Origin: Burkholderiales bacterium
GTDB lineage: Bacteria > Pseudomonadota > Gammaproteobacteria > Burkholderiales > Burkholderiaceae_D
Reading direction: 5' to 3'
Assembly (NCBI GenBank): GCA_003136595.1
Contig: PLEY01000006.1
Location: forward strand, 40,169 to 104,168
DNA: 64,000 bases
Shown: piece by piece, positions 1 through 64,000 of the stretch
Layout: the number at the start of each line of letters is the position of its first letter
Numbering within the stretch: position 1 is the stretch's first letter
Made by a program: the position numbers and the translations under genes
Notes under the pieces: model-generated
Seen by the model: the letters and a program-made list of their open reading frames with translations, nothing else
Database searches by the model: none
What the model was told of the DNA's origin: nothing

Positions 1-2
1 TC

Positions 3-569
3 ATGCGCAGCGCGCTCGCGGAGCTGCGCGAGAGGACCCCCACCGCGCAGCTGCAGCAACATTGGGTCCCGTACCGCGAGATTTCAGACAATCTCAAACG
101 CGCGGTCATCACCTCCGAGGACGCCACCTTCACCGAGCACAACGGCGTCGACTGGGAGGCCATCGAGAAAGCCTACGAGAACAACCAGAAGCACGGCAAG
201 AAGATCAAGGGCGGCTCGACCATCACCCAGCAGCTGGCCAAGAATCTCTTTCTGTCGGGCGAGCGGAGCTATCTGCGTAAGGTCCAGGAGTTGGTGATCA
301 CCTACATGATCGAGTTCTGGATGACCAAGGAGAGAATCCTGGAGCTCTACCTGAATGTCGTCGAGTGGGGCAACGGCGTGTTCGGTGCGGACGCCGCTGC
401 ACGGCATTACTACGGCATACCCGCCTCGCAGCTGTCGGCCGAGCAGTCAGCGCGGCTCGCAGTGATGCTGCCCAATCCAAGACTATTCGACCGTAACCGC
501 TCATCGGCGTACCTGGCGCGACGTGCCGACACCATACTGCGCTGGATGCCCGACGCGGACCTGCCATGA
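3..569 (+). CDS. mtgA: monofunctional peptidoglycan glycosyltransferase (MtgA), 5' end cut by window edge
   Basis: ORF is open at the window start. Translation carries the GT51 motifs EDATFTEHNGVD, GGSTITQQLAKNLFL and RKVQE. No transpeptidase domain follows. ATGA overlap with the next gene. Confidence 0.85.
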   Translation: MRSALAELRERTPTAQLQQHWVPYREISDNLKRAVITSEDATFTEHNGVDWEAIEKAYENNQKHGKKIKGGSTITQQLAKNLFLSGERSYLRKVQELVITYMIEFWMTKERILELYLNVVEWGNGVFGADAAARHYYGIPASQLSAEQSARLAVMLPNPRLFDRNRSSAYLARRADTILRWMPDADLP

Positions 570-1477
570 GCAGCAGGCAGCGTTGGCAGGCCTACGGGCT
601 CCTCTTCGCCGGGATGACGGTCGTGGGGAGCTACGTGGCTTTCTCGAAGGTCATCCTCGCCTCGGTACCGGTTCTGCTCCTGGGCTCGATCCGCTTTGGA
701 ATCGCGGCGCTCGTGATGTTGCCCTGGACCTTTCCAAGCGGGGGATGGCGCGTTGCCCGGACACAGCTGGGCACGCTTTTTCTACTTTCGTTTTTCGGCA
801 ATTTCATGTTCTCGATCTGCATGCTATCCGGCGTCGCCCGGACCTCGGCCTCGGCTGCCGGGCTCATCATGAGCACGCTGCCCGCTGTGGTTGCGCTGTT
901 TTCCGTCGTGCTCCTGCGCGAGCGGCTCTCGCTGCCGGTGGCGATTGCCATCGGGCTGGCCGTGGTGGGGGTCGGATTTCTCACCTTGCATCGGGGCGCG
1001 GGTGACGCTCGTCCGGGCGCGATTCTTGGCAACCTCTTCATGGTCGGCGCCGTTTGCTGCGAGGCGCTCTATGTGGTGCTGGGCAAGCGGCTGACCGCGG
1101 CCAATGTCGGGCCGATGCAGATCTCGGCGTGGATCAATCTCGTCGGCTTCGCGCTGATGCTGCCGCTCGGACTGTGGCAGGCACCGGATTTCGACTTTGC
1201 CGGGGTCACGTCTGCCGTCTGGATTCTGATTGTGATCTATGCCGTGGCGGCGAGCGTCCTGTCCACCTGGCTTTGGCTGTCGGGTTTGAAGACTGTGCCC
1301 GCGAATCGCGCCGGCGTCTTCACGATCGCACTGCCCATTTCCTCAGCGCTGATCGGTGTCCTGTTTCTGGGCGAGAGGCTCGGGGCCGCCCACCTCGTGG
1401 CCTTCGTCTGCGCTGCAACGGGATTGGTCCTCGTCACACAGGGCGGTGCGCGGCCCGTGGGCCGATTGCACGATTGA
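566..1477 (+). CDS. EamA/DMT-family permease
   Basis: 303 aa, about ten hydrophobic helices in two halves, which is the typical drug/metabolite transporter layout. Start codon overlaps the mtgA stop. Confidence 0.75.
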   Translation: MSSRQRWQAYGLLFAGMTVVGSYVAFSKVILASVPVLLLGSIRFGIAALVMLPWTFPSGGWRVARTQLGTLFLLSFFGNFMFSICMLSGVARTSASAAGLIMSTLPAVVALFSVVLLRERLSLPVAIAIGLAVVGVGFLTLHRGAGDARPGAILGNLFMVGAVCCEALYVVLGKRLTAANVGPMQISAWINLVGFALMLPLGLWQAPDFDFAGVTSAVWILIVIYAVAASVLSTWLWLSGLKTVPANRAGVFTIALPISSALIGVLFLGERLGAAHLVAFVCAATGLVLVTQGGARPVGRLHD

Positions 1478-1511
1478 CGAGTACGATTAAAGCGTACGAA
1501 CGTAGGGTACG

Positions 1512-1558
1512 ATCGAAGCACGCAATCGAAGCACGCAATCGCGCAAACCCTGCGCGAT
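1512..1558. repeat. 13-nt tandem repeat (ATCGAAGCACGCA x2 plus a partial third copy) merging into an 8-bp-stem hairpin (ATCGCGCA-aaccc-TGCGCGAT)
   Basis: Read directly in the 86-nt gap between the convergent EamA and CDF genes. No U-tract, so it is only a possible bidirectional terminator. Confidence 0.5.
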
Positions 1559-1563
1559 CGTCC

Positions 1564-2556
1564 CTAGACGGCCTGCTCGCAGGCCAGCGTGCAGATGCGA
1601 CCGTGGGCTCCCGTTTCCACCTGCAGCGTCACATGGCCGACGTGAAAGAGCTGGTCGAGATCCTCTCCAATCTTGTCGAGGAACCCGTCACCCGGGTGCC
1701 CCTCGGGCATGACCAGATGAACCGTCATCGCAGTCTCGGTGGTGCTCATGGCCCAGATGTGCAGGTCGTGCGCGTCGCGCACCCCCGCCTGGGACACGAG
1801 GAAGGCACGTACGGCATTCGGATCGATGTTCGCGGGCACCGCCTGCACGGCAAGTCTCAGGGATTGCTTTAGCAGATCCCAGGTGCCGGCCATGATCACG
1901 AGCGCCACGATCATCCCGACCACCGGATCGAGCCAGAGCCAGCCCGTGTAACGCATCGCAATCGCGGCGAGGATGACCCCGAGGGAGACTGCTGCATCGC
2001 CCGCCATATGGAGGAAGGCGCCGCGCACGTTCAGGTCGTCATGCCGCGCGGAGAGGAACATCAGTGCGGTCGCCGTGTTGATCACGACGCCCAGAGCAGC
2101 CACGCGGATCACAGTGCCATCGGCAACGGGGGTAAGAGTCTGAAGTCGAACGACCGAGGCCCAAATGATTCCGCCCGTTACGACGAGAAGTGTCATCGCG
2201 TTGCCGAGCGCCGCAAGTATTGTTGTTCCGCGCAGTCCGTAGGTGAACTGCGGTGATGGACTGCGCTGCGCGAGCAGCATCGCCCCACCGGCCAGAACCA
2301 GGCTGATCACATCGCCGAAATTGTGACCTGCATCGGCCAGGAGCGACAGGGAATGGGCCGTGAGGCCAAACATCACCTCAAGGACCACGAAGGCCAGATT
2401 GATGGCAATGCCGATGACAAACGCTCGCCGCACGCGCGGGGTACCGCCTGTCGGCAGGTGGGCGTGTCCATGGCTGTGGGCGTGATGCCCGGCGTGGCCA
2501 TGATGATGCCGCGCCTCGCGTTCGTGTGTGTCGGAGTGGGGAGGAGCAGTCGTCAT
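1564..2556 (-). CDS. cation diffusion facilitator (CzcD/ZitB-like) metal efflux protein
   Basis: 330 aa with a His-rich N-terminus (HHHGHAGHHAHSHGHAH). Six TM helices carry HNFGD and HMAGD metal-site motifs. C-terminal cytoplasmic domain (HDLHIWAMS). Confidence 0.88.
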   Translation of the reverse strand: MTTAPPHSDTHEREARHHHGHAGHHAHSHGHAHLPTGGTPRVRRAFVIGIAINLAFVVLEVMFGLTAHSLSLLADAGHNFGDVISLVLAGGAMLLAQRSPSPQFTYGLRGTTILAALGNAMTLLVVTGGIIWASVVRLQTLTPVADGTVIRVAALGVVINTATALMFLSARHDDLNVRGAFLHMAGDAAVSLGVILAAIAMRYTGWLWLDPVVGMIVALVIMAGTWDLLKQSLRLAVQAVPANIDPNAVRAFLVSQAGVRDAHDLHIWAMSTTETAMTVHLVMPEGHPGDGFLDKIGEDLDQLFHVGHVTLQVETGAHGRICTLACEQAV

Positions 2557-2783
2557 GATCCACTCAGTTTACTCCGGTCATGGCCCCGGCGCGCCAGTCA
2601 AGGCGCTGCGGCGCGTCCTTGAATCGGGGTTCGAACCGTCCGGCGGCTTTGGCTCCACTCAAGACGTGAATCAGAGAACGCGATCGCGCGAAATCTGCTG
2701 ATCTGAGCGGTGGCCCGTCGGGGTTCCTGAAGACGGAGTTTCACGAGGATCATAAGGCGTGATGATTCCCTTCATACCCCGAG

Positions 2784-5555
<2,772 letters not shown>

Positions 5556-6109
5556 AACAGAGTCCTCAACGCCACGACAGGCCACGATCTTGCATGTCAA
5601 ATATGCTGTTTTTGTGTCACATTGCTGAAATGCAAAGATTCCTGGCCGTGCGGACGGCGGCCTCTTTCACCGGGGTGGAGGGGGCGGCGCTCGCTGTGAT
5701 CAGGCCCTCAGCGAGACGCGACGAAGGAGGGAACCAGCGACGCGATCAGGCGAAGGGGCTGTCGGTTGGGAACCGACTTCGGCAACTGGGTCCTGCGTCC
5801 AAGGGACGCTCCTTGAGAATTGCGACTGGGCGAGTGTATCTTGCTGATTCGGTGGAGTAAAGCGCCGTGGCCAGCGTCGTTGCCAGGATGGCCGCGAGAA
5901 GGGTTGCCCGAGGCGTGCGCAGGACCGGAGGGGCCCCTGCCGTCGGACTTGGGGGAGGCCCGGCTTCTCCCGGGAAGGCTGAAATATCTGTACGCTATGC
6001 TTGACCCTGTGAAGACTGCGATCCGCTCGACCCACTACCCCTGCTCGGCGGCCGCCGGGCAGCCCGTCCCCCTGACCTCTCAATCCAAGCGAAGTCCATC
6101 CAGTAACCC

Positions 6110-7552
6110 ATGAACATTCAACCGGTCATCCTCTGCGGCGGCTCGGGTACGCGACTTTGGCCCCTGTCACGAGAACAGTCGCCTAAGCAACTTCTAGCGC
6201 TTGGGGGTGAACGGTCGATGCTGCAGGCCACCGCGCTTCGGCTTAACGGTCCGGGGCTCGCCAGGGGTCTCCTCTGGCAGCCACCGATCATTGTGGCCAA
6301 TGAACAGTACCGGTTCATCACGGCCGAACAACTGCGCGAAGTGGCGGTTCGCCCGGCCGCCATTGTCCTCGAGCCGGTGGGTCGCAACACCGCGCCTGCC
6401 CTGACGGTCGCTGCGCTGGTCGCACGCACTGGCGGCGAAGATCCGGTGCTTGCGGTCATGCCCGCCGACCACATGATTCGGGACGAGGTGGTGTTCCGGC
6501 AAGTCATGTCTGAGGCGATTCGTCTGGCCGACAGGCAACATATTGTCACCTTTGGGGTGGAGCCGGACGGACCCGAGACGGGCTATGGCTACATCGAGAT
6601 CGGTGAACTGGCCGGGGAGGGGGAGTTCGCACACCGGATCACGCGGTTCGTGGAAAAGCCCGACCGTCAGACGGCGCAAAGCTATGTCGAATCCAAGAGG
6701 TACCTCTGGAATAGCGGTATTTTCGTGCTGAGAGCCTCGGTCTGGCTGACCCAGATCGGAATCCATCGTCCGGATATCCTTGCCGCGTGTCAGGCCGCCA
6801 TAGCGCAGGGGGCGCGCGACGCCGACTTTATGCGACTCCATTCCCCGAGTTTCCTGGCCTGTCCCTCGGACTCGATCGACTACGCCGTCATGGAGCATGT
6901 CGCGGGCGGGGAGGATGCTCTCGTGCTTCCCCTGTCCGCCGGCTGGTCAGATGTCGGATCCTGGAAGGCTCTACATGCGGTGGGGCTGCAGGACGCAGAG
7001 GGCAATGTCGTCACGGGAGACGTCATCGGGATAGGAAATCGCGACAGCCTGATCCGGGCAGAGGGGCGTCTGGTTGCGGCAATTGGCCTAAGTGATCTGA
7101 TTGTTGTGGAAACTCCGGACGCAGTCCTGGTCGCCCACCGTGATCGCATCCAGGACGTGAAACAGGTGGTTGCCGAGCTCAAGAAGCTCGGCCGCAGCGA
7201 GTCTGAAGCGCATCGCAAGATCTATCGACCCTGGGGTTACTATGACAGTATCGACGCGGGTGACAGGTTCCAGGTCAAGCGGATCGTCGTGCGTCCCGGC
7301 GCGAAGCTCTCCTTGCAGATGCATCACCACCGTGCCGAGCACTGGATCGTCGTCCGGGGCACGGCGCGCGTGACCCGGGGCGAAGAGCAATGTCTGCTCT
7401 CGGAGAATCAATCCACATATATTCCGATCGGAACGCAGCATCGCCTCGAAAATCCAGGCAAGGTTGATCTCGAAATGATCGAGGTGCAGTCCGGCTCCTA
7501 TCTGGGCGAAGACGATATTGTCCGCTTCGAGGACAGCTACGGCCGGACTTGA
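6110..7552 (+). CDS. manC: bifunctional mannose-1-phosphate guanylyltransferase / mannose-6-phosphate isomerase (ManC/XanB/AlgA type)
   Basis: 480 aa. N-terminal motif ILCGGSGTRLWPLSR. C-terminal cupin domain with QMHHHRAEHWIVVRG. Confidence 0.92.
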   Translation: MNIQPVILCGGSGTRLWPLSREQSPKQLLALGGERSMLQATALRLNGPGLARGLLWQPPIIVANEQYRFITAEQLREVAVRPAAIVLEPVGRNTAPALTVAALVARTGGEDPVLAVMPADHMIRDEVVFRQVMSEAIRLADRQHIVTFGVEPDGPETGYGYIEIGELAGEGEFAHRITRFVEKPDRQTAQSYVESKRYLWNSGIFVLRASVWLTQIGIHRPDILAACQAAIAQGARDADFMRLHSPSFLACPSDSIDYAVMEHVAGGEDALVLPLSAGWSDVGSWKALHAVGLQDAEGNVVTGDVIGIGNRDSLIRAEGRLVAAIGLSDLIVVETPDAVLVAHRDRIQDVKQVVAELKKLGRSESEAHRKIYRPWGYYDSIDAGDRFQVKRIVVRPGAKLSLQMHHHRAEHWIVVRGTARVTRGEEQCLLSENQSTYIPIGTQHRLENPGKVDLEMIEVQSGSYLGEDDIVRFEDSYGRT

Positions 7553-7593
7553 CGGCGCGCGAGTCACGAGCCTCACCAATGGACGGGCTTGGG

Positions 7594-8586
7594 CTACCTT
7601 CCCAGCGCTCCCGCCGGTGACTGGTTGCGCGACCCGTCTCCCACCCGTGTCAGGAAGTCGGCATATGCATCCTTCAATCCTGTAGCAAGGTCGATCGAAG
7701 AGCGCCATCCCAGCTCGCTTAGTCGCGAGACGTCGAGAAGCTTGCGTTGCGGACCATCGGGCATTGTCGGATCGAACCGTACTCTTCCGGCAAACCCGAC
7801 AGTCCGGGCAACGGCACTTGCGAGTTCGGCAATCGAGATATCCGATCCAGTACCGATGTTGATGAATTCTCCAACTTGCCCGGCTTTGAAGTTCTCCATC
7901 AGAAATATGCATGCTGACGCGAGGTCGTCAGCATGCATGAACTCGCGACGCGGCGTACCGCTTCCCCACACGTCGAAGTACGGTGCAGCCATCACCTTCG
8001 CCTCATGGGCCTTTCGCAGGAGCGCCGGCAATACGTGCGAATTCTGAAGGTCATAGTTATCACCACGCCCATACAGGTTGGTCGGCATGACACACATAAA
8101 GTCAGTTCCATATTGCCGGTTATACGCGGCACACATCTTGATACCTGCGATTTTCGCGATCGCGTAGGCCTCGTTGGTGGGCTCAAAGGCGCCTTCGAGT
8201 AGGTACTCCTCACGCATCGGCTGCGGCGCGTGCTTCGGATAGATGCAACTCGATCCGAGGAAGAGCAATTTCCGGACTCCGTGGCGATACGCTGCATCGA
8301 TCACGTTCGACTGAATCGACAGGTTCTGATGGATGAATTCTGCAGGATAGGTATTGTTCGCCAGGATTCCCCCGACGCGCGCTGCGGCCAGGAACACGAC
8401 CTCAGGCCGCTGCACCGAGAAGAAGTCCGCGACTCGACGCGCATCGGTAAGATCGAGCTCATCACGCGATGCGGTGACAATATTGCGATAACCGCGCTGT
8501 TCCAGTTCGCGCAGTATCGCCGAGCCCGCCAGGCCGCGATGCCCGGCAACAAAGATCCGGCCCGGCAGGACTTGCGGGCTAGTCAT
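7594..8586 (-). CDS. fcl: GDP-L-fucose synthase (GDP-4-keto-6-deoxymannose epimerase/reductase)
   Basis: 330 aa short-chain dehydrogenase fold. Motifs [18 protein letters not shown] and YAIAKIAG (YxxxK). Overlaps the gmd stop by 8 nt. Confidence 0.9.
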
Positions 8587-9697
8587 GATTGTTCGGCGCG
8601 CGATAGCCGTGAGCGACGATTAGCGAATCCCGCTTGGCCTGGGCCAAATCCTCTCTCGCCATTTCGCGCACCAGTTCCTCAAAGCTCGTTTGCGGTATCC
8701 ATCCGAGTTTAGCCTTGGCCTTCGTCGCGTCTCCCAGCAAGGTTTCGACTTCAGTGGGTCTGAAGTAGTGGGGATCGACCGCAACGATCCTCTGCCCTTT
8801 CCAGGTCGCATGGCAGTCTCGACCCTCACCATGCCAGCTGAGTTCCATGTCAAGTTCAAGAGCAGTGGCGTTGACGAAGTCAAGCACGGAATGCTGTTGT
8901 CCGGTTGCGATAACAAAATCCTCGGGGACCTCTTGTTGGAGAATCAACCACTGTGCTTCGACGTAGTCGCGAGCGTGCCCCCAGTCCCGCAATGCCTGCA
9001 GATTACCGAGATAGAGACATTCCTGCAGCCCTAGCTTGATACGCGCCATCGCGCGGGTGATCTTGCGGGTGACGAATGTTTCCCCACGAACCGGGGACTC
9101 GTGGTTAAAGAGGATGCCGTTGCACGCATACATCCCATAGGCTTCCCGGTAGTTCACGACCATCCAGAATGCGTAGAGCTTCGCGGCGGCGTAAGGTGAT
9201 CTCGGGTAAAAGGGTGTCGTTTCCGTTTGCGGCGTCTCCCGAACGAGTCCATAAAGCTCGGAGGTCGAAGCCTGGTAGAAGCGGGTCTTCTTCTCAAGAT
9301 TCAGGATGCGGATCGCTTCAAGCAGTCGCAGCGCACCAAGGCCGTCGGCATTGGCAGTGTACTCGGGCTCCTCGAAGGAGACAGCTACGTGACTTTGGGC
9401 GGCCAGATTGTAAATTTCGTCGGGTTGGACCTGTTGAATGATCCGGATCAGACTGGTCGAATCCGTCAGGTCGCCGTAGTGCAGAATGAGGGAACGGTTC
9501 AACTCATGTGGATCCTGGTAGAGATGATCGATCCGCGCTGTGTTGAACAAGGAGGTGGGCCGCTTGATGCCGTGTACAACATACCCCTTACGCAACAGAA
9601 AATCGGCCAGATACGAACCATCCTGTCCTGTGATTCCCGTTACCAGAGCGACCCTTTTGGATCCTGAGTTTTCTTGCTTAGTACTTACGCGATTCAT
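8579..9697 (-). CDS. gmd: GDP-mannose 4,6-dehydratase (long, E. coli-like type)
   Basis: Motifs [41 protein letters not shown] and FNHESPVRG. Start set at the ATG at 9697 (MNRVST...), 13 nt downstream of the upstream gene's stop. Confidence 0.92.
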
Positions 9698-9710
9698 GAG
9701 AGTGCCCGAA

Positions 9711-11351
9711 TTAGAGGAAAACCTTTCCAACGATGATGCCAAGCGAGCCGACTGCCGAGGTACTCAGGATCCTATTCCACTTCTTCCCGCCGCGCAAAAT
9801 GATCAGTTCGCAGGCGTAGAACACCACCGTCGTCCCGATCGCCACCGTCCAGAAGCTGCCGGCTCCAATGATTTCGTTGGAGAAGACCGCGGCCGTTACG
9901 AGTGCTGCCACCACGAGGAAGTCCATATTCGAAGGCGAGAAATCATCCTGGCTGCGGAACAAGGCCGCCAGCGCGACGGCCAGCGCGAGTGCTGCGAAGT
10001 AGCCGACGTTCGCTATGACACCCAAGAGATTGAGCGCGGGCGGCGCGCAGTAGATACAGTACGCGATCATGCCTACCGAACTAAAAAGGACGAGTCGGTA
10101 GATGGCCGGCGAACGCTGCACGCCAAATGCGAGCAAGAGGGCGAGTAGTGCGATTAGGGTCACGGTATAGGTGCCGACCGGCGCGCCGACATATTCCTTC
10201 GACACTTCGGCGCTGGTTAACAGGAGGTAGACCGGAACCGAGATCTGGATGAAAAGCAAAATGCCTCGGGAGAAAGTGGATCGCTCTGACAACGCCGTCA
10301 TCAGGCGCGACGGAAGGGATGGTTGCGTGCGCATCAAGCGCCAGCCCAGTTTCTCGGCCAGCACGAGCCCTAGGAACAAGCTGCCACAGGTGGAAAAGTA
10401 GACGGCCAGGATGAGAACGTCCGATTCGTAGGCGATGAAGACCGCGACGAATGTGAGGAGCGCCTGCACCGAATAAATGATCAGGACCGCCTGGTGATGA
10501 TCGAAATTCAGATCCAGAAGGCGATGGTGGGTATGGTTGCGCGTGGCTTTGAACCAATTCATCTTCCCCTTGATGCGCAGATACAGCACCACAAGGATGT
10601 CGAGCACCGGGAGCCCGACCAGCAACAGCGCCAGCGATTTCGAGAGAGTGTGATTGACCTGCTGGGTCAGGGCAATCGCGAATACAGCGACTGCAAATCC
10701 GAGGAACTGGCTTCCCAGATCGCCCATGAAGACCTTGGCGGGGTAGGTGTTATAGCGCATGAAGCCCAGCAGTCCGCCACCCACCGCTGCCGTGAAGATG
10801 AGGAAGTCCGCATTGCGCGACAGATAGGCGAGGCATGACATGGCCCCGAGGCTCAGGGCCGTCTCGCCTCCTGCCAGGCCATCCAGTCCGTCGGAGTGGT
10901 TGATCGCATTGATGACACCGACGATCGCAACAACCGTGAAAGGCTGGCCAAGCCACGCCGGCAGCGGAGTGGCGAGGAAAGGCACGTCTGAGATCCAGAC
11001 ACCGCCATACCAGACCACCAAAGCTGCGGCGAACAGCTGGCCCGCAAACTTCGGGTAGTGACCGAGTTCACGCACATCGTCCCAGGCGCCAAAAAAGGCC
11101 AGGATCACCGATCCCACAAGAAATGCGCACAAGAACGGGGTGCGCGGAGCGAGAAGGACAAGCACCAGCAGAGCCCCGGCGGCGATCCCGACGCCACCGA
11201 CACGGGCGATCGGCGCACGATGTATCTTGCGCGGATCGGGCTCGTCGATCATGCCAATACGCGGCGCGATACGGATTGCCAGCGGGATCACCCAGACGCT
11301 GATCGTCAGGGCGATCAGGAACACAACGACAGGGCTGAGCACGATATCCAC
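9711..11351 (-). CDS. WecA/MraY-family polyprenyl-phosphate HexNAc-1-phosphate transferase with about 200 aa of extra C-terminal membrane domain
   Basis: 546 aa. Motifs [20 protein letters not shown] and [15 protein letters not shown] in the first roughly 340 aa. These are followed by about five or six further hydrophobic helices not present in canonical WecA. Confidence 0.8.
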
Positions 11352-11854
11352 AATTCACGTAGAAGAAGCAGGCAAAGAGGGACGGTTACGCCCCTGTCAA
11401 ACGTCGCGCTCGCAAGCAACCTCGGCCTCGTGCAAGAACTTCCGTCGATCCGGCCGGCTCACTTGCGCGCCAACCTCGCAATACCCTTCGCCGACCGGGC
11501 TACTCACCAACGACTTGGTAGCCACACCGTCTCGCTTGCTCGACTCGTCGCTTTCGAGAGCAGCACAGCCTGCCACGAAAGCATGGGGCAACTGATCCCC
11601 CAGATTACTTTTCGGCGACTGTCGAACCGGACACGCGTCGAGAACACCGAATGACATATCGATTCACGGCTATCCATCAGTCTAGGTACTGAATATGACA
11701 TCCGCATGGCGGTGCACTCGTCTGCGGGATAAATCCGATCATCGATATCCTCCCCGAGCCTGCCCGTCCCAAGTAGAAACTCTTGGGGAATCGCCCTCGC
11801 CCGCTAACAGGATCGAGCGGTGATCAAAAGGCGTCACAGCGACGGCGATCTGTC

Positions 11855-12538
11855 CTACGGCGCTGCGAAGCGCAGGCGTTCGTAGGTGTCGAGCACCCGC
11901 GGGACGTAGGCCTGAGTTTCGGCAAAGGGGGGTATTTCGTTATGGTAGCGAATGACTGCGTTGCTGCCCGCGTTGTAGGCGGCTAGTGCGAGCGGCAGGT
12001 TTCCACGGAATTGATCCAGCAGCCGTCTTAAGTGTTGGGTACCGGCGAAGATACTTTCACGCGAGTCAAACGGATTCTTGACACCATAGTTCTGGCTGGT
12101 CTCAGGAGTCAACTGCATCAGACCAAGTGCTCCCTTGGGAGAGACGGCCTGCGGGTTGTAGCCCGACTCGGTGGCCATGACCGCGTAGACGAGCGCAGGC
12201 TCCAGACGTTGGGCTCGCGATGCCTCCTCCACCCAGTGTCGAAGTTCAGAGGAAACCGGCACACGCCGGTGCGCGCCTGCCGTAAGCACTCCGGGCGCTG
12301 TGCCCTCGGATTCATGCAGATCGACAAGCAGCGTGTAGCGGACCGCGGCAGGCGGGTTCTCGGGAACGTTGGTCAGCATGGTCGTGCCCGCGGCATCCGT
12401 ATATCCGAATATGCGCTGTTCACGCTGGGGCGGGGATTCCCGGGCGTACGCGCTCTCCGCCACAATTAATCCCAGCAGGAAGGTCGCGCGGGCTGCTCGC
12501 CGCCACCTCGAGTTCAGCTTTTGGACGGGGGGAAGCAT
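11855..12538 (-). CDS. soluble lytic transglycosylase (SLT domain), exported
   Basis: Catalytic motif ATESGYNPQAVSPKGALGLMQL plus AYNAG. Signal peptide follows the ATG at 12538 (MLPPVQK...LIVAESAYA). Last gene of the export operon. Confidence 0.85.
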   Translation of the reverse strand: MLPPVQKLNSRWRRAARATFLLGLIVAESAYARESPPQREQRIFGYTDAAGTTMLTNVPENPPAAVRYTLLVDLHESEGTAPGVLTAGAHRRVPVSSELRHWVEEASRAQRLEPALVYAVMATESGYNPQAVSPKGALGLMQLTPETSQNYGVKNPFDSRESIFAGTQHLRRLLDQFRGNLPLALAAYNAGSNAVIRYHNEIPPFAETQAYVPRVLDTYERLRFAAP

Positions 12539-12546
12539 GACCCTGA

Positions 12547-13815
12547 TCAGGACGGAGGGGCCGCGACGACACGATAGACGGCGTTTGAGAGCGCGTCGGG
12601 GATGCGCAGATCGCGAACATCGAAGTCGGCAAAGCTCCACGCACCGATGGTTCGAAAGCTGATATGGCTCGCGTCGCTTTCCTGCAAGAGGTAGTTGCCC
12701 GGGGGGAGTTCGCGGGTCTCAATGCTCAACGTGTTGTCCTTTGTCCAGGTTAAGCGCGCACCCGAAAAAGGACGCGCGAGCGGCTCTCCGATGAAGACGC
12801 CCTGGCCGGGCATGGAAACCGACTTCCAGTACGCCTCGATCAATGTCTCGCCACTCAGATAGTGACCCATCACGACCCCTACATCCGGGAATTTGGCGGG
12901 AAAGGAACATGGTTCAACCACCGTGCCATAACTTGCAGTGGCCCCCGCATCGAGCCACGCCAGACTGCTCATCTGTCTGCCCCCCGTCAGGACCCCGCCG
13001 AAAGAGGTCAAGTGATCGGCAATCGCCCCATCTTCGAAGTGAAGCGATGCGAGACCGGGTACCTGGCTTGCTCCAACGAAGTAGAACATCACATCCGAGC
13101 GCCCCTCGAGGGGCTCATTGGCGAGCACGATCGGATAGCTCCTCGCCAGTAGGGCCTGGAGTGACGCGTAGCTCGCAGCGCGGACATTGCGGGCTCTATC
13201 CCCGGTCTGCACCAAATAGGCCGTGCCCCCAGGCCATCGTCCATCGGAGCGGACCCCACGGTCGATCATTGCCCGAACCTGGCTGACGCTGCTGCCGGCC
13301 AACATCATGGTCGGACGCACGTGATAGGTCGCATACGGTGTGGCCGATGCAGTGTTGTAATAGATCGACCTCTTGGTCGGGACGCAACCTGTAGCGCAAT
13401 AGGCCGGGTCGAACCCCAGTGCAAAAGCGCTCGAGATCGACATGCAGCCGACCCGAAATGGATGGGTCCAGGCCAGGGCAAACGCTTGAATCTGAGGTGC
13501 TACCTGCGCCTCCACCTCAGCATGGATCCGTCCAAAGGTGTCGACGTCGAGACTATCGAGCCCGGAAGGAAACGACACGTGCACGACCTGCGATGGAGGC
13601 AGACCGCGCTCTTTGGCATAGTAAGCACCCACCTCAATGCTACTGGCGTCGGCATCATTGACAATCACGGCAAGCTGTTCAGGACCGAGGTGGGACTCGG
13701 GCAGCTCAACTCTCGGGAATGGTCGCGGAGCAGCGTACACGGTGTGGCCGACGAGAAGCAGTACGGCGAGCGCCCACGGACCACGGGCCACGCCGAACCG
13801 CCAGGGGCCCTTCAT
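12547..13815 (-). CDS. exported protein of unknown function (422 aa)
   Basis: Signal peptide MKGPWRFGVARGPWALAVLLLVGHTVYA. ATGA start/stop overlap with the upstream kinase-like gene. No motif I can name with confidence. Confidence 0.7.
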   Translation of the reverse strand: MKGPWRFGVARGPWALAVLLLVGHTVYAAPRPFPRVELPESHLGPEQLAVIVNDADASSIEVGAYYAKERGLPPSQVVHVSFPSGLDSLDVDTFGRIHAEVEAQVAPQIQAFALAWTHPFRVGCMSISSAFALGFDPAYCATGCVPTKRSIYYNTASATPYATYHVRPTMMLAGSSVSQVRAMIDRGVRSDGRWPGGTAYLVQTGDRARNVRAASYASLQALLARSYPIVLANEPLEGRSDVMFYFVGASQVPGLASLHFEDGAIADHLTSFGGVLTGGRQMSSLAWLDAGATASYGTVVEPCSFPAKFPDVGVVMGHYLSGETLIEAYWKSVSMPGQGVFIGEPLARPFSGARLTWTKDNTLSIETRELPPGNYLLQESDASHISFRTIGAWSFADFDVRDLRIPDALSNAVYRVVAAPPS

Positions 13816-14612
13816 TTTGGACCTGGGCGTTTCGCGACCTCGGGTTCGACCCGCGAAACGGCATCTGCGGATTCCGTCGGGTTGGGTTCGCAATACACTG
13901 AGCCGATCAGATTATAGGGTCGCAGGAGGTCCCGGCATTCCTCAAGCTCGGCCCGGCTCGTCAGGTTGCCCTCAGCAACCAGGAGAACACAATCGACCTT
14001 CTCAAACAGACTCAAGCCTTCGGCACTGGTCACAGGCGGGGCATCGAAGATGATGTAGCGTTGAGCATACCGTGACTTCAGCTCGTCGATCAGCAGCGTA
14101 TTCGCGTCGAGCCCAAGCAGTTCCGCTGACTGCGCAACGGCCTTTCCCGCGGGCAGAAGCACGAGATGATCGATCCCTGGGTTGACCACCAACTCGGACA
14201 GCGCAACGCCATCCAGAAGATGGTCGGTCAAGCCCTGTACCGGCCCCAGACCGAACAGTCGGGCGAGTTGAGGGTCTCCCAGATCGGCATCGATGAGAAG
14301 GGCGGTCTTGTCGTACTCGGCGGCGATCGTCAGTGCCAGGTTGATCGACGTGTAGGACTTGCTCGCCGCGCCCACGGGCGCGGTGACGGCGAGGGAGTTC
14401 CAACCCTGAGAACGCATGCGCTGTAGGAGTTGGGCGCGCAGCACCTTGAACGCTTCCGACAACGGTGAGCGCTTGCGGCCCACCACGGCGCGATGGGAGC
14501 GCACATGGCGTGCCGCTTCCGGCATCACCCGGGTCTCGCTATATTCTATCTTCAGCGTATAGCGAGACCCGGCCGCGGGTAGGTTTTCGAGACTCTTGGA
14601 GATATCGTTCAT
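13812..14612 (-). CDS. EpsG/BY-kinase-like P-loop ATPase of the EPS export system
   Basis: 266 aa MinD/ParA-like core. Walker A' (ALLIDADLGD) and Walker B (YIIFDAPPV) are present. The Walker A region reads PVGAASKS, which is atypical. No C-terminal Tyr cluster. Confidence 0.75.
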   Translation of the reverse strand: MNDISKSLENLPAAGSRYTLKIEYSETRVMPEAARHVRSHRAVVGRKRSPLSEAFKVLRAQLLQRMRSQGWNSLAVTAPVGAASKSYTSINLALTIAAEYDKTALLIDADLGDPQLARLFGLGPVQGLTDHLLDGVALSELVVNPGIDHLVLLPAGKAVAQSAELLGLDANTLLIDELKSRYAQRYIIFDAPPVTSAEGLSLFEKVDCVLLVAEGNLTSRAELEECRDLLRPYNLIGSVYCEPNPTESADAVSRVEPEVAKRPGPK

Positions 14613-14630
14613 GAGTGGCCTGATTCTAGG

Positions 14631-16412
14631 TCATGCCAAGAAGCGGCGCTGCAAGGAAAACCAGAGCACATCAAGCGGCATCACGAAAACGTGCAGCAGC
14701 AGCAGTACCACCGCGAGGCAGGCGAGTATTGTGGCCACGACAAGCCACTGTCGCCTGCGCTGCCCGGACGGATTGCGCGGCGCCTTGACCATCGGGATGA
14801 CCGAGAGGACGGGCGCACCCAGGTAGCGGTTGAGGTCGTCGGGGGACTTGATCGTCGAGTCCAAGGACTCGCGCGCCAGGCCAGCGCCCGCGCCGCCTGC
14901 CACGGCAAGGACAAAGCCTGCCAGGATTATCAGGGTTCGATTCGGGCTCGCCGGTCGTTCCGGCACCTGGGGTGGATCGATCAACGTGAAGCGTTCCGCC
15001 TTGCGATCGTGTTCGAGCTGCTCGGCGACTTCAGCCTCCATCTGCTTTTCCTTCAATTCGCGAAAGCGCGCTCTTGAATTCTCCTGATCACGCGACAAGG
15101 TCAGGTATTCTCGCTCCACCTCCGGCATCTGCTCAAGCTTTGCTTCGAGCTCGCGCTGCTTGCGGAGCAACTCCTTCCGTTCGCCCTGCATTGCATTCAT
15201 CTGCGCGTTCGCATCGTCGATCTGGTATCTGAGATTCAGGTAGATCGGATTTTCTGCGCGCACGCGCGTCTCGAGATTTCGTGGGTTGGCTGGCGGAGTG
15301 TTCTCGAGAGCGGCGATTTCACGCTTGATCCGTTGCAAATCAGGATACCCATCGCCGTACTTTTGTTGGGTCTCAACGAGCTGTGCCCTCAACGCTTCAA
15401 GCCGTCGCTGCTGGGCATCGTCCCGCCCGTCGTCGTAGCCTTGCGCCTGCAGCGAGGCAATTTCCCTCTTGAGCCTGCGGATGTCAGGATGATCATCGCT
15501 GTAAGCGCCCGTGATCGCGGCCAGTTCAGCCTTCAAGGACTTCAAGCGATCCTCGGGCTGAAGAACCACCCCTGAACCGGCCTCACCGGGGAGCGCCGAA
15601 TTGGGTGTGGTCAGGGCCAGTTGCGCCTGCGCCGCCGCGCGCCGGTCTGACAGCTGAGTGAGATCGCGCTCGATGCGCTCAAGCTCCTGGGCGTTCCGCT
15701 CGGACATGGACATGTTAAGGTCGCGCAGCTCCGGCAGGCGGCCCGCATTCTTGGCCTTGAAGGCTGCCAGCTGGGCCTCGACCTCGGCGATGTGCTTGGA
15801 AAGACGGGTGCTCTCCTCCTCGAGAAAGTTGGAGGTTTCCGCAGCACGCTGCTGCCTATCCTTCGTATTTTCATTCAGATAGAGAGAGACCAGTTCGTTG
15901 TCGATCTTCTGGGCACTGTCCGGTGAGTTACTGCTATAGGAGATCTTGAATGCGATGGTCGCCTTGACCTGGTTGCCGCTACGATGGTCGATGACATCCG
16001 CGCTGACGGGTTTGAGTTCGATGTCCGATCGCATCCGGTCGAGGACCTCCTCGTTGGTCGCGGTCCGACGCTGGCGCGCGTAGAGACCATATTTGTCGAT
16101 AAGCCCGAGAAGCACCGAGCGGGCCAGCACCTGCTGGCTGATCACCTGAATCCGCTCGTCGGCGAAAGACGTGATGGTGGAGCGGACCAGGTCCTGTGGG
16201 ATCTCCTGCTCCTGAATCAGAATCGTTGCGCTCGACCGATAGACCGGAGGAATGAGGAAAGCAATCGCGATTCCGAGGCTCAAGATGACGAGAAAGGTGA
16301 TGCCGATCGCAAGCCGCCTGCGCTTGGCAACGTCGACGTAGTACGAAAAGGGCTTGCTACGCTCTTCGGTCTGCTCGTCAGGACCGTATTCGTCGAAGCG
16401 ACTAGTGGACAT
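14631..16412 (-). CDS. polysaccharide chain-length determinant (Wzz/GumC/EpsF-type PCP)
   Basis: N-terminal TM followed by PPVYRSSATILI, a long coiled-coil periplasmic region, and a C-terminal TM pair. Start set at the ATG at 16412 (MSTSRFDEY...). Confidence 0.85.
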   Translation of the reverse strand: MSTSRFDEYGPDEQTEERSKPFSYYVDVAKRRRLAIGITFLVILSLGIAIAFLIPPVYRSSATILIQEQEIPQDLVRSTITSFADERIQVISQQVLARSVLLGLIDKYGLYARQRRTATNEEVLDRMRSDIELKPVSADVIDHRSGNQVKATIAFKISYSSNSPDSAQKIDNELVSLYLNENTKDRQQRAAETSNFLEEESTRLSKHIAEVEAQLAAFKAKNAGRLPELRDLNMSMSERNAQELERIERDLTQLSDRRAAAQAQLALTTPNSALPGEAGSGVVLQPEDRLKSLKAELAAITGAYSDDHPDIRRLKREIASLQAQGYDDGRDDAQQRRLEALRAQLVETQQKYGDGYPDLQRIKREIAALENTPPANPRNLETRVRAENPIYLNLRYQIDDANAQMNAMQGERKELLRKQRELEAKLEQMPEVEREYLTLSRDQENSRARFRELKEKQMEAEVAEQLEHDRKAERFTLIDPPQVPERPASPNRTLIILAGFVLAVAGGAGAGLARESLDSTIKSPDDLNRYLGAPVLSVIPMVKAPRNPSGQRRRQWLVVATILACLAVVLLLLHVFVMPLDVLWFSLQRRFLA

Positions 16413-16460
16413 GGCGATGTGCCTCCGAAGCGGTGTGGAGTGGGGCACGGGCGAGCTGGC

Positions 16461-17717
16461 TCATCGCTTGCCCGCCTCGCGGCTCTCGGGCCACGCGTAG
16501 AGATAGTTGGCAAAGATCGAGTCGCCATGAATTCTTGGCGAGCCGGACCGTTCGTGTAGCGTGTTGGTCCGGCCAAGCCCGGCCTGGATGCTGGAAAACT
16601 CATCGATCTTCCACGATAGTGAGGCACTTAAGGACTCGCTCGCTCCCGTGAATCCATCGGCGGGACTCGGCAGGAGGGTGCGTACTTGCGAGTATTTGAG
16701 ACCTCCCGACAGGTTTTCGGCAAGCTGCGAGCTAAGGCCTGCGTCCATCGACTCGGTGACATAGAGACCGCCAAATCCGCTCGGAATCAGCTGTCTGGCC
16801 GCGTGCGCCGAGAGGCCCAGGGTCTCGCTCAAACGGTCGTCAAAACCGACGTTGATCAGGTTGCCGCTACCCGAAGAATTGCGATTGACGTTAATTTCCT
16901 GTAGGGGAACCGCGCCGATATAGCAGTAGAAGATATTGACGGGACAGAAGACGAAAGGCCTTAAGGTCCGCGTGCGATTGTCGAATGCCCCAAGGCTCGC
17001 CGAGAGGGTCGCGGACTCGGAGAGTTGGTGTTGCCAAGTGCCACCAATCTGCTCGGACAGGGTCCGGTCCGCTCCCGAATCGGTGCGGTAGAGGGACGTC
17101 GTCAGAGTCAGACTCAAATTATCGCGTTCTGTCGAAGCGTACTGCAAGCTCGCCGGGAACTGGTAGTACTGATAGTTGGCTGCGCTCGCGCCCGCTCCCG
17201 CAGGACCGGGGTAACGCACGTCCTCCGCCGACAGGCTCGCCGAAACCATGAGCCGCTCGGAAAGTGCCCGACTCCAGGACGGCGCGAACAGGATATCGTC
17301 CCGCTTCTGCTTGGACAGCAGGACCCCTGACGTCAGAAATTCGGATTCGACCGTCAGACTTTTCACATAGCTGAGCGTCGCGCCGACGGTATTTCTCTCA
17401 TCATGGATACTGTACGCAAGGCTCAGATTCAGATCAGTGTGGTTGTCCTCATGCAGCCGCGGCACGTCGAATGCCGTGGCCGAAGCGTCGATCCGCAGGT
17501 TCGACGCTTCGGTGTTCTCTTTCAGAGAAAGGCTTGGGCTCAAGGCAAGGATCAATAGAGGTGAATGGGGCGCAGCACTGAAGAGATAATTGTCACTGTA
17601 CTGGTTCTGAAGCTGGACGCTGCCATCAACTGCGACGTCCGCAGCCTGCGTCGTCGCCTCCATGAAGCCGGTAGCCAGCGCCGCGAACAAGCGCGACGGG
17701 CGGGCTAGGGCACGCAT
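16461..17717 (-). CDS. outer-membrane beta-barrel protein associated with the EPS export locus
   Basis: Signal peptide (ALATGFMEATTQAADVA). Alternating amphipathic strands rich in S/T/L/Y/N throughout. Its position between the Wza-like and PCP genes matches that seen in PEP-CTERM loci. Confidence 0.7.
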   Translation of the reverse strand: MRALARPSRLFAALATGFMEATTQAADVAVDGSVQLQNQYSDNYLFSAAPHSPLLILALSPSLSLKENTEASNLRIDASATAFDVPRLHEDNHTDLNLSLAYSIHDERNTVGATLSYVKSLTVESEFLTSGVLLSKQKRDDILFAPSWSRALSERLMVSASLSAEDVRYPGPAGAGASAANYQYYQFPASLQYASTERDNLSLTLTTSLYRTDSGADRTLSEQIGGTWQHQLSESATLSASLGAFDNRTRTLRPFVFCPVNIFYCYIGAVPLQEINVNRNSSGSGNLINVGFDDRLSETLGLSAHAARQLIPSGFGGLYVTESMDAGLSSQLAENLSGGLKYSQVRTLLPSPADGFTGASESLSASLSWKIDEFSSIQAGLGRTNTLHERSGSPRIHGDSIFANYLYAWPESREAGKR

Positions 17718-17756
17718 CCGGTAGTCTCTTGAAAACCGGAGTCGTATCGACCATGG

Positions 17757-18446
17757 TCAGGGAACGACAACGACGTCGCCGCTCTTCAAGACGATGTTTT
17801 GATCCAGGTCGGTACCCTCACGAATACTCACGTAGTCGAAAGGGATCGAGACCGATTTGCCCTCGATGGTCCGCAGAATGCGTATGTCGTGATCCTGCGC
17901 GAACGGGGTCAGCCCACCGGCCATGCTCAGTGCCTGCAGGACGTCCAGGGGGCGGCCCGAGGTGAGATCGCCGGGTTTGTTGACTCGACCAATCACGTAC
18001 ACCTTGTAGTTAGCGGCCTTCATGACCGAGACCGAGACCGCCGGATCGAGGATGTAGTGCTCAAGCCGTCGCGAGATCTCGGCGCGGATCTGGTCGGGAG
18101 TCATACCGACGACCCGCAGATCGCCAGCCAATGGGAACGAGATGCCCCCGTCCGGCCGCACGAGCACTTCCTTCTTCAGGTTGTCCTCCTTCCAGACCGA
18201 GATTTCCAGCACGTCTTCGGGTCCCACGGTGTAGCTCGACCCGCGGCTCGCCCGACTCTCAGAGATTGCGTCGGTAAGCGCGGGATCGGGCGGGCTCGCG
18301 AGGCCCAGCCGATCTTCAATCGTATTCCCAACGGTATGCAGCGTGCTGCAGGCAGCCAGCACCAGGCATACGCCTGTGCCAAGCATCCGAACGACGCAGT
18401 GCAGCGGATCGCGACGCTTGAGGACAGGGAGCTTCATTCTTGGCAT
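17757..18446 (-). CDS. polysaccharide export lipoprotein (Wza/EpsE-like, Poly_export plus SLBB)
   Basis: Lipobox LVLAAC. Motifs YTVGPEDVLEISVW, DGGISFPLAGDLRVVGMT and VYVIGRVNKPG. Confidence 0.88.
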   Translation of the reverse strand: MPRMKLPVLKRRDPLHCVVRMLGTGVCLVLAACSTLHTVGNTIEDRLGLASPPDPALTDAISESRASRGSSYTVGPEDVLEISVWKEDNLKKEVLVRPDGGISFPLAGDLRVVGMTPDQIRAEISRRLEHYILDPAVSVSVMKAANYKVYVIGRVNKPGDLTSGRPLDVLQALSMAGGLTPFAQDHDIRILRTIEGKSVSIPFDYVSIREGTDLDQNIVLKSGDVVVVP

Positions 18447-18458
18447 GTGGATTCCCGA

Positions 18459-19145
18459 CTATTTCGCGTTGGCGTCCGGTAGGGCGCGCTGGGCATCGAT
18501 GCTTCCCCGATACTCCTGGACCAGATTGAACATCTGCGTATCCCCGAAACCCAGGAAAGGCTCCTCCTGTTTGAGGATCTCTTCGAAGCCCTTGTCGCGG
18601 TAGCGCTGGAGCAAGTCGTGACCTAACGCGAGGAGGCGCTCGTTTTGATTCAGGCACGTGGCCAGCTCCTGCTTTTCCGAAGCCAGATGCGCGTTGAGTG
18701 TCGTACGTTCCATAAGCCGGGCTTTATTGAACGCCTCAATCTCAGCGCCTTTGGCCGCGAGCGCAGCCGCGCTCGTGCGCTGTTGCTCTTCGATCCGCCT
18801 GTTCAGATCGGATATCGTCTTTTGCAAGCCGCTGCGGGCCTTGGTCGACTGCTCGAGATCCTGACTGGTTTTATCGGCAGCGGCTTTCTCTGCGGCAAGC
18901 GCCTGGTCGTTTGCGGCGATTTTTTTCTGTAGCTCGGAACGCTCAGCCTGCCATTGGGTCCGCTCCTGCTCGTAGCGTTGCAACAGGGCCTCGTAGCGCC
19001 GCGCTGCGTTCTGTTCCTTCTTGTCGTCTGCCGCAAACAGTGTCGCACTTTGAAGGGTCATCAAAATCATCACGGCGGTCAATCCCGAAGTCCGCAGTGC
19101 TCGACGGCGGCCGGATTCCAGGCAAAGTGGTGGAAGGCCGTACAT
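18459..19145 (-). CDS. exported coiled-coil protein (unknown function, TtpB/DUF3450-like in architecture only)
   Basis: Signal peptide, then about 150 aa of heptad-like sequence rich in E/Q/A/K/L, then a short globular C-terminus. 7 nt from the porin gene and 12 nt from the wza-like gene. Confidence 0.65.
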   Translation of the reverse strand: MYGLPPLCLESGRRRALRTSGLTAVMILMTLQSATLFAADDKKEQNAARRYEALLQRYEQERTQWQAERSELQKKIAANDQALAAEKAAADKTSQDLEQSTKARSGLQKTISDLNRRIEEQQRTSAAALAAKGAEIEAFNKARLMERTTLNAHLASEKQELATCLNQNERLLALGHDLLQRYRDKGFEEILKQEEPFLGFGDTQMFNLVQEYRGSIDAQRALPDANAK

Positions 19146-19152
19146 GATCGCC

Positions 19153-20709
19153 TCAGAACCTGGTGTTCAGGTCGAATTGGATCTGATCGATGGACAACGG
19201 CGGCCCGTTGATCGAATCCGTGCTGAAATAGCGCAAAGTGGCCCAGGTGTTCTTCGCCAGTCCATAGCTGGCGCCGAACACATAACCCTTGGCGTCGGTT
19301 CCGCCGAGGTGGAAGTCCGGATCCGTAAATGCGTCCAGGACCGCGTCCCGCTCGACATGTTTGTAGGTCAGGGAAAGCTGCCAGTCGTTGCGGGCCTTCA
19401 GTTCAGGGTCACCAAATACGCCCCGTACAAGGTACCCGACGGTCTTGGGTTGCACGTTCTGGCCGACCCGCGCGGAGACCGCAGCTTCGTCGAACCCCAG
19501 GTTCTTGACGTAATCGGCGGTCAGGATCGCATGGTACGGGCCGTTAACGACCGTATCGAGAGTCGCAGTGAGATCAGCAAGGCGATAGGCCGAAGCCAGA
19601 CCGAGGAGCGGTCGGGTTGGATCGCTGCTGATGTTGTAGTAGGTATTGCCCTTTTGCGTAAAGGCCGGCGCCGTGTATTCGTAGAGCGACGTGCCAAGGG
19701 GGCTGACCACGCCTTCGATCCCGGTATAGCGATAGTAGCCGAGCGCGATTGTTGCGTTCGTGTCTTGCCCCCAGTTTTGCTGAATCCCGCCTTGGGTCGA
19801 GAAGAGGTACTTGTTGGCCGAGCCCAGGTCGATCTCCTGGACGGGCGAGGCCATCATCAGAATGAAGGGTCGTGTGCCCTGCCCGAGATCGCGCGAGTAC
19901 TTGAGCGCGATGCCATCAAAGCTCAAATCCGGTGCCCAAACGAGGTCGGTGGCCACTAGCGGATTCGCGAAGCGGCCGAAGGTCGCCGAGAAGCCCGGAT
20001 ACGGACGGAATTGCAGATAAGCCCGGTCCACAGCAACGGTATAGCGCGTTTCGTAGTTGCCCAGTGTCTGATTCTCCGACAACGGGTCGGTCGCACTTCC
20101 GGTAGCGAGCCGAAAGCCGGCGCTCGTCTCGTCGTCGATATCAGCCGTAAAGCCGGCACGGGCCCGGACGCGTTCCCGGTCTGTCGTCTCGGTGGTGTTC
20201 AAAAGCGTCAGGGCGCGGTTGTTGTTGGTTGCCAAAGGGTTTACGGCCGGGGCATTCCCGCTGGCAAATGCGTCGTTCTCGAAGCGAATTCGAAGATCAC
20301 CCTCCCATTTCAGAGTACGGACCCAGTCGGGAACGCTTCCCGGGGGAGCCCAGCCATCCTGCTTTGCCTGCGCGAGCAGGTCCTGGCGGATCTCCTCCTT
20401 TAACTGGTCACGAACGAACTGGGGCACATAAGGCACGCGGACCTCTCCGGGACTTGCGGTGCCATTCGCCGTCGCAGCATTGGCAGGTGCGGGTGTTGCA
20501 GCCACTGGCGCGGGACTGGGTTGGCTTGCCTCCTTGATCAATGCATCAGCCTTCTCGCGTGTCAGGATGCCCTGCTCGACGAGCGCCTCGATGAGCTTGA
20601 GCGTCGCCGCGCGCAGGGGATCGATTGGCGACGGATCGGCGCTCCAGCTCGCGCCGCTGGCGGTAGCCAGGATGAGTCCGACAACGAGCGGTAATATTCT
20701 AGTTTTCAT
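19153..20709 (-). CDS. porin-like outer-membrane barrel with an N-terminal helical extension
   Basis: Signal peptide MKTRILPLVVGLILATASGASWS. Helical N-terminal segment (LKLIEALVEQGILTREKADALIKEA) followed by an Ala/Pro linker. Long beta-strand region ending in the aromatic terminus ...DLNTRF. Confidence 0.7.
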   Translation of the reverse strand: MKTRILPLVVGLILATASGASWSADPSPIDPLRAATLKLIEALVEQGILTREKADALIKEASQPSPAPVAATPAPANAATANGTASPGEVRVPYVPQFVRDQLKEEIRQDLLAQAKQDGWAPPGSVPDWVRTLKWEGDLRIRFENDAFASGNAPAVNPLATNNNRALTLLNTTETTDRERVRARAGFTADIDDETSAGFRLATGSATDPLSENQTLGNYETRYTVAVDRAYLQFRPYPGFSATFGRFANPLVATDLVWAPDLSFDGIALKYSRDLGQGTRPFILMMASPVQEIDLGSANKYLFSTQGGIQQNWGQDTNATIALGYYRYTGIEGVVSPLGTSLYEYTAPAFTQKGNTYYNISSDPTRPLLGLASAYRLADLTATLDTVVNGPYHAILTADYVKNLGFDEAAVSARVGQNVQPKTVGYLVRGVFGDPELKARNDWQLSLTYKHVERDAVLDAFTDPDFHLGGTDAKGYVFGASYGLAKNTWATLRYFSTDSINGPPLSIDQIQFDLNTRF

Positions 20710-20749
20710 GGGCTAGTTCAGCGAGATTGGGGCATTGGCGCGAGGCGTT

Positions 20750-21424
20750 CTAGGTCCGATTACTAAGGCGTACCTCGATGTCATGTCGCAGATAGTTCGG
20801 CGGCACTTCTTTGAGGGGGGGCGCATCGGCAAGCGCGGTCTGGATCTGTTGGTCGAGGTCGCGATTTCCCGAATCGGTCACGAAGGTGGCATGGAGAACG
20901 CGACCATCGGGTCCAATTTCTATCCTGACGACAACCCGGAAGGACTGACGCTGGATCTTCTTGTCCTTCATCAGTGCTTCATAAAACTGGCGCTGGATGA
21001 GGCCGGTATAGTAGGCGCCTCCACCTCCGGTCGCCGTGAGATCCGTACCCCCGATACGCGAGCCGAGCCCGAAATTATCCGAGCCGGCGCTACCCTGGGC
21101 GTCGAGCGCCAGCGGCTTGTCCGATGGCGGTTTCGCATCTGCAGGCTTGTCCGGCTTGGCTTCATCCGGCTGCTTGACCTGCACCTCCTCTTTCACCTTC
21201 GGCGGCTCGGGAGGCTTTTCGGGGGGCTTCGGTGGCGGAGGAGGCGGTTGCTTGATCAGGGAGATGTTGTGCACGACCTGCTTCGGACCCTCTTGCTTGC
21301 CAAGAAAGTCCTTGAAAAAGTAGACGGCTCCCACAACCGAACCAAGAACCAAAATAATGGCGAAGAGCCAAATCGCCCAGGCTCTTGGCTCGCGATCGAC
21401 TTGCGATTCAATTTTCGGGCCCAC
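20750..21424 (-). CDS. tonB: TonB-family energy transducer
   Basis: N-terminal TM anchor, Pro/Lys/Glu-rich spacer (QPPPPPPKPPEKPPEPPKVKEE...), and a C-terminal TonB_C-like domain. Confidence 0.8.
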   Translation of the reverse strand: MGPKIESQVDREPRAWAIWLFAIILVLGSVVGAVYFFKDFLGKQEGPKQVVHNISLIKQPPPPPPKPPEKPPEPPKVKEEVQVKQPDEAKPDKPADAKPPSDKPLALDAQGSAGSDNFGLGSRIGGTDLTATGGGGAYYTGLIQRQFYEALMKDKKIQRQSFRVVVRIEIGPDGRVLHATFVTDSGNRDLDQQIQTALADAPPLKEVPPNYLRHDIEVRLSNRT

Positions 21425-21426
21425 GG

Positions 21427-21831
21427 CTATTTCACCAAGCGCTGTGTGACCAGGCCGAGTTGGGTGATGTCCAGGCGCCCCAAGAGATCAAGGACATCCA
21501 CCACCTTCTCGTATTGCACCTTCGAGTCGCCCTTGATGACGACGGGAAAGTTGGGATTGACCGCCTTTTGTTGGCGCAGTCGTTCTTCCAATTCCTGCAT
21601 CGTGACAGGATAGGTATCCAGGAACACCTGCCCATCCTCGCGGATCGTGATCGCCTTGGTCTGGGGTTTGGCCAGGCTCGGGGCGGCGCTCGCCTTGGGC
21701 AGGTTGACCTTGATGCCCTGGACCGAAGCGGTCGTCATGATGATAAAGATGACGAGCAGGACATAGGCAAGGTCAAGCATGGGCGTGACATTGATATCGT
21801 CATAGGGCTTCTGCTCGGACTGAACCTGCAT
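21427..21831 (-). CDS. exbD: ExbD/TolR-family biopolymer transport protein
   Basis: 134 aa. The segment INVTPMLDLAYVLLVIFIIM includes a TM helix with the conserved Asp, followed by a periplasmic domain. Confidence 0.88.
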   Translation of the reverse strand: MQVQSEQKPYDDINVTPMLDLAYVLLVIFIIMTTASVQGIKVNLPKASAAPSLAKPQTKAITIREDGQVFLDTYPVTMQELEERLRQQKAVNPNFPVVIKGDSKVQYEKVVDVLDLLGRLDITQLGLVTQRLVK

Positions 21832-21852
21832 GATCTATTTCCTGGCGCCCGA

Positions 21853-23586
21853 TTACTCGGAATAGTTTTCCGCGAGGCGGGTCACGAATTCGTCGACAAA
21901 GACCTGCATATCCGTGGTCAGTTCCTTGATTTTGCTGGCGAGATAGTTGTAGCCAAACAGCGATGGGATCGCAACGCCCAGTCCGGCAACGGTTGCCACA
22001 AGTGCGGCGGCAATCCCCGGGGCGATCGCGTTCACGTTGACATCACCGGCTGCCGCGATCGCCGCGAAGGTGATCATGACACCGACCACAGTTCCCAGAA
22101 GTCCAAGGAATGGCCCCCCTGCGATGGCGATCGTCAGAAGCACCATCTGGGCGTTCAACTTCTGCAGTTCCCGCATCAGGCTCGCATCGAGGGACGCTCG
22201 AATGGCGCTGATCGACTGGGGAGTCAGGGTCAGGGCGCGGCCCTTTTCCCGATAGACCGCGAAGCGCTTTTTCAATTCGACCGTCCCGACCGAATAGATC
22301 CGGAACATCGAGGAAACATCACGGACCTTCTTGTGTTTTGCAGCCCTTGCCTCATACAGCTTCGTCAGATCGACTCCCATCTCGTCAAATTCTTCCTTGA
22401 ACGAGGCGTTGGCGCGCGCTGTCTTCGTCACGAAGATCGCTTTCGTCACCATGACGAAGAGGCTGATGATCATCATGACCATCAGAATGCCGATCACGAC
22501 CCAGCCGTCCAGAGTGACTGAACCCAGCAGAATCTTGAAGTAGGACGTTCCGCCGCTCTCATCACCGCCTTCTGCCTGCCCGTAGGTCGTCAGCTTCTGA
22601 TCGACTCCCTGACCCAGCGCGGCAATCCGAATCCAGTCGGGACTCCGTTCTGAATCCGCGAGCTCAAATTCGTCGAGGTCGCCCTTGAATCCCTGGCCGA
22701 CCGTCACCGTGCCGGACATGGCGGGCGCCGCTGCGGTGACGCGCCCAACTTCCTGTCCGTCGACATAGGCGATGGCATTGTCCTTGACAACCAGCGCCAC
22801 GTGGTGCCATGCCCCGGCCGTGACGGCGCCACCGGCCGCCGTCACGCTGCCATTGACTTGGGCGACGATCTTGTCGCCCTGCAAGAGCAGACTGATCGAA
22901 TTGGCGCCGTCTAGCTGTTTGAAGAGAACGGCGTTCTGGCCGGCACCATCGGGCTTAATCCACATGGATGCCGTAAGGCCATTCGCTGCGACCTTGATTG
23001 ACGCGGACGCCGGGATGGAAAGGGTGTCGTTGCCACTCAATGTCAGGCCAGTATCGATCAGGCTGCTCGGATTGGAAGTGCCCGCGCTGGCGGATGCGTT
23101 GTTCCCGTAGGCCGTCGAGTCCTTCGGCGGGCCGCTCGACTCGTCAAAGTGATAGACCACTGCCTGGGCACTGTCATAGCTGGTCTTGGAATCTCCTGCG
23201 GCAGCCGCCTTGGGATTGTTGTAATACAGCCAGAAGTAGCCGTTCTTGTTGCCCGGCGCGATCTTCGGCACCGTCACCCACACGAACGCGAGCTCAGTGA
23301 CACTGTCGTAATGCTCGATATGGAATTTGAGGGGCGTCTTGTCGTCGTCGGCAATGAAGCGGATATCCGAGCCGTCTGGTTTTGCATCACCAAAGGCGAA
23401 GTTACCGGTATGCAGCCTCACCAAGACCTGCGCGCCCTCGACCGGTGCCGCGGTCGAGACGCCATCGGCCGAGGTATTGAGGGTGACCTTGATCCGGCTC
23501 GCCCAATCGGAGTTCCAGTTTGCTTGCGAGGAGCCAAACAGCAGGAGCCCGCATAGAAATAGAACGATCCGGAGGTTTTTGTTCAT
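21853..23586 (-). CDS. MotA/TolQ/ExbB proton-channel protein fused to N-terminal periplasmic DUF2341 and LamG (concanavalin-like) domains
   Basis: 577 aa with a signal peptide. DUF2341-like block (WASRIKVTLN...DGSDIRFIADDDKTPLKFHIEHYD...AFVWVTVPKI...LYYNN). LamG-like block (LTLSGNDTLSIP...LTASMWIKP...WHHVALVV...AYVDG...GDLDEFELADSERSPDWI). C-terminal MotA_ExbB helices (LGLLGTVVGVMITFAAI...PGIAAALVATVAGL). Confidence 0.85.
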   Translation of the reverse strand: MNKNLRIVLFLCGLLLFGSSQANWNSDWASRIKVTLNTSADGVSTAAPVEGAQVLVRLHTGNFAFGDAKPDGSDIRFIADDDKTPLKFHIEHYDSVTELAFVWVTVPKIAPGNKNGYFWLYYNNPKAAAAGDSKTSYDSAQAVVYHFDESSGPPKDSTAYGNNASASAGTSNPSSLIDTGLTLSGNDTLSIPASASIKVAANGLTASMWIKPDGAGQNAVLFKQLDGANSISLLLQGDKIVAQVNGSVTAAGGAVTAGAWHHVALVVKDNAIAYVDGQEVGRVTAAAPAMSGTVTVGQGFKGDLDEFELADSERSPDWIRIAALGQGVDQKLTTYGQAEGGDESGGTSYFKILLGSVTLDGWVVIGILMVMMIISLFVMVTKAIFVTKTARANASFKEEFDEMGVDLTKLYEARAAKHKKVRDVSSMFRIYSVGTVELKKRFAVYREKGRALTLTPQSISAIRASLDASLMRELQKLNAQMVLLTIAIAGGPFLGLLGTVVGVMITFAAIAAAGDVNVNAIAPGIAAALVATVAGLGVAIPSLFGYNYLASKIKELTTDMQVFVDEFVTRLAENYSE

Positions 23587-23634
23587 AGGGGAATGGATGG
23601 GCCGCCGCGGGCGCGCAGGGAATTACCGCAGAGC

Positions 23635-23650
23635 AGCAATGATGAGTCCG
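23635..23650 (-). promoter_or_regulatory. weak sigma-54 (-24/-12)-like element upstream of the exbB-led operon
   Basis: Minus strand reads cGGactcatcaTTGCt, so the GG-N10-GC spacing is correct and the -12 TTGC is perfect. The -24 half is poor. About 50 nt upstream of the ATG at 23586. Confidence 0.3.
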
Positions 23651-23909
23651 GTTTGTTTCAGGATCGTGTAACCCCGTCTACATCAGAGAATTCCTCGGGT
23701 CTTATCGGTGCCTTCCCTGGTCGGATAGCCGCGCCGGAGCGATCGAGAGTGCTCCCAGGTCGCTCAGTTGGGATTTGTGGCGAGGACAGTGGCCTTCAGG
23801 GCGACGATTTCCGAAAACCGGGACCGCACAGCCACGCGAGCCCGGCTTCGCCGGGGAGGGGTAAAGCCGCGCCCGGGAGACGCCTCCGGCAGTCAGCCGG
23901 GCGCTCAGA

Positions 23910-25538
23910 CTAAAGGGCGAGAATGGCCGCCTTCAGATTGGTCGCGATCTTCTCGCCAAGATAGACACATCCCGCCACCGTCGGATGGACACCATCTGCG
24001 GAGATGTAGATATCGCCGTTTCCGTCCCCCTTGGGATCTCCGACGTTCCCGGTCCCGGTTTGCCACGGACCCTCCGCTCCATTGCCGCTCGCTCCCGAAC
24101 TGTTCGTCCAGCCTCCGTTTAGGTTGTCGAGCATGACCCAAGGACCACCGACGGCTTCTAGCGCCGCCTTTATCGTGAGGAGCTTCGACTCGGCCACCGG
24201 TGAAGTCGGGATCGATTGAACCGGCGCCCAGGGACCGAGGGCTGCCAATACTGCATACGGCAACGCCGCGCGGAGGTTGTTGAAATACTCCGATACCGCG
24301 TTGTCGAAGGCGGCGAGCGCCTCGGCTCCGGTCGCATAGAGGGGGGGGGCCGCAATCGAATTGTCGTCGTTCAGGCTGCCTGCCGTGAGGAAGAGGTCGG
24401 AGCCAAACGGTGTGCTTGTAGCGAGCCTTGCGACAAAGTCATTGCCGGGGTTACGTGTGTCCGAATTCGTGTTGTTGGGGGCATAGCCTGTGCCGCCGAT
24501 TGCGTTGTGGTCGATGTGGGGCAGGCCGAGTAATGCAGCGGCCTCCCAATACGGACCGCTGCTCCCCCAGTTCTGGCTGACCGATTGTCCGTAGGAGTCG
24601 GACATGACGCTAAAGGAAGGCTCAGCAGATCGATCCCACGGCACGATTGTGTCCTGTGGACCGATGGCCAGCGCGCAGGGCCCCTGAGAGTCAGTAGCGT
24701 AAAGGGATATATGGCGTGTGGCTTGTGATCCGAAGTCGAAACTCACGTAAGCATTCACCGATGCCAGCGGCGCTCCGACGACTCCTCCTGTGATAGTCGT
24801 TGTGATGAACTGCGGTGCAGCGTACTGTCCATCCGCGATCAGGGTAATCTGCAGATTGGTCCCTGCGAAGAGGACTTCGAACGCTTGACCGGTAAAAATG
24901 AAGTGCATTCCGCACACGCCGTTGGAGTTCTCCGTTGCACCGGTATGATCGATGCTCACAGGGACAAACCAGCTCTGGTCCGACGGCAGAGTGCCGAAAA
25001 ATCCCGCGGGCTGTTCGACCCAGAGATCGCGCCGGTAGCCCCAGATCTGCGGCAAGGTCGCGAGACTCACGGGATTGGGGTTCACCGCGGCGCCCATGGG
25101 TGCTGGAAGAATCTGTGCCGTGGGACCGCTGAGCGGATCTCCCTGGTTCGAGGCGGCCTCCTGCGCGACCGTCACCGTGCTCGGACTGACAGTGAGCGGA
25201 GTCCACGTATTGAATGTCGCCTGCAGCTTGATGACCGCCGGGCTGACCACTGCCGGCGGGGATGCGGGCGCCGGTGGGGACGAGGGCGCAGGCGCTGGTG
25301 CGGGCTTCACGGACGTCCCCCCCGCCGTCGCATCCGAGGCGCTACTTGACCCCGAGCCGCCACCGCAAGCGCTGATGAGCGAACTCGTTCCGGCCAGAAC
25401 GCCTAGTGCTCCGAGGCGGGCCAGAGCCCCTCTGCGCGAAGCGAAGCTCTTCAGGGAATCGAGAGAGTCTCTCCGCTCGCTTCGTGGCCCCGATTTCGGC
25501 GCGTTGACGTCGTCGATTCGGTCGTCCTGTTCCCGCAT
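23910..25538 (-). CDS. Tat-signal lipoprotein with a C-terminal SGNH/GDSL-type hydrolase domain
   Basis: N-terminus SRRGALARLGALGVLAGTSSLISAC (twin-Arg plus lipobox), then a PAPAPAPSSPPAPASPP linker. Block-I-like motif VMSDSYG and block-V-like motif SADGVHPT lie near the C-terminus. Confidence 0.7.
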   Translation of the reverse strand: MREQDDRIDDVNAPKSGPRSERRDSLDSLKSFASRRGALARLGALGVLAGTSSLISACGGGSGSSSASDATAGGTSVKPAPAPAPSSPPAPASPPAVVSPAVIKLQATFNTWTPLTVSPSTVTVAQEAASNQGDPLSGPTAQILPAPMGAAVNPNPVSLATLPQIWGYRRDLWVEQPAGFFGTLPSDQSWFVPVSIDHTGATENSNGVCGMHFIFTGQAFEVLFAGTNLQITLIADGQYAAPQFITTTITGGVVGAPLASVNAYVSFDFGSQATRHISLYATDSQGPCALAIGPQDTIVPWDRSAEPSFSVMSDSYGQSVSQNWGSSGPYWEAAALLGLPHIDHNAIGGTGYAPNNTNSDTRNPGNDFVARLATSTPFGSDLFLTAGSLNDDNSIAAPPLYATGAEALAAFDNAVSEYFNNLRAALPYAVLAALGPWAPVQSIPTSPVAESKLLTIKAALEAVGGPWVMLDNLNGGWTNSSGASGNGAEGPWQTGTGNVGDPKGDGNGDIYISADGVHPTVAGCVYLGEKIATNLKAAILAL

Positions 25539-26259
25539 TCCGGAATCCTTCCAGCGAAATAAATGACCCGTCGCTAAACGCCTTACGGCGCTATAGCGGG
25601 GATTCCAGTCTTAGCGACCCGCCAGCAGGAGCAGCGAGGCGACGACGAGTTATCGCGGACTCCAGAGCGGCATCTTGAAGCGTAAGCTCTCGGCCGCGGA
25701 TCCCGCCCTTCGGGCCCGACTTCGCTTACCTTCAACACCTTACTGCTCCGAATCGCACGGAGTTGCTTCGCTTTCTCTTCATCGGCAGCGCTCTACGCGA
25801 CCATGTGTCGAGGGTGCCCGAATAGACCGCAATGAACCATCACACGAAGGGGCCCCCATTCATTCCCATCCTGAAGGCGGTCCGGACGGAGCGCGCCGAG
25901 CGAATATATTGAGATGCTCGAGATGGCTGAACGCGAGACCGCGCTTCTGGCATCGTGGCTCCTTTGTCGTGCTGGTCGGTGGCGTGACGGGCGAGAGCAT
26001 CCGGCGGGTCGTCTGGTCAGGGGTACCCGCAGTCAGCCCCTTGCCATCACTCGACTTAACGGTGCAGCGCCCGGTCCCTTTGACTTGCGCCCGCAACCGG
26101 GAATGCACCAAGTCAGCGAAGCTACCGAATCAATGTTTCAGTCGTAAGACGGGTCACGCAGTCGAGGCACGACTGGCAACATATCCTTGACACAATCGCG
26201 CAATATGCTTGGGACTCGATAATTTCCGGTTCCCTTTGCGTCGGTCTTCGAAAATATCC

Positions 26260-27336
26260 ATGCGCAAAACCATACTGATCCTGAGAATCGGGAGCCTCGG
26301 GGACACCGTGGTGGCGCTGCCGGCGTTCCATCATGTGCGACGGTCCGAGCCCGACACCCGAATAGTCCTGCTGACGAATCTCCCAGCCGACGGCGGCGTA
26401 AAGGCTGCTTCAAGCTATCAGGTGCTGGCCGGATCCGGCCTGATCGACGCTTACGCCGAGTACCGTACCCCCCGTTCCCTGGCCGATGTCTGGTCGCTGT
26501 TTCACCAACTCCGAGAATTTCGTCCGCGCCGGATCTACTATTTAATGCCGCAGCGGACCTTTGCGCAGCGGCTTCGCGATCGGCTCTTCTTCTTGCTTGC
26601 GGGTGTCGTCGATGTCCAGGGACTGTCCTTGTCCAAACGTTTCGAGAAGCGCGGGTACCTAGGCCACCTCGAGCGCTGGGAACCTGAAAGCCTGAGACTG
26701 CTGCGCATGGCGGGCGGCAGGGACACTGAATTGATCCAGGAGAATTTTTCCCTCAATCTCACGCTTGCCGAGAGGGGGCGTGCCAGCCAAGTTCTGGCTC
26801 CGCTGGCCGGAAATCCCTATCTGGTGGTCAGCCTCGGAACCAAACTGCCGGTGAAGGACTGGGGTGATGACTATTGGCTCACCGCGCTTAGGCATCTTGG
26901 CGAGGGACTATTGGGCACGGGCCTCGTCTTGATCGGTTCTGCGGACGAGTCGGAACGGTGCGCACGGCTCGCCCGTGCCTGGCGTGGTGCGGTAATCAAC
27001 CTGTGCGGGCAACTGACGCCTCGCGAGAGCGGCGCCGTGGCCGCCTCTGCCGTGGCCTTTCTCGGTCACGACAGCGGTCCGGCCCACCTGGCGGCGGCCG
27101 TCGGCGCGAAAGTAATCACCATATTTTCGTCGCGCAACCTTGCAGGAGTCTGGTTTCCCTTTGGCAACGAGGACCACGTCTTCTATGAACGGACCGACTG
27201 CGCCAATTGCGGGTTGGACGAGTGTGTGGCGGAAAAAATGCGCTGCATTCGGAGTATCACGCCCGAGCAGGTCGTCAAGAAAACACTCTCTGTCGCTGCC
27301 TTGGCCAGTGAGTGTTCCGGCGCGCACTGGGGTTGA
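26260..27336 (+). CDS. glycosyltransferase family 9 (heptosyltransferase-like)
   Basis: N-terminus ILILRIGSLGDTVVALPAFHHVRR. C-terminal LGHDSGPAHLAAAVG motif typical of GT9. Start set at the ATG at 26260. Confidence 0.82.
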   Translation: MRKTILILRIGSLGDTVVALPAFHHVRRSEPDTRIVLLTNLPADGGVKAASSYQVLAGSGLIDAYAEYRTPRSLADVWSLFHQLREFRPRRIYYLMPQRTFAQRLRDRLFFLLAGVVDVQGLSLSKRFEKRGYLGHLERWEPESLRLLRMAGGRDTELIQENFSLNLTLAERGRASQVLAPLAGNPYLVVSLGTKLPVKDWGDDYWLTALRHLGEGLLGTGLVLIGSADESERCARLARAWRGAVINLCGQLTPRESGAVAASAVAFLGHDSGPAHLAAAVGAKVITIFSSRNLAGVWFPFGNEDHVFYERTDCANCGLDECVAEKMRCIRSITPEQVVKKTLSVAALASECSGAHWG

Positions 27337-27343
27337 AGGCGAG

Positions 27344-28444
27344 ATGAGCCGGTTACCTCAGACCCCAGCATTTCCGCACATCGTGCAGATCGTCGCCAAT
27401 GTCGAGGGGGGGGTACTGGACTATGTGCGTCGCTTCGATAGGGAGTTCAAGCGGCGCGGGGCGCTCACCGAGACGCTGCTCATACCAACATCTCGTGGCC
27501 CTGGTTACCGGCTTGCGGACGAAATTGGCATACGGCTCCAGGGCAGAGGACTCATGCCGGCGGTCATCCTCCATTTTTCGGGATACGGGCTCGCCAAGAG
27601 GGGGCTTTGCTTCTGGCTCCTCGACGAAATGGCTGCCGTGCGCGGTCTTTTGGGGGGGCGATTGCGTGTTTGCGTGATCTTTCACGAACTTTTTGCCTTC
27701 GGGCCACCGTGGAAGAGTGCCTTCTGGTTATCACCCGTTCAACGCCTGATTGCGGCTCGCCTAGTGCGTCTGGCGACCATCAGCTGGACCACTACGGCCA
27801 AGCACGCGCACTGGCTCCGTGTGCATGCACGGGCTGCGCTCCCGGTCCTTGCGCGGCCGGTCTTCTCGACGATCGGCGAACCCTTGGCTGTCAAGCCGTT
27901 GCGCGAACGGACGCGGCGCATGGTGGTCTTTGGCAGCCACCCGACGCGACAGCGGGCCTATCGCCTGATTGAGCGCCTGCAGCCGACCCTGGCCTCGATC
28001 GATCCCACTGAGGTGGTTGAGGTCGGGTCGGGCGCCAGTTGCGGCCTTGACTGGGGAGGTCTGCCCGCAAGGTTTCTGGGCAAGCTGTCCGACGAGAATC
28101 TCTCCGAACTTCTCCTCGATTCGACCTTTGCGCTCATCGACTACCCGGCGGACTATCTTGCCAAGTCAAGCGTATTCGCAGCGTATGCGGTCCACGGCTG
28201 TGTCACCGTGAATACAAGCGCTCAGCACGCGAACCAGGACGGGCTCGCCCAAGGTCAGCACTACCTGAGCGAACCTGTCGCCCATCTCGAGCGCGACGCG
28301 TTCCTGGCTTCGGTGGCGGCCCAAGCCCAGCAGTGGTATGGCCCACATCGGTTTGCCCTGCAGGTCGAAGAATTGCTCGGTTTCGCCGGTGGCACGTTCT
28401 CCGAGGACGCGCTTAGCAGCCGAGCATCGGTCGTCCCGGGCTAG
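27344..28444 (+). CDS. putative divergent GT-B-fold glycosyltransferase (function uncertain)
   Basis: 366 aa. Start ATG at 27344 lies 8 nt after the GT9 stop. The two-domain Rossmann-like pattern is only loosely GT4-like, and no strong motif was found. Confidence 0.5.
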   Translation: MSRLPQTPAFPHIVQIVANVEGGVLDYVRRFDREFKRRGALTETLLIPTSRGPGYRLADEIGIRLQGRGLMPAVILHFSGYGLAKRGLCFWLLDEMAAVRGLLGGRLRVCVIFHELFAFGPPWKSAFWLSPVQRLIAARLVRLATISWTTTAKHAHWLRVHARAALPVLARPVFSTIGEPLAVKPLRERTRRMVVFGSHPTRQRAYRLIERLQPTLASIDPTEVVEVGSGASCGLDWGGLPARFLGKLSDENLSELLLDSTFALIDYPADYLAKSSVFAAYAVHGCVTVNTSAQHANQDGLAQGQHYLSEPVAHLERDAFLASVAAQAQQWYGPHRFALQVEELLGFAGGTFSEDALSSRASVVPG

Positions 28445-30728
28445 CGGGCCGGTCGATCCAGATCCGGGAGCCGTCGCGCTCGCGCGTCTCGACCTGACGG
28501 AACTCCACGCCTAGGGAGGAGCCGATGAAGACTCCATCGCGTATCGCCCCTGGCCGTGCCGTACCGCTGATGGTGCTGTTCCATGCCGAAAGCGCCTGCC
28601 GCCCCGAATTGACGACCAGATAGCCGCCGTTCTGCGCGAACTCGGTATCAATGAACAGAACTCCCATGCCTCCCGCAAGGCTACTGGTCACCACAGCCGG
28701 ACCTCTGCCACGCCATAGGCACCCGACCTGGTAGAAATAGTACGTGCTGGTTTTCCCGTCGTCGAGGGTCTGAATCGCGGTCGGGCCGGCCACGTCCTCG
28801 AACAGACAGTTCGACCAGAGCAGGTTGTTGCCCGAGCGAGTCTTCGAGACCGCACCGACTCGCTTGAACAGGGAATTCGTCCAAAGTTGGCCACCCGATG
28901 CGCGATCTGCAGTCCAAAACCAGACCGCATCGTCAATGTCAACGAACTGACAGTCTAGGAAGTGCTGCTTGTCCGCGTAGGTCATCCGTTCCCCCGAGCC
29001 ACTGCCGAGGCCGCGAAACGCGACCGGGACGCCGGAGAAATCGACCTGGTACCAAAAGTTCGAATCAAAGCCGAAGATATGCTCCGCGCTGATCCCTGCA
29101 ACACGTTGCCCCAGAAAATTAAGATCAGTGAACGTGCTCCAAGCAATCAGACCCGCGCCGCCCAGATTACCCGGCGAGTCGGTGAACGAGAGTCCGTGCG
29201 ACCCACCGCTCAAGGTGAAGCCTGAGAGATGGAGCCGGGCAGCCGGTCCGCCACGCTGCAGCGGTGATCCGAAGTCACCCCGTCCCTCGAAGAGCGGAAA
29301 GTCGCCTTGCGCGACCAGTACGGCGTTGACTCGGCCGGGCCCCAAGAGTCCTTCGGGCCGGAGCGCACTGCCGATCTTTAGCGGCCGCTCAAGGAGATAA
29401 ATGCCGCAGGCGAGCCTGGCAATCCCATGGCGATCGATTTCGGCCTGTATGGCCTCGCTTGCATGCGGGTAAGTAGCCAGGCCCTTGGCGACGGCGCAAG
29501 CTGACCCAGGCCCGAGAATTCTCTGCTGCGGCCGGACGCGCCGGCGTGCCCCCGGCAACTCCTTCAGGCCTTCTCCCAAAAGTGTGGCGGCCAGCACGCG
29601 GTCCAGGTCCACAGCGGACGGATGGGAAGGAGCCTGGCGCGAGGCGGCGGCGGGTTGTGATGCTCCGTTGGGATCCAGAATTCGGACACGCGCGGCATCG
29701 GGGGGGAGTCGTGCATCGGTCCAGGCCATGGCGCCGGATCCCTGGAGGAAGACTGCGTTTTTCACGTCCCGGCAGACGACGTCGGCGCCATCGCGGGCTC
29801 CGCCACTGCCATGCGCAAACCATGAAACGAGGTTCTCGATGTTCTGGAAGCTTCCCAGAGCACCGGCCAGATCGGGTAGACTCGAACCCCCTGAGAATCC
29901 CACGCTCACGAGTCGCGTCGCGCCCGTTAGTTCGAACGCATGGCCTGACCCGGTACCGTGCATATTCCAGGTCTCACAGTCCCATCCGACCAAACACAGG
30001 TCTCCTACATCGCGCCACACGGAAGAAAATTCCGGGGTGATCGACGCAAAGCCCAGCAGCACGTTTCCCCCGCTTGGCTCCATGAGATTACCGTGCCAGC
30101 GGATATGAGGCCCGGGCCAGTAACCAATCAGTCTCGTAAAAACCGAGTTCCGGACGTAGCCGCCCGACCCCTGACGGATATCGAGACCGCCAAATTCGGC
30201 GAGCGAGAGCCGATTGATCCTAACGCCGGCGTCGATCTGCACCAGGATATTCGTCGTCGGACCGCCACTGCCACCAATGATCTCGATGTCCTCGATCGGC
30301 CCGCTCCCCGTGAAAATGATATCGGGGGAGGCGGGGGCATCATGCCGAACCAGCGCGATGAACACGTCCGACGTGCCGCCGAGGATAAGGAGCCGAGGCA
30401 CACGCGTGTTGGCCCCACCGACGATGCGCTGCCCCGATGAGACCGTCAAGGTCGGAAGCGCCAGGGAGCGATAGTCGGCATTGCTCTCGAGGATCAGCGA
30501 GCCATGCTGGTCGAGCAGGCTCTGGAGCGCAGTCCGATCTTCGACGGCGACGCGAAAGCCGCCTTGCGCAGCACCGGGGCCCGCATTGGGCGCCACGCCC
30601 GGCCCTGTCGCTGCGACCGGGTCACCCGCATTCCCCCCAGCGATCCGGGCTCGACCCGGGTGTCGTGTTGCCACGCCCACCGCACTTGCGAGAAGAAGCG
30701 AAAGGGAGTCCCTGCGCGATACCGTCAC
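28413..30728 (-). CDS. Tat-exported protein with two right-handed beta-helix modules (candidate polysaccharide hydrolase, lyase or modifier)
   Basis: A GTG at 30728 gives VTVSRRDSLSLLLASAVGVA (twin-Arg signal), 4 nt after the upstream GT4 stop. Two roughly 330-aa halves are each rich in short G/N/S/V turns (e.g. NSVFTRL, NCLFEDV, TEFAQNGG). The track ORF extends to 30932, but that N-terminus overlaps the GT4 gene. Confidence 0.65.
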   Translation of the reverse strand: MTVSRRDSLSLLLASAVGVATRHPGRARIAGGNAGDPVAATGPGVAPNAGPGAAQGGFRVAVEDRTALQSLLDQHGSLILESNADYRSLALPTLTVSSGQRIVGGANTRVPRLLILGGTSDVFIALVRHDAPASPDIIFTGSGPIEDIEIIGGSGGPTTNILVQIDAGVRINRLSLAEFGGLDIRQGSGGYVRNSVFTRLIGYWPGPHIRWHGNLMEPSGGNVLLGFASITPEFSSVWRDVGDLCLVGWDCETWNMHGTGSGHAFELTGATRLVSVGFSGGSSLPDLAGALGSFQNIENLVSWFAHGSGGARDGADVVCRDVKNAVFLQGSGAMAWTDARLPPDAARVRILDPNGASQPAAASRQAPSHPSAVDLDRVLAATLLGEGLKELPGARRRVRPQQRILGPGSACAVAKGLATYPHASEAIQAEIDRHGIARLACGIYLLERPLKIGSALRPEGLLGPGRVNAVLVAQGDFPLFEGRGDFGSPLQRGGPAARLHLSGFTLSGGSHGLSFTDSPGNLGGAGLIAWSTFTDLNFLGQRVAGISAEHIFGFDSNFWYQVDFSGVPVAFRGLGSGSGERMTYADKQHFLDCQFVDIDDAVWFWTADRASGGQLWTNSLFKRVGAVSKTRSGNNLLWSNCLFEDVAGPTAIQTLDDGKTSTYYFYQVGCLWRGRGPAVVTSSLAGGMGVLFIDTEFAQNGGYLVVNSGRQALSAWNSTISGTARPGAIRDGVFIGSSLGVEFRQVETRERDGSRIWIDRPASPGRPMLGC

Positions 30729-30732
30729 GGGA

Positions 30733-32046
30733 CTAGCGCACGCGAACCACCGGATCGACCGATCCAAGCCCTGCAGCGAGGTATTCGGTGACCTTCGACG
30801 TGTATTGACCCCAACCAAACTCCAGGCTGCGCCGCCGTGCATTGCGCCCCATCTCGACTCGAAGCGCTGGATTGGCGTAAAGACGCTCCAGTCGGTCAAC
30901 GATGGCGGCCTCGTCGCGAATCGGGACGACATAACCGTCGATACCGTCGCGAACGATGTCGCCGGGCCCGTTGGCGGTCACGATCACCGGCAATCCACAA
31001 GCCATGGCCTCGAGGACCACCAGTCCCATACCCTCAAGCAGGGTGGGGAACACGAAAACATCGGATTCGCGGTACTGCTGCGCCAGTGCCGGACGCGTCA
31101 GGTGCGGCACGTGGCGGAACAAGTCTGAGAAGGGCCGGAACGGCTCCTCGTCGGTAACGAAATTTCCGACCAGCGTCAACTGGGTCCCGGGCCGCCTGAA
31201 CTTCTTCCACGCGCGCAGCAAATACGAAACTCCCTTGCGCTGCGTCAGGAGCCCCGCGTAGATCGCGTGAAAGCGTGCCGGCCGCAACTGTGGATCAGGC
31301 GCGTTAAAGATGCTGTGATCGACGCCGTAGGACGCGACGTGAAGCTTGGCAGGGTCCACTCCTGCGGCGATGAAAGTTTCCTTCGCATAGGTTGAACCCA
31401 CCAGAACGCCGTCGGCAAGTGCGATCTCGCGATCGAGTTGTTCCTCGTATCCGTCGGGCCAGTGGCTATAATCCGGCCACGTCGCTGCAAACCCGGGTTC
31501 GCGCTCGCTCTCCTGCGCTTGCACTGCGAACTGCTCTCGATGGTGGGCGATCGGATAGTTCAAGACCGCCTTGCCTTGGCCGAACTCTCGGAACGCTTCG
31601 AATGCCGCATAGGCAAAGCCCTGGTAAGCGACGATGCAATTAACCCCGTTCAGTTGTTCGGCTCCGCGCATCGAGACCGATCGACGCAGTGCTTCATGGA
31701 GCCGATGGGTCGAGCCCTGCCGTACTGCGTTCGGCAGAAAGTGCGCGCGCGCGATTGCCGCGGCAGCGATGTCCGGAATCACCCCGGCCTCCTGGGTGAG
31801 CTCCACGAGCGATCTGTTGTCGATGCGACGCCTGCCGAATGAGCTCATGTAGGCCCGCCCGGCCAGCGGTAGCGACGCGATCGCGCGCTCCCAGAGGCGG
31901 CCCTTGTTGACATAGGGACGCACGTAACGCACGAGTTGACCCTCGTTGGCGAGCCCCGTCGCCAGATAGTTCAGTTCTGGAGCGTTGAAATTGATGACCA
32001 ATCCCCGAATGGTGCTGCTCGAGGGAGAGGCGACGCGGTCGGGCAT
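30733..32046 (-). CDS. glycosyltransferase family 4 (GT-B, retaining)
   Basis: C-terminal motif VFVFPTLLEGMGLVVLEAMACGLPVIVT (E-x7-E). Confidence 0.85.
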   Translation of the reverse strand: MPDRVASPSSSTIRGLVINFNAPELNYLATGLANEGQLVRYVRPYVNKGRLWERAIASLPLAGRAYMSSFGRRRIDNRSLVELTQEAGVIPDIAAAAIARAHFLPNAVRQGSTHRLHEALRRSVSMRGAEQLNGVNCIVAYQGFAYAAFEAFREFGQGKAVLNYPIAHHREQFAVQAQESEREPGFAATWPDYSHWPDGYEEQLDREIALADGVLVGSTYAKETFIAAGVDPAKLHVASYGVDHSIFNAPDPQLRPARFHAIYAGLLTQRKGVSYLLRAWKKFRRPGTQLTLVGNFVTDEEPFRPFSDLFRHVPHLTRPALAQQYRESDVFVFPTLLEGMGLVVLEAMACGLPVIVTANGPGDIVRDGIDGYVVPIRDEAAIVDRLERLYANPALRVEMGRNARRRSLEFGWGQYTSKVTEYLAAGLGSVDPVVRVR

Positions 32047-32260
32047 GGGATGCGGTCGACTGAAAAGGGAAGGGGTAGTCTCGCTGCCGATTCCTCAGAT
32101 TACTACCAGAATATGACTGGACCGTGTCTCGGAAAGGCGGTACCTCTCCATGACATCGCGTACTCGACAGTTGGAACGAACTCGATAGAATATTGTTCTA
32201 CTTCAGGAGGTAAGGTTCAAACACTGCGTGTGTGTCAGTTGGTCCAGGCATCGAGCAGCG

Positions 32261-32288
32261 TGACTCCTGACTCCTGACTCCTGAATCC
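32261..32288. repeat. heptanucleotide tandem repeat TGACTCC x3 plus one imperfect copy (TGAATCC)
   Basis: Read directly in the 308-nt divergent intergenic region between the GT4 gene (start 32046, minus) and the GT2 gene (start 32355, plus). Confidence 0.9.
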
Positions 32289-32354
32289 GGTCTCCGCGCC
32301 GCCCATTGCGGTGGTCTTCGGCATGAGTCACTCCAAACGATCGACCAATCCATC

Positions 32355-33329
32355 ATGACTGACCTGGCGAGTGAATCCCCGAAGCCCCCTCGCGTCTCCG
32401 TAATCGTCACGGTCTATAACCGTACCGGATACCTGGAGCAGGCCATCGTCAGTGCATTGAACCAGACGTACGCTGACCGGGAAGTCATCGTCGTCGACGA
32501 CTCGGGTGGAGGCGTTGCAAGAGAGGTTTGCGAAACCTATCTCGGGCGGGCCCTGATCGGCTACCGGGCGCATACACGGACGCTGGGCATCGCGGCCGGT
32601 CTGCGCGAGGCGATCCGAGAGGCGCGCGGTACCTACATCGCAGTATTGAACGATGACGACTTTTGGGCACCTGACTTTCTGGCGAAACTGGTCCCCCGCC
32701 TTGAAGCCGATGGGAGCATCGCGTTAGCCTTCTGCGATCACTGGATTGTCGATCAGAGCGGAGCCGTCGATACGAGCGCGACCGATGACAATAGCCGGCG
32801 CTATGGTCGGGCCCAACTCGCCCCGGGCCTGCTGCAGGACCCTGCTAGATTCATCTTCCAGCTCAACGGTGTACCGCTGGCGATGGCAGCCGTTTTTCGC
32901 AAGAGCGCTGTTCGCCTCGAGCTGCTGGCAGACGAGGTCTCAGGCGCCTACGATTTCTGGATTTCCTGCCTATTGGCCGGGTCTGGAGGCGGTTTTACCT
33001 ACCATCCCGAGCGGCTCACGTTCTATCGTGTCCATGGTCAGATGGAAACCGCGCGGAGGAGTCCGGATAAGGCTGAGAATCTGGTCTACATCTTCTCCAG
33101 GCTGCTCGAATTGGGGTGGTTCACATCGCACCAGGAGTTTCTTAAGTTTCGCCTCGGCCAGGCGCTGCTGGCGGTGGGCAAAGACCAGATGTACTTCGGT
33201 CACCTGGGACCGGCCAGAGCACTCCTGTATCGGGCTTTTCTGACCTCAGCGCACTGGAAACCGATCGCGCTGTGGCTGTTGTCGTTCCTGCCCTCGGGCA
33301 TTCGCAGGTCGCTGGCACTCGCCCGATAG
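32355..33329 (+). CDS. glycosyltransferase family 2
   Basis: VSVIVTVYNRTGYLEQAIVSALNQTY followed by EVIVVDDSG and NDDD (DxD). Confidence 0.88.
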   Translation: MTDLASESPKPPRVSVIVTVYNRTGYLEQAIVSALNQTYADREVIVVDDSGGGVAREVCETYLGRALIGYRAHTRTLGIAAGLREAIREARGTYIAVLNDDDFWAPDFLAKLVPRLEADGSIALAFCDHWIVDQSGAVDTSATDDNSRRYGRAQLAPGLLQDPARFIFQLNGVPLAMAAVFRKSAVRLELLADEVSGAYDFWISCLLAGSGGGFTYHPERLTFYRVHGQMETARRSPDKAENLVYIFSRLLELGWFTSHQEFLKFRLGQALLAVGKDQMYFGHLGPARALLYRAFLTSAHWKPIALWLLSFLPSGIRRSLALAR

Positions 33330-33462
33330 CACCCGTCTCCAGGCCCGGGCATTCTGTGGCGCCGCCTGCACCGTCGCCTTGCGACACGCCGAGGTCATAT
33401 TTGGGGCGCAGACTGGACGTGGCGACCTCGACGAGATCGCGAATGTTTTGCCAGGATTACTC

Positions 33463-34179
33463 ATGTCGATTGATAACGGAATGGCAGGGAGCATGGCCGC
33501 TCGGGGCCCCATCCCGAATCAGGGGCTTCAACTCGGCGAGCGGACGGTCGTCGGGTTGCACGAAACGCTGCTACCAAAGCTGGGTGACTTGTCCCGCGAC
33601 ACCCGGATTTTGGATATCGGCTGCGGGACAGGCGCCTGGATGGACCGCCTGGGGAGCCAGGGCTACACGAATCTGCACGGCATCGATCTCGATACTGCTC
33701 AATTCAGAAGTCGCTGGGGGACGTGTTCCCAGGCCAATCTCGACCATGATGCCATCGGCCTGGAGGGTCATGAATTCGGACTGATCACCGCCATTGAACT
33801 GATTGAGCACCTCGAGAATCCAGGACGGCTCCTGTTCCACGTCCACCGTCTGCTCACGGCGGACGGCTGCCTGCTCGTAACGACCCCGAATATTGAGTCC
33901 GTGCTATGCCGCATGCGCTTCCTCTTGACCGGCAAGCTCAAGCAGTTCGACGAGAAGGGCGACCCGACCCACATCTATCCTGTCCTGACAACCTGCCTGG
34001 AACGGATCTTGGATCGATACGGGTTGGTCATCCAGGAGAGGTGGGGATACCCCGAGGGCGGGGGTTCAGTCTCCTCACGCTGGACCACGAGATTGGCGAG
34101 TCGAGCGTTCTCGCCGCTGCTGCCGCGCTCGATCGAGGGGGATATCACCTGTTTTCGCATACGCCGGTCGTGGTCGTAG
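33463..34179 (+). CDS. class I SAM-dependent methyltransferase
   Basis: Motif I ILDIGCGTGAWMD and post-I HGIDLD. ATG at 33463 is preceded by AGGA. The track ORF starts at a TTG at 33379. Confidence 0.8.
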   Translation: MSIDNGMAGSMAARGPIPNQGLQLGERTVVGLHETLLPKLGDLSRDTRILDIGCGTGAWMDRLGSQGYTNLHGIDLDTAQFRSRWGTCSQANLDHDAIGLEGHEFGLITAIELIEHLENPGRLLFHVHRLLTADGCLLVTTPNIESVLCRMRFLLTGKLKQFDEKGDPTHIYPVLTTCLERILDRYGLVIQERWGYPEGGGSVSSRWTTRLASRAFSPLLPRSIEGDITCFRIRRSWS

Positions 34180-34222
34180 CGCGTCTCGGTGGCGCGGTCC
34201 AGAAGGGGGTTCGGTCTGGATT

Positions 34223-34900
34223 TCAGGAAGTGGTGCTGGCCTTGATCAGGATCTGCGAACCAAACAGGTTGGGCCAGTGGCGACACCCCCAGGCATCGAT
34301 GGAAGCGCTCCATCGTGGGGGCAACAAGTGCCTTCTGAAAACAAACAGGGGGACCGAGCCAGTGACCCCGTAGTAGTGCACTTTCAGACCTTCGGCGGCA
34401 GGAAGTACGAACTGTCGGGCGGTCTTGTAAGTCAGAAATCTCAGGTGAGTCCTGTCTAGCTCCCCTCCCGACTGATATTCGAAGTTCCCCAGGAGAAACT
34501 GCCAGCGCATCCGGTAGGACAGGATATTGGGCACCGCGATCAGGATGACGCCGCCAGGCTCGAGCAGTTTCAAAAATCGCGCGAGGACTGCGGCGGGTTC
34601 CCGCAGATGCTCGAGCACGTGCGAAAAGATCATCGCGTCGAACTTGAGTTCCCTAAGCGCATCAGGTAGGTCCTTTTCAATGTCGAAGACCCAGCAGGCC
34701 GCCATATGTGCACGGGCGATGATGGCTTCGGGCTCTGATTGCGTGATTCCAAACACGTTGCGGTCCGGGTTGCGCGATCTGGCAAGCCTGGCGTTGTCGC
34801 CCGCACCGCAGCCGATATCGAGAATTCGGAGCGTCCCGCCATCAAGCAGATCGATAAGGGCTGGATTGCCTTCATTCTGGTAGATCTGAGTAGTGGCCAT
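34223..34900 (-). CDS. class I SAM-dependent methyltransferase
   Basis: Motif I ILDIGCGAGDNARL and the segment FDAMIFSHVLEHL. Start at the ATG at 34900 (MATTQIYQ...). Convergent with the previous methyltransferase. Confidence 0.8.
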   Translation of the reverse strand: MATTQIYQNEGNPALIDLLDGGTLRILDIGCGAGDNARLARSRNPDRNVFGITQSEPEAIIARAHMAACWVFDIEKDLPDALRELKFDAMIFSHVLEHLREPAAVLARFLKLLEPGGVILIAVPNILSYRMRWQFLLGNFEYQSGGELDRTHLRFLTYKTARQFVLPAAEGLKVHYYGVTGSVPLFVFRRHLLPPRWSASIDAWGCRHWPNLFGSQILIKASTTS

Positions 34901-35338
34901 AGGCGCTCCGAGGAGGAGTTCGGAGACGCCCGGTCCAGGCGGTGGGGTCTGGCGCAGTGAATGACTGGTTTCCAACGGACGTTCTCCCTCAAGATGTCCT
35001 TCGCTCAAAAAGGTCCCTCGGCGCAAGTCCTCGATGGGGGCGGCCAATCTGTTTTACGCCAGTTCTATGTCCGGACTGTTGTGGTTCCGTTGGGTCGAAT
35101 TAGCCATGGTGCCCGGCATGGGAGGCGGTTTTGCGGAAGTGGCGCCGGCGCGCAGGCAAGGTCAGGCCGGGGTGCCTGGAACGCGGGGAACTGGGCACGT
35201 GTCACTACGCCGAAATATCGGAGGCGCACCATTTGATGCTTTGCTTGGCTCCTTGGATGCTTGGTCCGTTCCCGCCTTGTGGGCGTCATTCTGCGCGGCA
35301 GCCTCGGCCGGGACAATGTTAAATCCTGGCTCGGCTCA

Positions 35339-36349
35339 ATGAGAATCCTTTTTGCTTCAGTCCCTTACCGTCCTTCGGTGGGGGGGATCGAAACCGTCAC
35401 GAGCGTCCTGGTCGCGCATTTTCATCGTGCCGGTCACGAACTGGTGCTCATCACTCGGACACCGTTCGAAGGAGCCGACCCGGAGCCCTTTCGAGTCATT
35501 CGTAACCCTACGGCCGCTCAGCTATGGGGCCTCGCGCGGTGGGCGGATGTCGTCTTCCATAACAACATCAGCCTGCACTGGGCGTGGCCCCCGATCCTCC
35601 TCGGTAAGCCATGGATCATCGCTCATCACACCTGGATCCCACGCGAAGGCCCACACCGATGGGCTGGGAGGCTGAAGCGTCTCGCCCTCTCACGAGCGAC
35701 GAACATTTCGGTCAGTCGTGCGATGGCTGACTCGCTCCCGGTGAAAAGCCAGGTGGTGCCAAACCCGTACGACAACCGGACTTTCGTGCAGATTCCCGGG
35801 ATACCCAAGACGCGCGATCTGGTGTTTCTTGGGCGCCTTGTCAGCGACAAAGGGCTGCCTGTGCTTCTTGGTGCGCTACGGATCCTGGCGCAAGAAGGCC
35901 GGTATCCAAACCTGACGGTCATCGGTTGCGGACCCGAAGAGGTCGGATTGCGCGAGTTGACGAAGTCCCTGGGCCTTGTTCAACAGGTTGACTTCGTTGG
36001 CAAGCGGGAGGGTCCATGCCTCGTTGAGCTCTTGAACCGGCACAGTATCCTAGTTGTCCCTTCGGTTTGGGAGGAGCCATTCGGCATTGTGGTGCTGGAG
36101 GGATTGGCGTGCGGCTGCATTCCGCTCGTCGCTCAAAGCGGCGGCCTGCCGGAGGCCACAGGTGGCTGTGGCGTGGTTTTTCCCAAAGGTGACGCCCAAG
36201 GTCTGGCCCAGCGCGTATCGCGGTTGCTCGATGACGAAGCGGAACTAGCCCGTTTGCGCGCCGGCGCTTCGCATCATCTCGCCACTCATGCGCCCGAGCG
36301 CGTCGCAGATGCGTATCTTGCCGTGGTCGAAGATGCGCTACGCAACTGA
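35339..36349 (+). CDS. glycosyltransferase family 4
   Basis: N-terminus MRILFASVPYRPSVGGIETV. C-terminus VVPSVWEEPFGIVVLEGLACGCIPLV (E-x7-E). Confidence 0.85.
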   Translation: MRILFASVPYRPSVGGIETVTSVLVAHFHRAGHELVLITRTPFEGADPEPFRVIRNPTAAQLWGLARWADVVFHNNISLHWAWPPILLGKPWIIAHHTWIPREGPHRWAGRLKRLALSRATNISVSRAMADSLPVKSQVVPNPYDNRTFVQIPGIPKTRDLVFLGRLVSDKGLPVLLGALRILAQEGRYPNLTVIGCGPEEVGLRELTKSLGLVQQVDFVGKREGPCLVELLNRHSILVVPSVWEEPFGIVVLEGLACGCIPLVAQSGGLPEATGGCGVVFPKGDAQGLAQRVSRLLDDEAELARLRAGASHHLATHAPERVADAYLAVVEDALRN

Positions 36350-36365
36350 GGCCCCCCTTCTGAAG

Positions 36366-37844
36366 ATGACATCGTCACTCGGCTCGCCGCGGGTGATGGC
36401 ATCCTCGGGTATCGGATTGACCCGACCGAGCAAGGCGCAGCGGCGCTTTGTCGCGATCGTCGTCCTCATCTACCTGCTCGCGATCGTGGAAGGGGTGTTG
36501 CGCAAGTGGCTGCTGCCGAGCTACAGCCAGTATCTCTTTTTCATCCGCGATCCCTTCGTTCTCCTTGCCTACTTCGTGGCGTGGCAAGGGCACCTCATCC
36601 CGCGTAGGGGTGTCTGGTTTCGAGCGCTGGTCGCACTTGCTGTCTTTGGTGCCTTGATCGCCATGGTCCAGGCCCTAGCGACCGGCTTCGCGACCCAACA
36701 ACTGATCCTGCTCGCCTACGGATGGCGCAACTACTTCCTTTACGGCCCACTCGCAATTCTGATCGGGACACAATTCGGGCGCGAGGACTTGCAGCGAGTA
36801 TTTCGCTGGAGCCTGCTGCTTGCCATTCCTATCGCTGTGCTCATGGTGATGCAGTTTCGCGCGGATCCCCGCGCTCCAATCAATGTGGGGATCTCAGAAG
36901 ACAAGAATCTGCAATTTCGTGGACTCGGACTCGACTCCGAACACACTCGGCCGATGGGACCCTTCACGTCGACGACGGGTGAGACTGAATTTAGCGCCAG
37001 CTCATTTGCCATTCTCTTGGCGCTCATTGTCCTGCCGCCGCGGCGGCGTTCGGTGCCACCCGTACTTTTGCTGTTCGGGGGCTGCGCGATTCTGACGACC
37101 GTCGCCGTCGGCGGGAGCCGCGGCGCGCTGGTCCACTGCGGGATCAGCCTCGCGTTCTCGATGTTACTGGGCCTTGCCCCGTGGGCCCGGCCGTCGCGAT
37201 GGCGAGCGACATTTCTTCCAGCGCTCGTCGTGGCGAGCGCTGCGCTCAGCTATCCGATCATCTTTCCCGAGGGCTTTCAGGCCTTCGTGCACCGCTGGGA
37301 AGTCGCCGATCAATTTGAGAGCGAGCGCGTGTCGGGAGGGATCTTCGGCAGGGCGCTGCTCGGATTTGTCGACTTCGCGGGCTTGCTCGATGCCGTGCCC
37401 CTACTCGGCCGGGGCCTCGGGTCCTCTGGCAATGCGGGCATTGCCGACGCGAACGCCTCGCAGGCCTTCGGGTCTGAACTTGTCGTCGCCGAAAATGACT
37501 GGGGGCGGCAAATTGTTGAACTGGGGCCTATTCTTGGAGTGGGCTATATAACCCTCCGCGTAGCGCTGACGCTGTGGCTTGCAAGGACGGTCTGGCGTGG
37601 TCGGCGCCGGGCTGACAATCCAATCGCGATGCTCCTTTTCTCGTTCGTTGCCCCAGAGATCCTGATCGGCCAGATCACCGGGCACGGATCGGTTCATGTA
37701 TTCGGCTGGCTGTTCCTGGGATTTACGTTGGCGGCATGCCGTGCTTCCCCTGCGCCGGTCTCCAAGGGAAGGGCCGAACGGCTGCGCGCCGGCGTGCAGC
37801 GTGCGTCGGCAGCCCCGATCTCAATCACGGTGCCACCGCCATGA
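36366..37844 (+). CDS. polytopic membrane protein, O-antigen polymerase/ligase (Wzy)-like
   Basis: 492 aa, at least 10 TM helices with a large loop in the second half. Positioned between a GT4 gene and the flippase gene. The assignment rests on context and topology. Confidence 0.6.
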   Translation: MTSSLGSPRVMASSGIGLTRPSKAQRRFVAIVVLIYLLAIVEGVLRKWLLPSYSQYLFFIRDPFVLLAYFVAWQGHLIPRRGVWFRALVALAVFGALIAMVQALATGFATQQLILLAYGWRNYFLYGPLAILIGTQFGREDLQRVFRWSLLLAIPIAVLMVMQFRADPRAPINVGISEDKNLQFRGLGLDSEHTRPMGPFTSTTGETEFSASSFAILLALIVLPPRRRSVPPVLLLFGGCAILTTVAVGGSRGALVHCGISLAFSMLLGLAPWARPSRWRATFLPALVVASAALSYPIIFPEGFQAFVHRWEVADQFESERVSGGIFGRALLGFVDFAGLLDAVPLLGRGLGSSGNAGIADANASQAFGSELVVAENDWGRQIVELGPILGVGYITLRVALTLWLARTVWRGRRRADNPIAMLLFSFVAPEILIGQITGHGSVHVFGWLFLGFTLAACRASPAPVSKGRAERLRAGVQRASAAPISITVPPP

Positions 37845-39100
37845 AGGCGATTTCTCTAAGTACGCCGGGGTGGCTGCGTGCCATCGTAACCGCCGCAAGC
37901 AGTCAGGTCGTGATACAGGGCATTGGCTTCGTTACCGGTGTGCTGCTGATCCGCATGCTATCGGTGCAGGAGTACGCGTTGTATACAATCGCTCTGGCGA
38001 GCGTCGCATCCCTGTCGGTCCTGACAGACGGAGGACTCGGAAGCGCGGTCCTGGCGCAGGGCGGGATTCATTGGCGCGACCGGAAGAAACTCGGTCAGGT
38101 GGTGGTGACGAGCTTTCAGATCCGCAAGGGATTGTCCTTCGCTGTACTCATGGTGGGCCTCCCACTGCTGCTCTATCTCCTCCTCGACCACGGCCTCTCC
38201 GTTACGCGTTCGGCCATCGTCTGCGCCGCCGTGGTTCTGCCTTTCTGGGCTAACCTGACGAGCAATCTGCTGATCGCCGCGCCGCTGTTGCATCAGGCAT
38301 TGGGTCCCTTGCGGCATATCCAGGCCGCGGCCAATGGGGCGCGGCTCATTGCAACGGCCGTCGGAATCTGGCTGCTGCCGTTCGCCGCTTGCGCGCTGGT
38401 CGTAACCGGAATCACACAGTACTACCAGAATCAGGCTGTCAGGCGGCTCGCGGAACCGTTCGCGGAATTGGAGTGCGAGCCAGATCCGGGTATACGACGG
38501 CAGCTCTGGTCGCAGTTGCGACGGACCTTTCCAGAGGCCGCCTACACCGCATTTTCCGGTCAGATCACGATTTTTCTCGCATCGGTGTTCGGTGCGACCG
38601 AGTCGGTGGCGAGTCTGGGAGCGCTCGGCAGGGTTGGAATCATTGTCAGTCTGCTCAGCTCGACCTTCGGCTCAGTCGCGACACCGCGGTTTGCCCGGCT
38701 CAATCTTCCCAGGCGGATGATTCTCGTTTGGTTCTTAAGACTGCAAGGGGCACTTATAGCGAGTGGATTGGTGTTCATGCTGGTGCTCGCTCAGTATCGT
38801 GACTTGCTGCTCGAGATTCTAGGCCCGAGCTATGCCGCCCTCGGCCCGGAGATCGTGCTGATTGCCGCCTCGTCCGCGTTGGCGATGCTGGCGCAACAGA
38901 CTTATTCCCTCGCCTCGGTGCGCAGTCTTGTCCCGCCCCAATTGGCCATCATTGCGGTCAATCTCGCCGTCCAGGCGGGCTTGATGCTGATCCTAAATGT
39001 CAGCACACTCGACGGTCTGCTCTGGCTCGGCATATGGATGTTCGCCACCCAGTGGCTGGTCAACGTCGCCAGCTTCATCTGGAATAACGGCCGGACTTGA
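37841..39100 (+). CDS. oligosaccharide flippase (Wzx / MOP superfamily)
   Basis: 419 aa. ATGA overlap with the upstream gene. N-terminus VVIQGIGFVTGVLLIRMLSVQEYALYTIA is typical of polysaccharide-biosynthesis flippases. About 12 TM helices. Confidence 0.75.
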   Translation: MKAISLSTPGWLRAIVTAASSQVVIQGIGFVTGVLLIRMLSVQEYALYTIALASVASLSVLTDGGLGSAVLAQGGIHWRDRKKLGQVVVTSFQIRKGLSFAVLMVGLPLLLYLLLDHGLSVTRSAIVCAAVVLPFWANLTSNLLIAAPLLHQALGPLRHIQAAANGARLIATAVGIWLLPFAACALVVTGITQYYQNQAVRRLAEPFAELECEPDPGIRRQLWSQLRRTFPEAAYTAFSGQITIFLASVFGATESVASLGALGRVGIIVSLLSSTFGSVATPRFARLNLPRRMILVWFLRLQGALIASGLVFMLVLAQYRDLLLEILGPSYAALGPEIVLIAASSALAMLAQQTYSLASVRSLVPPQLAIIAVNLAVQAGLMLILNVSTLDGLLWLGIWMFATQWLVNVASFIWNNGRT

Positions 39101-39135
39101 GAACCTGCGCCCGGTGCGTGCCGCGATTAACCCGC

Positions 39136-40110
39136 TCAAATCGAGCGCAGTTCCCCTTGCGCGACGCGGGCATCGACGAGGCGGGTGACGACGGCCTGCA
39201 TGGTGTGTGCTGCTTTCCATCCGAGTCTCGAGAACGCGTAGCGGGGATCTCCTTGGCTCGATAGGATTTCATTCGGGCGGGTCAGCTGAGGGTCATGTTC
39301 GACATGGTCCTTCCAGTCAAGGCCGAAGCGCGCGAATACTGCGCAGACGAAGTCTTGCAGCGAATGCGACTCGCCGGTGGCGATGACAAAGTCGTCGGCA
39401 TGCTCGGCTTGCACAATCCGCCACATCGCGTCAACGTACTCGGGGGCCCAGCCCCAATCCCGGCGAATCGCGAGGTTGCCGAGGATGAGCTTATCCCGTG
39501 ACCCGCGCGAGATGCGGTAGGCTCCCTGAACGATCTTTTGGGTCACGAAACGCGTTGGACGCAGATCCGACTCATGATTGAAAAGGATGCCGTTGGCTGC
39601 GAACATCCCGTGCGCCTCGCGATAGTTGCGAACCAGCCAATGCGCGGCCGCTTTGGCGACCGCATAAGGACTAACCGGATTGAAAGGCGTCTGCTCGTTG
39701 GCCGCTCCCTGAACTGTGTTGCCAAAGCATTCACTCGAACTCGCATGGTAGAGTTTTGCCGGCAGCGCGAGGAACCGGAGAGATTCAAGGATATTGAGCG
39801 TGCCCGTGATGACGCTGTCGATCGTCTCGGAGGGTTGTTCAAACGAGAGCCCTACCGAGCTTTGACTGGCCAGATGATAGATCTCATCCGGTCGGCACTT
39901 CGAGATCGCCGTCAGGGTGCTTTTGAAATCGCTCGGAGCCATCGAGACGACGCGCACCCGATCGAAAATGCGGCGGGCCTTTAGCGCCTCAAAACTCGAA
40001 GTTCCGGCATCGCGCGACGTCCCGTAAACCTGATACCCTTTGCCTAGCAGCAGTTCGGCGAGATAGGCGCCGTCTTGTCCGGTGATGCCGGTGATGAGAG
40101 CAGTGTGCAA
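39136..40110 (-). CDS. second GDP-mannose 4,6-dehydratase-family enzyme (short, Pseudomonas-like type)
   Basis: 324 aa. Motifs [40 protein letters not shown] and FNHES. Monocistronic: convergent with wzx and divergent from the exosortase gene. Confidence 0.82.
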   Translation of the reverse strand: MHTALITGITGQDGAYLAELLLGKGYQVYGTSRDAGTSSFEALKARRIFDRVRVVSMAPSDFKSTLTAISKCRPDEIYHLASQSSVGLSFEQPSETIDSVITGTLNILESLRFLALPAKLYHASSSECFGNTVQGAANEQTPFNPVSPYAVAKAAAHWLVRNYREAHGMFAANGILFNHESDLRPTRFVTQKIVQGAYRISRGSRDKLILGNLAIRRDWGWAPEYVDAMWRIVQAEHADDFVIATGESHSLQDFVCAVFARFGLDWKDHVEHDPQLTRPNEILSSQGDPRYAFSRLGWKAAHTMQAVVTRLVDARVAQGELRSI

Positions 40111-40503
40111 GAGCGAGTTCCTTCAACATTGCGCCCGTGTCTTTGCCGTCATGGCGATCATTCTCGACTGCCGAGTCTGACCTCCGACGGGGAGCGCCCA
40201 GACCCCGGACTATAAGGTGGAGATGTTTCAATCAATCTGGTCTGCGAGCCGGGATCACGACGACGCCCCGCCTGACTTCGGCGCGTTGCCGCATGCGCCG
40301 GAAGATGGGTACGCACATTTGGCCGCCTGTTGCCGCGCCGTGGGACTTGTGCGGGGCCCCGGGTCGTGCCGAACCCTGCGCCAAAGGCGCGCGTCAACGA
40401 CCTCCTGTCGAGTCGGGGAGGGGCGTGGCCGGGACGCCTTCAGCCTGTCACAATCGTCATATATCGTCTGAAGCCTTCATTGGCGCCCAGCAGGTAGCGG
40501 CTA

Positions 40504-42087
40504 TTGTCTATGTCGGTTGTCCTGGATCGTCAACCCCCCGTCGTCTGGAAAGAATCGATCAGTCTGTGGCTGCTGTTCATCGCAGCCGCGTGCGGGCTCG
40601 TCGCTCTCTTCTATCCCGGACTCACTGCCATGGTCCAGACCTGGGACCAGGTGGAAGAGTACAGTTACGGCTATCTCATTCCGGTCGTGGTGACCTTCCT
40701 CATTTGGCAGAAGGCCGACCGAACGCGCCTGCTCAAGTACGACCCCACCTGGTGGTCGATCGCATTGTTGGTGGCCGCCATCGCGCTGTTGCTGGCGGGG
40801 CGCCTGAGCGCGATCCGCCTGCTCATTCAATACGGGTTCATCGTTTCGCTGTTCGCGGTTGCCCTCGCCTACGTCGGTTGGCAAGGCACCAAGTTGATCT
40901 CGCTTCCGCTCGCCTTTACGCTCTTCATGATTCCGCTGCCGCCTTTCGTTCTACGCGAGCTCTCCGAGATCTTGCAACTTTGGTCGTCACGTTTGGGCGT
41001 TGCGTTCATTCAGGCCTGCGACATCAGTGTCTACCTGGAAGGCAACGTGATCGATCTGGGCAGCATGAAGCTGCAGGTCATCGATGCTTGCAGTGGATTG
41101 CGTTACTTGTTTCCGCTCCTGGCGCTCGGCTCGTTTGCGGCCTATTTCTTTCGTGCTGCCGCGTGGAAGCGCCTGGTACTGGTCGCCAGTACCGTACCCC
41201 TTACAGTCTTGATCAATAGCTTTCGCATTGGAATCATCGGCCTGACGGTCGAATACTGGGGCAGGTCGATGGCAGAGGGGGTCCTCCACGACTTCGAGGG
41301 CTGGCTCATGTTCATGGTGTGCATAGCGCTCCTGATCGCGGAGATGGCGATCCTATCGCGGATCGGTCCCCGACCGGAGAGCCTGCGCGAGGTGTTCGCT
41401 TTGGAGCTGCCAGCACGCCGGAACCCGGATGTCAGCGTTCAGACGAGGCCCATCTCCCGACCCCTCGTCGGGCTCGCCCTGATCATTCTCATTGCAGCGG
41501 CCACACTCCAGGCCCTGCCGGCCCGACAGCTCCTGGTCCCGTCCCGCGAGAGCTTCACGACCTTCCCCCTAAGCCTTGATGGCTGGCATGGACGTCCGTC
41601 CCGGCTCGACCCCGATATTGTTTCAGCGCTCAGCGTGGACGATTACTTCCTGGCGGACTATACACAGACTGGCCGAGAGCTCGTCAATTTCTACGTGGCC
41701 TATTACGCCTCGCAAAGCGGCGGTGAATCCACCCACTCGCCGCGTACCTGTATGCCCGGCGGCGGATGGGCCATCACCGAGATCGCCCCAGCGGTGGTGG
41801 CATCGGGTCAGGGGTCCCTGAGCGTGAATCGAGTCATCATCCAGAAGGGCGAGCAGCGCCAATTGGTCTACTATTGGTTCAAACAGCGCGATCGGCTCCT
41901 GACGAACGAATTTGCCGTCAAGTGGTACATCTTTCGTGATGGCATCAGCCGCGACCGCAGCGACGGGGCATTGCTAAGGCTCATCACACCGATCGGGACC
42001 AATGAGGCCGTCGAGCGGGCGGATGAGCGTTTGCAGCAATTCCTCGCTGCATTCGAACCCAGGGTCGCCGAGTTCGTACCCGATTAG
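40504..42087 (+). CDS. xrtA: exosortase (XrtA/EpsH-like) fused to a C-terminal EpsI-family domain
   Basis: 527 aa. N-terminal motif WDQVEEYSYGYLIP, catalytic-Cys motif IDACSGLRYLFPL, and about 8 TM helices. From about residue 330 the sequence is EpsI-like (FPLSLDGWHG...DDYFLADY...FYVAYYASQSGGESTHSPRTCMPGGGW...LVYYWF). Subfamily A is inferred from the linked prsT. Confidence 0.85.
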   Translation: MSMSVVLDRQPPVVWKESISLWLLFIAAACGLVALFYPGLTAMVQTWDQVEEYSYGYLIPVVVTFLIWQKADRTRLLKYDPTWWSIALLVAAIALLLAGRLSAIRLLIQYGFIVSLFAVALAYVGWQGTKLISLPLAFTLFMIPLPPFVLRELSEILQLWSSRLGVAFIQACDISVYLEGNVIDLGSMKLQVIDACSGLRYLFPLLALGSFAAYFFRAAAWKRLVLVASTVPLTVLINSFRIGIIGLTVEYWGRSMAEGVLHDFEGWLMFMVCIALLIAEMAILSRIGPRPESLREVFALELPARRNPDVSVQTRPISRPLVGLALIILIAAATLQALPARQLLVPSRESFTTFPLSLDGWHGRPSRLDPDIVSALSVDDYFLADYTQTGRELVNFYVAYYASQSGGESTHSPRTCMPGGGWAITEIAPAVVASGQGSLSVNRVIIQKGEQRQLVYYWFKQRDRLLTNEFAVKWYIFRDGISRDRSDGALLRLITPIGTNEAVERADERLQQFLAAFEPRVAEFVPD

Positions 42088-42113
42088 GTTTTCCGCGCTG
42101 AGGCTGACTGGCA

Positions 42114-42809
42114 CTACGCTTGCAGCGGCGGCTGCGGCCGGCAGATGAAAAAGACCTGGGAGTTCAGCCACCAAGGCGCCGCACCAATCGGGCTGAGCAG
42201 GGTCCGCTCGATGGAAAATCCGCCTTGCAGCAACGTCCGCAGCTCGCGGAAGTCGAAACCCTGGTGCGTGTTCCGGGGATTCTCAGGCCGCCCGATCGGC
42301 CGGCCAAGCAACGAAGAAGCCGTATCCTTCAGGCTGTAGCCCGCCGAGAGCGAACGAGCCCTCATCATCCAGTTCAGCGACTTCGGCAAGATCGCAAGGC
42401 CATACATGATCGGTACTGAAATGAGAAGTGCTCCGTCTGGCGCCAGGATCCTTTGTGCATCCGCAAGGAACACCTGAAGTTCATGCGCATACAGGTGCTC
42501 ACAGACCTCAAAGGCGGTGAAGACCTGGACACTGCCCGGCGCCACAGAGGCCATTGTCTCGACGTAGTGCAGACCGGGATATTCAGGCTTCATGAAAGGC
42601 TCGAAACCAATCACATTGATGTCCGGCCGATCGCTCTTCAAGGTGCTGATGAAAAGCCCCGGCCCCGCGCCAAAATCGACGACCGTTCCTCTGTCTCTGC
42701 ACAGCTGGTTCGTATATCGCAGGGCCAGCCGGATTCGGCTGCGGTGCGCGAAGCGTGCGAGCGGATTCGGCGAGTCGACGGTCTGCGCGGCATAGCTCAC
42801 GATTCGCAT
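42114..42809 (-). CDS. class I SAM-dependent methyltransferase
   Basis: Motif I VVDFGAGPGLF and the segment VFTAFEVCEHL. Start at the ATG at 42809 (MRIVSYAAQ...). Confidence 0.78.
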   Translation of the reverse strand: MRIVSYAAQTVDSPNPLARFAHRSRIRLALRYTNQLCRDRGTVVDFGAGPGLFISTLKSDRPDINVIGFEPFMKPEYPGLHYVETMASVAPGSVQVFTAFEVCEHLYAHELQVFLADAQRILAPDGALLISVPIMYGLAILPKSLNWMMRARSLSAGYSLKDTASSLLGRPIGRPENPRNTHQGFDFRELRTLLQGGFSIERTLLSPIGAAPWWLNSQVFFICRPQPPLQA

Positions 42810-42909
42810 GCGGTGCTCCTTCCCACATCCCGGTCTAGCAGCTCCGGTCCGCGGGCGATGCCCGGACCGGCGGACCGCACAGGTCCCCAAAACTTCCATC
42901 CGCCCCGCG

Positions 42910-43527
42910 TCACGACTCTACCGTCCGGTCTTTGATGTGGCGGGCGGGATTCCCGGCGACCACCGTCCAGGCCGGGACGTCCCGTGTCACCACTGCATGG
43001 GCTCCCACCACCGCTCCCTGTCCGATCGTCACGCCCGGTCCGATGAAGCTGCCTGCCGCAAGCCAGGCCTGGTCCCCAATGACAATCGGGCTGTAGATGA
43101 GCGGCATGGTTCTCCTGCGATAATCGTGGGACGCCGTGCATACGTAGCAGCGCTGTGAAACCCAGGCCTGGGCTCCGATGGTGACCGGAGCGAAGTTGTA
43201 GATCTCGGCGCCGGTCCCGATTTCGGCGTGACGACCCATGGTCAAATTCCAGGGATACCAGATCTTGACGCCGTCGCGAATCAGGACCGGGGTTTGGATG
43301 CGGGCGCCAAAGAGCTTGAGCGAGAGCACCCTTAGCGCCGATAGATAGCGTGTCGTACCCGGCAGGAAGATGAGCCCGAAGGGTGCCCACAGGATCCGCT
43401 GGACTTTGATACGCCACGACCAGTTGGAAACCGGCACGCTGGTATCGATGCGCAGGTCGCCCGATCCTGGCAGAGCCCGCGGGTAGCTGCTCTTGGCATC
43501 AGCTGGCAGGGACGGCCTTGCACTCAT
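42910..43527 (-). CDS. hexapeptide-repeat O-acetyltransferase (WcaF-like)
   Basis: Left-handed beta-helix repeats (IGTGAEIYNFAPVTIGAQAWVS...IGDQAWLAAGSFIGPGVTIGQGAVVGAHAVV...AGNPA). 4-nt overlap with the upstream GT gene. Confidence 0.85.
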   Translation of the reverse strand: MSARPSLPADAKSSYPRALPGSGDLRIDTSVPVSNWSWRIKVQRILWAPFGLIFLPGTTRYLSALRVLSLKLFGARIQTPVLIRDGVKIWYPWNLTMGRHAEIGTGAEIYNFAPVTIGAQAWVSQRCYVCTASHDYRRRTMPLIYSPIVIGDQAWLAAGSFIGPGVTIGQGAVVGAHAVVTRDVPAWTVVAGNPARHIKDRTVES

Positions 43528-44921
43528 GTCGTGCTTTGGCGAAGCCCGGCCGAATCACGGAGCTCCTCCAGCGACTCCAGGAAACCCGAGAGAATGGTCC
43601 GCAGACCCAGGTGCTCGCGCGCGAACGCCGCTCCGCGGTCGGCCATCGCTCTTCTCTCCTCGGGATGGTTCCTAAGATGATTGATCGCCGCGGCCAAGGT
43701 ATGGGGGTCGCCGGGCTCGCTGAGCAGACCACAGTTTGCACCGAGGATCAGTTGTCCCAGTTCGCTCTCGGGCGCGGCGGCTGCGACCACGGTCCGGCGA
43801 CTCAAGAGCAGATTGGCCAGTTTCGACGGCAGGACGATGTCTTTGACACCCGCCTTTTGGGGGATGACCGACACATCCGCACAAGCCAGGAGCCGGGCGA
43901 GATCGCTCTTGGGCACGGGGGGCCTGAAGTCGACATTCTTCAGATTCAGTCTCCGGGCCTTTTCGAGCAGCATATCCTTCTCCCCACCGGCGCCGACAAT
44001 GACGAAGACGATTTCTGGAACATCCTGGAGCAGGCGGGCAGCATCCAAGACGCTATCCAAGCCCTGCTTGACGCCCATATTCCCAGCGTATAGCACGACA
44101 AAGCGATTGGCATAGTTCCACTCGTCTCTAAGACTCAGGTCCTCGGCGCTCGCCGTGATCATGTCGTCGTTGGCCCAATTTCTGAACAGCCAGACCCGGC
44201 GCGGGTCGATCCCCTTTGCGATGATCTTCGCGCGCATCGCGAGGCTGATCGTCGAGACCCGGTCCACGAGTCCATACGTGATGCGTTCCATGGCAAAGAG
44301 GATGCGGGTCAGGCTCCCCGCGCGCAGCATGCCGAGTTCGAGCGCTGCGTCAGGTTGTAGATCCTGGACGTGGAAAATGCACTTGCTTGACTTCAGTCGC
44401 GCGATCAGCGCAATGGGAATTCCAAGCGGCAGCGGTGGCGCGACGATGATCGTGACGTCACTGCGCCGCGCTAACAGATAGCTGCAAGATGCCGAGATCG
44501 TGAAGGTGAACTCGTGCAAGATACGACGCAGCGCAGAGGGGCGCCTCGGTACGTAGAGATAACATCGGCGCACCCTGACGCCCTCGAGCGTCAGCCTCTG
44601 AAACAGCCGCCCTTGGTCCTCAGGCTGTTTTTGCCACGTGGGGTAGTAAGGAAAGCCCGTGTGCACGTCGACCTGATGTCCATGCGACGCAAAGAACTCA
44701 GCCATGTCAGATGAATAGACGGCGATCCCGGTCAGCTCGGGTCGATAGTTGATCGATATGATCGAGATGCTCAAAGGCGCCAGGGACCGCTTCTTGGGGT
44801 CGGCCGATCTCTGCACGGTCGGCGTGCCACGGTGCTCGAGCGCTCTGCGCTCGGCGAGGCCAGGCGTCGCCCCCGGATTGGCTGCAGCGCCGGACACGCT
44901 TTGTGCTTCGACGGAACTCAT
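43524..44921 (-). CDS. glycosyltransferase family 4, WcaI/WbuB-like
   Basis: ISIISINYRPELTGIAVYSSDMAEFFASHGHQVDVHTGFPYYPTWQ is the WcaI-type N-terminus. The start is uncertain: ATG at 45113, ATG at 44921, or TTG at 44774 immediately before the conserved core. Confidence 0.8.
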   Translation of the reverse strand: MSSVEAQSVSGAAANPGATPGLAERRALEHRGTPTVQRSADPKKRSLAPLSISIISINYRPELTGIAVYSSDMAEFFASHGHQVDVHTGFPYYPTWQKQPEDQGRLFQRLTLEGVRVRRCYLYVPRRPSALRRILHEFTFTISASCSYLLARRSDVTIIVAPPLPLGIPIALIARLKSSKCIFHVQDLQPDAALELGMLRAGSLTRILFAMERITYGLVDRVSTISLAMRAKIIAKGIDPRRVWLFRNWANDDMITASAEDLSLRDEWNYANRFVVLYAGNMGVKQGLDSVLDAARLLQDVPEIVFVIVGAGGEKDMLLEKARRLNLKNVDFRPPVPKSDLARLLACADVSVIPQKAGVKDIVLPSKLANLLLSRRTVVAAAAPESELGQLILGANCGLLSEPGDPHTLAAAINHLRNHPEERRAMADRGAAFAREHLGLRTILSGFLESLEELRDSAGLRQSTT

Positions 44922-45183
44922 ATCCGAGTTGACTCCCAGGTCAGGCTGTAGCCGCAGGCTCGACTCTGCGATAAAGGCGCCGAGCGCAATCGAGCAGCGG
45001 GCGGCGACTTTGGAAGTACTGTCGGTAGACCCGATATGGGCGCTCGGTTGGGCTCGCCTGATACCAGCGCAGTGGCACTCCACGCGCAAGCCTTGGGATG
45101 CGCCCGACGCCACCTGGCGGGGCGAGCCTCAAATCGACGTGGACCTTCACCGGACGCCCACCAGTGCCGGGCGAAAGCGCCCA

Positions 45184-47562
45184 CTAGCCTTGCTGGATGA
45201 TGCGTAGGGCCTCGTCGGGCAAGGGCACCTTGCTCTCACCTGCCGCGCTGCGCAGGTGTTCCTTGGCACTTGCGACATCGCCATTTTTGTACAGTGCAAG
45301 TCCGTAGTGGAGCTGGAACAAAGCCGCCTCTGGTGCAAGCGCCTGCGCCCGCTGCAGCAAGGGCAGCGCGTCGGCCACCTGGCCGAGCTTGTAGTGTGTC
45401 CACCCGAGCGTGTCGAGCAGCCCGGCCTGATTCGTATACTGGAAGCGCTCCGAGAGCGCCAGTGCGCGATCGAGGCTCGCCTTGTCGCCCTTCTGCTCGA
45501 CGAGCACATAGGCCAGGTTGTTGGCGGCGATGCTGTTGCCCGGATTACGCTTGAGCAGGGCATCGTAGAGCGCGATCGCCTGGTCGACGTTGCCGGTCTT
45601 GGCAAGCCAGTCGGCGTGCAGTTCGGCGATGACATCATTGTCGGGGTTGGCCTTCGTCGCCATATCGAAAACCGCCGATGCACCGGCGAGATCATTACGA
45701 CGATAGAGGACCTGAACCAGCGCCACGTACCCGGCGGCGAGCTTTGGGTCGAGGGCCACGGCCTTGCGATAGGCCGCCTCCGCGCCTGCCGAATCATTGC
45801 GGGCGTTCTTCACCTGACCGAGCAGCAAGTAATTCGTCGCAACCTCAGGGGCCCTACTCAGGGTGTCATTGACAAAGCGCTCAGCGTCGGCCTGCCGGTG
45901 GGTGTTGATCAGCAACGAAACCACGGCGTTACGCGGGTCGTACGCGTTCGGTGCGAGCGCCACAGCCTCGTTGAACTGTCCCAGAGCTTGATCATTCTTC
46001 TGCTGTTTCAGAAAGAATGCGCCCAGGCGCATCTTGCCGATGGGGTTTTGCGGATCCTGCGCGGCCCAGGTGCGCAGGGTCTCCTCGGCCCCCCCCAAGT
46101 CGTGACTCCTTTCTTGGAGCGCCTCCTTGAGCTCGTAGGCTTGGGAGCCCTTGGGGTCGGCCTGGATCATCGCGTCCGCGGCCGCAATGGCATCACTGAG
46201 CTGACCCAGTCCGGCGAGAAATCTGACTTGCAGGAGGGCCAGGTCCGGCTGTCTCGGAAAGAGCTTGACCGCATCGGCGATGCTGTCGCGGGCCAGCTGG
46301 GTCTGCTGGTTCGCCTGGTAGGCTTGGGCGAGCAGCTGCAGGACCTCCACCGAATCGGGCCGGTCCTTGGCCGCGGACCGCAGGTCGGCGATCGCGGCAT
46401 CCAGCTTCCCGTGGGCGAGTTCAATGCGTCCCCGCATGACGAGGGCCTGGTTGTCGCGGGCGCTGATCTTCAGGACCTCTTCGATACGCTGACTTGCCGC
46501 TGCTTCGCGACCGGCTTCAAGATCGAGCTGCGTGAGTTGGTCGCGCGCGGACAGTCCCGAGGGACCCGTGGCATCCGACTTGATGACGGCCTCCAGAAGC
46601 TTCTGCGCCTCGGGCATGGCTCCCGCCGTCTCGTAGTAGTTGACGAGCGCGAATTGGATCGCATAGTCGCGCGGCCTGTCTTGCGCGAGCTGCTGCAGTT
46701 CCTTGCGGGCGGCTTCGGCCCCCTTTGTCTTGTAGAGGAATTCCGTAAGCGCCAGAGCGCGCTTGGAATCATCGGGAGCTTGGGCCATCGCGTCGCGGAG
46801 CACATGCTCGGAGCCATCGAGATCGCCGGCCCGCTGATCGAGCCCAGCCCAGGCAAGCCACATGCTGTAGTTGGTCGGGGCGATCTTCACGGCGTGCTGG
46901 TAGTACTGGACCGCCTTCGGGATGTTCTTTTGTTTCTCGGCTAGCTGGGCGGCAGCCACGAGAAGTTCCAGCCGGTTCGGCTCGGCGGCCAGAGCCGAAT
47001 CGATCACTTGCTGGGCACCCGCTGCGTCACCTTTCTCGTTGTGCAAGCTGGCGATCAGGAGACTAGCCTGCGCTGGTAGTCGGTCGTTCACTTTGATCGC
47101 ATTCGCGATCTTCAAGGCCCCGTCCAGGTCTCCCTTGCGTTCAAGGAGCGCAGCCTGCGACACGCGCGCCTCGAAGTTGCTCGGATCAGCGGCGAGCACC
47201 TCGTCGGTCAGCTTCTGCGCCGAATCGAGTTCGTTGACCTTCAGATACAGACGCGCAAGACCTGCCTTCGCGTCGTAGAAATCAGGCTTGATCTCCAGCA
47301 CCTTGCTGAAGTCACCAAAGGCCTTTCTCAGCTCATCCCGGGACTCCTCGATCTCGCCGGCGAGATAGTAGGCCTGAGCACGCTTGGGATCCATCTGCAG
47401 GACATTGCGCACCTCGAGGAGCGCCTTCTCGACGTCAGAGTGGGCGAGGAAGTCCGCGCCCTTCTTCAGGTGGGAATCGATACGTTCTTCCTTACCGCTG
47501 CATCCGCAAAGAAGCACCGCCACCACCAGCCCCAGCGGAGCCACCGAGCACAATCTGTTCAT
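45184..47562 (-). CDS. prsT: PEP-CTERM-system TPR-repeat lipoprotein (PrsT-like)
   Basis: Start at the ATG at 47562 gives MNRLCSVAPLGLVVAVLLCGCSG (lipobox). This is followed by about 790 aa of consecutive TPR units. Confidence 0.82.
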   Translation of the reverse strand: MNRLCSVAPLGLVVAVLLCGCSGKEERIDSHLKKGADFLAHSDVEKALLEVRNVLQMDPKRAQAYYLAGEIEESRDELRKAFGDFSKVLEIKPDFYDAKAGLARLYLKVNELDSAQKLTDEVLAADPSNFEARVSQAALLERKGDLDGALKIANAIKVNDRLPAQASLLIASLHNEKGDAAGAQQVIDSALAAEPNRLELLVAAAQLAEKQKNIPKAVQYYQHAVKIAPTNYSMWLAWAGLDQRAGDLDGSEHVLRDAMAQAPDDSKRALALTEFLYKTKGAEAARKELQQLAQDRPRDYAIQFALVNYYETAGAMPEAQKLLEAVIKSDATGPSGLSARDQLTQLDLEAGREAAASQRIEEVLKISARDNQALVMRGRIELAHGKLDAAIADLRSAAKDRPDSVEVLQLLAQAYQANQQTQLARDSIADAVKLFPRQPDLALLQVRFLAGLGQLSDAIAAADAMIQADPKGSQAYELKEALQERSHDLGGAEETLRTWAAQDPQNPIGKMRLGAFFLKQQKNDQALGQFNEAVALAPNAYDPRNAVVSLLINTHRQADAERFVNDTLSRAPEVATNYLLLGQVKNARNDSAGAEAAYRKAVALDPKLAAGYVALVQVLYRRNDLAGASAVFDMATKANPDNDVIAELHADWLAKTGNVDQAIALYDALLKRNPGNSIAANNLAYVLVEQKGDKASLDRALALSERFQYTNQAGLLDTLGWTHYKLGQVADALPLLQRAQALAPEAALFQLHYGLALYKNGDVASAKEHLRSAAGESKVPLPDEALRIIQQG

Positions 47563-47605
47563 TTCGCTACTCTCCGGACCGGACCTATTCGTAGACGCGG
47601 TGATG

Positions 47606-47621
47606 CGCCCCGTATGTGCCG
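47606..47621 (-). promoter_or_regulatory. candidate sigma-54 promoter for prsT
   Basis: Minus strand reads cGGCACatacgggGCg. The -24 half is a GGCAC match, the GG-N10-GC spacing is exact, and the -12 half is weaker (GGGC vs TTGC). About 45 nt upstream of the prsT ATG. Confidence 0.4.
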
Positions 47622-48146
47622 GTGAGATCGACACATGACAAGTGCGCCATCGCCCTGCTGGACCGATTGGGCGCCGCGGACACCGTGCCCTGGATGCTGC
47701 GGCAAGGGACGTGGGGCTCAAGCGGTGGGAAGTACTCGAAAATCCGCTCATGCGATCGCGGAACACCAAGAGAGTCCCGATGCAGACGACAGACTTTCGC
47801 CAATGTGGAGATCAGTCCCACTGAACGACCTGAAATTAGTGCAGCTTCGCAGGGCAACGGTAGGTTAATGGGTCAAGATGACAGCCTTGTGGCATCGCTG
47901 CGCACGGCGTCGCCACCGGGAAACCCGGCTCCACGGCTCGCACCGGTTCTGAGCCCGGCGGCGCAAGCGGGCCGCGCGGGACGCGACCCTTTGCTGCTCT
48001 CCCCGCCGGCTAAGCCCACCGCCGAGCGTTGCGGCCGAGTGTTACATGCGTGTCATATGTCGAAAGTACATTCGAGGGTTTCTGTCTCATTACAGTCCCA
48101 GATTTCCGCGCACGGCAGTAGTTCTCCTCCTCAGTCAGACCTCAAA

Positions 48147-49781
48147 ATGCGCAACCCGCAGTCCTCGATCCCGAGCTGGATCCTTTGTCTCGCGCTGTCT
48201 GTCGTCCTCGGACCCATTCTGGCCCGGGCGCAGGACAATGCGGGCGCGTCTCCGCAGTCCCGTCCCGTCCCGGGCAAGCCGCGCTTTAATATCTACGAGT
48301 TCCGTGTCACGGGTAATTCAGTCCTGGAGACCACGGCCGTCGAGCGCTCGGTCTATCCCTATTTAGGCGATGGCAAGACGATCGATGACGTCGAGGCGGC
48401 GCGCGGGGCCCTGGAGCAGGCGTATCACGACAAGGGGTTCTCAACCGTCTCGGTCGTCATTCCGGAGCAACAGGTCAAGGACAGTACTGTTCTGCTGCAC
48501 GTGGTCGAAGGGAGCGTCGAGGCGGTTCAGGTGCTCGGCGCCAAGTACTACTCCCAGGGCCGGATCCTTGAGAAGGTTCCCGAATTTGCCGAGGGCAAGG
48601 TTCCGAGTTTTCCAGTGGCGCAGCAGCAGCTAGCCAGCGTCAACGATGGTCCCGATCGAACCGTCACGCCGCTGTTGCGGCCCGGGAAGCTGCCGGGCAC
48701 CGTCGATGTGGACCTGAACGTCACGGATCAGCTGCCTTTGCACGGCAGCGTCTCGCTGACCAATGACTACACGCCCAACACGACAGCGGCACGCCTTACT
48801 GCGGGCGTTGAGTACGACAACCTCTTCCAGCGCCAGCAGCGCCTCGCGCTCCTCTACCAGATGTCGCCCCAGAACATCGACCAGGTGAAACTCTGGTCGG
48901 TTGCCTACACCATTCCCCTGACCGGACAATTTCTGGCGCTGTCCTTCGTGCGGTCCGACAGTGCCACGATCGCCGGTTTGGGCGGTGTCAGCGTCTTTGG
49001 CCGCGGCAAGATCGTCGGGCTGCATGACATCCTACTGCTACCCGCGCGTGCGCCGACAGAGGGTTCAACTTTTTCTCAGAATCTCAATATCGGGCTCGAC
49101 TACAAGGCGTTCGACCAGAATATCCAGGTCGGCTCGAGTCCGGCCGATGGCTTTGCGACGCCCGTGAGCTACGCACCGCTCTCGGCCTACTACAACGCCA
49201 CGTGGACTCGCGGCGCCAACCAGTGGGATTTCGGCACCGGACTGGAATTTGCCTTACGGGGCGTCGGCAGCACACCGGCGCAGTTCGATGCAAAGCGTTA
49301 TCAAGCACTGGATAATTTCGCGATCTTCCGCATGAACGTGGATCGCTCCCAGGAACTGCCGGGTCAATTCAGCCTCCTCGCCAAACTCGACGTGCAGCTA
49401 GCGGACCAACCGCTCGTGAGCAACGAGCAATTGGTCGTGGGCGGGGTCGATTCGGTGCGAGGCTACCTGACGGCTTCGGAGACCGGGGATAGTGGCGCCC
49501 GGGTCAGCATCGAGCTGCATTCGCCCAAACTCACTGAAGGATTGGCGCCGGTGTCCGAAATGTTAGGCTTGGTCTTCGTCGACGGTGCTTACGCCCGGAT
49601 TCTCTCGCCGCTGCCTGATCAGAAGTCTTCCTACGAACTCCTCAGTGCGGGCGTCGGCCTGCGGGCCAAGGCTGACAAGTCGGCGAGCCTCGCAGTTGAC
49701 TTGGGGTGGCCCATGCGCGCGGTCCCGTTCACCCGCGCCTGGTCGCCGCGCCTGCAGGCCGGGCTCGTATTCACTTACTGA
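48147..49781 (+). CDS. TpsB outer-membrane transporter (ShlB/FhaC/HecB family)
   Basis: ATG at 48147 gives the signal peptide MRNPQSSIPSWILCLALSVVLGPILARA. POTRA region (FNIYEFRVTGNSVL...EQAYHDKGFSTVSVVIPEQQV...VVEGSV). Motifs VGGVDSVRGY, and the barrel ends in ...GLVFTY. Confidence 0.88.
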   Translation: MRNPQSSIPSWILCLALSVVLGPILARAQDNAGASPQSRPVPGKPRFNIYEFRVTGNSVLETTAVERSVYPYLGDGKTIDDVEAARGALEQAYHDKGFSTVSVVIPEQQVKDSTVLLHVVEGSVEAVQVLGAKYYSQGRILEKVPEFAEGKVPSFPVAQQQLASVNDGPDRTVTPLLRPGKLPGTVDVDLNVTDQLPLHGSVSLTNDYTPNTTAARLTAGVEYDNLFQRQQRLALLYQMSPQNIDQVKLWSVAYTIPLTGQFLALSFVRSDSATIAGLGGVSVFGRGKIVGLHDILLLPARAPTEGSTFSQNLNIGLDYKAFDQNIQVGSSPADGFATPVSYAPLSAYYNATWTRGANQWDFGTGLEFALRGVGSTPAQFDAKRYQALDNFAIFRMNVDRSQELPGQFSLLAKLDVQLADQPLVSNEQLVVGGVDSVRGYLTASETGDSGARVSIELHSPKLTEGLAPVSEMLGLVFVDGAYARILSPLPDQKSSYELLSAGVGLRAKADKSASLAVDLGWPMRAVPFTRAWSPRLQAGLVFTY

Positions 49782-49801
49782 CGAGACCCCGTTTCTGACC
49801 T

Positions 49802-52108
49802 ATGGCCAAGCAGAATTCCCTCGCCCCACGCCCGATCCGATCGACAGTCCGCTCTCCCGCAAAGAACTCGTGGGCGGCCGAGCTACCTTATCTCCTTTCG
49901 GCCGGCCATTACGACGGCGCGGAAATGCTGGTTCGCGCTGAATTGCAGCAGCATCCAAGATCGGTCGAGGCACACTACTGGATGGCCGCCATCGGCATCG
50001 CCGCCGCGCGCAAGGAATTCGACGCTCTTGGCTGGGCGAAGAAGGCCGTGTTGCTCGATCCGGGAAGCGCGGATCTTCAATTTACCCTGGGGCGTGCCTT
50101 TAAGGAAGCCGGTCAGCTCGACGAAGCCGCCGCCGCCTATCGACGGGCATTGACCCTCGCGCCGCGCTTTGCCGAGGCATGGGTGAGCCTCGGCATCGTT
50201 CGGCGTGCCCAGGGGGACCTTGAAGACGCGATCAGGTGTTACCGCGAGGCGATCCGGCTCATGCCCGAGCTGCCGGCGGCACACGCGAATCTGGGCAAGG
50301 CTTTGCTGGAACAGCGCCGACTCCAGGTTGAGCACAGTGAAGGGGGGCAAGCCGTCAGCGAGGCACGGATCGTCGCAGCAGAGGAGCACGCGCTGGAGGC
50401 ATTGCGCGAGGCGGATCGGCTTGCGCCCGACGATGCGACCGTCGTCGCCAACCTCGGCAAGGCCTTGGTCGCGCGCGGTGAACTGGATGAGGCCGCTGCC
50501 GTGCTGAACCGCGCCCTGGGGCTTGCCCCGGAGCGCGAGGACCTGTGCGTCAGTCTGGGCGACTGCTACTTCCGGCTTCGCGAACTGGGTGTCGCGCACG
50601 CCATCTACGAACAGTGGCTGGCGGGGCACCCGAATGCCGTTGAAGTACCGCTGAATCTGGTTGGGCTGCTGCTCGAGGTCGGCAAGGTCGAGGAAGCCGA
50701 GAAGTGGATTCGCCACGTCACCGAGCGCGCTCCGGAAAACAAGGGGCTCCTGCAGCCGCTCGGGTTACAGGCCCTCACCCGCGGTGACGCCGCCGAAAGC
50801 CTCGAGTACTATCGCCAGGCCGCAGAACAGGTGTCCGGCGAAGGGAGTTGGTCCGGCTACCTGATGTCGCTGAATTATCGGAGCGAGGATCCGGTAAAGA
50901 TTGCCACGGAGCACCGCCGTGCGCGCGACCATTTCGGTGGAATCGCGGCGCAGAAGCTCGCGCGTTTTGCTGGATTTTCCGCGTCGGCCGCACCCCGGCT
51001 CGCCGCAACCGCAGGCGCGAAAATCCGGATCGGCTTCATCTCGGGAGACCTGCGGCAGCACTCGGTATCGTATTTTCTTGAGAAGGTCTGGACCCACCTC
51101 GATCCGGGACGCTTCGAGATCGTCGGATACCACAATTCGGTCATCACCGATGCAGTCTCGGAGCGGCTGCAGCGATCGGCGAGTGCCTGGATACCCTGCC
51201 TGAAGATGGGCGATACCGCGCTCTTGCGGCGCATTCGATCCGATGACCTCGATGTGCTCATCGATCTGTCGGGTCACACCGGGGGACACCGCCTAAAGGT
51301 CGTTGCAGCCCGTCCGGCGCCTTTGCAGATGACCTATCTCGGGTATCCGACCACGTCCGGTCTGCCCGAGATCGACTACCGCATCACCGACCCCACAATC
51401 GATCCCCCAGGCGAGCCGAATCTTTCTGCGGAGCAGCCGCTGCGGATTCCGGGCGGGATGTTTTGCTACAACCCGGGCTTGGATCCGGAATCGGGGCCGC
51501 CGCCGATGCAGGACAATGGTTTCGTGACTTTTGGTTCCTTCAACAATGCCGCCAAGATCACCGACCGTACGCTCATGCTGTGGAGCGCGGTCCTCGAGGC
51601 CGTTCCGGATTCGAGGCTCTACGTGAAGACCTCGGCGCCGGCCTTCGACCGTACCCGCGCGAGAGTTCTCGCGGTGCTCGATGCATGCGGCATCGCGCGC
51701 GAGCGACTGACGATGATTCGCTGGTCCGCCGAGACCCGGTCTCACCTGGAACAGTACCGGGAGATGGACATCGCCCTGGACACGTACCCCTACAACGGCG
51801 CGACCACAACCTGTGAAGCGCTCTGGATGGGCGTTCCGGTTGTGACCTTGAGCGGCGCGACGCACGTCTCCCGGATGGGTGCCTCGATCCTGAAGAGCGC
51901 GGGACTCGATCAATGGGTGGCGGCGAGTCCCGCCGGGTTCGTCGCGCGCGCTGTCGCTCTCGCCGCCGACCCGGCAGGGCTCGCCGAATTCCGTAGCCGG
52001 GCCCGGTCCCAGTTGGCGGGTACGGCCCTCTACGACGGTGAGCGGATCGGTCGCGAGTTCGGGACCTGTATCGAGCAGGCGGTCAAGAGCAGTCGGGAGC
52101 AACGCTAG
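49802..52108 (+). CDS. TPR-repeat protein fused to a GT41 (SPINDLY/OGT-like) glycosyltransferase domain
   Basis: 768 aa. The N-terminal roughly 350 aa are TPR units. The C-terminal half has GT41 signatures (IRIGFISGDLRQHSVSYF, DVLIDLSGHTGGHRL, QMTYLGYPTTSGLPEIDYRITD, VTFGSFNNAAKI, DIALDTYPYNGATTTCEALWMGVPVVT). Confidence 0.85.
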   Translation: MAKQNSLAPRPIRSTVRSPAKNSWAAELPYLLSAGHYDGAEMLVRAELQQHPRSVEAHYWMAAIGIAAARKEFDALGWAKKAVLLDPGSADLQFTLGRAFKEAGQLDEAAAAYRRALTLAPRFAEAWVSLGIVRRAQGDLEDAIRCYREAIRLMPELPAAHANLGKALLEQRRLQVEHSEGGQAVSEARIVAAEEHALEALREADRLAPDDATVVANLGKALVARGELDEAAAVLNRALGLAPEREDLCVSLGDCYFRLRELGVAHAIYEQWLAGHPNAVEVPLNLVGLLLEVGKVEEAEKWIRHVTERAPENKGLLQPLGLQALTRGDAAESLEYYRQAAEQVSGEGSWSGYLMSLNYRSEDPVKIATEHRRARDHFGGIAAQKLARFAGFSASAAPRLAATAGAKIRIGFISGDLRQHSVSYFLEKVWTHLDPGRFEIVGYHNSVITDAVSERLQRSASAWIPCLKMGDTALLRRIRSDDLDVLIDLSGHTGGHRLKVVAARPAPLQMTYLGYPTTSGLPEIDYRITDPTIDPPGEPNLSAEQPLRIPGGMFCYNPGLDPESGPPPMQDNGFVTFGSFNNAAKITDRTLMLWSAVLEAVPDSRLYVKTSAPAFDRTRARVLAVLDACGIARERLTMIRWSAETRSHLEQYREMDIALDTYPYNGATTTCEALWMGVPVVTLSGATHVSRMGASILKSAGLDQWVAASPAGFVARAVALAADPAGLAEFRSRARSQLAGTALYDGERIGREFGTCIEQAVKSSREQR

Positions 52109-52116
52109 GCGTCCGG

Positions 52117-52704
52117 ATGGAGGCCGCGCACCGACTAGCGCGATGGATCACGCGCGCAACCCGAAGCCAGCCATGGGTCGCGCAATCGGGATTCACCTAC
52201 CTGGGCTTGTTATTCCTGATTGCATTGCTCTGCCTGGCGCTGGCGGCGGCCTCAATCGTCCACAGCGTGGAGTCGCGGCGCGAGAAGGAGCTGCAACTGG
52301 TATTCGCTGGCGAGCAGATCGCCGCGGCCATCGACAGCTATGCAGTCTCGAGCGGTCGCGTTGCGCAGCCCTTTCCGACGGAGCTAAGCGAACTCCTCAG
52401 CGATCAGCGCAGCCTTGTCGGGCTGCACCACCTAAGGCAGATCTACGTCGACCCGATGACGAATTCCAAAGAGTGGGGGCTTCTGAAAACTCCACAGGGT
52501 GGAATCATTGGCGTCTACAGTACCTCGGGGGAGCGTCCCTTGAAACAGAAGAATTTCCCCGACGGCCTAAGCTTTCCTGAGCAGGCGAAAACCTATCGCG
52601 AGTGGCATTTTCTCGCCACCAGCGCCCAGGGCGTCGTCGAGGCCGGCCCCGCGCCGTCTTCCCGAAATACCCAGTCGCCCGAGACTCTCCCACACCGTCC
52701 CTGA
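52117..52704 (+). CDS. GspG-like pseudopilin / prepilin-type N-terminal domain protein, atypical
   Basis: 195 aa. QSG|FTYLGLLFLIALLCLALAA resembles a prepilin cleavage/methylation site but has Gly instead of Glu at +5. The later segment YVDPMTNSKEWGLL recalls the GspG DPWG region. 8 nt after the GT41 stop. Confidence 0.6.
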   Translation: MEAAHRLARWITRATRSQPWVAQSGFTYLGLLFLIALLCLALAAASIVHSVESRREKELQLVFAGEQIAAAIDSYAVSSGRVAQPFPTELSELLSDQRSLVGLHHLRQIYVDPMTNSKEWGLLKTPQGGIIGVYSTSGERPLKQKNFPDGLSFPEQAKTYREWHFLATSAQGVVEAGPAPSSRNTQSPETLPHRP

Positions 52705-52876
52705 AGACTGAGCGCAGGCGCACGTCCCGCGTGGGGCCCATGCCGCACCTCCATGGACCGGTATCGATCTGCCGACTCTCATGACCTGAAATATCTGGAT
52801 TTTCAGGCGATGACGCCGTCCGGACCGCGCCGTCTAGGGGTTTTCTTCGCCCCGCGTCCTGGTTGGGAGCGGTCGA

Positions 52877-52894
52877 GACTAGTCCGTTCTAGTC
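52877..52894. promoter_or_regulatory. perfect inverted repeat GACTAG-N6-CTAGTC, candidate enhancer (UAS) site
   Basis: Read directly. Its centre lies about 125 nt upstream of the sigma-54 -24 element at 53008, a typical distance for an enhancer-binding-protein site. Confidence 0.35.
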
Positions 52895-53006
52895 ATACGG
52901 GACGTGAATCGACCGGGTACCCATGTCACAAGACCCCAATAGAGTGCGAAGGTCCGAAAGAAAAGCAGGTGTTTTCGGGTAAGTCGGGGTTCCCCGGCTC
53001 CCGGAT

Positions 53007-53022
53007 GGGCAAGAGGATTGCC
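53007..53022 (+). promoter_or_regulatory. sigma-54 (-24/-12) promoter for the CTERM-cargo gene
   Basis: The sequence gGGCAaGaggaTTGCc is compared with the consensus TGGCACG-N4-TTGCW. The invariant GG (53008-9) and GC (53020-21) are separated by exactly 10 nt. It lies about 76 nt upstream of the ATG at 53098. Confidence 0.6.
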
Positions 53023-53097
53023 ACTCCGGGTCTTGCAGTAGCGCACAGGGGGCGGTTCCTCCTTTGTGTCCTTCCTCGTACATCTTCAGGAGAACAT

Positions 53098-53925
53098 ATG
53101 AAATTCACAATGAAACTGATCGCAGCTGCAGCAGCCCTGGTCGCGGCGGGCGCAGCTTCGGCCGGTACGACGATCAACCTTCCAGCCACTGGCAGCGACC
53201 TGGTACTGACGGTCTGGGATAACACTCTTCAGCCAGCCGGACAGGCGCTGCCCGGTGTCGCGCTGACGATCGATACCGGCATCACCTACAGCCAGCTCGG
53301 CGTAGGCAGCGCCTTCGTCACGACCAATCACCTGACCGATCTGCTGTCGGCATCCGACACGGCCCTGATCGCATCGGTCTTTGGTAGCGACGCTAGCGCA
53401 TCGTACGGCCTGATCTCGGCCGAGCAGCTCGCCCTGAACAACTGGGTCTACACCTCGGCCGCCTCAGCGACGCTTAACCCGTCACCCAACAACACCGGTT
53501 TGAACAACGCCGGACTCACCGCCTTCACCAGCTACCTCACAGCGGTCAATAACGCCGGCGGCGCCCCCTACCAAGCCAACGGTCAAGGCACGGCGGCGAC
53601 CAACGGTGGCAATTTCATGGCTAACCAGTTCCTTAATGACTTCCTGAACGTCAGGGGTGCCGCGCTCGGTTCCAATTCATACCTTTGGAATTCGACTGCC
53701 ACCCATTCAGGCGTAAATGCCTTGAAGGCCACCACAATACAGTATGCCGGATCCGGCCTGCCGGCTGGGGTTACGGGCTCCTACTTTTCGCTATCGAGCG
53801 CGGGCGTCCTGACCTACACGTACGGCGGTGGCGTCTCCGCTGTGCCGATCCCCGCCGCCGTTTGGCTAATGGGGTCGGGCCTTGTCGGTCTGCTCGGCGT
53901 AGGCCGTCGTCGCCGGGCTGCGTAA
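53098..53925 (+). CDS. secreted protein with a PEP-CTERM-variant (VPIPAA-type) C-terminal sorting signal
   Basis: AGGAGA RBS before the ATG at 53098. Signal peptide MKFTMKLIAAAAALVAAGAASA. The mature part is rich in S/T/N/G/A. The C-terminus VSAVPIPAAVWLMGSGLVGLLGVGRRRRAA has the motif, TM helix and Arg-cluster layout of exosortase substrates. Confidence 0.85.
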   Translation: MKFTMKLIAAAAALVAAGAASAGTTINLPATGSDLVLTVWDNTLQPAGQALPGVALTIDTGITYSQLGVGSAFVTTNHLTDLLSASDTALIASVFGSDASASYGLISAEQLALNNWVYTSAASATLNPSPNNTGLNNAGLTAFTSYLTAVNNAGGAPYQANGQGTAATNGGNFMANQFLNDFLNVRGAALGSNSYLWNSTATHSGVNALKATTIQYAGSGLPAGVTGSYFSLSSAGVLTYTYGGGVSAVPIPAAVWLMGSGLVGLLGVGRRRRAA

Positions 53926-53961
53926 GTCTTCATCGCCCACCGTTGCGGGCAAATCCCTGCC

Positions 53962-53986
53962 GTCCCGGTACCCGCGGTACCGGGAC
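53962..53986 (+). terminator. perfect 11-bp stem / 3-nt loop hairpin just after the CTERM-cargo gene (attenuator or stabiliser; no U-tract)
   Basis: GTCCCGGTACC-cgc-GGTACCGGGAC, 37 nt after the stop codon, followed by TCAAAAAAAT rather than a T-run. Confidence 0.5.
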
Positions 53987-54010
53987 TCAAAAAAATCGAG
54001 TGAGGAAAAC

Positions 54011-55567
54011 ATGAATTTGAAACCCATTACGATGGCCGTGGGTTCGGCCCTCGCAGTCTTATCCGCATCAGCTTTCGCGATCACCCCCGAGGCCTACAAC
54101 GCCATCGCCGCCGCCAACAAGACAGAGGTCTATGTCTCGGGCTCGTCGGCCCTTGATCCTGCACTGTTGCGCATTCTCGCAAATCAGTGCAAGGTGAGTA
54201 CGATCGACGAGTATGTCGGGTCAAACGAGTACGCCGTCTTCTGCCAGACGCCCACCGCCGGCAAGTACTTCGGGTTCTACAAGGAATCAACGAACGGTTC
54301 GGCCAACGGCGTCTTGGCCATTGACGGCGCGGGCAAGACCCGTCCGTTCATCAGTCCCACCGGCATGATCACGGCCCTGGGCGCATCGACCACCGCCTGC
54401 CCCGTCACCAGCACCATCGTGGTCGGTGGGGGCTCGTCGCTTGTGAATTCGGTTGTGATCCACAACTGCGCGGGGATCTCAGCGACTGCGGGTGCTTACA
54501 TCCAGGATGTGCTGCCTGACCTCGGTCTCTCCGATGTGGAGCCACCCATTTTCGTGCCGGGTGGTGTCACGACCGCAACGGTCACGCCGATCGCCGCCCA
54601 GATCTTCGGCGTGCCGGTCTCGAAGAATGTCTATGCCCTGCTCCAGGCGAAGGAGGGCCTTGGCACCGGTGCTGACGAAGCCAATATGCCAAGTCTGTCG
54701 AGCGAGGTCGTCAACGGAATCTATGTGGGCGCGATCACCAACTGGTCGCAGCTCGGTGTTGCGACGGGCAGTACACTGGTCGACGACAACATCTACATCG
54801 CTCGCCGTACCGATCAGACGCTAGGGGGTATCGTCTCCTCAGGAACGCAGACTTCGACCGAGATCTATTACACCACCGAGATCTGCAATCCCAACGTCGC
54901 ATTGAAGTTCCTGCCGGCTAGCACCGTGGACGGCGCGAACGTGATGGCAGACTGCACCACGTCCTCGATCACAGCGTCGTTCAACTACAACAGTCCAAAG
55001 GGTCAGCCTTTCGCCGTATTCGCGGGAACCAGCGGCGGCAAGGTGCAGGGTTGCCTGACACAACTCGGGAAACAAAATCAGGGTGGTATCGGGCTGCTGG
55101 GCGGTACCGATCAGCCGAGTACTGCTGGCTCGAACAACGGCTTTGCATTCGTCAAGATCAACGGCTACTCGCCCTCGATCTATAACGTCGCCAAGGGCTA
55201 TTACAACGACTGGTTCGAGGCTTCGGCCCAGCTCCCGTCGCACAATGGTCAGGGCGGTGCCGCGGGCGCAACCGAGGCAGGCACGATCGTCTCCGAATTC
55301 AACGACGTTGTGCCGATCGGCGACGTCGATGGCGCGATCGTGACATCCTGGGGATCACCTTCCGGACTCTTGGTCAACGGCTATAACTTCGCTTCGGGTG
55401 CCGTCACTGGAACCGCGCTTCCCGCCTCGTTTACTGCGGCGAACGTTCTGGCGAATCCGATCAACCCGTTCGCACGCAACGTGACGGGTACCGGCCAATC
55501 CTGCAATCCGGCCACCCCGGCCAACGCCCCGGTCGCGATCGCCCCGCCGAACCCGAACACGCCCTGA
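54011..55567 (+). CDS. exported protein of unknown function (weak periplasmic-binding-protein-like N-terminal motif)
   Basis: GAGGA RBS. Signal peptide MNLKPITMAVGSALAVLSASAFA. The segment VYVSGSSALDP is reminiscent of the PstS/PBP fold. 518 aa with no CTERM anchor. Confidence 0.7.
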   Translation: MNLKPITMAVGSALAVLSASAFAITPEAYNAIAAANKTEVYVSGSSALDPALLRILANQCKVSTIDEYVGSNEYAVFCQTPTAGKYFGFYKESTNGSANGVLAIDGAGKTRPFISPTGMITALGASTTACPVTSTIVVGGGSSLVNSVVIHNCAGISATAGAYIQDVLPDLGLSDVEPPIFVPGGVTTATVTPIAAQIFGVPVSKNVYALLQAKEGLGTGADEANMPSLSSEVVNGIYVGAITNWSQLGVATGSTLVDDNIYIARRTDQTLGGIVSSGTQTSTEIYYTTEICNPNVALKFLPASTVDGANVMADCTTSSITASFNYNSPKGQPFAVFAGTSGGKVQGCLTQLGKQNQGGIGLLGGTDQPSTAGSNNGFAFVKINGYSPSIYNVAKGYYNDWFEASAQLPSHNGQGGAAGATEAGTIVSEFNDVVPIGDVDGAIVTSWGSPSGLLVNGYNFASGAVTGTALPASFTAANVLANPINPFARNVTGTGQSCNPATPANAPVAIAPPNPNTP

Positions 55568-55655
55568 TGGAGCGCTTCTTCAAGCTCGACGGCTGCTGAG
55601 ATCGTTCTGCTGCTGTGCCCGGCGTTGCCAACAGAGCAACGCCGAGAGGCCCACT

Positions 55656-55685
55656 CCCGGTGTTAATTTTTAACACCGGGTTTTT
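55656..55685 (+). terminator. rho-independent terminator
   Basis: CCCGGTGTTAA-ttt-TTAACACCGGG followed by TTTTT. It is preceded by a second hairpin, GGCGTTGC...GCAACGCC, at 55621-55643. Confidence 0.8.
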
Positions 55686-55879
55686 CCATTTCAGGAGGAA
55701 CAAAATTGTTCTTGCTTGCTGCATGAGCGAAATTCCCTTCTACCACGATCGAGTCCTTCCGCCGGAGCATGTGACCTAATCTCGTCAGATATTGAGTGTC
55801 TACTGGGTGTAGTTCCGTGCCACTCCGAACGCCTGCTGTCGCAGCCTCGTCTCATTTTCCTGCCAAATTGAATCCGCCG

Positions 55880-58800
55880 ATGAAACCGCCTTCGAAGAAT
55901 CCCAGGGCTCGCGAGTTCCACGACTCCCCTCGAACACTCCAAGACCCGTCATTCCTGGGAGAGCCGCGCTTCCGGCTTGCGAAGATGGCGCTCGCCGTGA
56001 GTTCCGCATGCCTGGCGCTTGCCTGGGGCAATGCCGGGGCCCAGGTGCGTCCCGGTACCGTTCCGATTCTGAATCCGAACGGGGTCATTTCAGGTGCGGT
56101 CGTGGGTACCGCGGCCCCCAACGGTCGCGGCGGATCGACACTGACGGTCTCGCAGAGCCTGCAAAACGCCATCGTCGAGTGGCAGTCCTTCAACGTCGGT
56201 AGCGCAAGCTCAGTCATCTTCAAGCAGCCCAACGCGAGCGCAGCGATTCTGAACCGGATCTACGACCTCTCCCCCAGCATCATCCAGGGAGCGATCAAGG
56301 CCAACGGGATTGTCTACCTCGTCAACCAGAACGGCATCCTGTTCGACCGCGGCTCGCAGGTAAATGTCGGTGGTCTCGTGGCCTCGACGTTAAATATCGG
56401 CAATGGCGTGTTTGCGGCGGGATTGACCAGTCCGACCCAGGGCTCAGTCGCCTCTCCCACCTTTGTCGGCGGCTACGACTCGTCGGGCAATCCAACCCCG
56501 ACCGTGCCCACCGGCTCGATCCAGATCGGGCGCCAGGGCGACAGCGCGGCGCAGGCCCCCAAGATCACGGCAGCCAGCGGCGGCTCAATTCTCATCATCG
56601 CGCCGGTCGTCAACAACACCAGCGGGATCATCACAGCGCCTGACGGGCAGGTGATTCTAGCGGCGGGCGCTTCGGTTTATCTCTACGATCCTGGTGTTGC
56701 CAATCCTCCGCTCGGCTATAGCCCTTATTCCAATGAAGGCACGGCGCCGGCGAGCCTGCGCGGTTTCGTGGTCGAGGTGAGCGCCGGGGACAGCCCTGTC
56801 AACCTGACCGGGCTCCTGCAGAACACGGGCCAGATCAGTGCGGCCCGCGGCAACGTGACGCTGGCCGGCCTCGCTGTGAATCAGGCCGGACGAGTATCGG
56901 CAAGCAGCGCGGCCCTCTACAATGGAACCGTCTACCTGCAGGCCGGAACCGTCGATGGAAATGGCGGCACAGTCACGCTGGCACCAGGAAGCGTGACCGA
57001 AGCGCTTCCAGACACCATCGATCCGACCAAACTGTCGCAAGCCCAGACCTGGGTCGGTGGCTCGGTCGGCATCACCGGCAAGACGATCATCGACCAGGGC
57101 AAGGTCATAGCACCGGGTGGCTCGGTCTACATGACGGCCAAGGATAACTCCGATCCAACGGGCAGCCGGATCTATCTGGATCAGGGGAGCATCGTGGATG
57201 CATCGGGCTCCTGGAGCACGGTCCCTTTCTCTGACAACCTCCTGACGTTCAAGGTGACCTCGAACGAGCTCGCCAATTCACCGGACCAGAAGGGCGGGTT
57301 GCTCGAGGGCAGCACCGTCGTCGTGGACCTGAGGGATCCGAACAACATTCTCGATCTCTCGGGATATATCTCGGGCCAGTTGTTTTCGGTCCCGCAGAAG
57401 GCCGCGGCCGGTGGCAGCGTGTTCTTCAACTCCGCGGGGGATGTGATCGATCGAAGCGGCTCGGTCGTCAACGTCTCGGGTGGAGGTTTCAACTATACGG
57501 GCGGCTATGAGACGACCACTGCCTTGCTTGGCGCTGATGGCAAGATCTACAACATCAACACTGCGCCCGAGAATGTCCAATATGTCGAAGTGCTGAATTC
57601 GTTTAGCGTCAACCATCCACAATGGGGTCTGACGCAGACGTTTGCCAATCCGCTCTTCAATCTGGCCAGCTACTCACCGGCGTATGCACAGGGTGCCTCG
57701 GCCGGCTCGATCACCTTCAACCAAGCGACCGGTCTCGTCCTCGATGGTCGCCTCCAGGCACAGGTCACGGTCGGGCCGAATCAGCTCGCCAATGCGCCAC
57801 GGGGGGGGACGCTGACGATAGCGCCACTCGCCGGTTCGTCCGAGAGCTACGGGGTCGATAACCTCACCATCGTCCAGTCGGCCAGCGACACGCTTACGCC
57901 GGGCTTTAGCGCTTCAACATCTTTGACGCCGGCCGAGTCGGGCACCGGGGTTCTCGGGGCAACGTCGCTCGGCGGGTCGGCCACGACGCCGATTCAATTC
58001 GACACCCTCAATCTCACCGCCGACGGGACGATAACCGTTCCGTCCAACGTCACGCTTAAGAGCCCGATCGGCGGCACCATCAATCTGAACGCGTCGGCGA
58101 TCAACGTGTCCGGGTCGCTCGTCGCCCCGTCAGGAACTGTCACCCTGGCGACGATTGAACCGGGGTCGTTGCCCAGTGCGAATCCTAATCTGCCGGTAAG
58201 CGCACCGCCGGCGCAATCAGTCACGCTCCACCCAGGCAGCCTCCTCTCCACGGCGGGGATCTGGTTGAATGACGATACTCCGACCGGCGCGCCCCTGGGA
58301 CCGGTTCTGCCGACGGCGATGGCGGCACCCTCCGGCGCAGCGCCCACCGCCGCAATCCCCACTACGCAGGGCGGCAGCATCGCATTGATCGCGCCGTCCA
58401 ACAATATCCTTGCGGGGAGTGTGATCGATGTGTCCGGCGGTGGCCAGATCGGGAAGAACGGTGCGATCACCGGCGGCAATGGCGGGAAGATCTCGATTAG
58501 TGCCTCGACGTTCGAGATCAACGACGCCAACCGCACCACACCGATCACGACCAACCAGATCGATGGCACGCTTAAGGGCTACTCGCTCGCTACAGGCGGC
58601 AGCTTGATCCTCGGTGCCGGCAACGTCTCGATTGCCGATGCGCCAGGTGCGAGCGCATCGGGTGCCACCCCGGTTCTGGCGCTCGCCCCGAGTTTTTTCA
58701 CTCAGGGTGGTTTTTCCAGCTACGACGTCACTGGAGCCTATGGACTGAACGTCGCTGCCGGAACCACGATCGCCCCGACCACTCAGACCGAAATCGTCGA

Positions 58801-61800
58801 CGCGAAAGCAGCCGCCAGCTTGCCGTCCGGAGGCAATCTCGCAGGCATCGCACAGTTCTACACCCGACCCGAGTACTCGGCCGGAACCACCAACGTCGCC
58901 CTGCGAGCACCGAATCTATCGGGCAGCCCGCTCGTCGTCGAGACGGGTGCCGCCATCGTCACCAATCCAAAATCGACGATTACCTTACAGGCAGCAGGCG
59001 GCATCACGGTCGATGGCAGCCTTACGGCCCCCGACGGCACGATCAATTTGAATGTCACGGGCCAGTTCAATGCTGCGGGCAACGACCTTGCCGCAGTTCC
59101 CCTGATCCTTGGCAGTTCCTCAGTACTCTCAACGGCGGGAATTTTCGTCACGACGCCCAACACGCAGGGGCTCACAACAGGTTCGATCCTCGGCGGCGGC
59201 ACGGTCTCGCTGTCGGCCCGCAATGGCAGCGTCACGGCCCTTCCCGGGTCGACCATTGACATCGGTGGCACGAGCCACGCGCTAAGCGTCGCCACGGGGA
59301 CCACGACCCAGCCCTTCGTGACGCCTATCCTCGGCAGCGACGCTGGGCTCCTCACGATTTCATCGACCGACGGTATCAGCATGAATGGCACCATCGACGC
59401 AGCAGGCGGGACTGCGCAGAATGCAGGTGGCAGCTTTGTGGCGACCCTGACCAATCGCAACGCCGGCACCTATGCACCCAGTACATCGCTCTCGCGCAAC
59501 ATCGTGGTGAGCCAGGGTGATGTACCGCCGCCTGCGGATGGAGCGATCGACGCGAGCCTCTCGATGGCCTCGCTGCAGTCCGCAGGCTTCGACAAAATAC
59601 GCCTCCAAAGTGAATCGGCCATCGTTTTTCAGGGTCAGGTCAACGCGACTTTTGCGCGCGGCATCACGCTCGACTCCCCGGAGTATCTTCTTAGCCCCGG
59701 TGCCAATGTGTCGCTTGCGAGCGCGCAACTGGAATTGGCCAACTCGTTTGGCTCGCGCGTACCGGATCTGATCAATCAGACCAATGGTCCCACGCCGCTG
59801 CACAACGGGTTGGCCTCGGATGGTTCGCCTTCGACTCCGGTTCCCACCGTGTCGGGCACCGGAACCTTTACCGCAGAGGGCGCGGTTGTCGATCTGTTCG
59901 GCAGCCTCACCATCAACGGGGCGCAACAGGTCAATATCGTCAGTCAGAGCGACCTGCGGCTGAGCGGGCGTCAAGTCGGCTCACCGGGTTCGCCCGCCGG
60001 GGCTGCTTTGATCGGCTCGCTGACAAGCCAAGCCAATATCAACCTGGTGGCGGCGCAGGTCTACCCGACCACGCAATCGCAGTTCAGCGTGCAGGTGGCC
60101 GATCAACCCGATGCGACTGCGGGCGACGCCACACGGGTTCAAGGTGGGGTGATCACCATCCAGGGTAACGGACATGCTGCGGCACCCGCATTGTCCGCAG
60201 GCGGTCAAGTTACCCTCTCCGCGGATGAGATTAACCAGAACGGGGTGCTCATTGCACCCTTTGGCGAGATCACGCTCGCAGCCGGCTCCAACCTGAATCT
60301 GGGTCCACAGAGCCGAACCTCGGTATCCGGTGCGGGCCTGCTGGTACCGTTCGGCGAGACCAATGCCGGGATCCAGTGGCTCTATTCTGCGACCAACAAC
60401 GATCCTGGTTTCAACGAGATCGTGGCGCCACCGACCAAGAACATTTCCTTTAGCGCCCAAAACATCGACCAGAAGCCCGGTGCCGTGGTCGATATTGCGG
60501 GAGGAGGGGATATTCTGGGCATCGAGTTCGTGCCGCACTCCTCGAGCTCACAGGACCTTCTACTGCAACCGAACACCTATGCGATCCTGCCGGCCGCACA
60601 CCTCCCCGCGGCCCCGTACGATCCGGATATCGCGGCCCGGGCGGACGACGGCATCGGCTTCTCGCCGACCCAGAACCGTGACGCGGCGGTCTACAACAGC
60701 ATCAAAATCGGCGCGGGAGCTGTCGTGCCTCAAGGCAACTATGTCCTGCTGCCGGCCACCTATGCGCTCCTACCGGGGGCCTATCTGGTGCAGGTGCAAA
60801 CAGCAAACAAGTACCAGAACCTTCCTTTTGGCGCGAGCTATAGTCTCCCCAATGGCACTGCGGTGGTGAGCGCCCAGTTGGCCGTCGCGAATACCGACAT
60901 TTCGCAGAGCCAGACAATCGGCGTGATCCTGCAACCGGGTGCAGCCGCTGCACTGAAGGCGTCCGACTACAACCTCGATCGGAGCAGTTTCTTCGTTCAG
61001 TATGCGAAGACCGCTGGGTTGCCGACGCCTTCGACCACGGCCGATGCGGGTCACCTAGTCGTCGATGCGGGCACGTCTTTGCAGCTTGCCGGAACCTTCG
61101 ACACGCAAGGCGCAGCGGGTGGCGCGGGTGGCGAGGTCGATCTGACCGCTACGAAGATCGCGATCGTCGATCAGACCGGAAATCCCGCGATCGACTCCAG
61201 TTTCGTCCAATTCCAGGCGGGCCAGCTGACCAAGTTCGGAGGTGACCTCCTGATCGGTGGTACGCGCACCATTGCGGATGGCACTGCCACGATCACCTCG
61301 GGCGCGAGCGACATCGTGGTCGAGAACACCGCCCAGTCCCCCCTGACGGCCTCCGAGCTCATCCTGACGGCAAGCCAGAGCATCGAGTTCAAGCCGGGCA
61401 GCGTGGTGACTGCGAGTGGCCGGGCCTTGGGCGAACAACTGCCCATCGTGGCCGACCCTTCGGGTGCGCTGGTCCGGGCCTCAAATTCTGGACTTGTGAC
61501 GGTGACGCGCGGTCCGACCGGGGGCGCCGCGGGCGGCGAAATACTCGTGGATGCAGGCGCGACCATCAACGCGCAGTCCTCGATCCAGCTCAATGCCACG
61601 CAAGGCACCCAGGTTGCGGGAACCTTGCATGTCGCTCCCGGCGGGGGTATCGCGCTCGCGGCGCCCGGTATCAGCCTTGGCGACGTCACCGGCCTTCCGA
61701 CCAATGCCGGATTGAGCTTGACGAACGGGCAACTCGCGAATTTCGCGCAGCTCGGAACGCTTGATTTGAGCAGCACCGGCTCGATCGACATCTATGGAGC

Positions 61801-64000
61801 GACGGTACTTGGGGGGCCGCAGCTGGGTAACTTGACGCTCGACGCGACGGCGCTCCTCGCGCATCTCGGCTCGACCTCCAATGCGGCTGCCAACACGACC
61901 ATCGAGGCCGGCTCTTTCGCGTTTCAAAACACTTCGGGCCTGGTATCGAACGCATCCCTGCCTGCGGCGGGAGCACTGGCCATCAGTGCGAACCAAGCCA
62001 CGCTGGGTCAGGGTACAAAGCTGATCGCGGGCTTTGGCACAGTCAGCTTGAATCTTGCCGGTACGCTGACTGCGACGGGCGCCGGTGAGCTCGACAGCGC
62101 GGCCCCGACCGCGATCCGGACCGCCCAGATCACGGGTGCAAGCGGCGCCCAGGCGACGCTCCAGGCAGCCGATCTCAACGCGGCCGCCGGCCCCACGTAT
62201 TTCCCCTTGACCCTCAGTGCTTCTGGGAGCAACCAAGTACCTCCTTCAGGTGTCGGCGCACAGCTGAATCTGGTCGCGAGTTCGATTGACGATAGCGCTG
62301 CGATCGTCATGAAGTCGGGCAGCGTCGTGCTGATGGCGAACGGGGCAGGCGCAGCGGGCAACCTGATTCTTGAGCCGGGCGCACTCATCGATGTGGGGGG
62401 CGCATCGAAATCATTCAACGGCGCGACGGTGACCGCCGATGCCGGTAGCGTCGCGCTTAGCGCCAATGGCCTCATCAATCTCGCTACCGGCAGCAGCATC
62501 TCGGTTGCCGCCGGACCCGCCCTGAATGCAGGCGCCCTGTTCCTTGCAGCAGCGCAAATTCAGACCGAGGGCACGCTGCTGGGGACCGGCGGCACCGCCG
62601 GCCAACAAGGCAGCGCGACCCTCGTTGCCGGTCAGCTGGCTCCTTCTGGATTTAGCCAGATCAATGCCGTCCTGAATGCCGGCGGATTCACCGGGGCACG
62701 AAGCCTCGAGCTGCAAAGCGGCGATCTCGTCGTCGCGAGCTCGGACCATATCATCGCGCATGACCTTACCCTATCGGCAGACCAGGGTTCAGTGATCATC
62801 AATGGAGAGCTTGACGCGAACAGCGCAGCTGGAGGGGGCAAGGTTGCCCTCTATGGTGGCAATGGGGTGGTCCTGAATCCGGGCGCCGTCATCAATGCGA
62901 GCGCCACCAGTTCATCAGGGGGCGCTGGTATTGCCGGTGCGAATGGGGGAGCGGTCACGATCGATAGCCGAGCGACCAACCTCGCCTTGCAGGCGGGACT
63001 CGTTTTCCAGCAGGGCGCAACCATTGATCTAAGCCCCGCCCTCGGAGGCAGCGCCGGATCCGTGACTTTCGTGGCCAACCAGAATGCCACCCAGACCGGT
63101 ATCCTCGCCTCACTGGATGGGACCATTCAGAGTCAGGGTCCGGGAGGCAACACACCTGCAGAAGTGATCGCGCAGGGACGCGCGCTCTACTCGACGAGCG
63201 CACCGCTCGCGGGAAACATCGCGAGCTATGCAGCAAGCAATGCGAACTTCATCAACCAGACCACCGCATCGGGTTTAGCGAACCTTTTTGGCGGGCTGAC
63301 CGTCGATGGCGGTGTCAACCCGGTCGCGAGCGCGCAGCGCCAACTCCAGGGCGCCGTCGAACTGGACTCGACGGGGAATCTGACCCTCAATACCGGCTGG
63401 GACCTGACCACCGCCAATTGGCTCGCCGCCGGCGACGTCGGAACCCTGACGCTGCGCGCCGCAGGCAATGTCGTCGTCAACAGTTTCATCGGGCTGCCGA
63501 ACAACACCTCCTTGCCCGCTGGGGCAAGCTGGGGCGTGCAGATCGCGGGTGGGGCGAATCTGAATGCGGCCGATCCGTTGGCAGTCAATCCCCTGTCGAG
63601 CTTTGCCACGTCCGGCCAGGGCAACGTCATCCTCGGAACCGCGGCGTCGGCGCTCCGCACCGGAACAGGCTCGATCGCGATTGCGGCGGGCAACGATTTC
63701 AGCCTCGCCAATGCGCACGCAGTGATCTACACCGTTGGTGAGACAGCGGTCCCCGATTCTGAAAATCGCTGGGGCTCGCAAGGCGGCAGTATTACGATTA
63801 GCGCGCAGCACGACGCTACGGGCGTTGCCAGCGAGTGGATCACGGATTGGATGCGCCGCGATCGCGGCTCGAACAGCGCACCGCCGAGCGGCGACTGGTA
63901 CAGTTATCGTTCGAACTTCTTCGATGGCCTGGGTACATTTGGCGGCGGTGACATCTCCCTGACCGCCGGCAACGACATCAACGACCTGCCGGCGATGGTC
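55880..64000 (+). CDS. giant TpsA exoprotein (filamentous-haemagglutinin family), 3' end beyond the window
   Basis: Not in the supplied ORF track. Frame 2 is open from 55796 to 64000 by my own hand translation. The track lists no frame-2 plus-strand ORF in this span. Candidate starts are ATG 55880 and ATG 55985 (MALAVSSACLALAWGNAGAQ signal). TPS domain: LTVSQSLQNAIVEWQSFNVGSASSVIFKQPNASAAILNRIYDLSPSIIQGAIKANGIVYLVNQNGILFDRGSQVNVGGLVAST. The remainder is G/A/S/T/N-rich beta-helix-like sequence. Confidence 0.85.
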   Translation, partial: MKPPSKNPRAREFHDSPRTLQDPSFLGEPRFRLAKMALAVSSACLALAWGNAGAQVRPGTVPILNPNGVISGAVVGTAAPNGRGGSTLTVSQSLQNAIVEWQSFNVGSASSVIFKQPNASAAILNRIYDLSPSIIQGAIKANGIVYLVNQNGILFDRGSQVNVGGLVASTLNIGNGVFAAGLTSPTQGSVASPTFVGGYDSSGNPTPTVPTGSIQIGRQGDSAAQAPKITAASGGSILIIAPVVNNTSGIITAPDGQVILAAGASVYLYDPGVANPPLGYSPYSNEGTAPASLRGFVVEVSAGDSPVNLTGLLQNTGQISAARGNVTLAGLAVNQAGRVSASSAALYNGTVYLQAGTVDGNGGTVTLAPGSVTEALPDTIDPTKLSQAQTWVGGSVGITGKTIIDQGKVIAPGGSVYMTAKDNSDPTGSRIYLDQGSIVDASGSWSTVPFSDNLLTFKVTSNELANSPDQKGGLLEGSTVVVDLRDPNNILDLSGYISGQLFSVPQKAAAGGSVFFNSAGDVIDRSGSVVNVSGGGFNYTGGYETTTALLGADGKIYNINTAPENVQYVEVLNSFSVNHPQWGLTQTFANPLFNLASYSPAYAQGASAGSITFNQATGLVLDGRLQAQVTVGPNQLANAPRGGTLTIAPLAGSSESYGVDNLTIVQSASDTLTPGFSASTSLTPAESGTGVLGATSLGGSATTPIQFDTLNLTADGTITVPSNVTLKSPIGGTINLNASAINVSGSLVAPSGTVTLATIEPGSLPSANPNLPVSAPPAQSVTLHPGSLLSTAGIWLNDDTPTGAPLGPVLPTAMAAPSGAAPTAAIPTTQGGSIALIAPSNNILAGSVIDVSGGGQIGKNGAITGGNGGKISISASTFEINDANRTTPITTNQIDGTLKGYSLATGGSLILGAGNVSIADAPGASASGATPVLALAPSFFTQGGFSSYDVTGAYGLNVAAGTTIAPTTQTEIVDAKAAASLPSGGNLAGIAQFYTRPEYSAGTTNVALRAPNLSGSPLVVETGAAIVTNPKSTITLQAAGGITVDGSLTAPDGTINLNVTGQFNAAGNDLAAVPLILGSSSVLSTAGIFVTTPNTQGLTTGSILGGGTVSLSARNGSVTALPGSTIDIGGTSHALSVATGTTTQPFVTPILGSDAGLLTISSTDGISMNGTIDAAGGTAQNAGGSFVATLTNRNAGTYAPSTSLSRNIVVSQGDVPPPADGAIDASLSMASLQSAGFDKIRLQSESAIVFQGQVNATFARGITLDSPEYLLSPGANVSLASAQLELANSFGSRVPDLINQTNGPTPLHNGLASDGSPSTPVPTVSGTGTFTAEGAVVDLFGSLTINGAQQVNIVSQSDLRLSGRQVGSPGSPAGAALIGSLTSQANINLVAAQVYPTTQSQFSVQVADQPDATAGDATRVQGGVITIQGNGHAAAPALSAGGQVTLSADEINQNGVLIAPFGEITLAAGSNLNLGPQSRTSVSGAGLLVPFGETNAGIQWLYSATNNDPGFNEIVAPPTKNISFSAQNIDQKPGAVVDIAGGGDILGIEFVPHSSSSQDLLLQPNTYAILPAAHLPAAPYDPDIAARADDGIGFSPTQNRDAAVYNSIKIGAGAVVPQGNYVLLPATYALLPGAYLVQVQTANKYQNLPFGASYSLPNGTAVVSAQLAVANTDISQSQTIGVILQPGAAAALKASDYNLDRSSFFVQYAKTAGLPTPSTTADAGHLVVDAGTSLQLAGTFDTQGAAGGAGGEVDLTATKIAIVDQTGNPAIDSSFVQFQAGQLTKFGGDLLIGGTRTIADGTATITSGASDIVVENTAQSPLTASELILTASQSIEFKPGSVVTASGRALGEQLPIVADPSGALVRASNSGLVTVTRGPTGGAAGGEILVDAGATINAQSSIQLNATQGTQVAGTLHVAPGGGIALAAPGISLGDVTGLPTNAGLSLTNGQLANFAQLGTLDLSSTGSIDIYGATVLGGPQLGNLTLDATALLAHLGSTSNAAANTTIEAGSFAFQNTSGLVSNASLPAAGALAISANQATLGQGTKLIAGFGTVSLNLAGTLTATGAGELDSAAPTAIRTAQITGASGAQATLQAADLNAAAGPTYFPLTLSASGSNQVPPSGVGAQLNLVASSIDDSAAIVMKSGSVVLMANGAGAAGNLILEPGALIDVGGASKSFNGATVTADAGSVALSANGLINLATGSSISVAAGPALNAGALFLAAAQIQTEGTLLGTGGTAGQQGSATLVAGQLAPSGFSQINAVLNAGGFTGARSLELQSGDLVVASSDHIIAHDLTLSADQGSVIINGELDANSAAGGGKVALYGGNGVVLNPGAVINASATSSSGGAGIAGANGGAVTIDSRATNLALQAGLVFQQGATIDLSPALGGSAGSVTFVANQNATQTGILASLDGTIQSQGPGGNTPAEVIAQGRALYSTSAPLAGNIASYAASNANFINQTTASGLANLFGGLTVDGGVNPVASAQRQLQGAVELDSTGNLTLNTGWDLTTANWLAAGDVGTLTLRAAGNVVVNSFIGLPNNTSLPAGASWGVQIAGGANLNAADPLAVNPLSSFATSGQGNVILGTAASALRTGTGSIAIAAGNDFSLANAHAVIYTVGETAVPDSENRWGSQGGSITISAQHDATGVASEWITDWMRRDRGSNSAPPSGDWYSYRSNFFDGLGTFGGGDISLTAGNDINDLPAMV

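What the first reader, a model, noticed from the sequence alone, without database searches (positions are those of the whole stretch)
11855..23586. A TonB-ExbD-ExbB motor, a porin-like barrel and a coiled-coil protein sit in the same predicted operon as the Wza/Wzc-type EPS exporter
Eleven minus-strand genes run from 23586 to 11855 with gaps of at most 48 nt, including one ATGA start/stop overlap at 13812-13815. The sequence therefore predicts a single transcript. The order is (DUF2341-LamG)ExbB, ExbD, TonB, porin-like barrel (ends ...NTRF), exported coiled-coil protein, Wza-like lipoprotein, beta-barrel, Wzz/GumC PCP, kinase-like ATPase, secreted 422-aa protein, SLT transglycosylase. TonB systems are known for energising import through plug-containing TonB-dependent receptors. 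No such receptor is encoded here, and the motor heads an export operon instead. The accessory set (coiled-coil protein plus an ExbB with a large periplasmic domain) loosely recalls the Vibrio TonB2 Ttp proteins, but linkage to a polysaccharide exporter inside an exosortase locus is not something I know to be characterised. My inference is a proton-motive-force-coupled step in matrix polysaccharide or PEP-CTERM protein export or assembly, or gating of the porin-like barrel.
Basis: partly seen in the sequence, partly recalled or inferred. Interest (0 to 1): 0.8.

Follow-up and report, generated by a model that had tools for sequence, protein, structure and literature searches.

The report
TonB4-type motor cassette fused to EPS exporter
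The operon is real, but its TonB-like motor, porin and coiled-coil genes belong to a widespread, still-uncharacterised cassette (Pseudomonas aeruginosa exbB2-exbD2-tonB4-PA0696-PA0697) whose usual neighbour is a giant secreted filament protein, and only one bacterial lineage has joined it to a polysaccharide exporter.

Summary
Eleven intact minus-strand genes run from 23586 to 11855, with gaps of -4 to 48 nt, and every domain call holds.

The first five genes are a member of the P. aeruginosa PA0693-PA0697 cassette. They encode DUF2341-LamG-ExbB, ExbD, TonB, Porin_5 and a coiled-coil protein. ExbB is 40% identical to its P. aeruginosa counterpart over its full length, ExbD 60% and the porin 35%. 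[quoted passage not shown]

Across 160 loci, the cassette's conserved partner is a giant TPS+DUF3739 exoprotein of the PdtA type:
- 61 of 74 cassettes have the giant gene nearby.
- 36 of 51 giant genes are followed by the cassette.
- Wza lies within 10 kb of only 12 of 55 cassettes.

The window encodes such a giant (55796 to beyond 64000) and its TpsB (47616-49781).

Wza, the barrel, the PCP and the kinase form a self-contained Class-3 OPX translocon. The fusion to wza is nevertheless conserved in one clade (16 of 17 assessable loci), and seven scattered loci also have Wza close by.

The exosortase is XrtD, not XrtA. No Ttp/DUF3450 similarity was found.

Verdict: a new operon variant of a known but functionally unsolved module. 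Interest is moderate.

The parts
21853..23586 (-). ExbB2-type stator subunit. It has a signal peptide, a periplasmic DUF2341 + LamG (lectin-fold) domain and a TolQ-like 3-TM channel domain.
   Evidence: Pfam. 40% identical over its full length to the P. aeruginosa DUF2341 protein P0285, which is PA0693 by gene order. AF2 pLDDT is 76. The C-terminal half superposes on TolQ (TMt about 0.8) and the N-terminal half on jelly-roll lectin folds.
21427..21831 (-). ExbD/TolR-type stator subunit.
   Evidence: PF02472, E 1.4e-29. 60% identical to the P. aeruginosa neighbour, which is PA0694 by gene order.
20750..21424 (-). TonB-family protein (TonB4-like). It has an N-terminal TM anchor, a Pro-rich spacer, a Gly-rich stretch and a TonB_2 C-terminal domain.
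   Evidence: TonB_2, E 4.5e-9. Alignment A6 shows no conserved His in the TM segment. The profile's best PDB hits are HasB (E 0.002) and TonB.
19153..20709 (-). Porin_5 outer-membrane barrel (PA0696 family). Its periplasmic N-terminal extension has two helices, an A/P-rich linker, the conserved VRVPYVPQ motif and a further helix.
   Evidence: PF16930, E 9e-155. 35% identical to the P. aeruginosa Porin_5 gene (E 8e-90). AF2 pLDDT is 76. The best PDB match is the stalked porin OmpM1, followed by AlgE, OmpF and OprP. The motif is conserved in A3 and in PA0696.
18459..19145 (-). Exported coiled-coil protein (PA0697 family) with a conserved C-terminal C..KN..LY...EPFTGL..V motif.
   Evidence: No Pfam family and no DUF3450 hit, even at E<=5. 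It aligns with the 220-aa P. aeruginosa and Klebsiella neighbours. It is present after Porin_5 in 37 of 55 loci.
17757..18446 (-). Short (Class-3-like) OPX lipoprotein. It has Poly_export + SLBB and no C-terminal membrane helix.
   Evidence: Pfam and TIGR03027-like matches. It is 229 aa long and ends with the SLBB domain. It has a lipobox, LVLAAC. Class definition: PMC12819527.
16461..17717 (-). Putative Wzp-type beta-barrel partner of the OPX protein.
   Evidence: Only a weak TIGR03016 match (E 1e-4). It lies directly after the OPX gene in all fused loci. This is the arrangement described for wzaB-wzpB (PMC12819527).
14631..16412 (-). Polysaccharide co-polymerase (the XrtA-system chain-length determinant family).
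   Evidence: TIGR03007, 306.6 bits against a cut-off of 278.85. The start at 16412 follows the gene calls.
13812..14612 (-). Separate BY-kinase-like P-loop ATPase.
   Evidence: TIGR03018-like, 160.6 bits, below the cut-off of 230.65. Also matches AAA_31.
12547..13815 (-). Exported TIGR03790-family protein of unknown function. Its start overlaps the kinase stop (ATGA).
   Evidence: TIGR03790, 211 bits. No PDB relative by sequence. It follows the kinase in L009 and follows the coiled-coil gene directly in L058.
11855..12538 (-). SLT-type lytic transglycosylase, the last gene of the operon.
   Evidence: An SLT homologue lies within 10 kb in 11 of 55 loci. It follows the coiled-coil gene directly in the Gallionellaceae-type loci L024, L026, L028, L037 and L042. 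A terminator-like hairpin lies at 11844-11832.
23587..23909 (-). 323-nt upstream intergenic region, the likely promoter region of the operon.
   Evidence: It is the only long gap in the run. The scan found no sigma-70 consensus there.
55796..64000 (+). Giant PdtA-type two-partner-secretion exoprotein. 2734 aa are visible and the ORF runs off the end of the window.
   Evidence: TPS domain, E 3e-22. It clusters with the giant ORFs (c1) next to the cassette in 58 loci. Those ORFs end in DUF3739.
47616..49781 (+). TpsB transporter (POTRA_2 + ShlB).
   Evidence: Pfam. 38% identical to P. aeruginosa PdtB and 37% to the Klebsiella TpsB.
49802..52108 (+). TPR + GT41 glycosyltransferase in the TPS locus.
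   Evidence: Pfam. It recurs next to the cassette or the giant gene in other loci.
52753..53925 (+). 390-aa protein with a VPLPA-CTERM-like tail, a candidate XrtD substrate.
   Evidence: C-terminal VPIPAAVWLMGSGLVGLLGVGRRRRAA. No family.
54011..55567 (+). 518-aa protein of unknown family (cluster c64) just upstream of the giant gene.
   Evidence: Homologues lie next to exbB in L058 and L103. No family.
40504..42087 (+). Exosortase XrtD with a fused EpsI domain. It lies in the EPS gene cluster that separates the cassette from the TPS locus.
   Evidence: TIGR04152, 562.8 bits against a cut-off of 400.

Best explanation
The operon is a lineage-specific fusion of two modules.

Module A (23586-18459) is a member of the widespread cassette known from P. 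aeruginosa as exbB2-exbD2-tonB4-PA0696-PA0697. It encodes a TolQ-like/ExbD proton-driven stator whose A subunit carries a periplasmic lectin-fold domain. It also encodes a proline-rich TonB-family transducer, a Porin_5 barrel with a long periplasmic N-terminal extension, and an exported coiled-coil protein.

Module B (18446-13812, probably with the TIGR03790 and SLT genes down to 11855) is a self-contained Class-3 OPX / beta-barrel / PCP / kinase polysaccharide translocon.

Shown here:
- the identity of both modules;
- that module A's conserved genomic partner across phyla is a giant TPS+DUF3739 (PdtA-type) exoprotein with its TpsB, both also present in this window;
- that the fusion to wza is confined mainly to one clade.

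Inferred:
- The stator uses the proton gradient to drive the TonB-like protein.
- That protein engages the periplasmic extension of the Porin_5 barrel. The conserved VRVPY(V/I)P strand motif is the candidate docking site.
- The cassette serves the giant filament protein, in its handling, anchoring or release, or in passage of something through the porin. It does not power Wza.
- Placing it in front of wza co-expresses three matrix components: the giant filament, the EPS and the XrtD-sorted proteins.
For: Identity with the P. aeruginosa cassette:
- Window ExbB against P. aeruginosa P0285: 40% identity over the full length, E 1e-125.
- ExbD is 60% identical, Porin_5 35% (E 8e-90) and TpsB 38%.
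- The P. aeruginosa contig has the order TPS+DUF3739 (4180 aa) / DUF772 / TpsB / DUF2341-ExbB / ExbD / TonB_2 / Porin_5 / 220 aa / YbjN / rotamase / LysR. This matches PA0690-PA0701 as listed in PMC2729926 and PMC7035377.
- A Klebsiella plasmid shows the same order, preceded by a short STN-type receptor, an ECF sigma factor and a FecR-type gene.

Cassette conservation: Porin_5 follows ExbB/ExbD in 62 of 63 loci that have at least 4 kb downstream.

Partner: a DUF3739 giant is present in 61 of 74 loci. It usually ends 80-350 nt before exbB. In the reciprocal scan, which started from DUF3739 C-termini, 36 of 51 loci have the cassette downstream and only 6 of 51 have Wza.

Window: a giant TPS protein and TpsB lie at 47616 to beyond 64000. 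L168 is an intermediate, with EPS genes inserted between the giant gene and exbB.

Module B is complete without module A. It has an OPX protein, its own barrel, a PCP and a kinase. The solved and biochemically mapped Class-3 OPX/Wzp/PCP complex involves no TonB system. The terms TonB, ExbB and 'proton motive' do not occur in PMC12819527.

Structure: the stator half superposes on TolQ, and the porin resembles the stalked porin OmpM1.
Against: - The function of PA0693-PA0697 is unknown (PMC7035377). PA0695 and PA0696 transposon mutants showed no change in the one phenotype tested (PMC2729926). The mechanism is therefore pure inference.
- In this window the giant gene is 32 kb away on the other strand, while wza is 12 nt away.
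- In the window's clade the fusion is retained in 16 of 17 assessable loci, and in L167 the coiled-coil gene and wza overlap by 4 nt. Seven loci in other parts of the tree also have Wza within 10 kb. This hints at more than co-expression.
- The TonB and coiled-coil proteins are too divergent for tblastn to link them to the P. aeruginosa ones. For these two, family membership rests on position, architecture and alignments A6 and A7.
- No interaction was modelled.
Confidence: 0.55

Rival explanations
1. The TonB-type motor supplies proton-motive energy to a step of polysaccharide export or matrix assembly. It might act on the OPX/barrel/PCP translocon, or it might gate Porin_5 as a second polymer exit.
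For: - The cassette and exporter share an operon, with a 12-nt gap here and a 4-nt overlap in L167.
- The fusion is kept in 16 of 17 assessable loci of the clade, and 7 scattered loci have Wza within 10 kb.
- The ExbB periplasmic domain has a lectin/LamG fold.
- The Porin_5 model also matches the alginate exporter AlgE, E 3e-11.
Against: - 43 of 55 cassettes have no Wza within 10 kb.
- The P. aeruginosa and Klebsiella cassettes have no exporter beside them.
- The exporter has its own barrel.
- Class-3 OPX systems are described as complete without a TonB system (PMC12819527).
- The AlgE match is no better than the matches to general porins.
Confidence: 0.15
2. A nutrient-import system of the HxuABC type. 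The giant TpsA captures or liberates a substrate at the cell surface. The TonB-like protein then opens the Porin_5 channel so that the substrate can be taken up. The link to EPS genes is incidental.
For: - Import is the canonical direction of TonB systems.
- HxuA/HxuB/HxuC combines a TpsA, a TpsB and a TonB-dependent receptor (PMC4873976, PMC5422565).
- The P. aeruginosa cassette is induced by phosphate starvation through PhoB and sigma-VreI (PMC7035377, PMC4971064).
- Some Porin_5 homologues also match the phosphate-porin family PF07396, and OprP and OprO are among the fold matches.
Against: - Porin_5 has no plug domain and no recognisable TonB box of the DTxxVxA type.
- No uptake genes for the periplasm or inner membrane recur beside the cassette.
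- Here, and in the window's clade, the cassette is embedded in matrix-biosynthesis genes rather than nutrient-acquisition genes. No ECF sigma factor or FecR gene is present in the window.
Confidence: 0.2
3. A Tol-Pal-like envelope tether. The TolQ/TolR/TolA-like proteins and the stalked porin hold the outer membrane to the inner membrane or the cell wall at sites where very large polymers leave the cell. They transport nothing themselves.
For: - The best NCBIfam matches are TolQ, TolR and TolA rather than ExbB, ExbD and TonB.
- The stator half superposes on TolQ structures.
- The best structural match of the porin is the outer-membrane attachment porin OmpM1.
- A lytic transglycosylase recurs beside the cassette.
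Against: - All Tol scores are far below the family cut-offs.
- There is no TolB, Pal or CpoB.
- The Porin_5 extension has no SLH or other known wall-binding domain.
- The TonB-like protein has a proline-rich spacer, typical of TonB, not the long helix of TolA.
Confidence: 0.08

Closest known systems
P. aeruginosa exbB2-exbD2-tonB4-PA0696-PA0697 (PA0693-PA0697), downstream of pdtA/pdtB in the sigma-VreI (PUMA3)/PhoB regulon
   Same: The five genes, their order and their architectures are the same: DUF2341-LamG-ExbB, ExbD, TonB_2, Porin_5 and a coiled-coil protein of about 220 aa. Identities are 35-60% for three of them. A giant TPS+DUF3739 exoprotein and a TpsB lie in the same region.
   Different: - Here the cassette is not next to the giant gene, which lies 32 kb away on the opposite strand.
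- It is followed directly by an OPX/barrel/PCP/kinase exporter instead of the YbjN and PpiC genes.
- No VreA/VreI/VreR-type genes are in the window.
- The function of the P. aeruginosa system is itself unknown (PMC7035377).
Class-3 OPX / Wzp beta-barrel / PCP trans-envelope polysaccharide translocon (M. xanthus WzaB-WzpB-WzcB; PEP-CTERM-type EPS loci)
   Same: A short lipoprotein OPX with Poly_export + SLBB and no membrane helix. A barrel gene lies directly downstream, followed by a PCP and a kinase (PMC12819527, PMC9601211).
   Different: No TonB-type cassette is described with those systems. The barrel here matches its family only weakly.
Haemophilus influenzae HxuA-HxuB-HxuC
   Same: A two-partner-secretion exoprotein is genetically coupled to a TonB-energised outer-membrane protein (PMC4873976).
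   Different: HxuC is a plug-containing TonB-dependent receptor, and the TonB system is encoded elsewhere. Here the outer-membrane protein is a plug-less Porin_5, the motor is dedicated, and the TpsA is several times larger.
Tol-Pal system (TolQ-TolR-TolA)
   Same: The closest sequence and fold relatives of the stator. The C-terminal domain of the third protein belongs to the shared TonB/TolA fold family.
   Different: Scores are far below the equivalog cut-offs. There is no TolB, Pal or CpoB. The A subunit carries an extra periplasmic lectin-fold domain of about 330 aa. The spacer is proline-rich.
Vibrio TonB2 system with TtpB/TtpC/TtpD
   Same: A TonB system with extra accessory proteins, including a stator-like protein with a large extra domain (own knowledge; PMC12505986 lists DUF3450 and DUF2341 side by side as uncharacterised appendages).
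   Different: The coiled-coil protein gives no DUF3450 match. There is no TPR TtpD equivalent. The cassette has one DUF2341-ExbB rather than a TtpC plus an ExbB.
Veillonella parvula OmpM1 (outer-membrane attachment porin)
   Same: The best structural match of the Porin_5 model (E 8e-17, TMt 0.78). Both are porin barrels preceded by a periplasmic helical extension.
   Different: Only 15-16% identity. Porin_5 has no SLH domain. Its extension is interrupted by a disordered A/P-rich linker.

Membership tests
PdtA-associated TonB4 cassette (P. aeruginosa PA0693-PA0697) | ExbB with an N-terminal DUF2341 + LamG periplasmic domain | tested here: met
   Pfam. The same architecture is seen in P. aeruginosa P0285. 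40% identity over the full length.
PdtA-associated TonB4 cassette (P. aeruginosa PA0693-PA0697) | Gene order ExbB-ExbD-TonB-Porin_5-coiled-coil protein, co-directional | tested here: met
   The same order is seen in 62 of 63 loci for Porin_5.
PdtA-associated TonB4 cassette (P. aeruginosa PA0693-PA0697) | Sequence homology of all five proteins to the P. aeruginosa ones | tested here: inconclusive
   ExbB, ExbD and Porin_5 are clearly homologous. TonB is not detected by tblastn against P. aeruginosa, and is 29% identical to the Klebsiella protein. The coiled-coil protein aligns with a shared C-terminal motif, at 19-20% identity.
PdtA-associated TonB4 cassette (P. aeruginosa PA0693-PA0697) | Giant TPS+DUF3739 exoprotein and TpsB adjacent | tested here: inconclusive
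   Both are present in the window but 24-32 kb away on the other strand. The C-terminus of the giant protein, where DUF3739 would lie, is outside the window.
PdtA-associated TonB4 cassette (P. aeruginosa PA0693-PA0697) | YbjN and PpiC-type isomerase genes downstream; VreA/VreI/VreR-type regulators nearby | tested here: not met
   None was found in the window. These genes are also absent from many other loci, so they are accessory rather than defining.
Canonical TonB-ExbB-ExbD import system | A plug-containing TonB-dependent receptor as client | tested here: not met
   No ORF scanned in the window matched a TonB-dependent receptor family.
Canonical TonB-ExbB-ExbD import system | Scores above the ExbB/ExbD/TonB equivalog cut-offs; conserved His in the TonB membrane anchor | tested here: not met
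   ExbB scores 67 bits against a cut-off of 206, and ExbD 69 against 123-216. TonB_Cterm scores 25.3 against 27.1. No conserved His is seen in the anchor, although that region aligns poorly.
Tol-Pal system | TolQ/TolR/TolA above cut-off, with TolB, Pal and CpoB | tested here: not met
   TolQ scores 136 bits against 221, TolR 99 against 127 and TolA 37 against 59. There are no TolB, Pal or CpoB genes in the operon.
Vibrio TonB2/Ttp system | TtpB (DUF3450) coiled-coil protein | tested here: not met
   No DUF3450 match at E<=5. HMMER's filters may hide very weak matches.
Class-3 OPX composite translocon | Short lipidated OPX (Poly_export + SLBB) without a membrane-spanning C-terminal helix | tested here: met
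   The protein is 229 aa. The domains span residues 69-141 and 148-228, to the last residue. A lipobox is present.
Class-3 OPX composite translocon | Dedicated beta-barrel porin gene next to the OPX gene | tested here: inconclusive
   The 418-aa ORF lies directly downstream and is conserved in all fused loci. Its only family match is weak, TIGR03016 at E 1e-4. No structure was predicted.
Class-3 OPX composite translocon | PCP and BY-kinase partners | tested here: met
   The PCP matches TIGR03007 above the cut-off. The kinase is TIGR03018-like, below the cut-off, but with a P-loop AAA_31 match.
   XrtA scores 194.6 bits, below its cut-off of 208. XrtD scores 562.8, above its cut-off of 400. A VPLPA-CTERM-like tail is found at 52753-53925.

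The most novel reading that the evidence does not exclude
The TonB4-type cassette is a proton-driven outer-envelope machine that works outward, not inward. Through its TonB-like arm, stalked porin and lectin-bearing stator, it would secrete, anchor, tension or release the giant two-partner-secretion filament. In the window's clade it would also be mechanically coupled to the polysaccharide translocon. A TonB-family motor would then take part in building the extracellular matrix.
Probability: 0.22. Interest if true: 0.85.

Novelty: new variant of a known kind. Interest (0 to 1): 0.5.

Why it matters
TonB systems are understood almost entirely as import motors for plug-containing receptors. This cassette has no such receptor. 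It has its own porin and a stator with a lectin-fold domain, and it is found from Pseudomonas to Verrucomicrobiota and Myxococcota (by record title).

This survey shows that its neighbourhood is dominated by giant two-partner-secretion proteins. In one lineage it has been welded to a polysaccharide exporter.

That gives the unsolved P. aeruginosa tonB4 question two concrete, testable clients: the giant PdtA-type filament and, in some bacteria, EPS. It also identifies candidate docking motifs on the porin and on the giant protein. If the motor proves to act in export or matrix assembly, it would widen what TonB-family systems are known to do. If not, the finding is a co-expression arrangement of matrix genes.

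Tried and rejected
- Ttp/DUF3450 similarity of the coiled-coil protein: no Pfam hit, even at E<=5. A PDB profile search returned only generic coiled coils.
- TonB-dependent receptor in the window: none (all family scans).
- Internal terminators or promoters: the scan gave no site in any intergenic gap, and the counts were near the shuffle expectation.
- Literature on DUF2341, DUF3739 and PF16930: no functional study. DUF2341 is only listed as an uncharacterised appendage.
- A shared 'LGFGD' between the window's coiled-coil protein and the C-terminal motif of the giant proteins: rejected as coincidence, because the coiled-coil family consensus is EPFTGL(K/R)RV.
- The TIGR03790 protein has no PDB relative by sequence.
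- The AlgE resemblance of Porin_5 is not treated as evidence for polymer export, because general porins score equally well.
- The window's own species was not among the 80 genome loci returned. The best was 58% identical. The closest relatives therefore came from metagenome contigs.

Full report
**1. Observation**

The eleven minus-strand ORFs between 23586 and 11855 are all intact. The junctions are 21, 2, 40, 7, 12, 39, 48, 18, -4 (ATGA at 13812-13815) and 8 nt. Gene calls made independently on the public metagenome contigs that carry the same sequence give the same eleven genes.

Domain assignments hold:

| Gene | Assignment |
|---|---|
| ExbB | DUF2341 + Laminin_G_3 + MotA_ExbB |
| ExbD | PF02472 |
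| TonB | TonB_2 |
| Porin | Porin_5, E 9e-155 |
| Coiled-coil protein | 228 aa, no family |
| Wza | 229 aa, Poly_export + SLBB lipoprotein |
| Barrel | 418 aa, only a weak TIGR03016 match |
| PCP | TIGR03007, above cut-off |
| Kinase | TIGR03018-like ATPase |
| 422-aa protein | TIGR03790 family |
| SLT | lytic transglycosylase |

A consensus scan found no promoter or terminator in any intergenic gap. The only long gap is the 323 nt upstream of exbB. No TonB-dependent receptor was found among the ORFs scanned.

The exosortase is XrtD (562.8 bits), not XrtA. The PrsT-like TPR protein scores below its cut-off.

**2. What the first five genes are**

An ExbB search returned thousands of proteins with the same DUF2341-LamG-MotA_ExbB architecture. 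I fetched 80 genome loci around such genes and mapped the window's proteins onto them.

ExbB-ExbD-TonB-Porin_5-coiled-coil is a fixed cassette. Porin_5 follows in 62 of 63 loci with enough downstream sequence. By record title, the loci come from Burkholderiales, Gallionellaceae, Thiobacillus, Rhodocyclaceae, Bradyrhizobium, Methylocella, Steroidobacteraceae, Verrucomicrobiota and Myxococcota.

A giant ORF, more than 3000 aa and cut by the 10-kb flank, lies co-directional with exbB. It usually ends 80-350 nt before exbB. Its C-terminus is Pfam DUF3739, 'filamentous haemagglutinin family outer membrane protein'. It ends in a conserved motif, P(S/T)(F/I)(L/I)(T/S)VEV(L/I)G(F/Y)G.

Counts:
- 61 of 74 loci with upstream sequence contain the giant gene.
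- Only 12 of 55 contain a Wza homologue within 10 kb.

The reciprocal test started from DUF3739 C-termini in metagenomes. Of 51 loci with at least 6 kb downstream, 36 have the cassette downstream and 6 have Wza.

The window has its own copy of this giant gene. It is on the plus strand, from 55796 to beyond the window end, and has an N-terminal TPS secretion domain. Its neighbours are:
- a TpsB at 47616-49781;
- a TPR-GT41 glycosyltransferase at 49802-52108;
- an unknown 518-aa protein (54011-55567) that also recurs beside exbB elsewhere.

**3. Link to a known system**

A literature search led to the P. aeruginosa PUMA3/sigma-VreI locus. Llamas et al. 2009 (PMC2729926) list:
- PA0690 tpsA, PA0692 tpsB;
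- PA0693 exbB2, PA0694 exbD2, a tonB homologue PA0695;
- PA0696-PA0698, of unknown function;
- PA0699, a PpiC isomerase.

They also noted that TPS, ExbBD and PA0696 homologues travel together in several genera. Otero-Asman et al. [quoted passage not shown]

I verified the homology directly.
- A P. aeruginosa DUF2341 protein (P0285, a cluster of 904 sequences) lies on a contig with exactly that gene order and the expected Pfam domains. These include a 4180-aa TPS+DUF3739 protein and a Porin_5 gene.
- The window's ExbB is 40% identical to it over the full length (E 1e-125).
- ExbD is 60% identical, Porin_5 35% (E 8e-90) and TpsB 38%.
- The coiled-coil protein aligns with the 220-aa PA0697-position protein through a shared C-terminal motif.
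- A Klebsiella plasmid shows the same locus, preceded by a short STN-type receptor, an ECF sigma factor and a FecR-type gene.

So the motor, porin and coiled-coil genes are a member of a known but functionally unsolved cassette.

**4. What the other genes are**

The gene set is a short OPX without a membrane helix, a barrel gene directly after it, a PCP and a separate kinase. This is the composition of the Class-3 OPX / Wzp / PCP translocon described for Myxococcus and proposed to be widespread (PMC9601211, PMC12819527). That complex has its own outer-membrane pore. The Nat Commun 2026 paper does not mention TonB, ExbB or proton-motive force. The exporter therefore does not obviously need Porin_5 or a motor.

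**5. How conserved is the fusion**

A neighbour-joining tree of 125 ExbB sequences places the window in one clade. Its other members are its closest metagenomic relatives (L167, L168) and Burkholderiales loci (L001-L016, L087-L090).

Within that clade, 16 of 17 assessable loci have Wza/PCP after the cassette. The gaps are usually compatible with one transcript, and in L167 the coiled-coil gene and wza overlap by 4 nt.

Most Burkholderiales members still have the giant gene directly upstream, with a GT4 gene between it and exbB. In L168, EPS biosynthesis genes have been inserted between the giant gene and exbB. In L167 and in the window, the giant gene is no longer within 10 kb.

Seven other loci, scattered over the tree, have a Wza homologue within 10 kb at variable distance. 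The linkage is real in this lineage, but it is not a property of the cassette family.

**6. Structure and motifs**

The AF2 model of ExbB (pLDDT 76) has two parts. The C-terminal half superposes on TolQ (TMt about 0.8, 26-27% identity). The N-terminal periplasmic domain, about 330 aa, has a jelly-roll lectin-type fold. NCBIfam also ranks TolQ, TolR and TolA above ExbB, ExbD and TonB, all far below cut-off.

The TonB-like protein has a membrane anchor without a conserved His, a proline-rich spacer and a TonB_2 domain. The nearest solved relatives of that domain are HasB and TonB.

The Porin_5 model (pLDDT 76) is a barrel preceded by a periplasmic extension of about 120 residues. The extension has two helices, a disordered A/P-rich linker and then a helix. 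Just before that helix lies the motif VRVPY(V/I)P, which is conserved from the window to PA0696. The best PDB match is the stalked attachment porin OmpM1. AlgE, OmpF and OprP follow at similar scores.

**7. Mechanism**

Shown:
- the identity of the two modules;
- the partner statistics;
- the clade-specific fusion.

Inferred:
- The stator converts proton flow into movement of the TonB-like protein.
- That protein docks on the periplasmic extension of Porin_5. The conserved strand-like motif is the obvious candidate for the beta-strand addition by which TonB and TolA domains bind partners (established knowledge).
- The cassette's client is the giant filament protein, or something passing through the porin in connection with it.
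- Co-transcription with the exporter would coordinate the matrix components.

I put 0.55 on this package. The identity part alone deserves about 0.9. Which client the motor serves, and in which direction, is open.

The rivals are set out separately:
- PMF-coupled EPS export, 0.15;
- HxuABC-like import, 0.2;
- a Tol-like tether, 0.08.

**8. Novelty and score**

The cassette and its association with TPS genes have been in the literature since 2009, so the motor itself is not new. I found the following described nowhere:
- the breadth and reciprocity of the giant-protein linkage;
- the clade in which the cassette heads a Class-3 OPX exporter operon inside an XrtD locus;
- the conserved motifs on the porin and on the giant protein.

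I rate it a new variant of a known kind, with interest 0.5. The most novel reading not excluded is a TonB-family motor acting in export or matrix assembly. I give that a probability of 0.22; it would deserve an interest of 0.85 if true.

Noticed in passing
window 55796-64000 (+), with 47616-49781, 49802-52108 and 54011-55567: A two-partner-secretion locus. It holds a giant TPS-domain exoprotein that runs off the window end, a TpsB, a TPR-GT41 glycosyltransferase and an unknown 518-aa protein. The ORF lister did not report the giant ORF because it runs off the end.
   Followed up: yes
window 52753-53925 (+): A 390-aa protein without family, inside the TPS locus. It ends in VPIPAAVWLMGSGLVGLLGVGRRRRAA, a VPLPA-CTERM-like sorting tail that fits the XrtD exosortase at 40504-42087.
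   Followed up: partly
window 23910-25538 (-): A 542-aa protein with no Pfam or NCBIfam match and no homologue in the 80 genome loci. Its N-terminus (RRGALARLGALGVLAGTSSLISAC) looks like a twin-arginine signal with a lipobox. It is co-directional with exbB and lies 323 nt upstream of it.
   Followed up: no
L003, L019, L075, L166 and about 55 other loci: C-termini of the giant ORFs: The giant TPS/DUF3739 proteins end in a conserved P(S/T)(F/I)(L/I)(T/S)VEV(L/I)G(F/Y)G motif, followed by a charged, often Cys-containing tail. The motif is conserved from Pseudomonas to Verrucomicrobiota and Myxococcota. It is a possible periplasmic docking element.
   Followed up: partly
window 20350-20640 (-), Porin_5 residues about 25-120; L166 13101-13600: The Porin_5 N-terminal extension carries two conserved elements: LIxxLVxQGVLTxExAxAL and (E/D)VRVPY(V/I)P(E/Q)xV(K/R). 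Both are shared with P. aeruginosa PA0696.
   Followed up: partly
L018, L020, L024, L028, L042 (about 15-21 kb): In Gallionellaceae-type loci the cassette is followed by SLT and then by GspF-, GspE- and PilM/N/O-like genes. This echoes the Hxc type II secretion genes beside pdtA in P. aeruginosa.
   Followed up: no
L019, L022, L025, L031, L032, L074, L078 (between Porin_5 and the coiled-coil gene): A periplasmic ankyrin-repeat protein of about 250 aa is inserted into the cassette in Thiobacillus/Sulfuricella-type loci.
   Followed up: no
L052, L057, L072, L075, L080 and L165 (upstream of exbB): FecR/DUF4880 genes lie upstream of the cassette in Bradyrhizobium-type loci, in most of them together with STN-like receptor-fragment and extra TonB genes. 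On the Klebsiella plasmid, a short receptor, an ECF sigma factor and a DUF4880 gene do the same. This matches the VreA/VreI/VreR (PUMA3) arrangement.
   Followed up: partly
window 8579-9742, 7594-8586, 6110-7552 and 39136-40110: Two GDP-mannose 4,6-dehydratase paralogues, a GDP-fucose synthase and ManC. They suggest that the polysaccharide made by this locus contains fucose or another 6-deoxyhexose.
   Followed up: no
window 28413-30932 (-), 36288-37844 (+), 27140-28444 (+): Several large ORFs inside the EPS cluster have no Pfam or NCBIfam match.
   Followed up: no

Follow-up and report, generated by a model that had tools for sequence, protein, structure and literature searches.

A conserved gene set joins a two-partner secretion pair to a VPLPA-type CTERM protein and a PstS-fold protein at an XrtD exosortase locus

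Introduction

The hmw1A-hmw1B-hmw1C genes of Haemophilus influenzae co-encode a TpsA adhesin, its TpsB transporter and a GT41 glycosyltransferase without a signal peptide (PMC3983070, PMC2877744, PMC5422565), where the cytoplasmic GT41 enzyme acts as third partner to the two-partner secretion (TPS) pair (PMC3983070, PMC2877744). TPS genes usually share one operon, a layout that does not define the class, and other arrangements exist (PMC5422565). In Pseudomonas aeruginosa, cdrA-cdrB encodes a large TpsA/TpsB pair tied to the exopolysaccharide matrix (PMC5422565, PMC6156197, PMC4694147), in which CdrA binds Psl (PMC5422565, PMC6156197). The hxc T2SS-lapA-pdtA-phdA-pdtB locus of the same species, part of the PhoB/VreI regulon, encodes a type II secretion system (T2SS) along with a secreted protein related to phosphate and a TPS pair whose two genes are themselves separated by another gene (PMC7035377). 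On the side of exosortase cargo, pepA-prsT of Aquincola tertiaricarbonis and Zoogloea places a small secreted Ser/Thr/Asn-rich CTERM protein near a PrsT-type gene in an EPS/exosortase locus; pepA-prsT is required for flocs, RpoN dependence has been shown for pepA, and the paper mentions no TPS or PstS-fold partner (PMC9850573).

Many environmental and wastewater bacteria carry exosortase/PEP-CTERM systems, and the surface route and role of their cargo are largely unknown. The XrtD/VPLPA-CTERM system (TIGR04152/TIGR03370) is defined only in silico; no publication on the biology of XrtD or VPLPA-CTERM came up in our literature search, and neither the literature nor family matches tied the system to TPS, PstS-fold or pseudopilin genes. 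Here we describe a conserved gene set that recurs in dozens of environmental proteobacteria, joins one cargo family to a giant TPS adhesin and a PstS-fold protein and so makes the partners of this cargo family evident. In some lineages it extends to a protein glycosyltransferase and to components of type II secretion. Its individual parts each have precedents in hmw1ABC, cdrAB, pepA-prsT and hxc-lapA-pdtAB; we found no paper describing the association of TPS, CTERM and PstS-fold genes, nor any publication joining PEP-CTERM with two-partner secretion or exosortase with a pseudopilin, or dealing with DUF3739 or XrtD/EDSAP.

Gene content of the locus

The window, by which we mean the whole 64-kb stretch of DNA that was analysed, had been predicted to hold a TPS pair separated by four other genes. 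Domain and open reading frame evidence located all six genes at the positions given in the original prediction, with the claimed spacings of 20 nt from tpsB to the GT41 gene and 8 nt from there to the gene for the 195-aa protein. Together with the exosortase gene and the PrsT-like gene, they are:

40510..42087, + strand: exosortase XrtD with a fused EpsI domain (TIGR04152 exosort_VPLPA, 562.8 bits, cut-off 400; Pfam Exosortase_EpsH and EpsI)
45184..47562, − strand: gene for a PrsT-like TPR lipoprotein, divergent from tpsB (TIGR02917, 276 bits, cut-off 312; lipoprotein-like N-terminus MNRLCSVAPLGLVVAVLLCGC)
48147..49781, + strand: tpsB, outer-membrane transporter of 544 aa (POTRA_2, 2.6e-14; ShlB, 4.2e-18)
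49802..52108, + strand: cytoplasmic TPR and GT41 glycosyltransferase of the SPINDLY/OGT type, 768 aa (PF13844, 141 bits, cut-off 25; multiple TPR families)
52117..52704, + strand: GspG-fold pseudopilin-like protein, 195 aa (pilin-like N-terminus; AF2 model with pLDDT 86.6, a long N-terminal helix and a small sheet)
53098..53925, + strand: PepA-like surface protein with a VPLPA-type CTERM signal, 275 aa (C-terminus VPIPAAVWLMGSGLVGLLGVGRRRRAA, ending VPIPAAVW...RRRRAA)
54011..55567, + strand: exported PstS-fold protein, 518 aa, next to the CTERM gene (signal peptide; profile and Foldseek matches to PstS)
55880..64000, running past the window end, + strand: tpsA, giant secreted beta-helix-type exoprotein (TPS domain, 2.4e-22; TIGR01901, 6.8e-23)

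Both members of the TPS pair were assigned by domain content: TpsB matched PF08479 POTRA_2 at 53 bits (cut-off 24) and PF03865 ShlB at 66 bits (cut-off 22.7), and residues 84-265 of TpsA matched PF05860 at 80.5 bits (cut-off 33.5) and TIGR01901 at 80.4 bits (cut-off 29.1). The tpsA open reading frame starts at 55880 or 55985, and the gene call on the parent contigs begins at 55985 and yields a product of 3395 aa with TPS and DUF3739 domains. The TpsA sequence analysed comprised residues 1-3194 of these 3395, read from locus L088; it contains no Cys beyond the signal peptide, consists of Ser and Thr to 19% and carries 41 NxS/T sequons. A domain search did not locate DUF3739 in residues 1-2706 or 2401-3194, so this domain must sit in the last ~200 aa. 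When the C-terminal 806 aa served as query, a homologue search returned five distant fragments and not the 3395-aa protein, the best of them (P0171) lying in an unrelated, non-TPS context, and scans of JGI metagenomes for TpsA by exact 50-mers and protein patterns gave no match.

The two TPS genes lie 6.1 kb apart and depart from the usual one-operon layout. From a 393-nt gap and a hairpin, the region is likely to comprise three or more transcription units, the hairpin suggesting that tpsA is transcribed separately:

55656..55680, + strand: intrinsic terminator-like hairpin, 3' of the 518-aa protein gene (11-bp stem with 6 GC pairs, then TTTTT)

The GC content is 0.60-0.66 throughout the region, with no compositional break. 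A scan with the sigma-70 consensus gave zero sites, and an Rfam scan of 47.4-56.2 kb, with c-di-GMP riboswitches among its targets, gave no match at E<=1.

Conservation of the gene set in two orders

The search for homologues of the 518-aa protein yielded loci from 80 species-level genomes. TPS genes lay near them in 45 of the 55 loci with at least 2.5 kb of downstream DNA, and a VPLPA/PEP-CTERM gene stood directly 5' in 45 of the 64 loci with at least 1.2 kb of upstream DNA; the CTERM gene was missing too from the TPS-less loci (n=10), and seven TPS-positive loci had no recognisable neighbouring CTERM gene. Homologues of tpsB were present in 63 of the fetched loci. Even for distant homologues of the 518-aa protein (~30% identical), the context in three cases out of three was a CTERM protein, the ~500-aa protein, TpsB and a TpsA with TPS and DUF3739 domains. 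The commonest order, seen in 47 loci, runs from the CTERM protein through the ~500-aa protein to tpsB and tpsA. The split order, in which tpsB has moved upstream to lie beside the TPR-GT41 and GspG-fold genes, was found in 10 genome loci, in L093 and L094 and in the window, a group drawn mainly from Burkholderiales; L094, from a close relative in an independent sample, has a gene order identical to that of the window.

Many proteobacterial lineages have the CTERM and 518-aa protein genes together with the TPS pair, and Burkholderiales-type loci have the GT41 and pseudopilin-like genes with it as well. GT41 stands beside tpsB in every Burkholderiales-type split locus and adjoins it in L008-10, L015-17, L019, L029, L043 and L094. 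Since most lineages that bear the core have neither GT41 nor the pseudopilin-like gene, these two are not essential to the function of the core. The synteny search that the original prediction had proposed as its check thus found the intervening genes conserved with the TPS pair in relatives, which favours a real module, and this conserved linkage supports the idea that the genes lying between the two TPS genes work with them as one functional unit and tie them to an exosortase cargo. That reading needs amendment in two respects: only the CTERM and 518-aa protein genes belong to the core, GT41 and the pseudopilin-like gene being lineage-specific additions, and the pair was not split by four inserted genes. 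Comparison of the two orders instead shows what appears to be a rearrangement within a pre-existing, conserved four-gene cassette rather than a disrupted operon.

Exosortase, cargo and surroundings

The exosortase in the window had been taken for XrtA; its score against the XrtA model (194.6 bits) is under the cut-off of 208, and its score against the XrtD model identifies it as XrtD. The window also holds genes for an XrtA-type chain-length determinant, a kinase and export. The C-terminus of the CTERM protein consists of VPIPAA, a hydrophobic helix and a cluster of Arg, and it is the only CTERM open reading frame in the window. The motif VPIPAAVWLMGSGLVGLLGVGRRRRAA is visible, but the TIGR03370 score of 21.3 bits is below the cut-off of 25.35; in the protein family 32 of 40 members match VPLPA-CTERM (E<=0.01). 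As in the in silico definition of the system, an exosortase well above the XrtD cut-off occurs here with a putative VPIPAA-type cargo, and we regard XrtD as the presumptive sorting enzyme and the 275-aa protein as its presumptive cargo. Against floc_PepA (NF033554) the protein scored 21.4 bits, far from the cut-off of 80, in an alignment that spans residues 4-273 of 275, and 28 of the 40 family members match the same model weakly over their full length, the best at 1e-11. By these scores it is only a distant relative of the flocculation-associated PepA, from which it differs further in its VPLPA-type signal and in its sortase, XrtD rather than XrtA.

A divergent TPR lipoprotein gene does lie beside the cluster, as predicted, but its identification as prsT is not confirmed: the 792-aa product, compared with a model of 899 positions, stays short of the TIGR02917 equivalog cut-off and is best called PrsT-like. 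In relatives, an exosortase or PrsT-like gene adjoins the module in L011, L027, L082 and L092, with a PrsT-like gene in the first three of these; in L092 the PrsT-like gene is co-directional and lies just 5' of GT41. An EpsA regulator neighbours the module in L009 (TIGR03020, 204 bits, cut-off 170), and phmmer detected homologues of it in 11 further loci.

A proposed surface module attached to an exopolysaccharide locus

We propose, with a probability of roughly 60%, that the window from 45.2 to 64 kb, and the DNA beyond it, is one conserved surface module attached to an XrtD exosortase/exopolysaccharide locus. Its core would be four genes, encoding the PepA-like VPLPA/PEP-CTERM protein, the ~500-aa PstS-fold protein, TpsB and a TpsA of ~3400 aa with DUF3739. 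A mainly Burkholderiales lineage would have gained the cytoplasmic SPINDLY/OGT-like TPR-GT41 enzyme and the GspG-fold protein, and in the same lineage tpsB would have been shuffled to the front, so that the CTERM and PstS-fold genes now separate the TPS pair. TpsA would pass the inner membrane by Sec and, threaded through TpsB, become a long fibre on the surface; Sec would also export the CTERM protein, which its C-terminal helix would retain and XrtD would process; and the PstS-fold protein, once exported, would bind a phosphate-bearing ligand in its retained anion-binding pocket. Before they are exported, one or more of these Ser/Thr-rich cargos may be O-glycosylated by GT41 in the cytoplasm, in the way that HMW1C modifies HMW1. 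All together could tether the polysaccharide of the locus and the cells into a matrix or floc, comparable to CdrA with Psl and to PepA/PrsT in Aquincola. The analysis establishes which genes are present, their assignment to families and folds and their conserved linkage; function in EPS-linked surface or matrix assembly, together with localisation, glycosylation target and ligand, is what we infer. For a TPS pair in an EPS locus, cdrA-cdrB offers the best functional analogy; LapG and LapD genes were not seen, and the TpsA of the window measures ~3400 aa.

The PstS-fold protein and a phosphate-related alternative

The 518-aa protein had been described only as exported. Its gene and signal peptide stand, and to these we add a PstS fold, which raises a phosphate-related alternative that had not been considered before. 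Its family profile matches the PstS structures 9l8j (9e-6), 4ecf and 1twy, and the 9l8j alignment retains ARRxxSSGTQ, corresponding to the phosphate-binding R..SGT motif, so that both the type II periplasmic binding protein fold and the motif are present. Foldseek matched a low-confidence model of the protein (pLDDT 56) to PstS 4exl at 6.9e-7. TIGR02136 was matched weakly by 14 of 17 family members, the window protein reaching 18.9 bits against a cut-off of 206.6; no dedicated NCBIfam family was found, and the protein, ~500 aa long, has insertions.

The locus could on this basis be a secretion locus for phosphate limitation, in which the PstS-fold protein is a secreted scavenger or DING-like protein that leaves through T2SS-like machinery, the TPS exoprotein is co-regulated and the CTERM protein is merely another secreted member. 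Besides the fold and the retained motif, such a reading is favoured by T2SS/T4P-like core genes, which 15 of 37 TPS-positive loci have in the 10 kb upstream, and by a complete gspD-M cluster directly upstream of the module in Methylomonas; a published locus under PhoB control, moreover, has a split TPS pair together with a T2SS and a secreted protein related to phosphate (PMC7035377, PMC5422565). That precedent differs in that LapA is an alkaline phosphatase and not a PstS-fold protein, and in that a CTERM cargo, an exosortase and a GT41 are all absent from the hxc locus; the window itself is without T2SS genes, and Pho control is unsupported there. Scanning the intergenic regions of the module for Pho boxes gave three weak matches (3-4 mismatches) where ~0.9 were expected, no pst genes were seen in the loci with genes listed, and pstCAB, phoBR and phosphatase genes are missing from the locus. 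The module moreover sits in an EPS/exosortase locus and has EpsA and PrsT-like neighbours in relatives. We consider the phosphate-limitation reading unlikely.

The GT41 enzyme and a three-partner alternative

The predicted TPR-GT41 gene is present, and its GT41 domain is preceded by TPR repeats, as in O-glycosyltransferases of the OGT/SPINDLY type. Its catalytic half scored 282 bits with SPINDLY, 221 with TtOGT, 161 with XcOGT, 117 with human OGT and 21.7 with an HMW1C-like N-glycosyltransferase (3q3e, E 6e-4), and the SPINDLY alignment was contiguous over residues 19-359 of the catalytic domain (~408-748 of 768 aa). By these bit scores and its true TPRs, in place of which HMW1C/ApNGT-type enzymes have an all-alpha domain, the enzyme is not an HMW1C-like N-glycosyltransferase, and O-linked rather than N-linked modification is therefore expected. 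The Ser+Thr content of the CTERM protein is 24.1% in GT41-positive and 19.6% in GT41-negative loci (p=0.004), a difference that is confounded by phylogeny and for that reason was not used as evidence on the GT41 substrate.

These results bear on the possibility that tpsB-GT41-tpsA is the only unit here, an hmw1ABC-like three-partner system in which GT41 glycosylates TpsA and the pseudopilin-like, CTERM and PstS-fold genes are neighbours that belong to the adjoining exosortase locus and have no functional tie to the TPS pair. TPS systems with a cytoplasmic GT41 third partner are published (PMC3983070, PMC2877744), GT41 starts 20 nt past tpsB, and the Ser, Thr and sequon content of TpsA given above would suit a glycosylated adhesin. 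Apart from the GT41 type, the window locus differs from hmw1ABC by its CTERM, PstS-fold and pseudopilin-like genes, and the first two of these track the TPS pair in at least 45 loci from many lineages, mostly without GT41. A three-partner system alone is in our estimate quite improbable.

Chance insertion of four unrelated genes between an ordinary tpsB and tpsA, for which the usual single operon of TPS genes (PMC5422565) and the division into at least three likely transcription units might be adduced, is contradicted by the synteny data as we read them, with dozens of species-level genomes having the same genes beside the TPS pair in either canonical or split order, an identical order in an independently sampled close relative and no compositional discontinuity, and can be dismissed as highly improbable. 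No better are the prospects of a contact-dependent inhibition or cytolysin-type TPS with a toxin at the TpsA C-terminus: the sequence that we read ends ~200 aa short of that terminus, but precomputed Pfam annotation of the full 3395-aa product lists TPS and DUF3739 only, with no toxin domain, and the visible neighbourhood is of the EPS/exosortase kind, with nothing CDI-like.

The pseudopilin-like protein and export routes

The 195-aa protein had been called an orphan pseudopilin. No other T2SS gene (secretin, ATPase, platform) was detected in the 64-kb window, in agreement with that description, but the protein is a conserved member of the module, and relatives pair it with a secretin and canonical pseudopilins beside the module. 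Homologues with 45% identity lie within the same module in L092 and L093, and homologues are named PulG in public sources. Predicted structure and homology give it a pilin/pseudopilin fold: the top four Foldseek hits of the model are PulG/EpsG/GspG proteins, albeit weak (E 0.2-0.6, probability up to 0.84), and phmmer aligned it with the canonical GspG-like pseudopilin of L009 at 7.5e-7. It matches no Pfam or NCBIfam family, TIGR02532 and PF07963 included. Its prepilin motif is degenerate, reading QSG|FTYLG with Gly in place of the expected Glu5 (family consensus GFTYLG), and departs from the GspG motif G|F(T/S)L(I/L)E.

A more specific and doubtful extension of the surface-module reading is that three export routes cooperate. 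XrtD would free the CTERM protein from the inner membrane, secretin/pseudopilin machinery would carry the CTERM or PstS-fold protein across the outer membrane, and the TpsB-secreted fibre would serve as scaffold; the machinery, which stands beside the module in many lineages, may be reduced here to one Glu5-less GspG-fold protein. If true, this would for the first time explain in concrete terms how exosortase cargo gets to the surface and is kept there. Methylomonas and Methylotuvimicrobium buryatense are cultivable carriers of the module.

Upstream region of the CTERM gene

The CTERM gene had been described as sigma-54-driven. The upstream region contains one candidate site:

53007..53021, + strand: sigma-54-like match GGGCAAGAGGATTGC (2 mismatches, 77 nt 5' of the ATG)

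Among 53 orthologous upstream regions compared, none of the other 52 has a match of that quality, and such matches arise by chance at a rate of 0.10 per 300 nt. Being neither conserved nor clearly above this background, the site leaves a sigma-54 promoter, and with it RpoN dependence of the kind shown for pepA (PMC9850573), unsupported for the window gene. What is conserved in Burkholderiales-type loci is a separate element further upstream, for which an alignment of 10 upstream regions (A3) has invariant columns at window positions 52895-52945:

52877..52946, + strand: conserved non-coding element 5' of the CTERM gene (CTAG-containing motif, then GACAC-N9-TAnAnT)

Gene layout and family assignments

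The ORF listing and translation bore out the positions and spacings of the original prediction; its prsT proved to be a divergent TPR lipoprotein gene that is PrsT-like only, scoring below the equivalog cut-off.

45184-47562, minus strand: PrsT-like TPR lipoprotein gene, 792 aa; TIGR02917, 276 bits (equivalog cut-off 312)
48147-49781, plus strand: tpsB; Pfam POTRA_2 and ShlB
49802-52108, plus strand: TPR-GT41 gene, 768 aa, beginning 20 nt past tpsB; many TPR families, Glyco_transf_41 at 141 bits
52117-52704, plus strand: 195-aa gene, beginning 8 nt past the GT41 gene
53098-53925, plus strand: 275-aa CTERM gene, preceded by a 393-nt gap
54011-55567, plus strand: 518-aa gene, preceded by an 85-nt gap
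from 55880 (parent contig call, 55985), plus strand, extending past the window end: tpsA; TPS domain, TIGR01901

No Pfam or NCBIfam model matched the 195-aa or 518-aa protein over threshold, and the 275-aa protein gave sub-threshold matches only, to VPLPA-CTERM (21.3 bits, cut-off 25.35) and floc_PepA (21.4 bits, cut-off 80). Two ENA metagenome contigs (105 and 140 kb) carry the same DNA, and on them the tpsA product is 3395 aa long with precomputed TPS and DUF3739 matches; our reading of TpsA, and with it of the locus, runs up to the last ~200 aa of that product.

Conservation of the core genes

Homologues of the 518-aa protein were found at ~30% identity, and all three homologue contexts (a JGI metagenome, a Hydrogenophilales MAG and Thiobacillus) showed the order CTERM protein (256-289 aa), ~500-aa protein, TpsB and TpsA (3436-3655 aa, with TPS and DUF3739). 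Scanning GTDB with the family alignment, at one genome per species, yielded 80 loci, many of them MAG contigs, in which ORFs were called and searched with the window proteins. The loci belong to Burkholderiales, Thiobacillus, Nitrosomonas, Methylococcales (among them Methylomonas spp. and Methylotuvimicrobium buryatense 5G), Woeseiaceae, Spongiibacteraceae, Chromatiaceae, Tenderia and further groups, and the linkage of the four core genes is conserved across many lineages. As raw counts that ignore kinship, 45 of the 55 loci whose downstream sequence reached 2.5 kb or more had TPS genes, and 45 of the 64 whose upstream sequence reached 1.2 kb or more had a directly adjacent CTERM gene. The adjacent gene's product ends in VP[VLI]PAA.W...RRRK, or in VPEA(D/E)..AMMLAGLGL..RRRK in the Thiobacillus/Hydrogenophilales group. 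The 10 TPS-less loci (L012, L013, L020, L021, L026, L033, L042, L066, L067 and L078; match near 10001) also lack the CTERM neighbour and therefore appear to represent a paralogous subfamily of the ~500-aa protein; at the Thiobacillus paralogous loci, a CTERM-motif ORF of ~520 aa is placed ~1.7 kb downstream instead.

In 47 loci tpsB stands after the ~500-aa gene and before tpsA, and in 10 it precedes the CTERM gene; the split arrangement is therefore a rearrangement within a conserved cassette. The genes between tpsB and tpsA are conserved with the TPS pair, as expected of the composite module originally proposed. The split order belongs mainly to a Burkholderiales group (pseudopilin-like gene, tpsB, GT41, CTERM, ~500 aa, in some cases a second GT41, tpsA) and occurs once in a Thiohalobacterales MAG (L076). 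Locus L093 reads pseudopilin-like gene, tpsB, CTERM, ~500 aa, tpsA, and L092 reads PrsT-like gene, GT41, pseudopilin-like gene, CTERM, ~500 aa, tpsB, tpsA; the window's exact order is repeated in a close relative from an independent sample. The second, more divergent GT41 paralogue, on the minus strand, lies between the PstS-fold gene and tpsA in L010 (11606-13645) and L019 (11612-13813), and after the PstS-fold gene in L008 (6285-7853), whose contig stops short of any tpsA. A Rubrivivax locus carries two GT41 genes in tandem.

The PstS-fold and CTERM proteins

Profile and model comparisons indicate that the 518-aa family is a PstS-fold family. Its profile matches solved phosphate-binding proteins (9l8j at 9e-6, also 4ecf and 1twy), the 9l8j alignment spanning the LS..Q...IF.G....W and R..SGTQ motifs, and a structure search with the AF2 model, of modest confidence (pLDDT 56), ranks PstS first (4exl, 6.9e-7). 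TIGR02136 is weakly matched by 14 of 17 members, and we found no dedicated NCBIfam or curated model for the PstS-fold member. The CTERM family is homologous across its full length; among 40 members, 32 match VPLPA-CTERM, 28 floc_PepA (best 1e-11) and 25 the EDSAP-1 family.

The pseudopilin-like protein and upstream secretion genes

The family of the 195-aa protein is large, counted at 2755 representative clusters with E<=1e-3, and its N-terminal consensus, GFTYLG, is a prepilin-like motif without Glu5. The protein's confident AF2 model (pLDDT 86.6) shows a long N-terminal helix leading into a small sheet; PulG, EpsG and GspG proteins make up the top four PDB matches, with weak E-values. Homologues are named PulG in public sources, and phmmer ties the protein to canonical GFTLIE pseudopilins of related loci. 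Of the 37 TPS-positive loci whose upstream sequence reaches 6 kb or more, 15 have T2SS or type IV pilus-like core genes upstream (secretin, GspE/F, GspK/L or PilN/O, pseudopilins), across several taxonomic orders and often alongside an EpsA regulator; such genes lie directly upstream of the module at L009:494-4247, L062:1-8290, L070:175-7825 and L092:563-4343. L009 and its group carry a secretin and two canonical pseudopilins together with EpsA, a regulator associated with PEP-CTERM (in L009, TIGR03020 at 204 bits, cut-off 170). Methylomonas has a whole gspD-M cluster immediately upstream, and in Tenderia a secretin and pseudopilins accompany GspE/F and PilN/O-like genes. The window's 64 kb hold no such core genes, so the pseudopilin-like gene, predicted to be an orphan, is one locally but not evolutionarily.

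Transcription

The CTERM gene had been described as sigma-54-driven. That promoter is unsupported: the candidate GGGCAAGAGGATTGC, 77 nt 5' of the ATG, has two mismatches and is the sole match of such quality in 53 orthologous upstream regions, at a chance rate of 0.10 per 300 nt. Two other features were located.

52877-52946: conserved non-coding element, a CTAG-containing motif followed by GACAC-N9-TAnAnT, from the alignment of ten Burkholderiales-type upstream regions
55656-55680: strong terminator-like hairpin 3' of the 518-aa gene

The element lies about 150-220 nt 5' of the CTERM gene, leaving a long leader, and matches neither the sigma-70 nor the sigma-54 consensus. The hairpin suggests that the genes are transcribed as three units: tpsB-GT41-195aa, CTERM-518aa and tpsA. 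An Rfam scan of the module region gave no matches.

The GT41 glycosyltransferase

The GT41 catalytic half aligns contiguously to plant SPINDLY (282 bits), ahead of TtOGT (221), XcOGT (161) and human OGT (117), and scores only 21.7 bits against HMW1C-like N-glycosyltransferases. Since the protein has no signal peptide, it should act in the cytoplasm. SPINDLY is an O-fucosyltransferase, and gmd and fcl (GDP-fucose synthesis, 7594-9742) share the locus with the SPINDLY-like gene (49802-52108); together these suggest, as a lead, protein O-fucosylation rather than O-GlcNAc.

The exosortase locus and a proposed working

The module sits on the edge of an exopolysaccharide (EPS)/exosortase locus with gmd, fcl, a WecA-like transferase, a tyrosine kinase, an export protein, many glycosyl- and methyltransferases and an XrtA-system chain-length determinant (TIGR03007, 307 bits, cut-off 279).

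40510-42087, plus strand: exosortase XrtD with a fused EpsI domain; TIGR04152, 563 bits (cut-off 400)

XrtA, originally named as the sorting enzyme, is rejected at 195 bits (cut-off 208) in favor of the VPLPA-CTERM-specific XrtD, with which the VPIPAA signal of the window's only CTERM ORF, the presumptive cognate cargo, agrees.

We propose that TpsA would be secreted via TpsB as a surface fibre, that XrtD would process the CTERM protein, and that the PstS-fold protein may be exported and bind a phosphate-bearing ligand. The SPINDLY/OGT-like enzyme could O-glycosylate one of the Ser/Thr-rich cargos before export, much as HMW1C modifies HMW1 within the cytoplasm (PMC3983070, PMC2877744), and the assembly would tether the locus's polysaccharide and the cells, by analogy with the CdrA-Psl system (PMC5422565, PMC6156197) and flocs dependent on PepA/PrsT (PMC9850573). 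The main alternative is a phosphate-limitation locus akin to P. aeruginosa hxc-lapA-pdtA-phdA-pdtB, which likewise joins a T2SS to a secreted phosphate-related protein and a TPS pair that is itself split (PMC7035377). The embedding of our module in an EPS/exosortase locus and its lack of clear Pho boxes make this reading less likely; the Pho-box scan of the intergenic regions gave 3 weak hits (3-4 mismatches), with about 0.9 expected. Every component of the proposed surface assembly has precedent, and the support is comparative-genomic throughout. In the literature searched, we found neither PEP-CTERM combined with two-partner secretion, nor the conserved set of VPLPA/PEP-CTERM cargo, PstS-fold protein and DUF3739 TPS adhesin (with or without GT41 and T2SS parts), nor anything relevant on XrtD or VPLPA-CTERM.

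Other genes of the EPS locus

The locus combines an XrtD sortase with XrtA-type polysaccharide genes such as the TIGR03007 match. A 577-aa protein (21853-23586) fuses DUF2341 and Laminin_G_3 to a MotA/TolQ/ExbB proton-channel domain. Seven ORFs of 366-727 aa (16461-17717, 19153-20709, 23910-25538, 27344-28444, 28413-30596, 36309-37844 and 37841-39100) match no NCBIfam model at E<=1e-5, and most lack a precomputed Pfam match as well. Two ordinary genes flank the start of the locus, one for an MgtA-type magnesium-translocating P-type ATPase (2784-5600, 1369 bits), the other for a mannose-1-phosphate guanylyltransferase (6110-7552).
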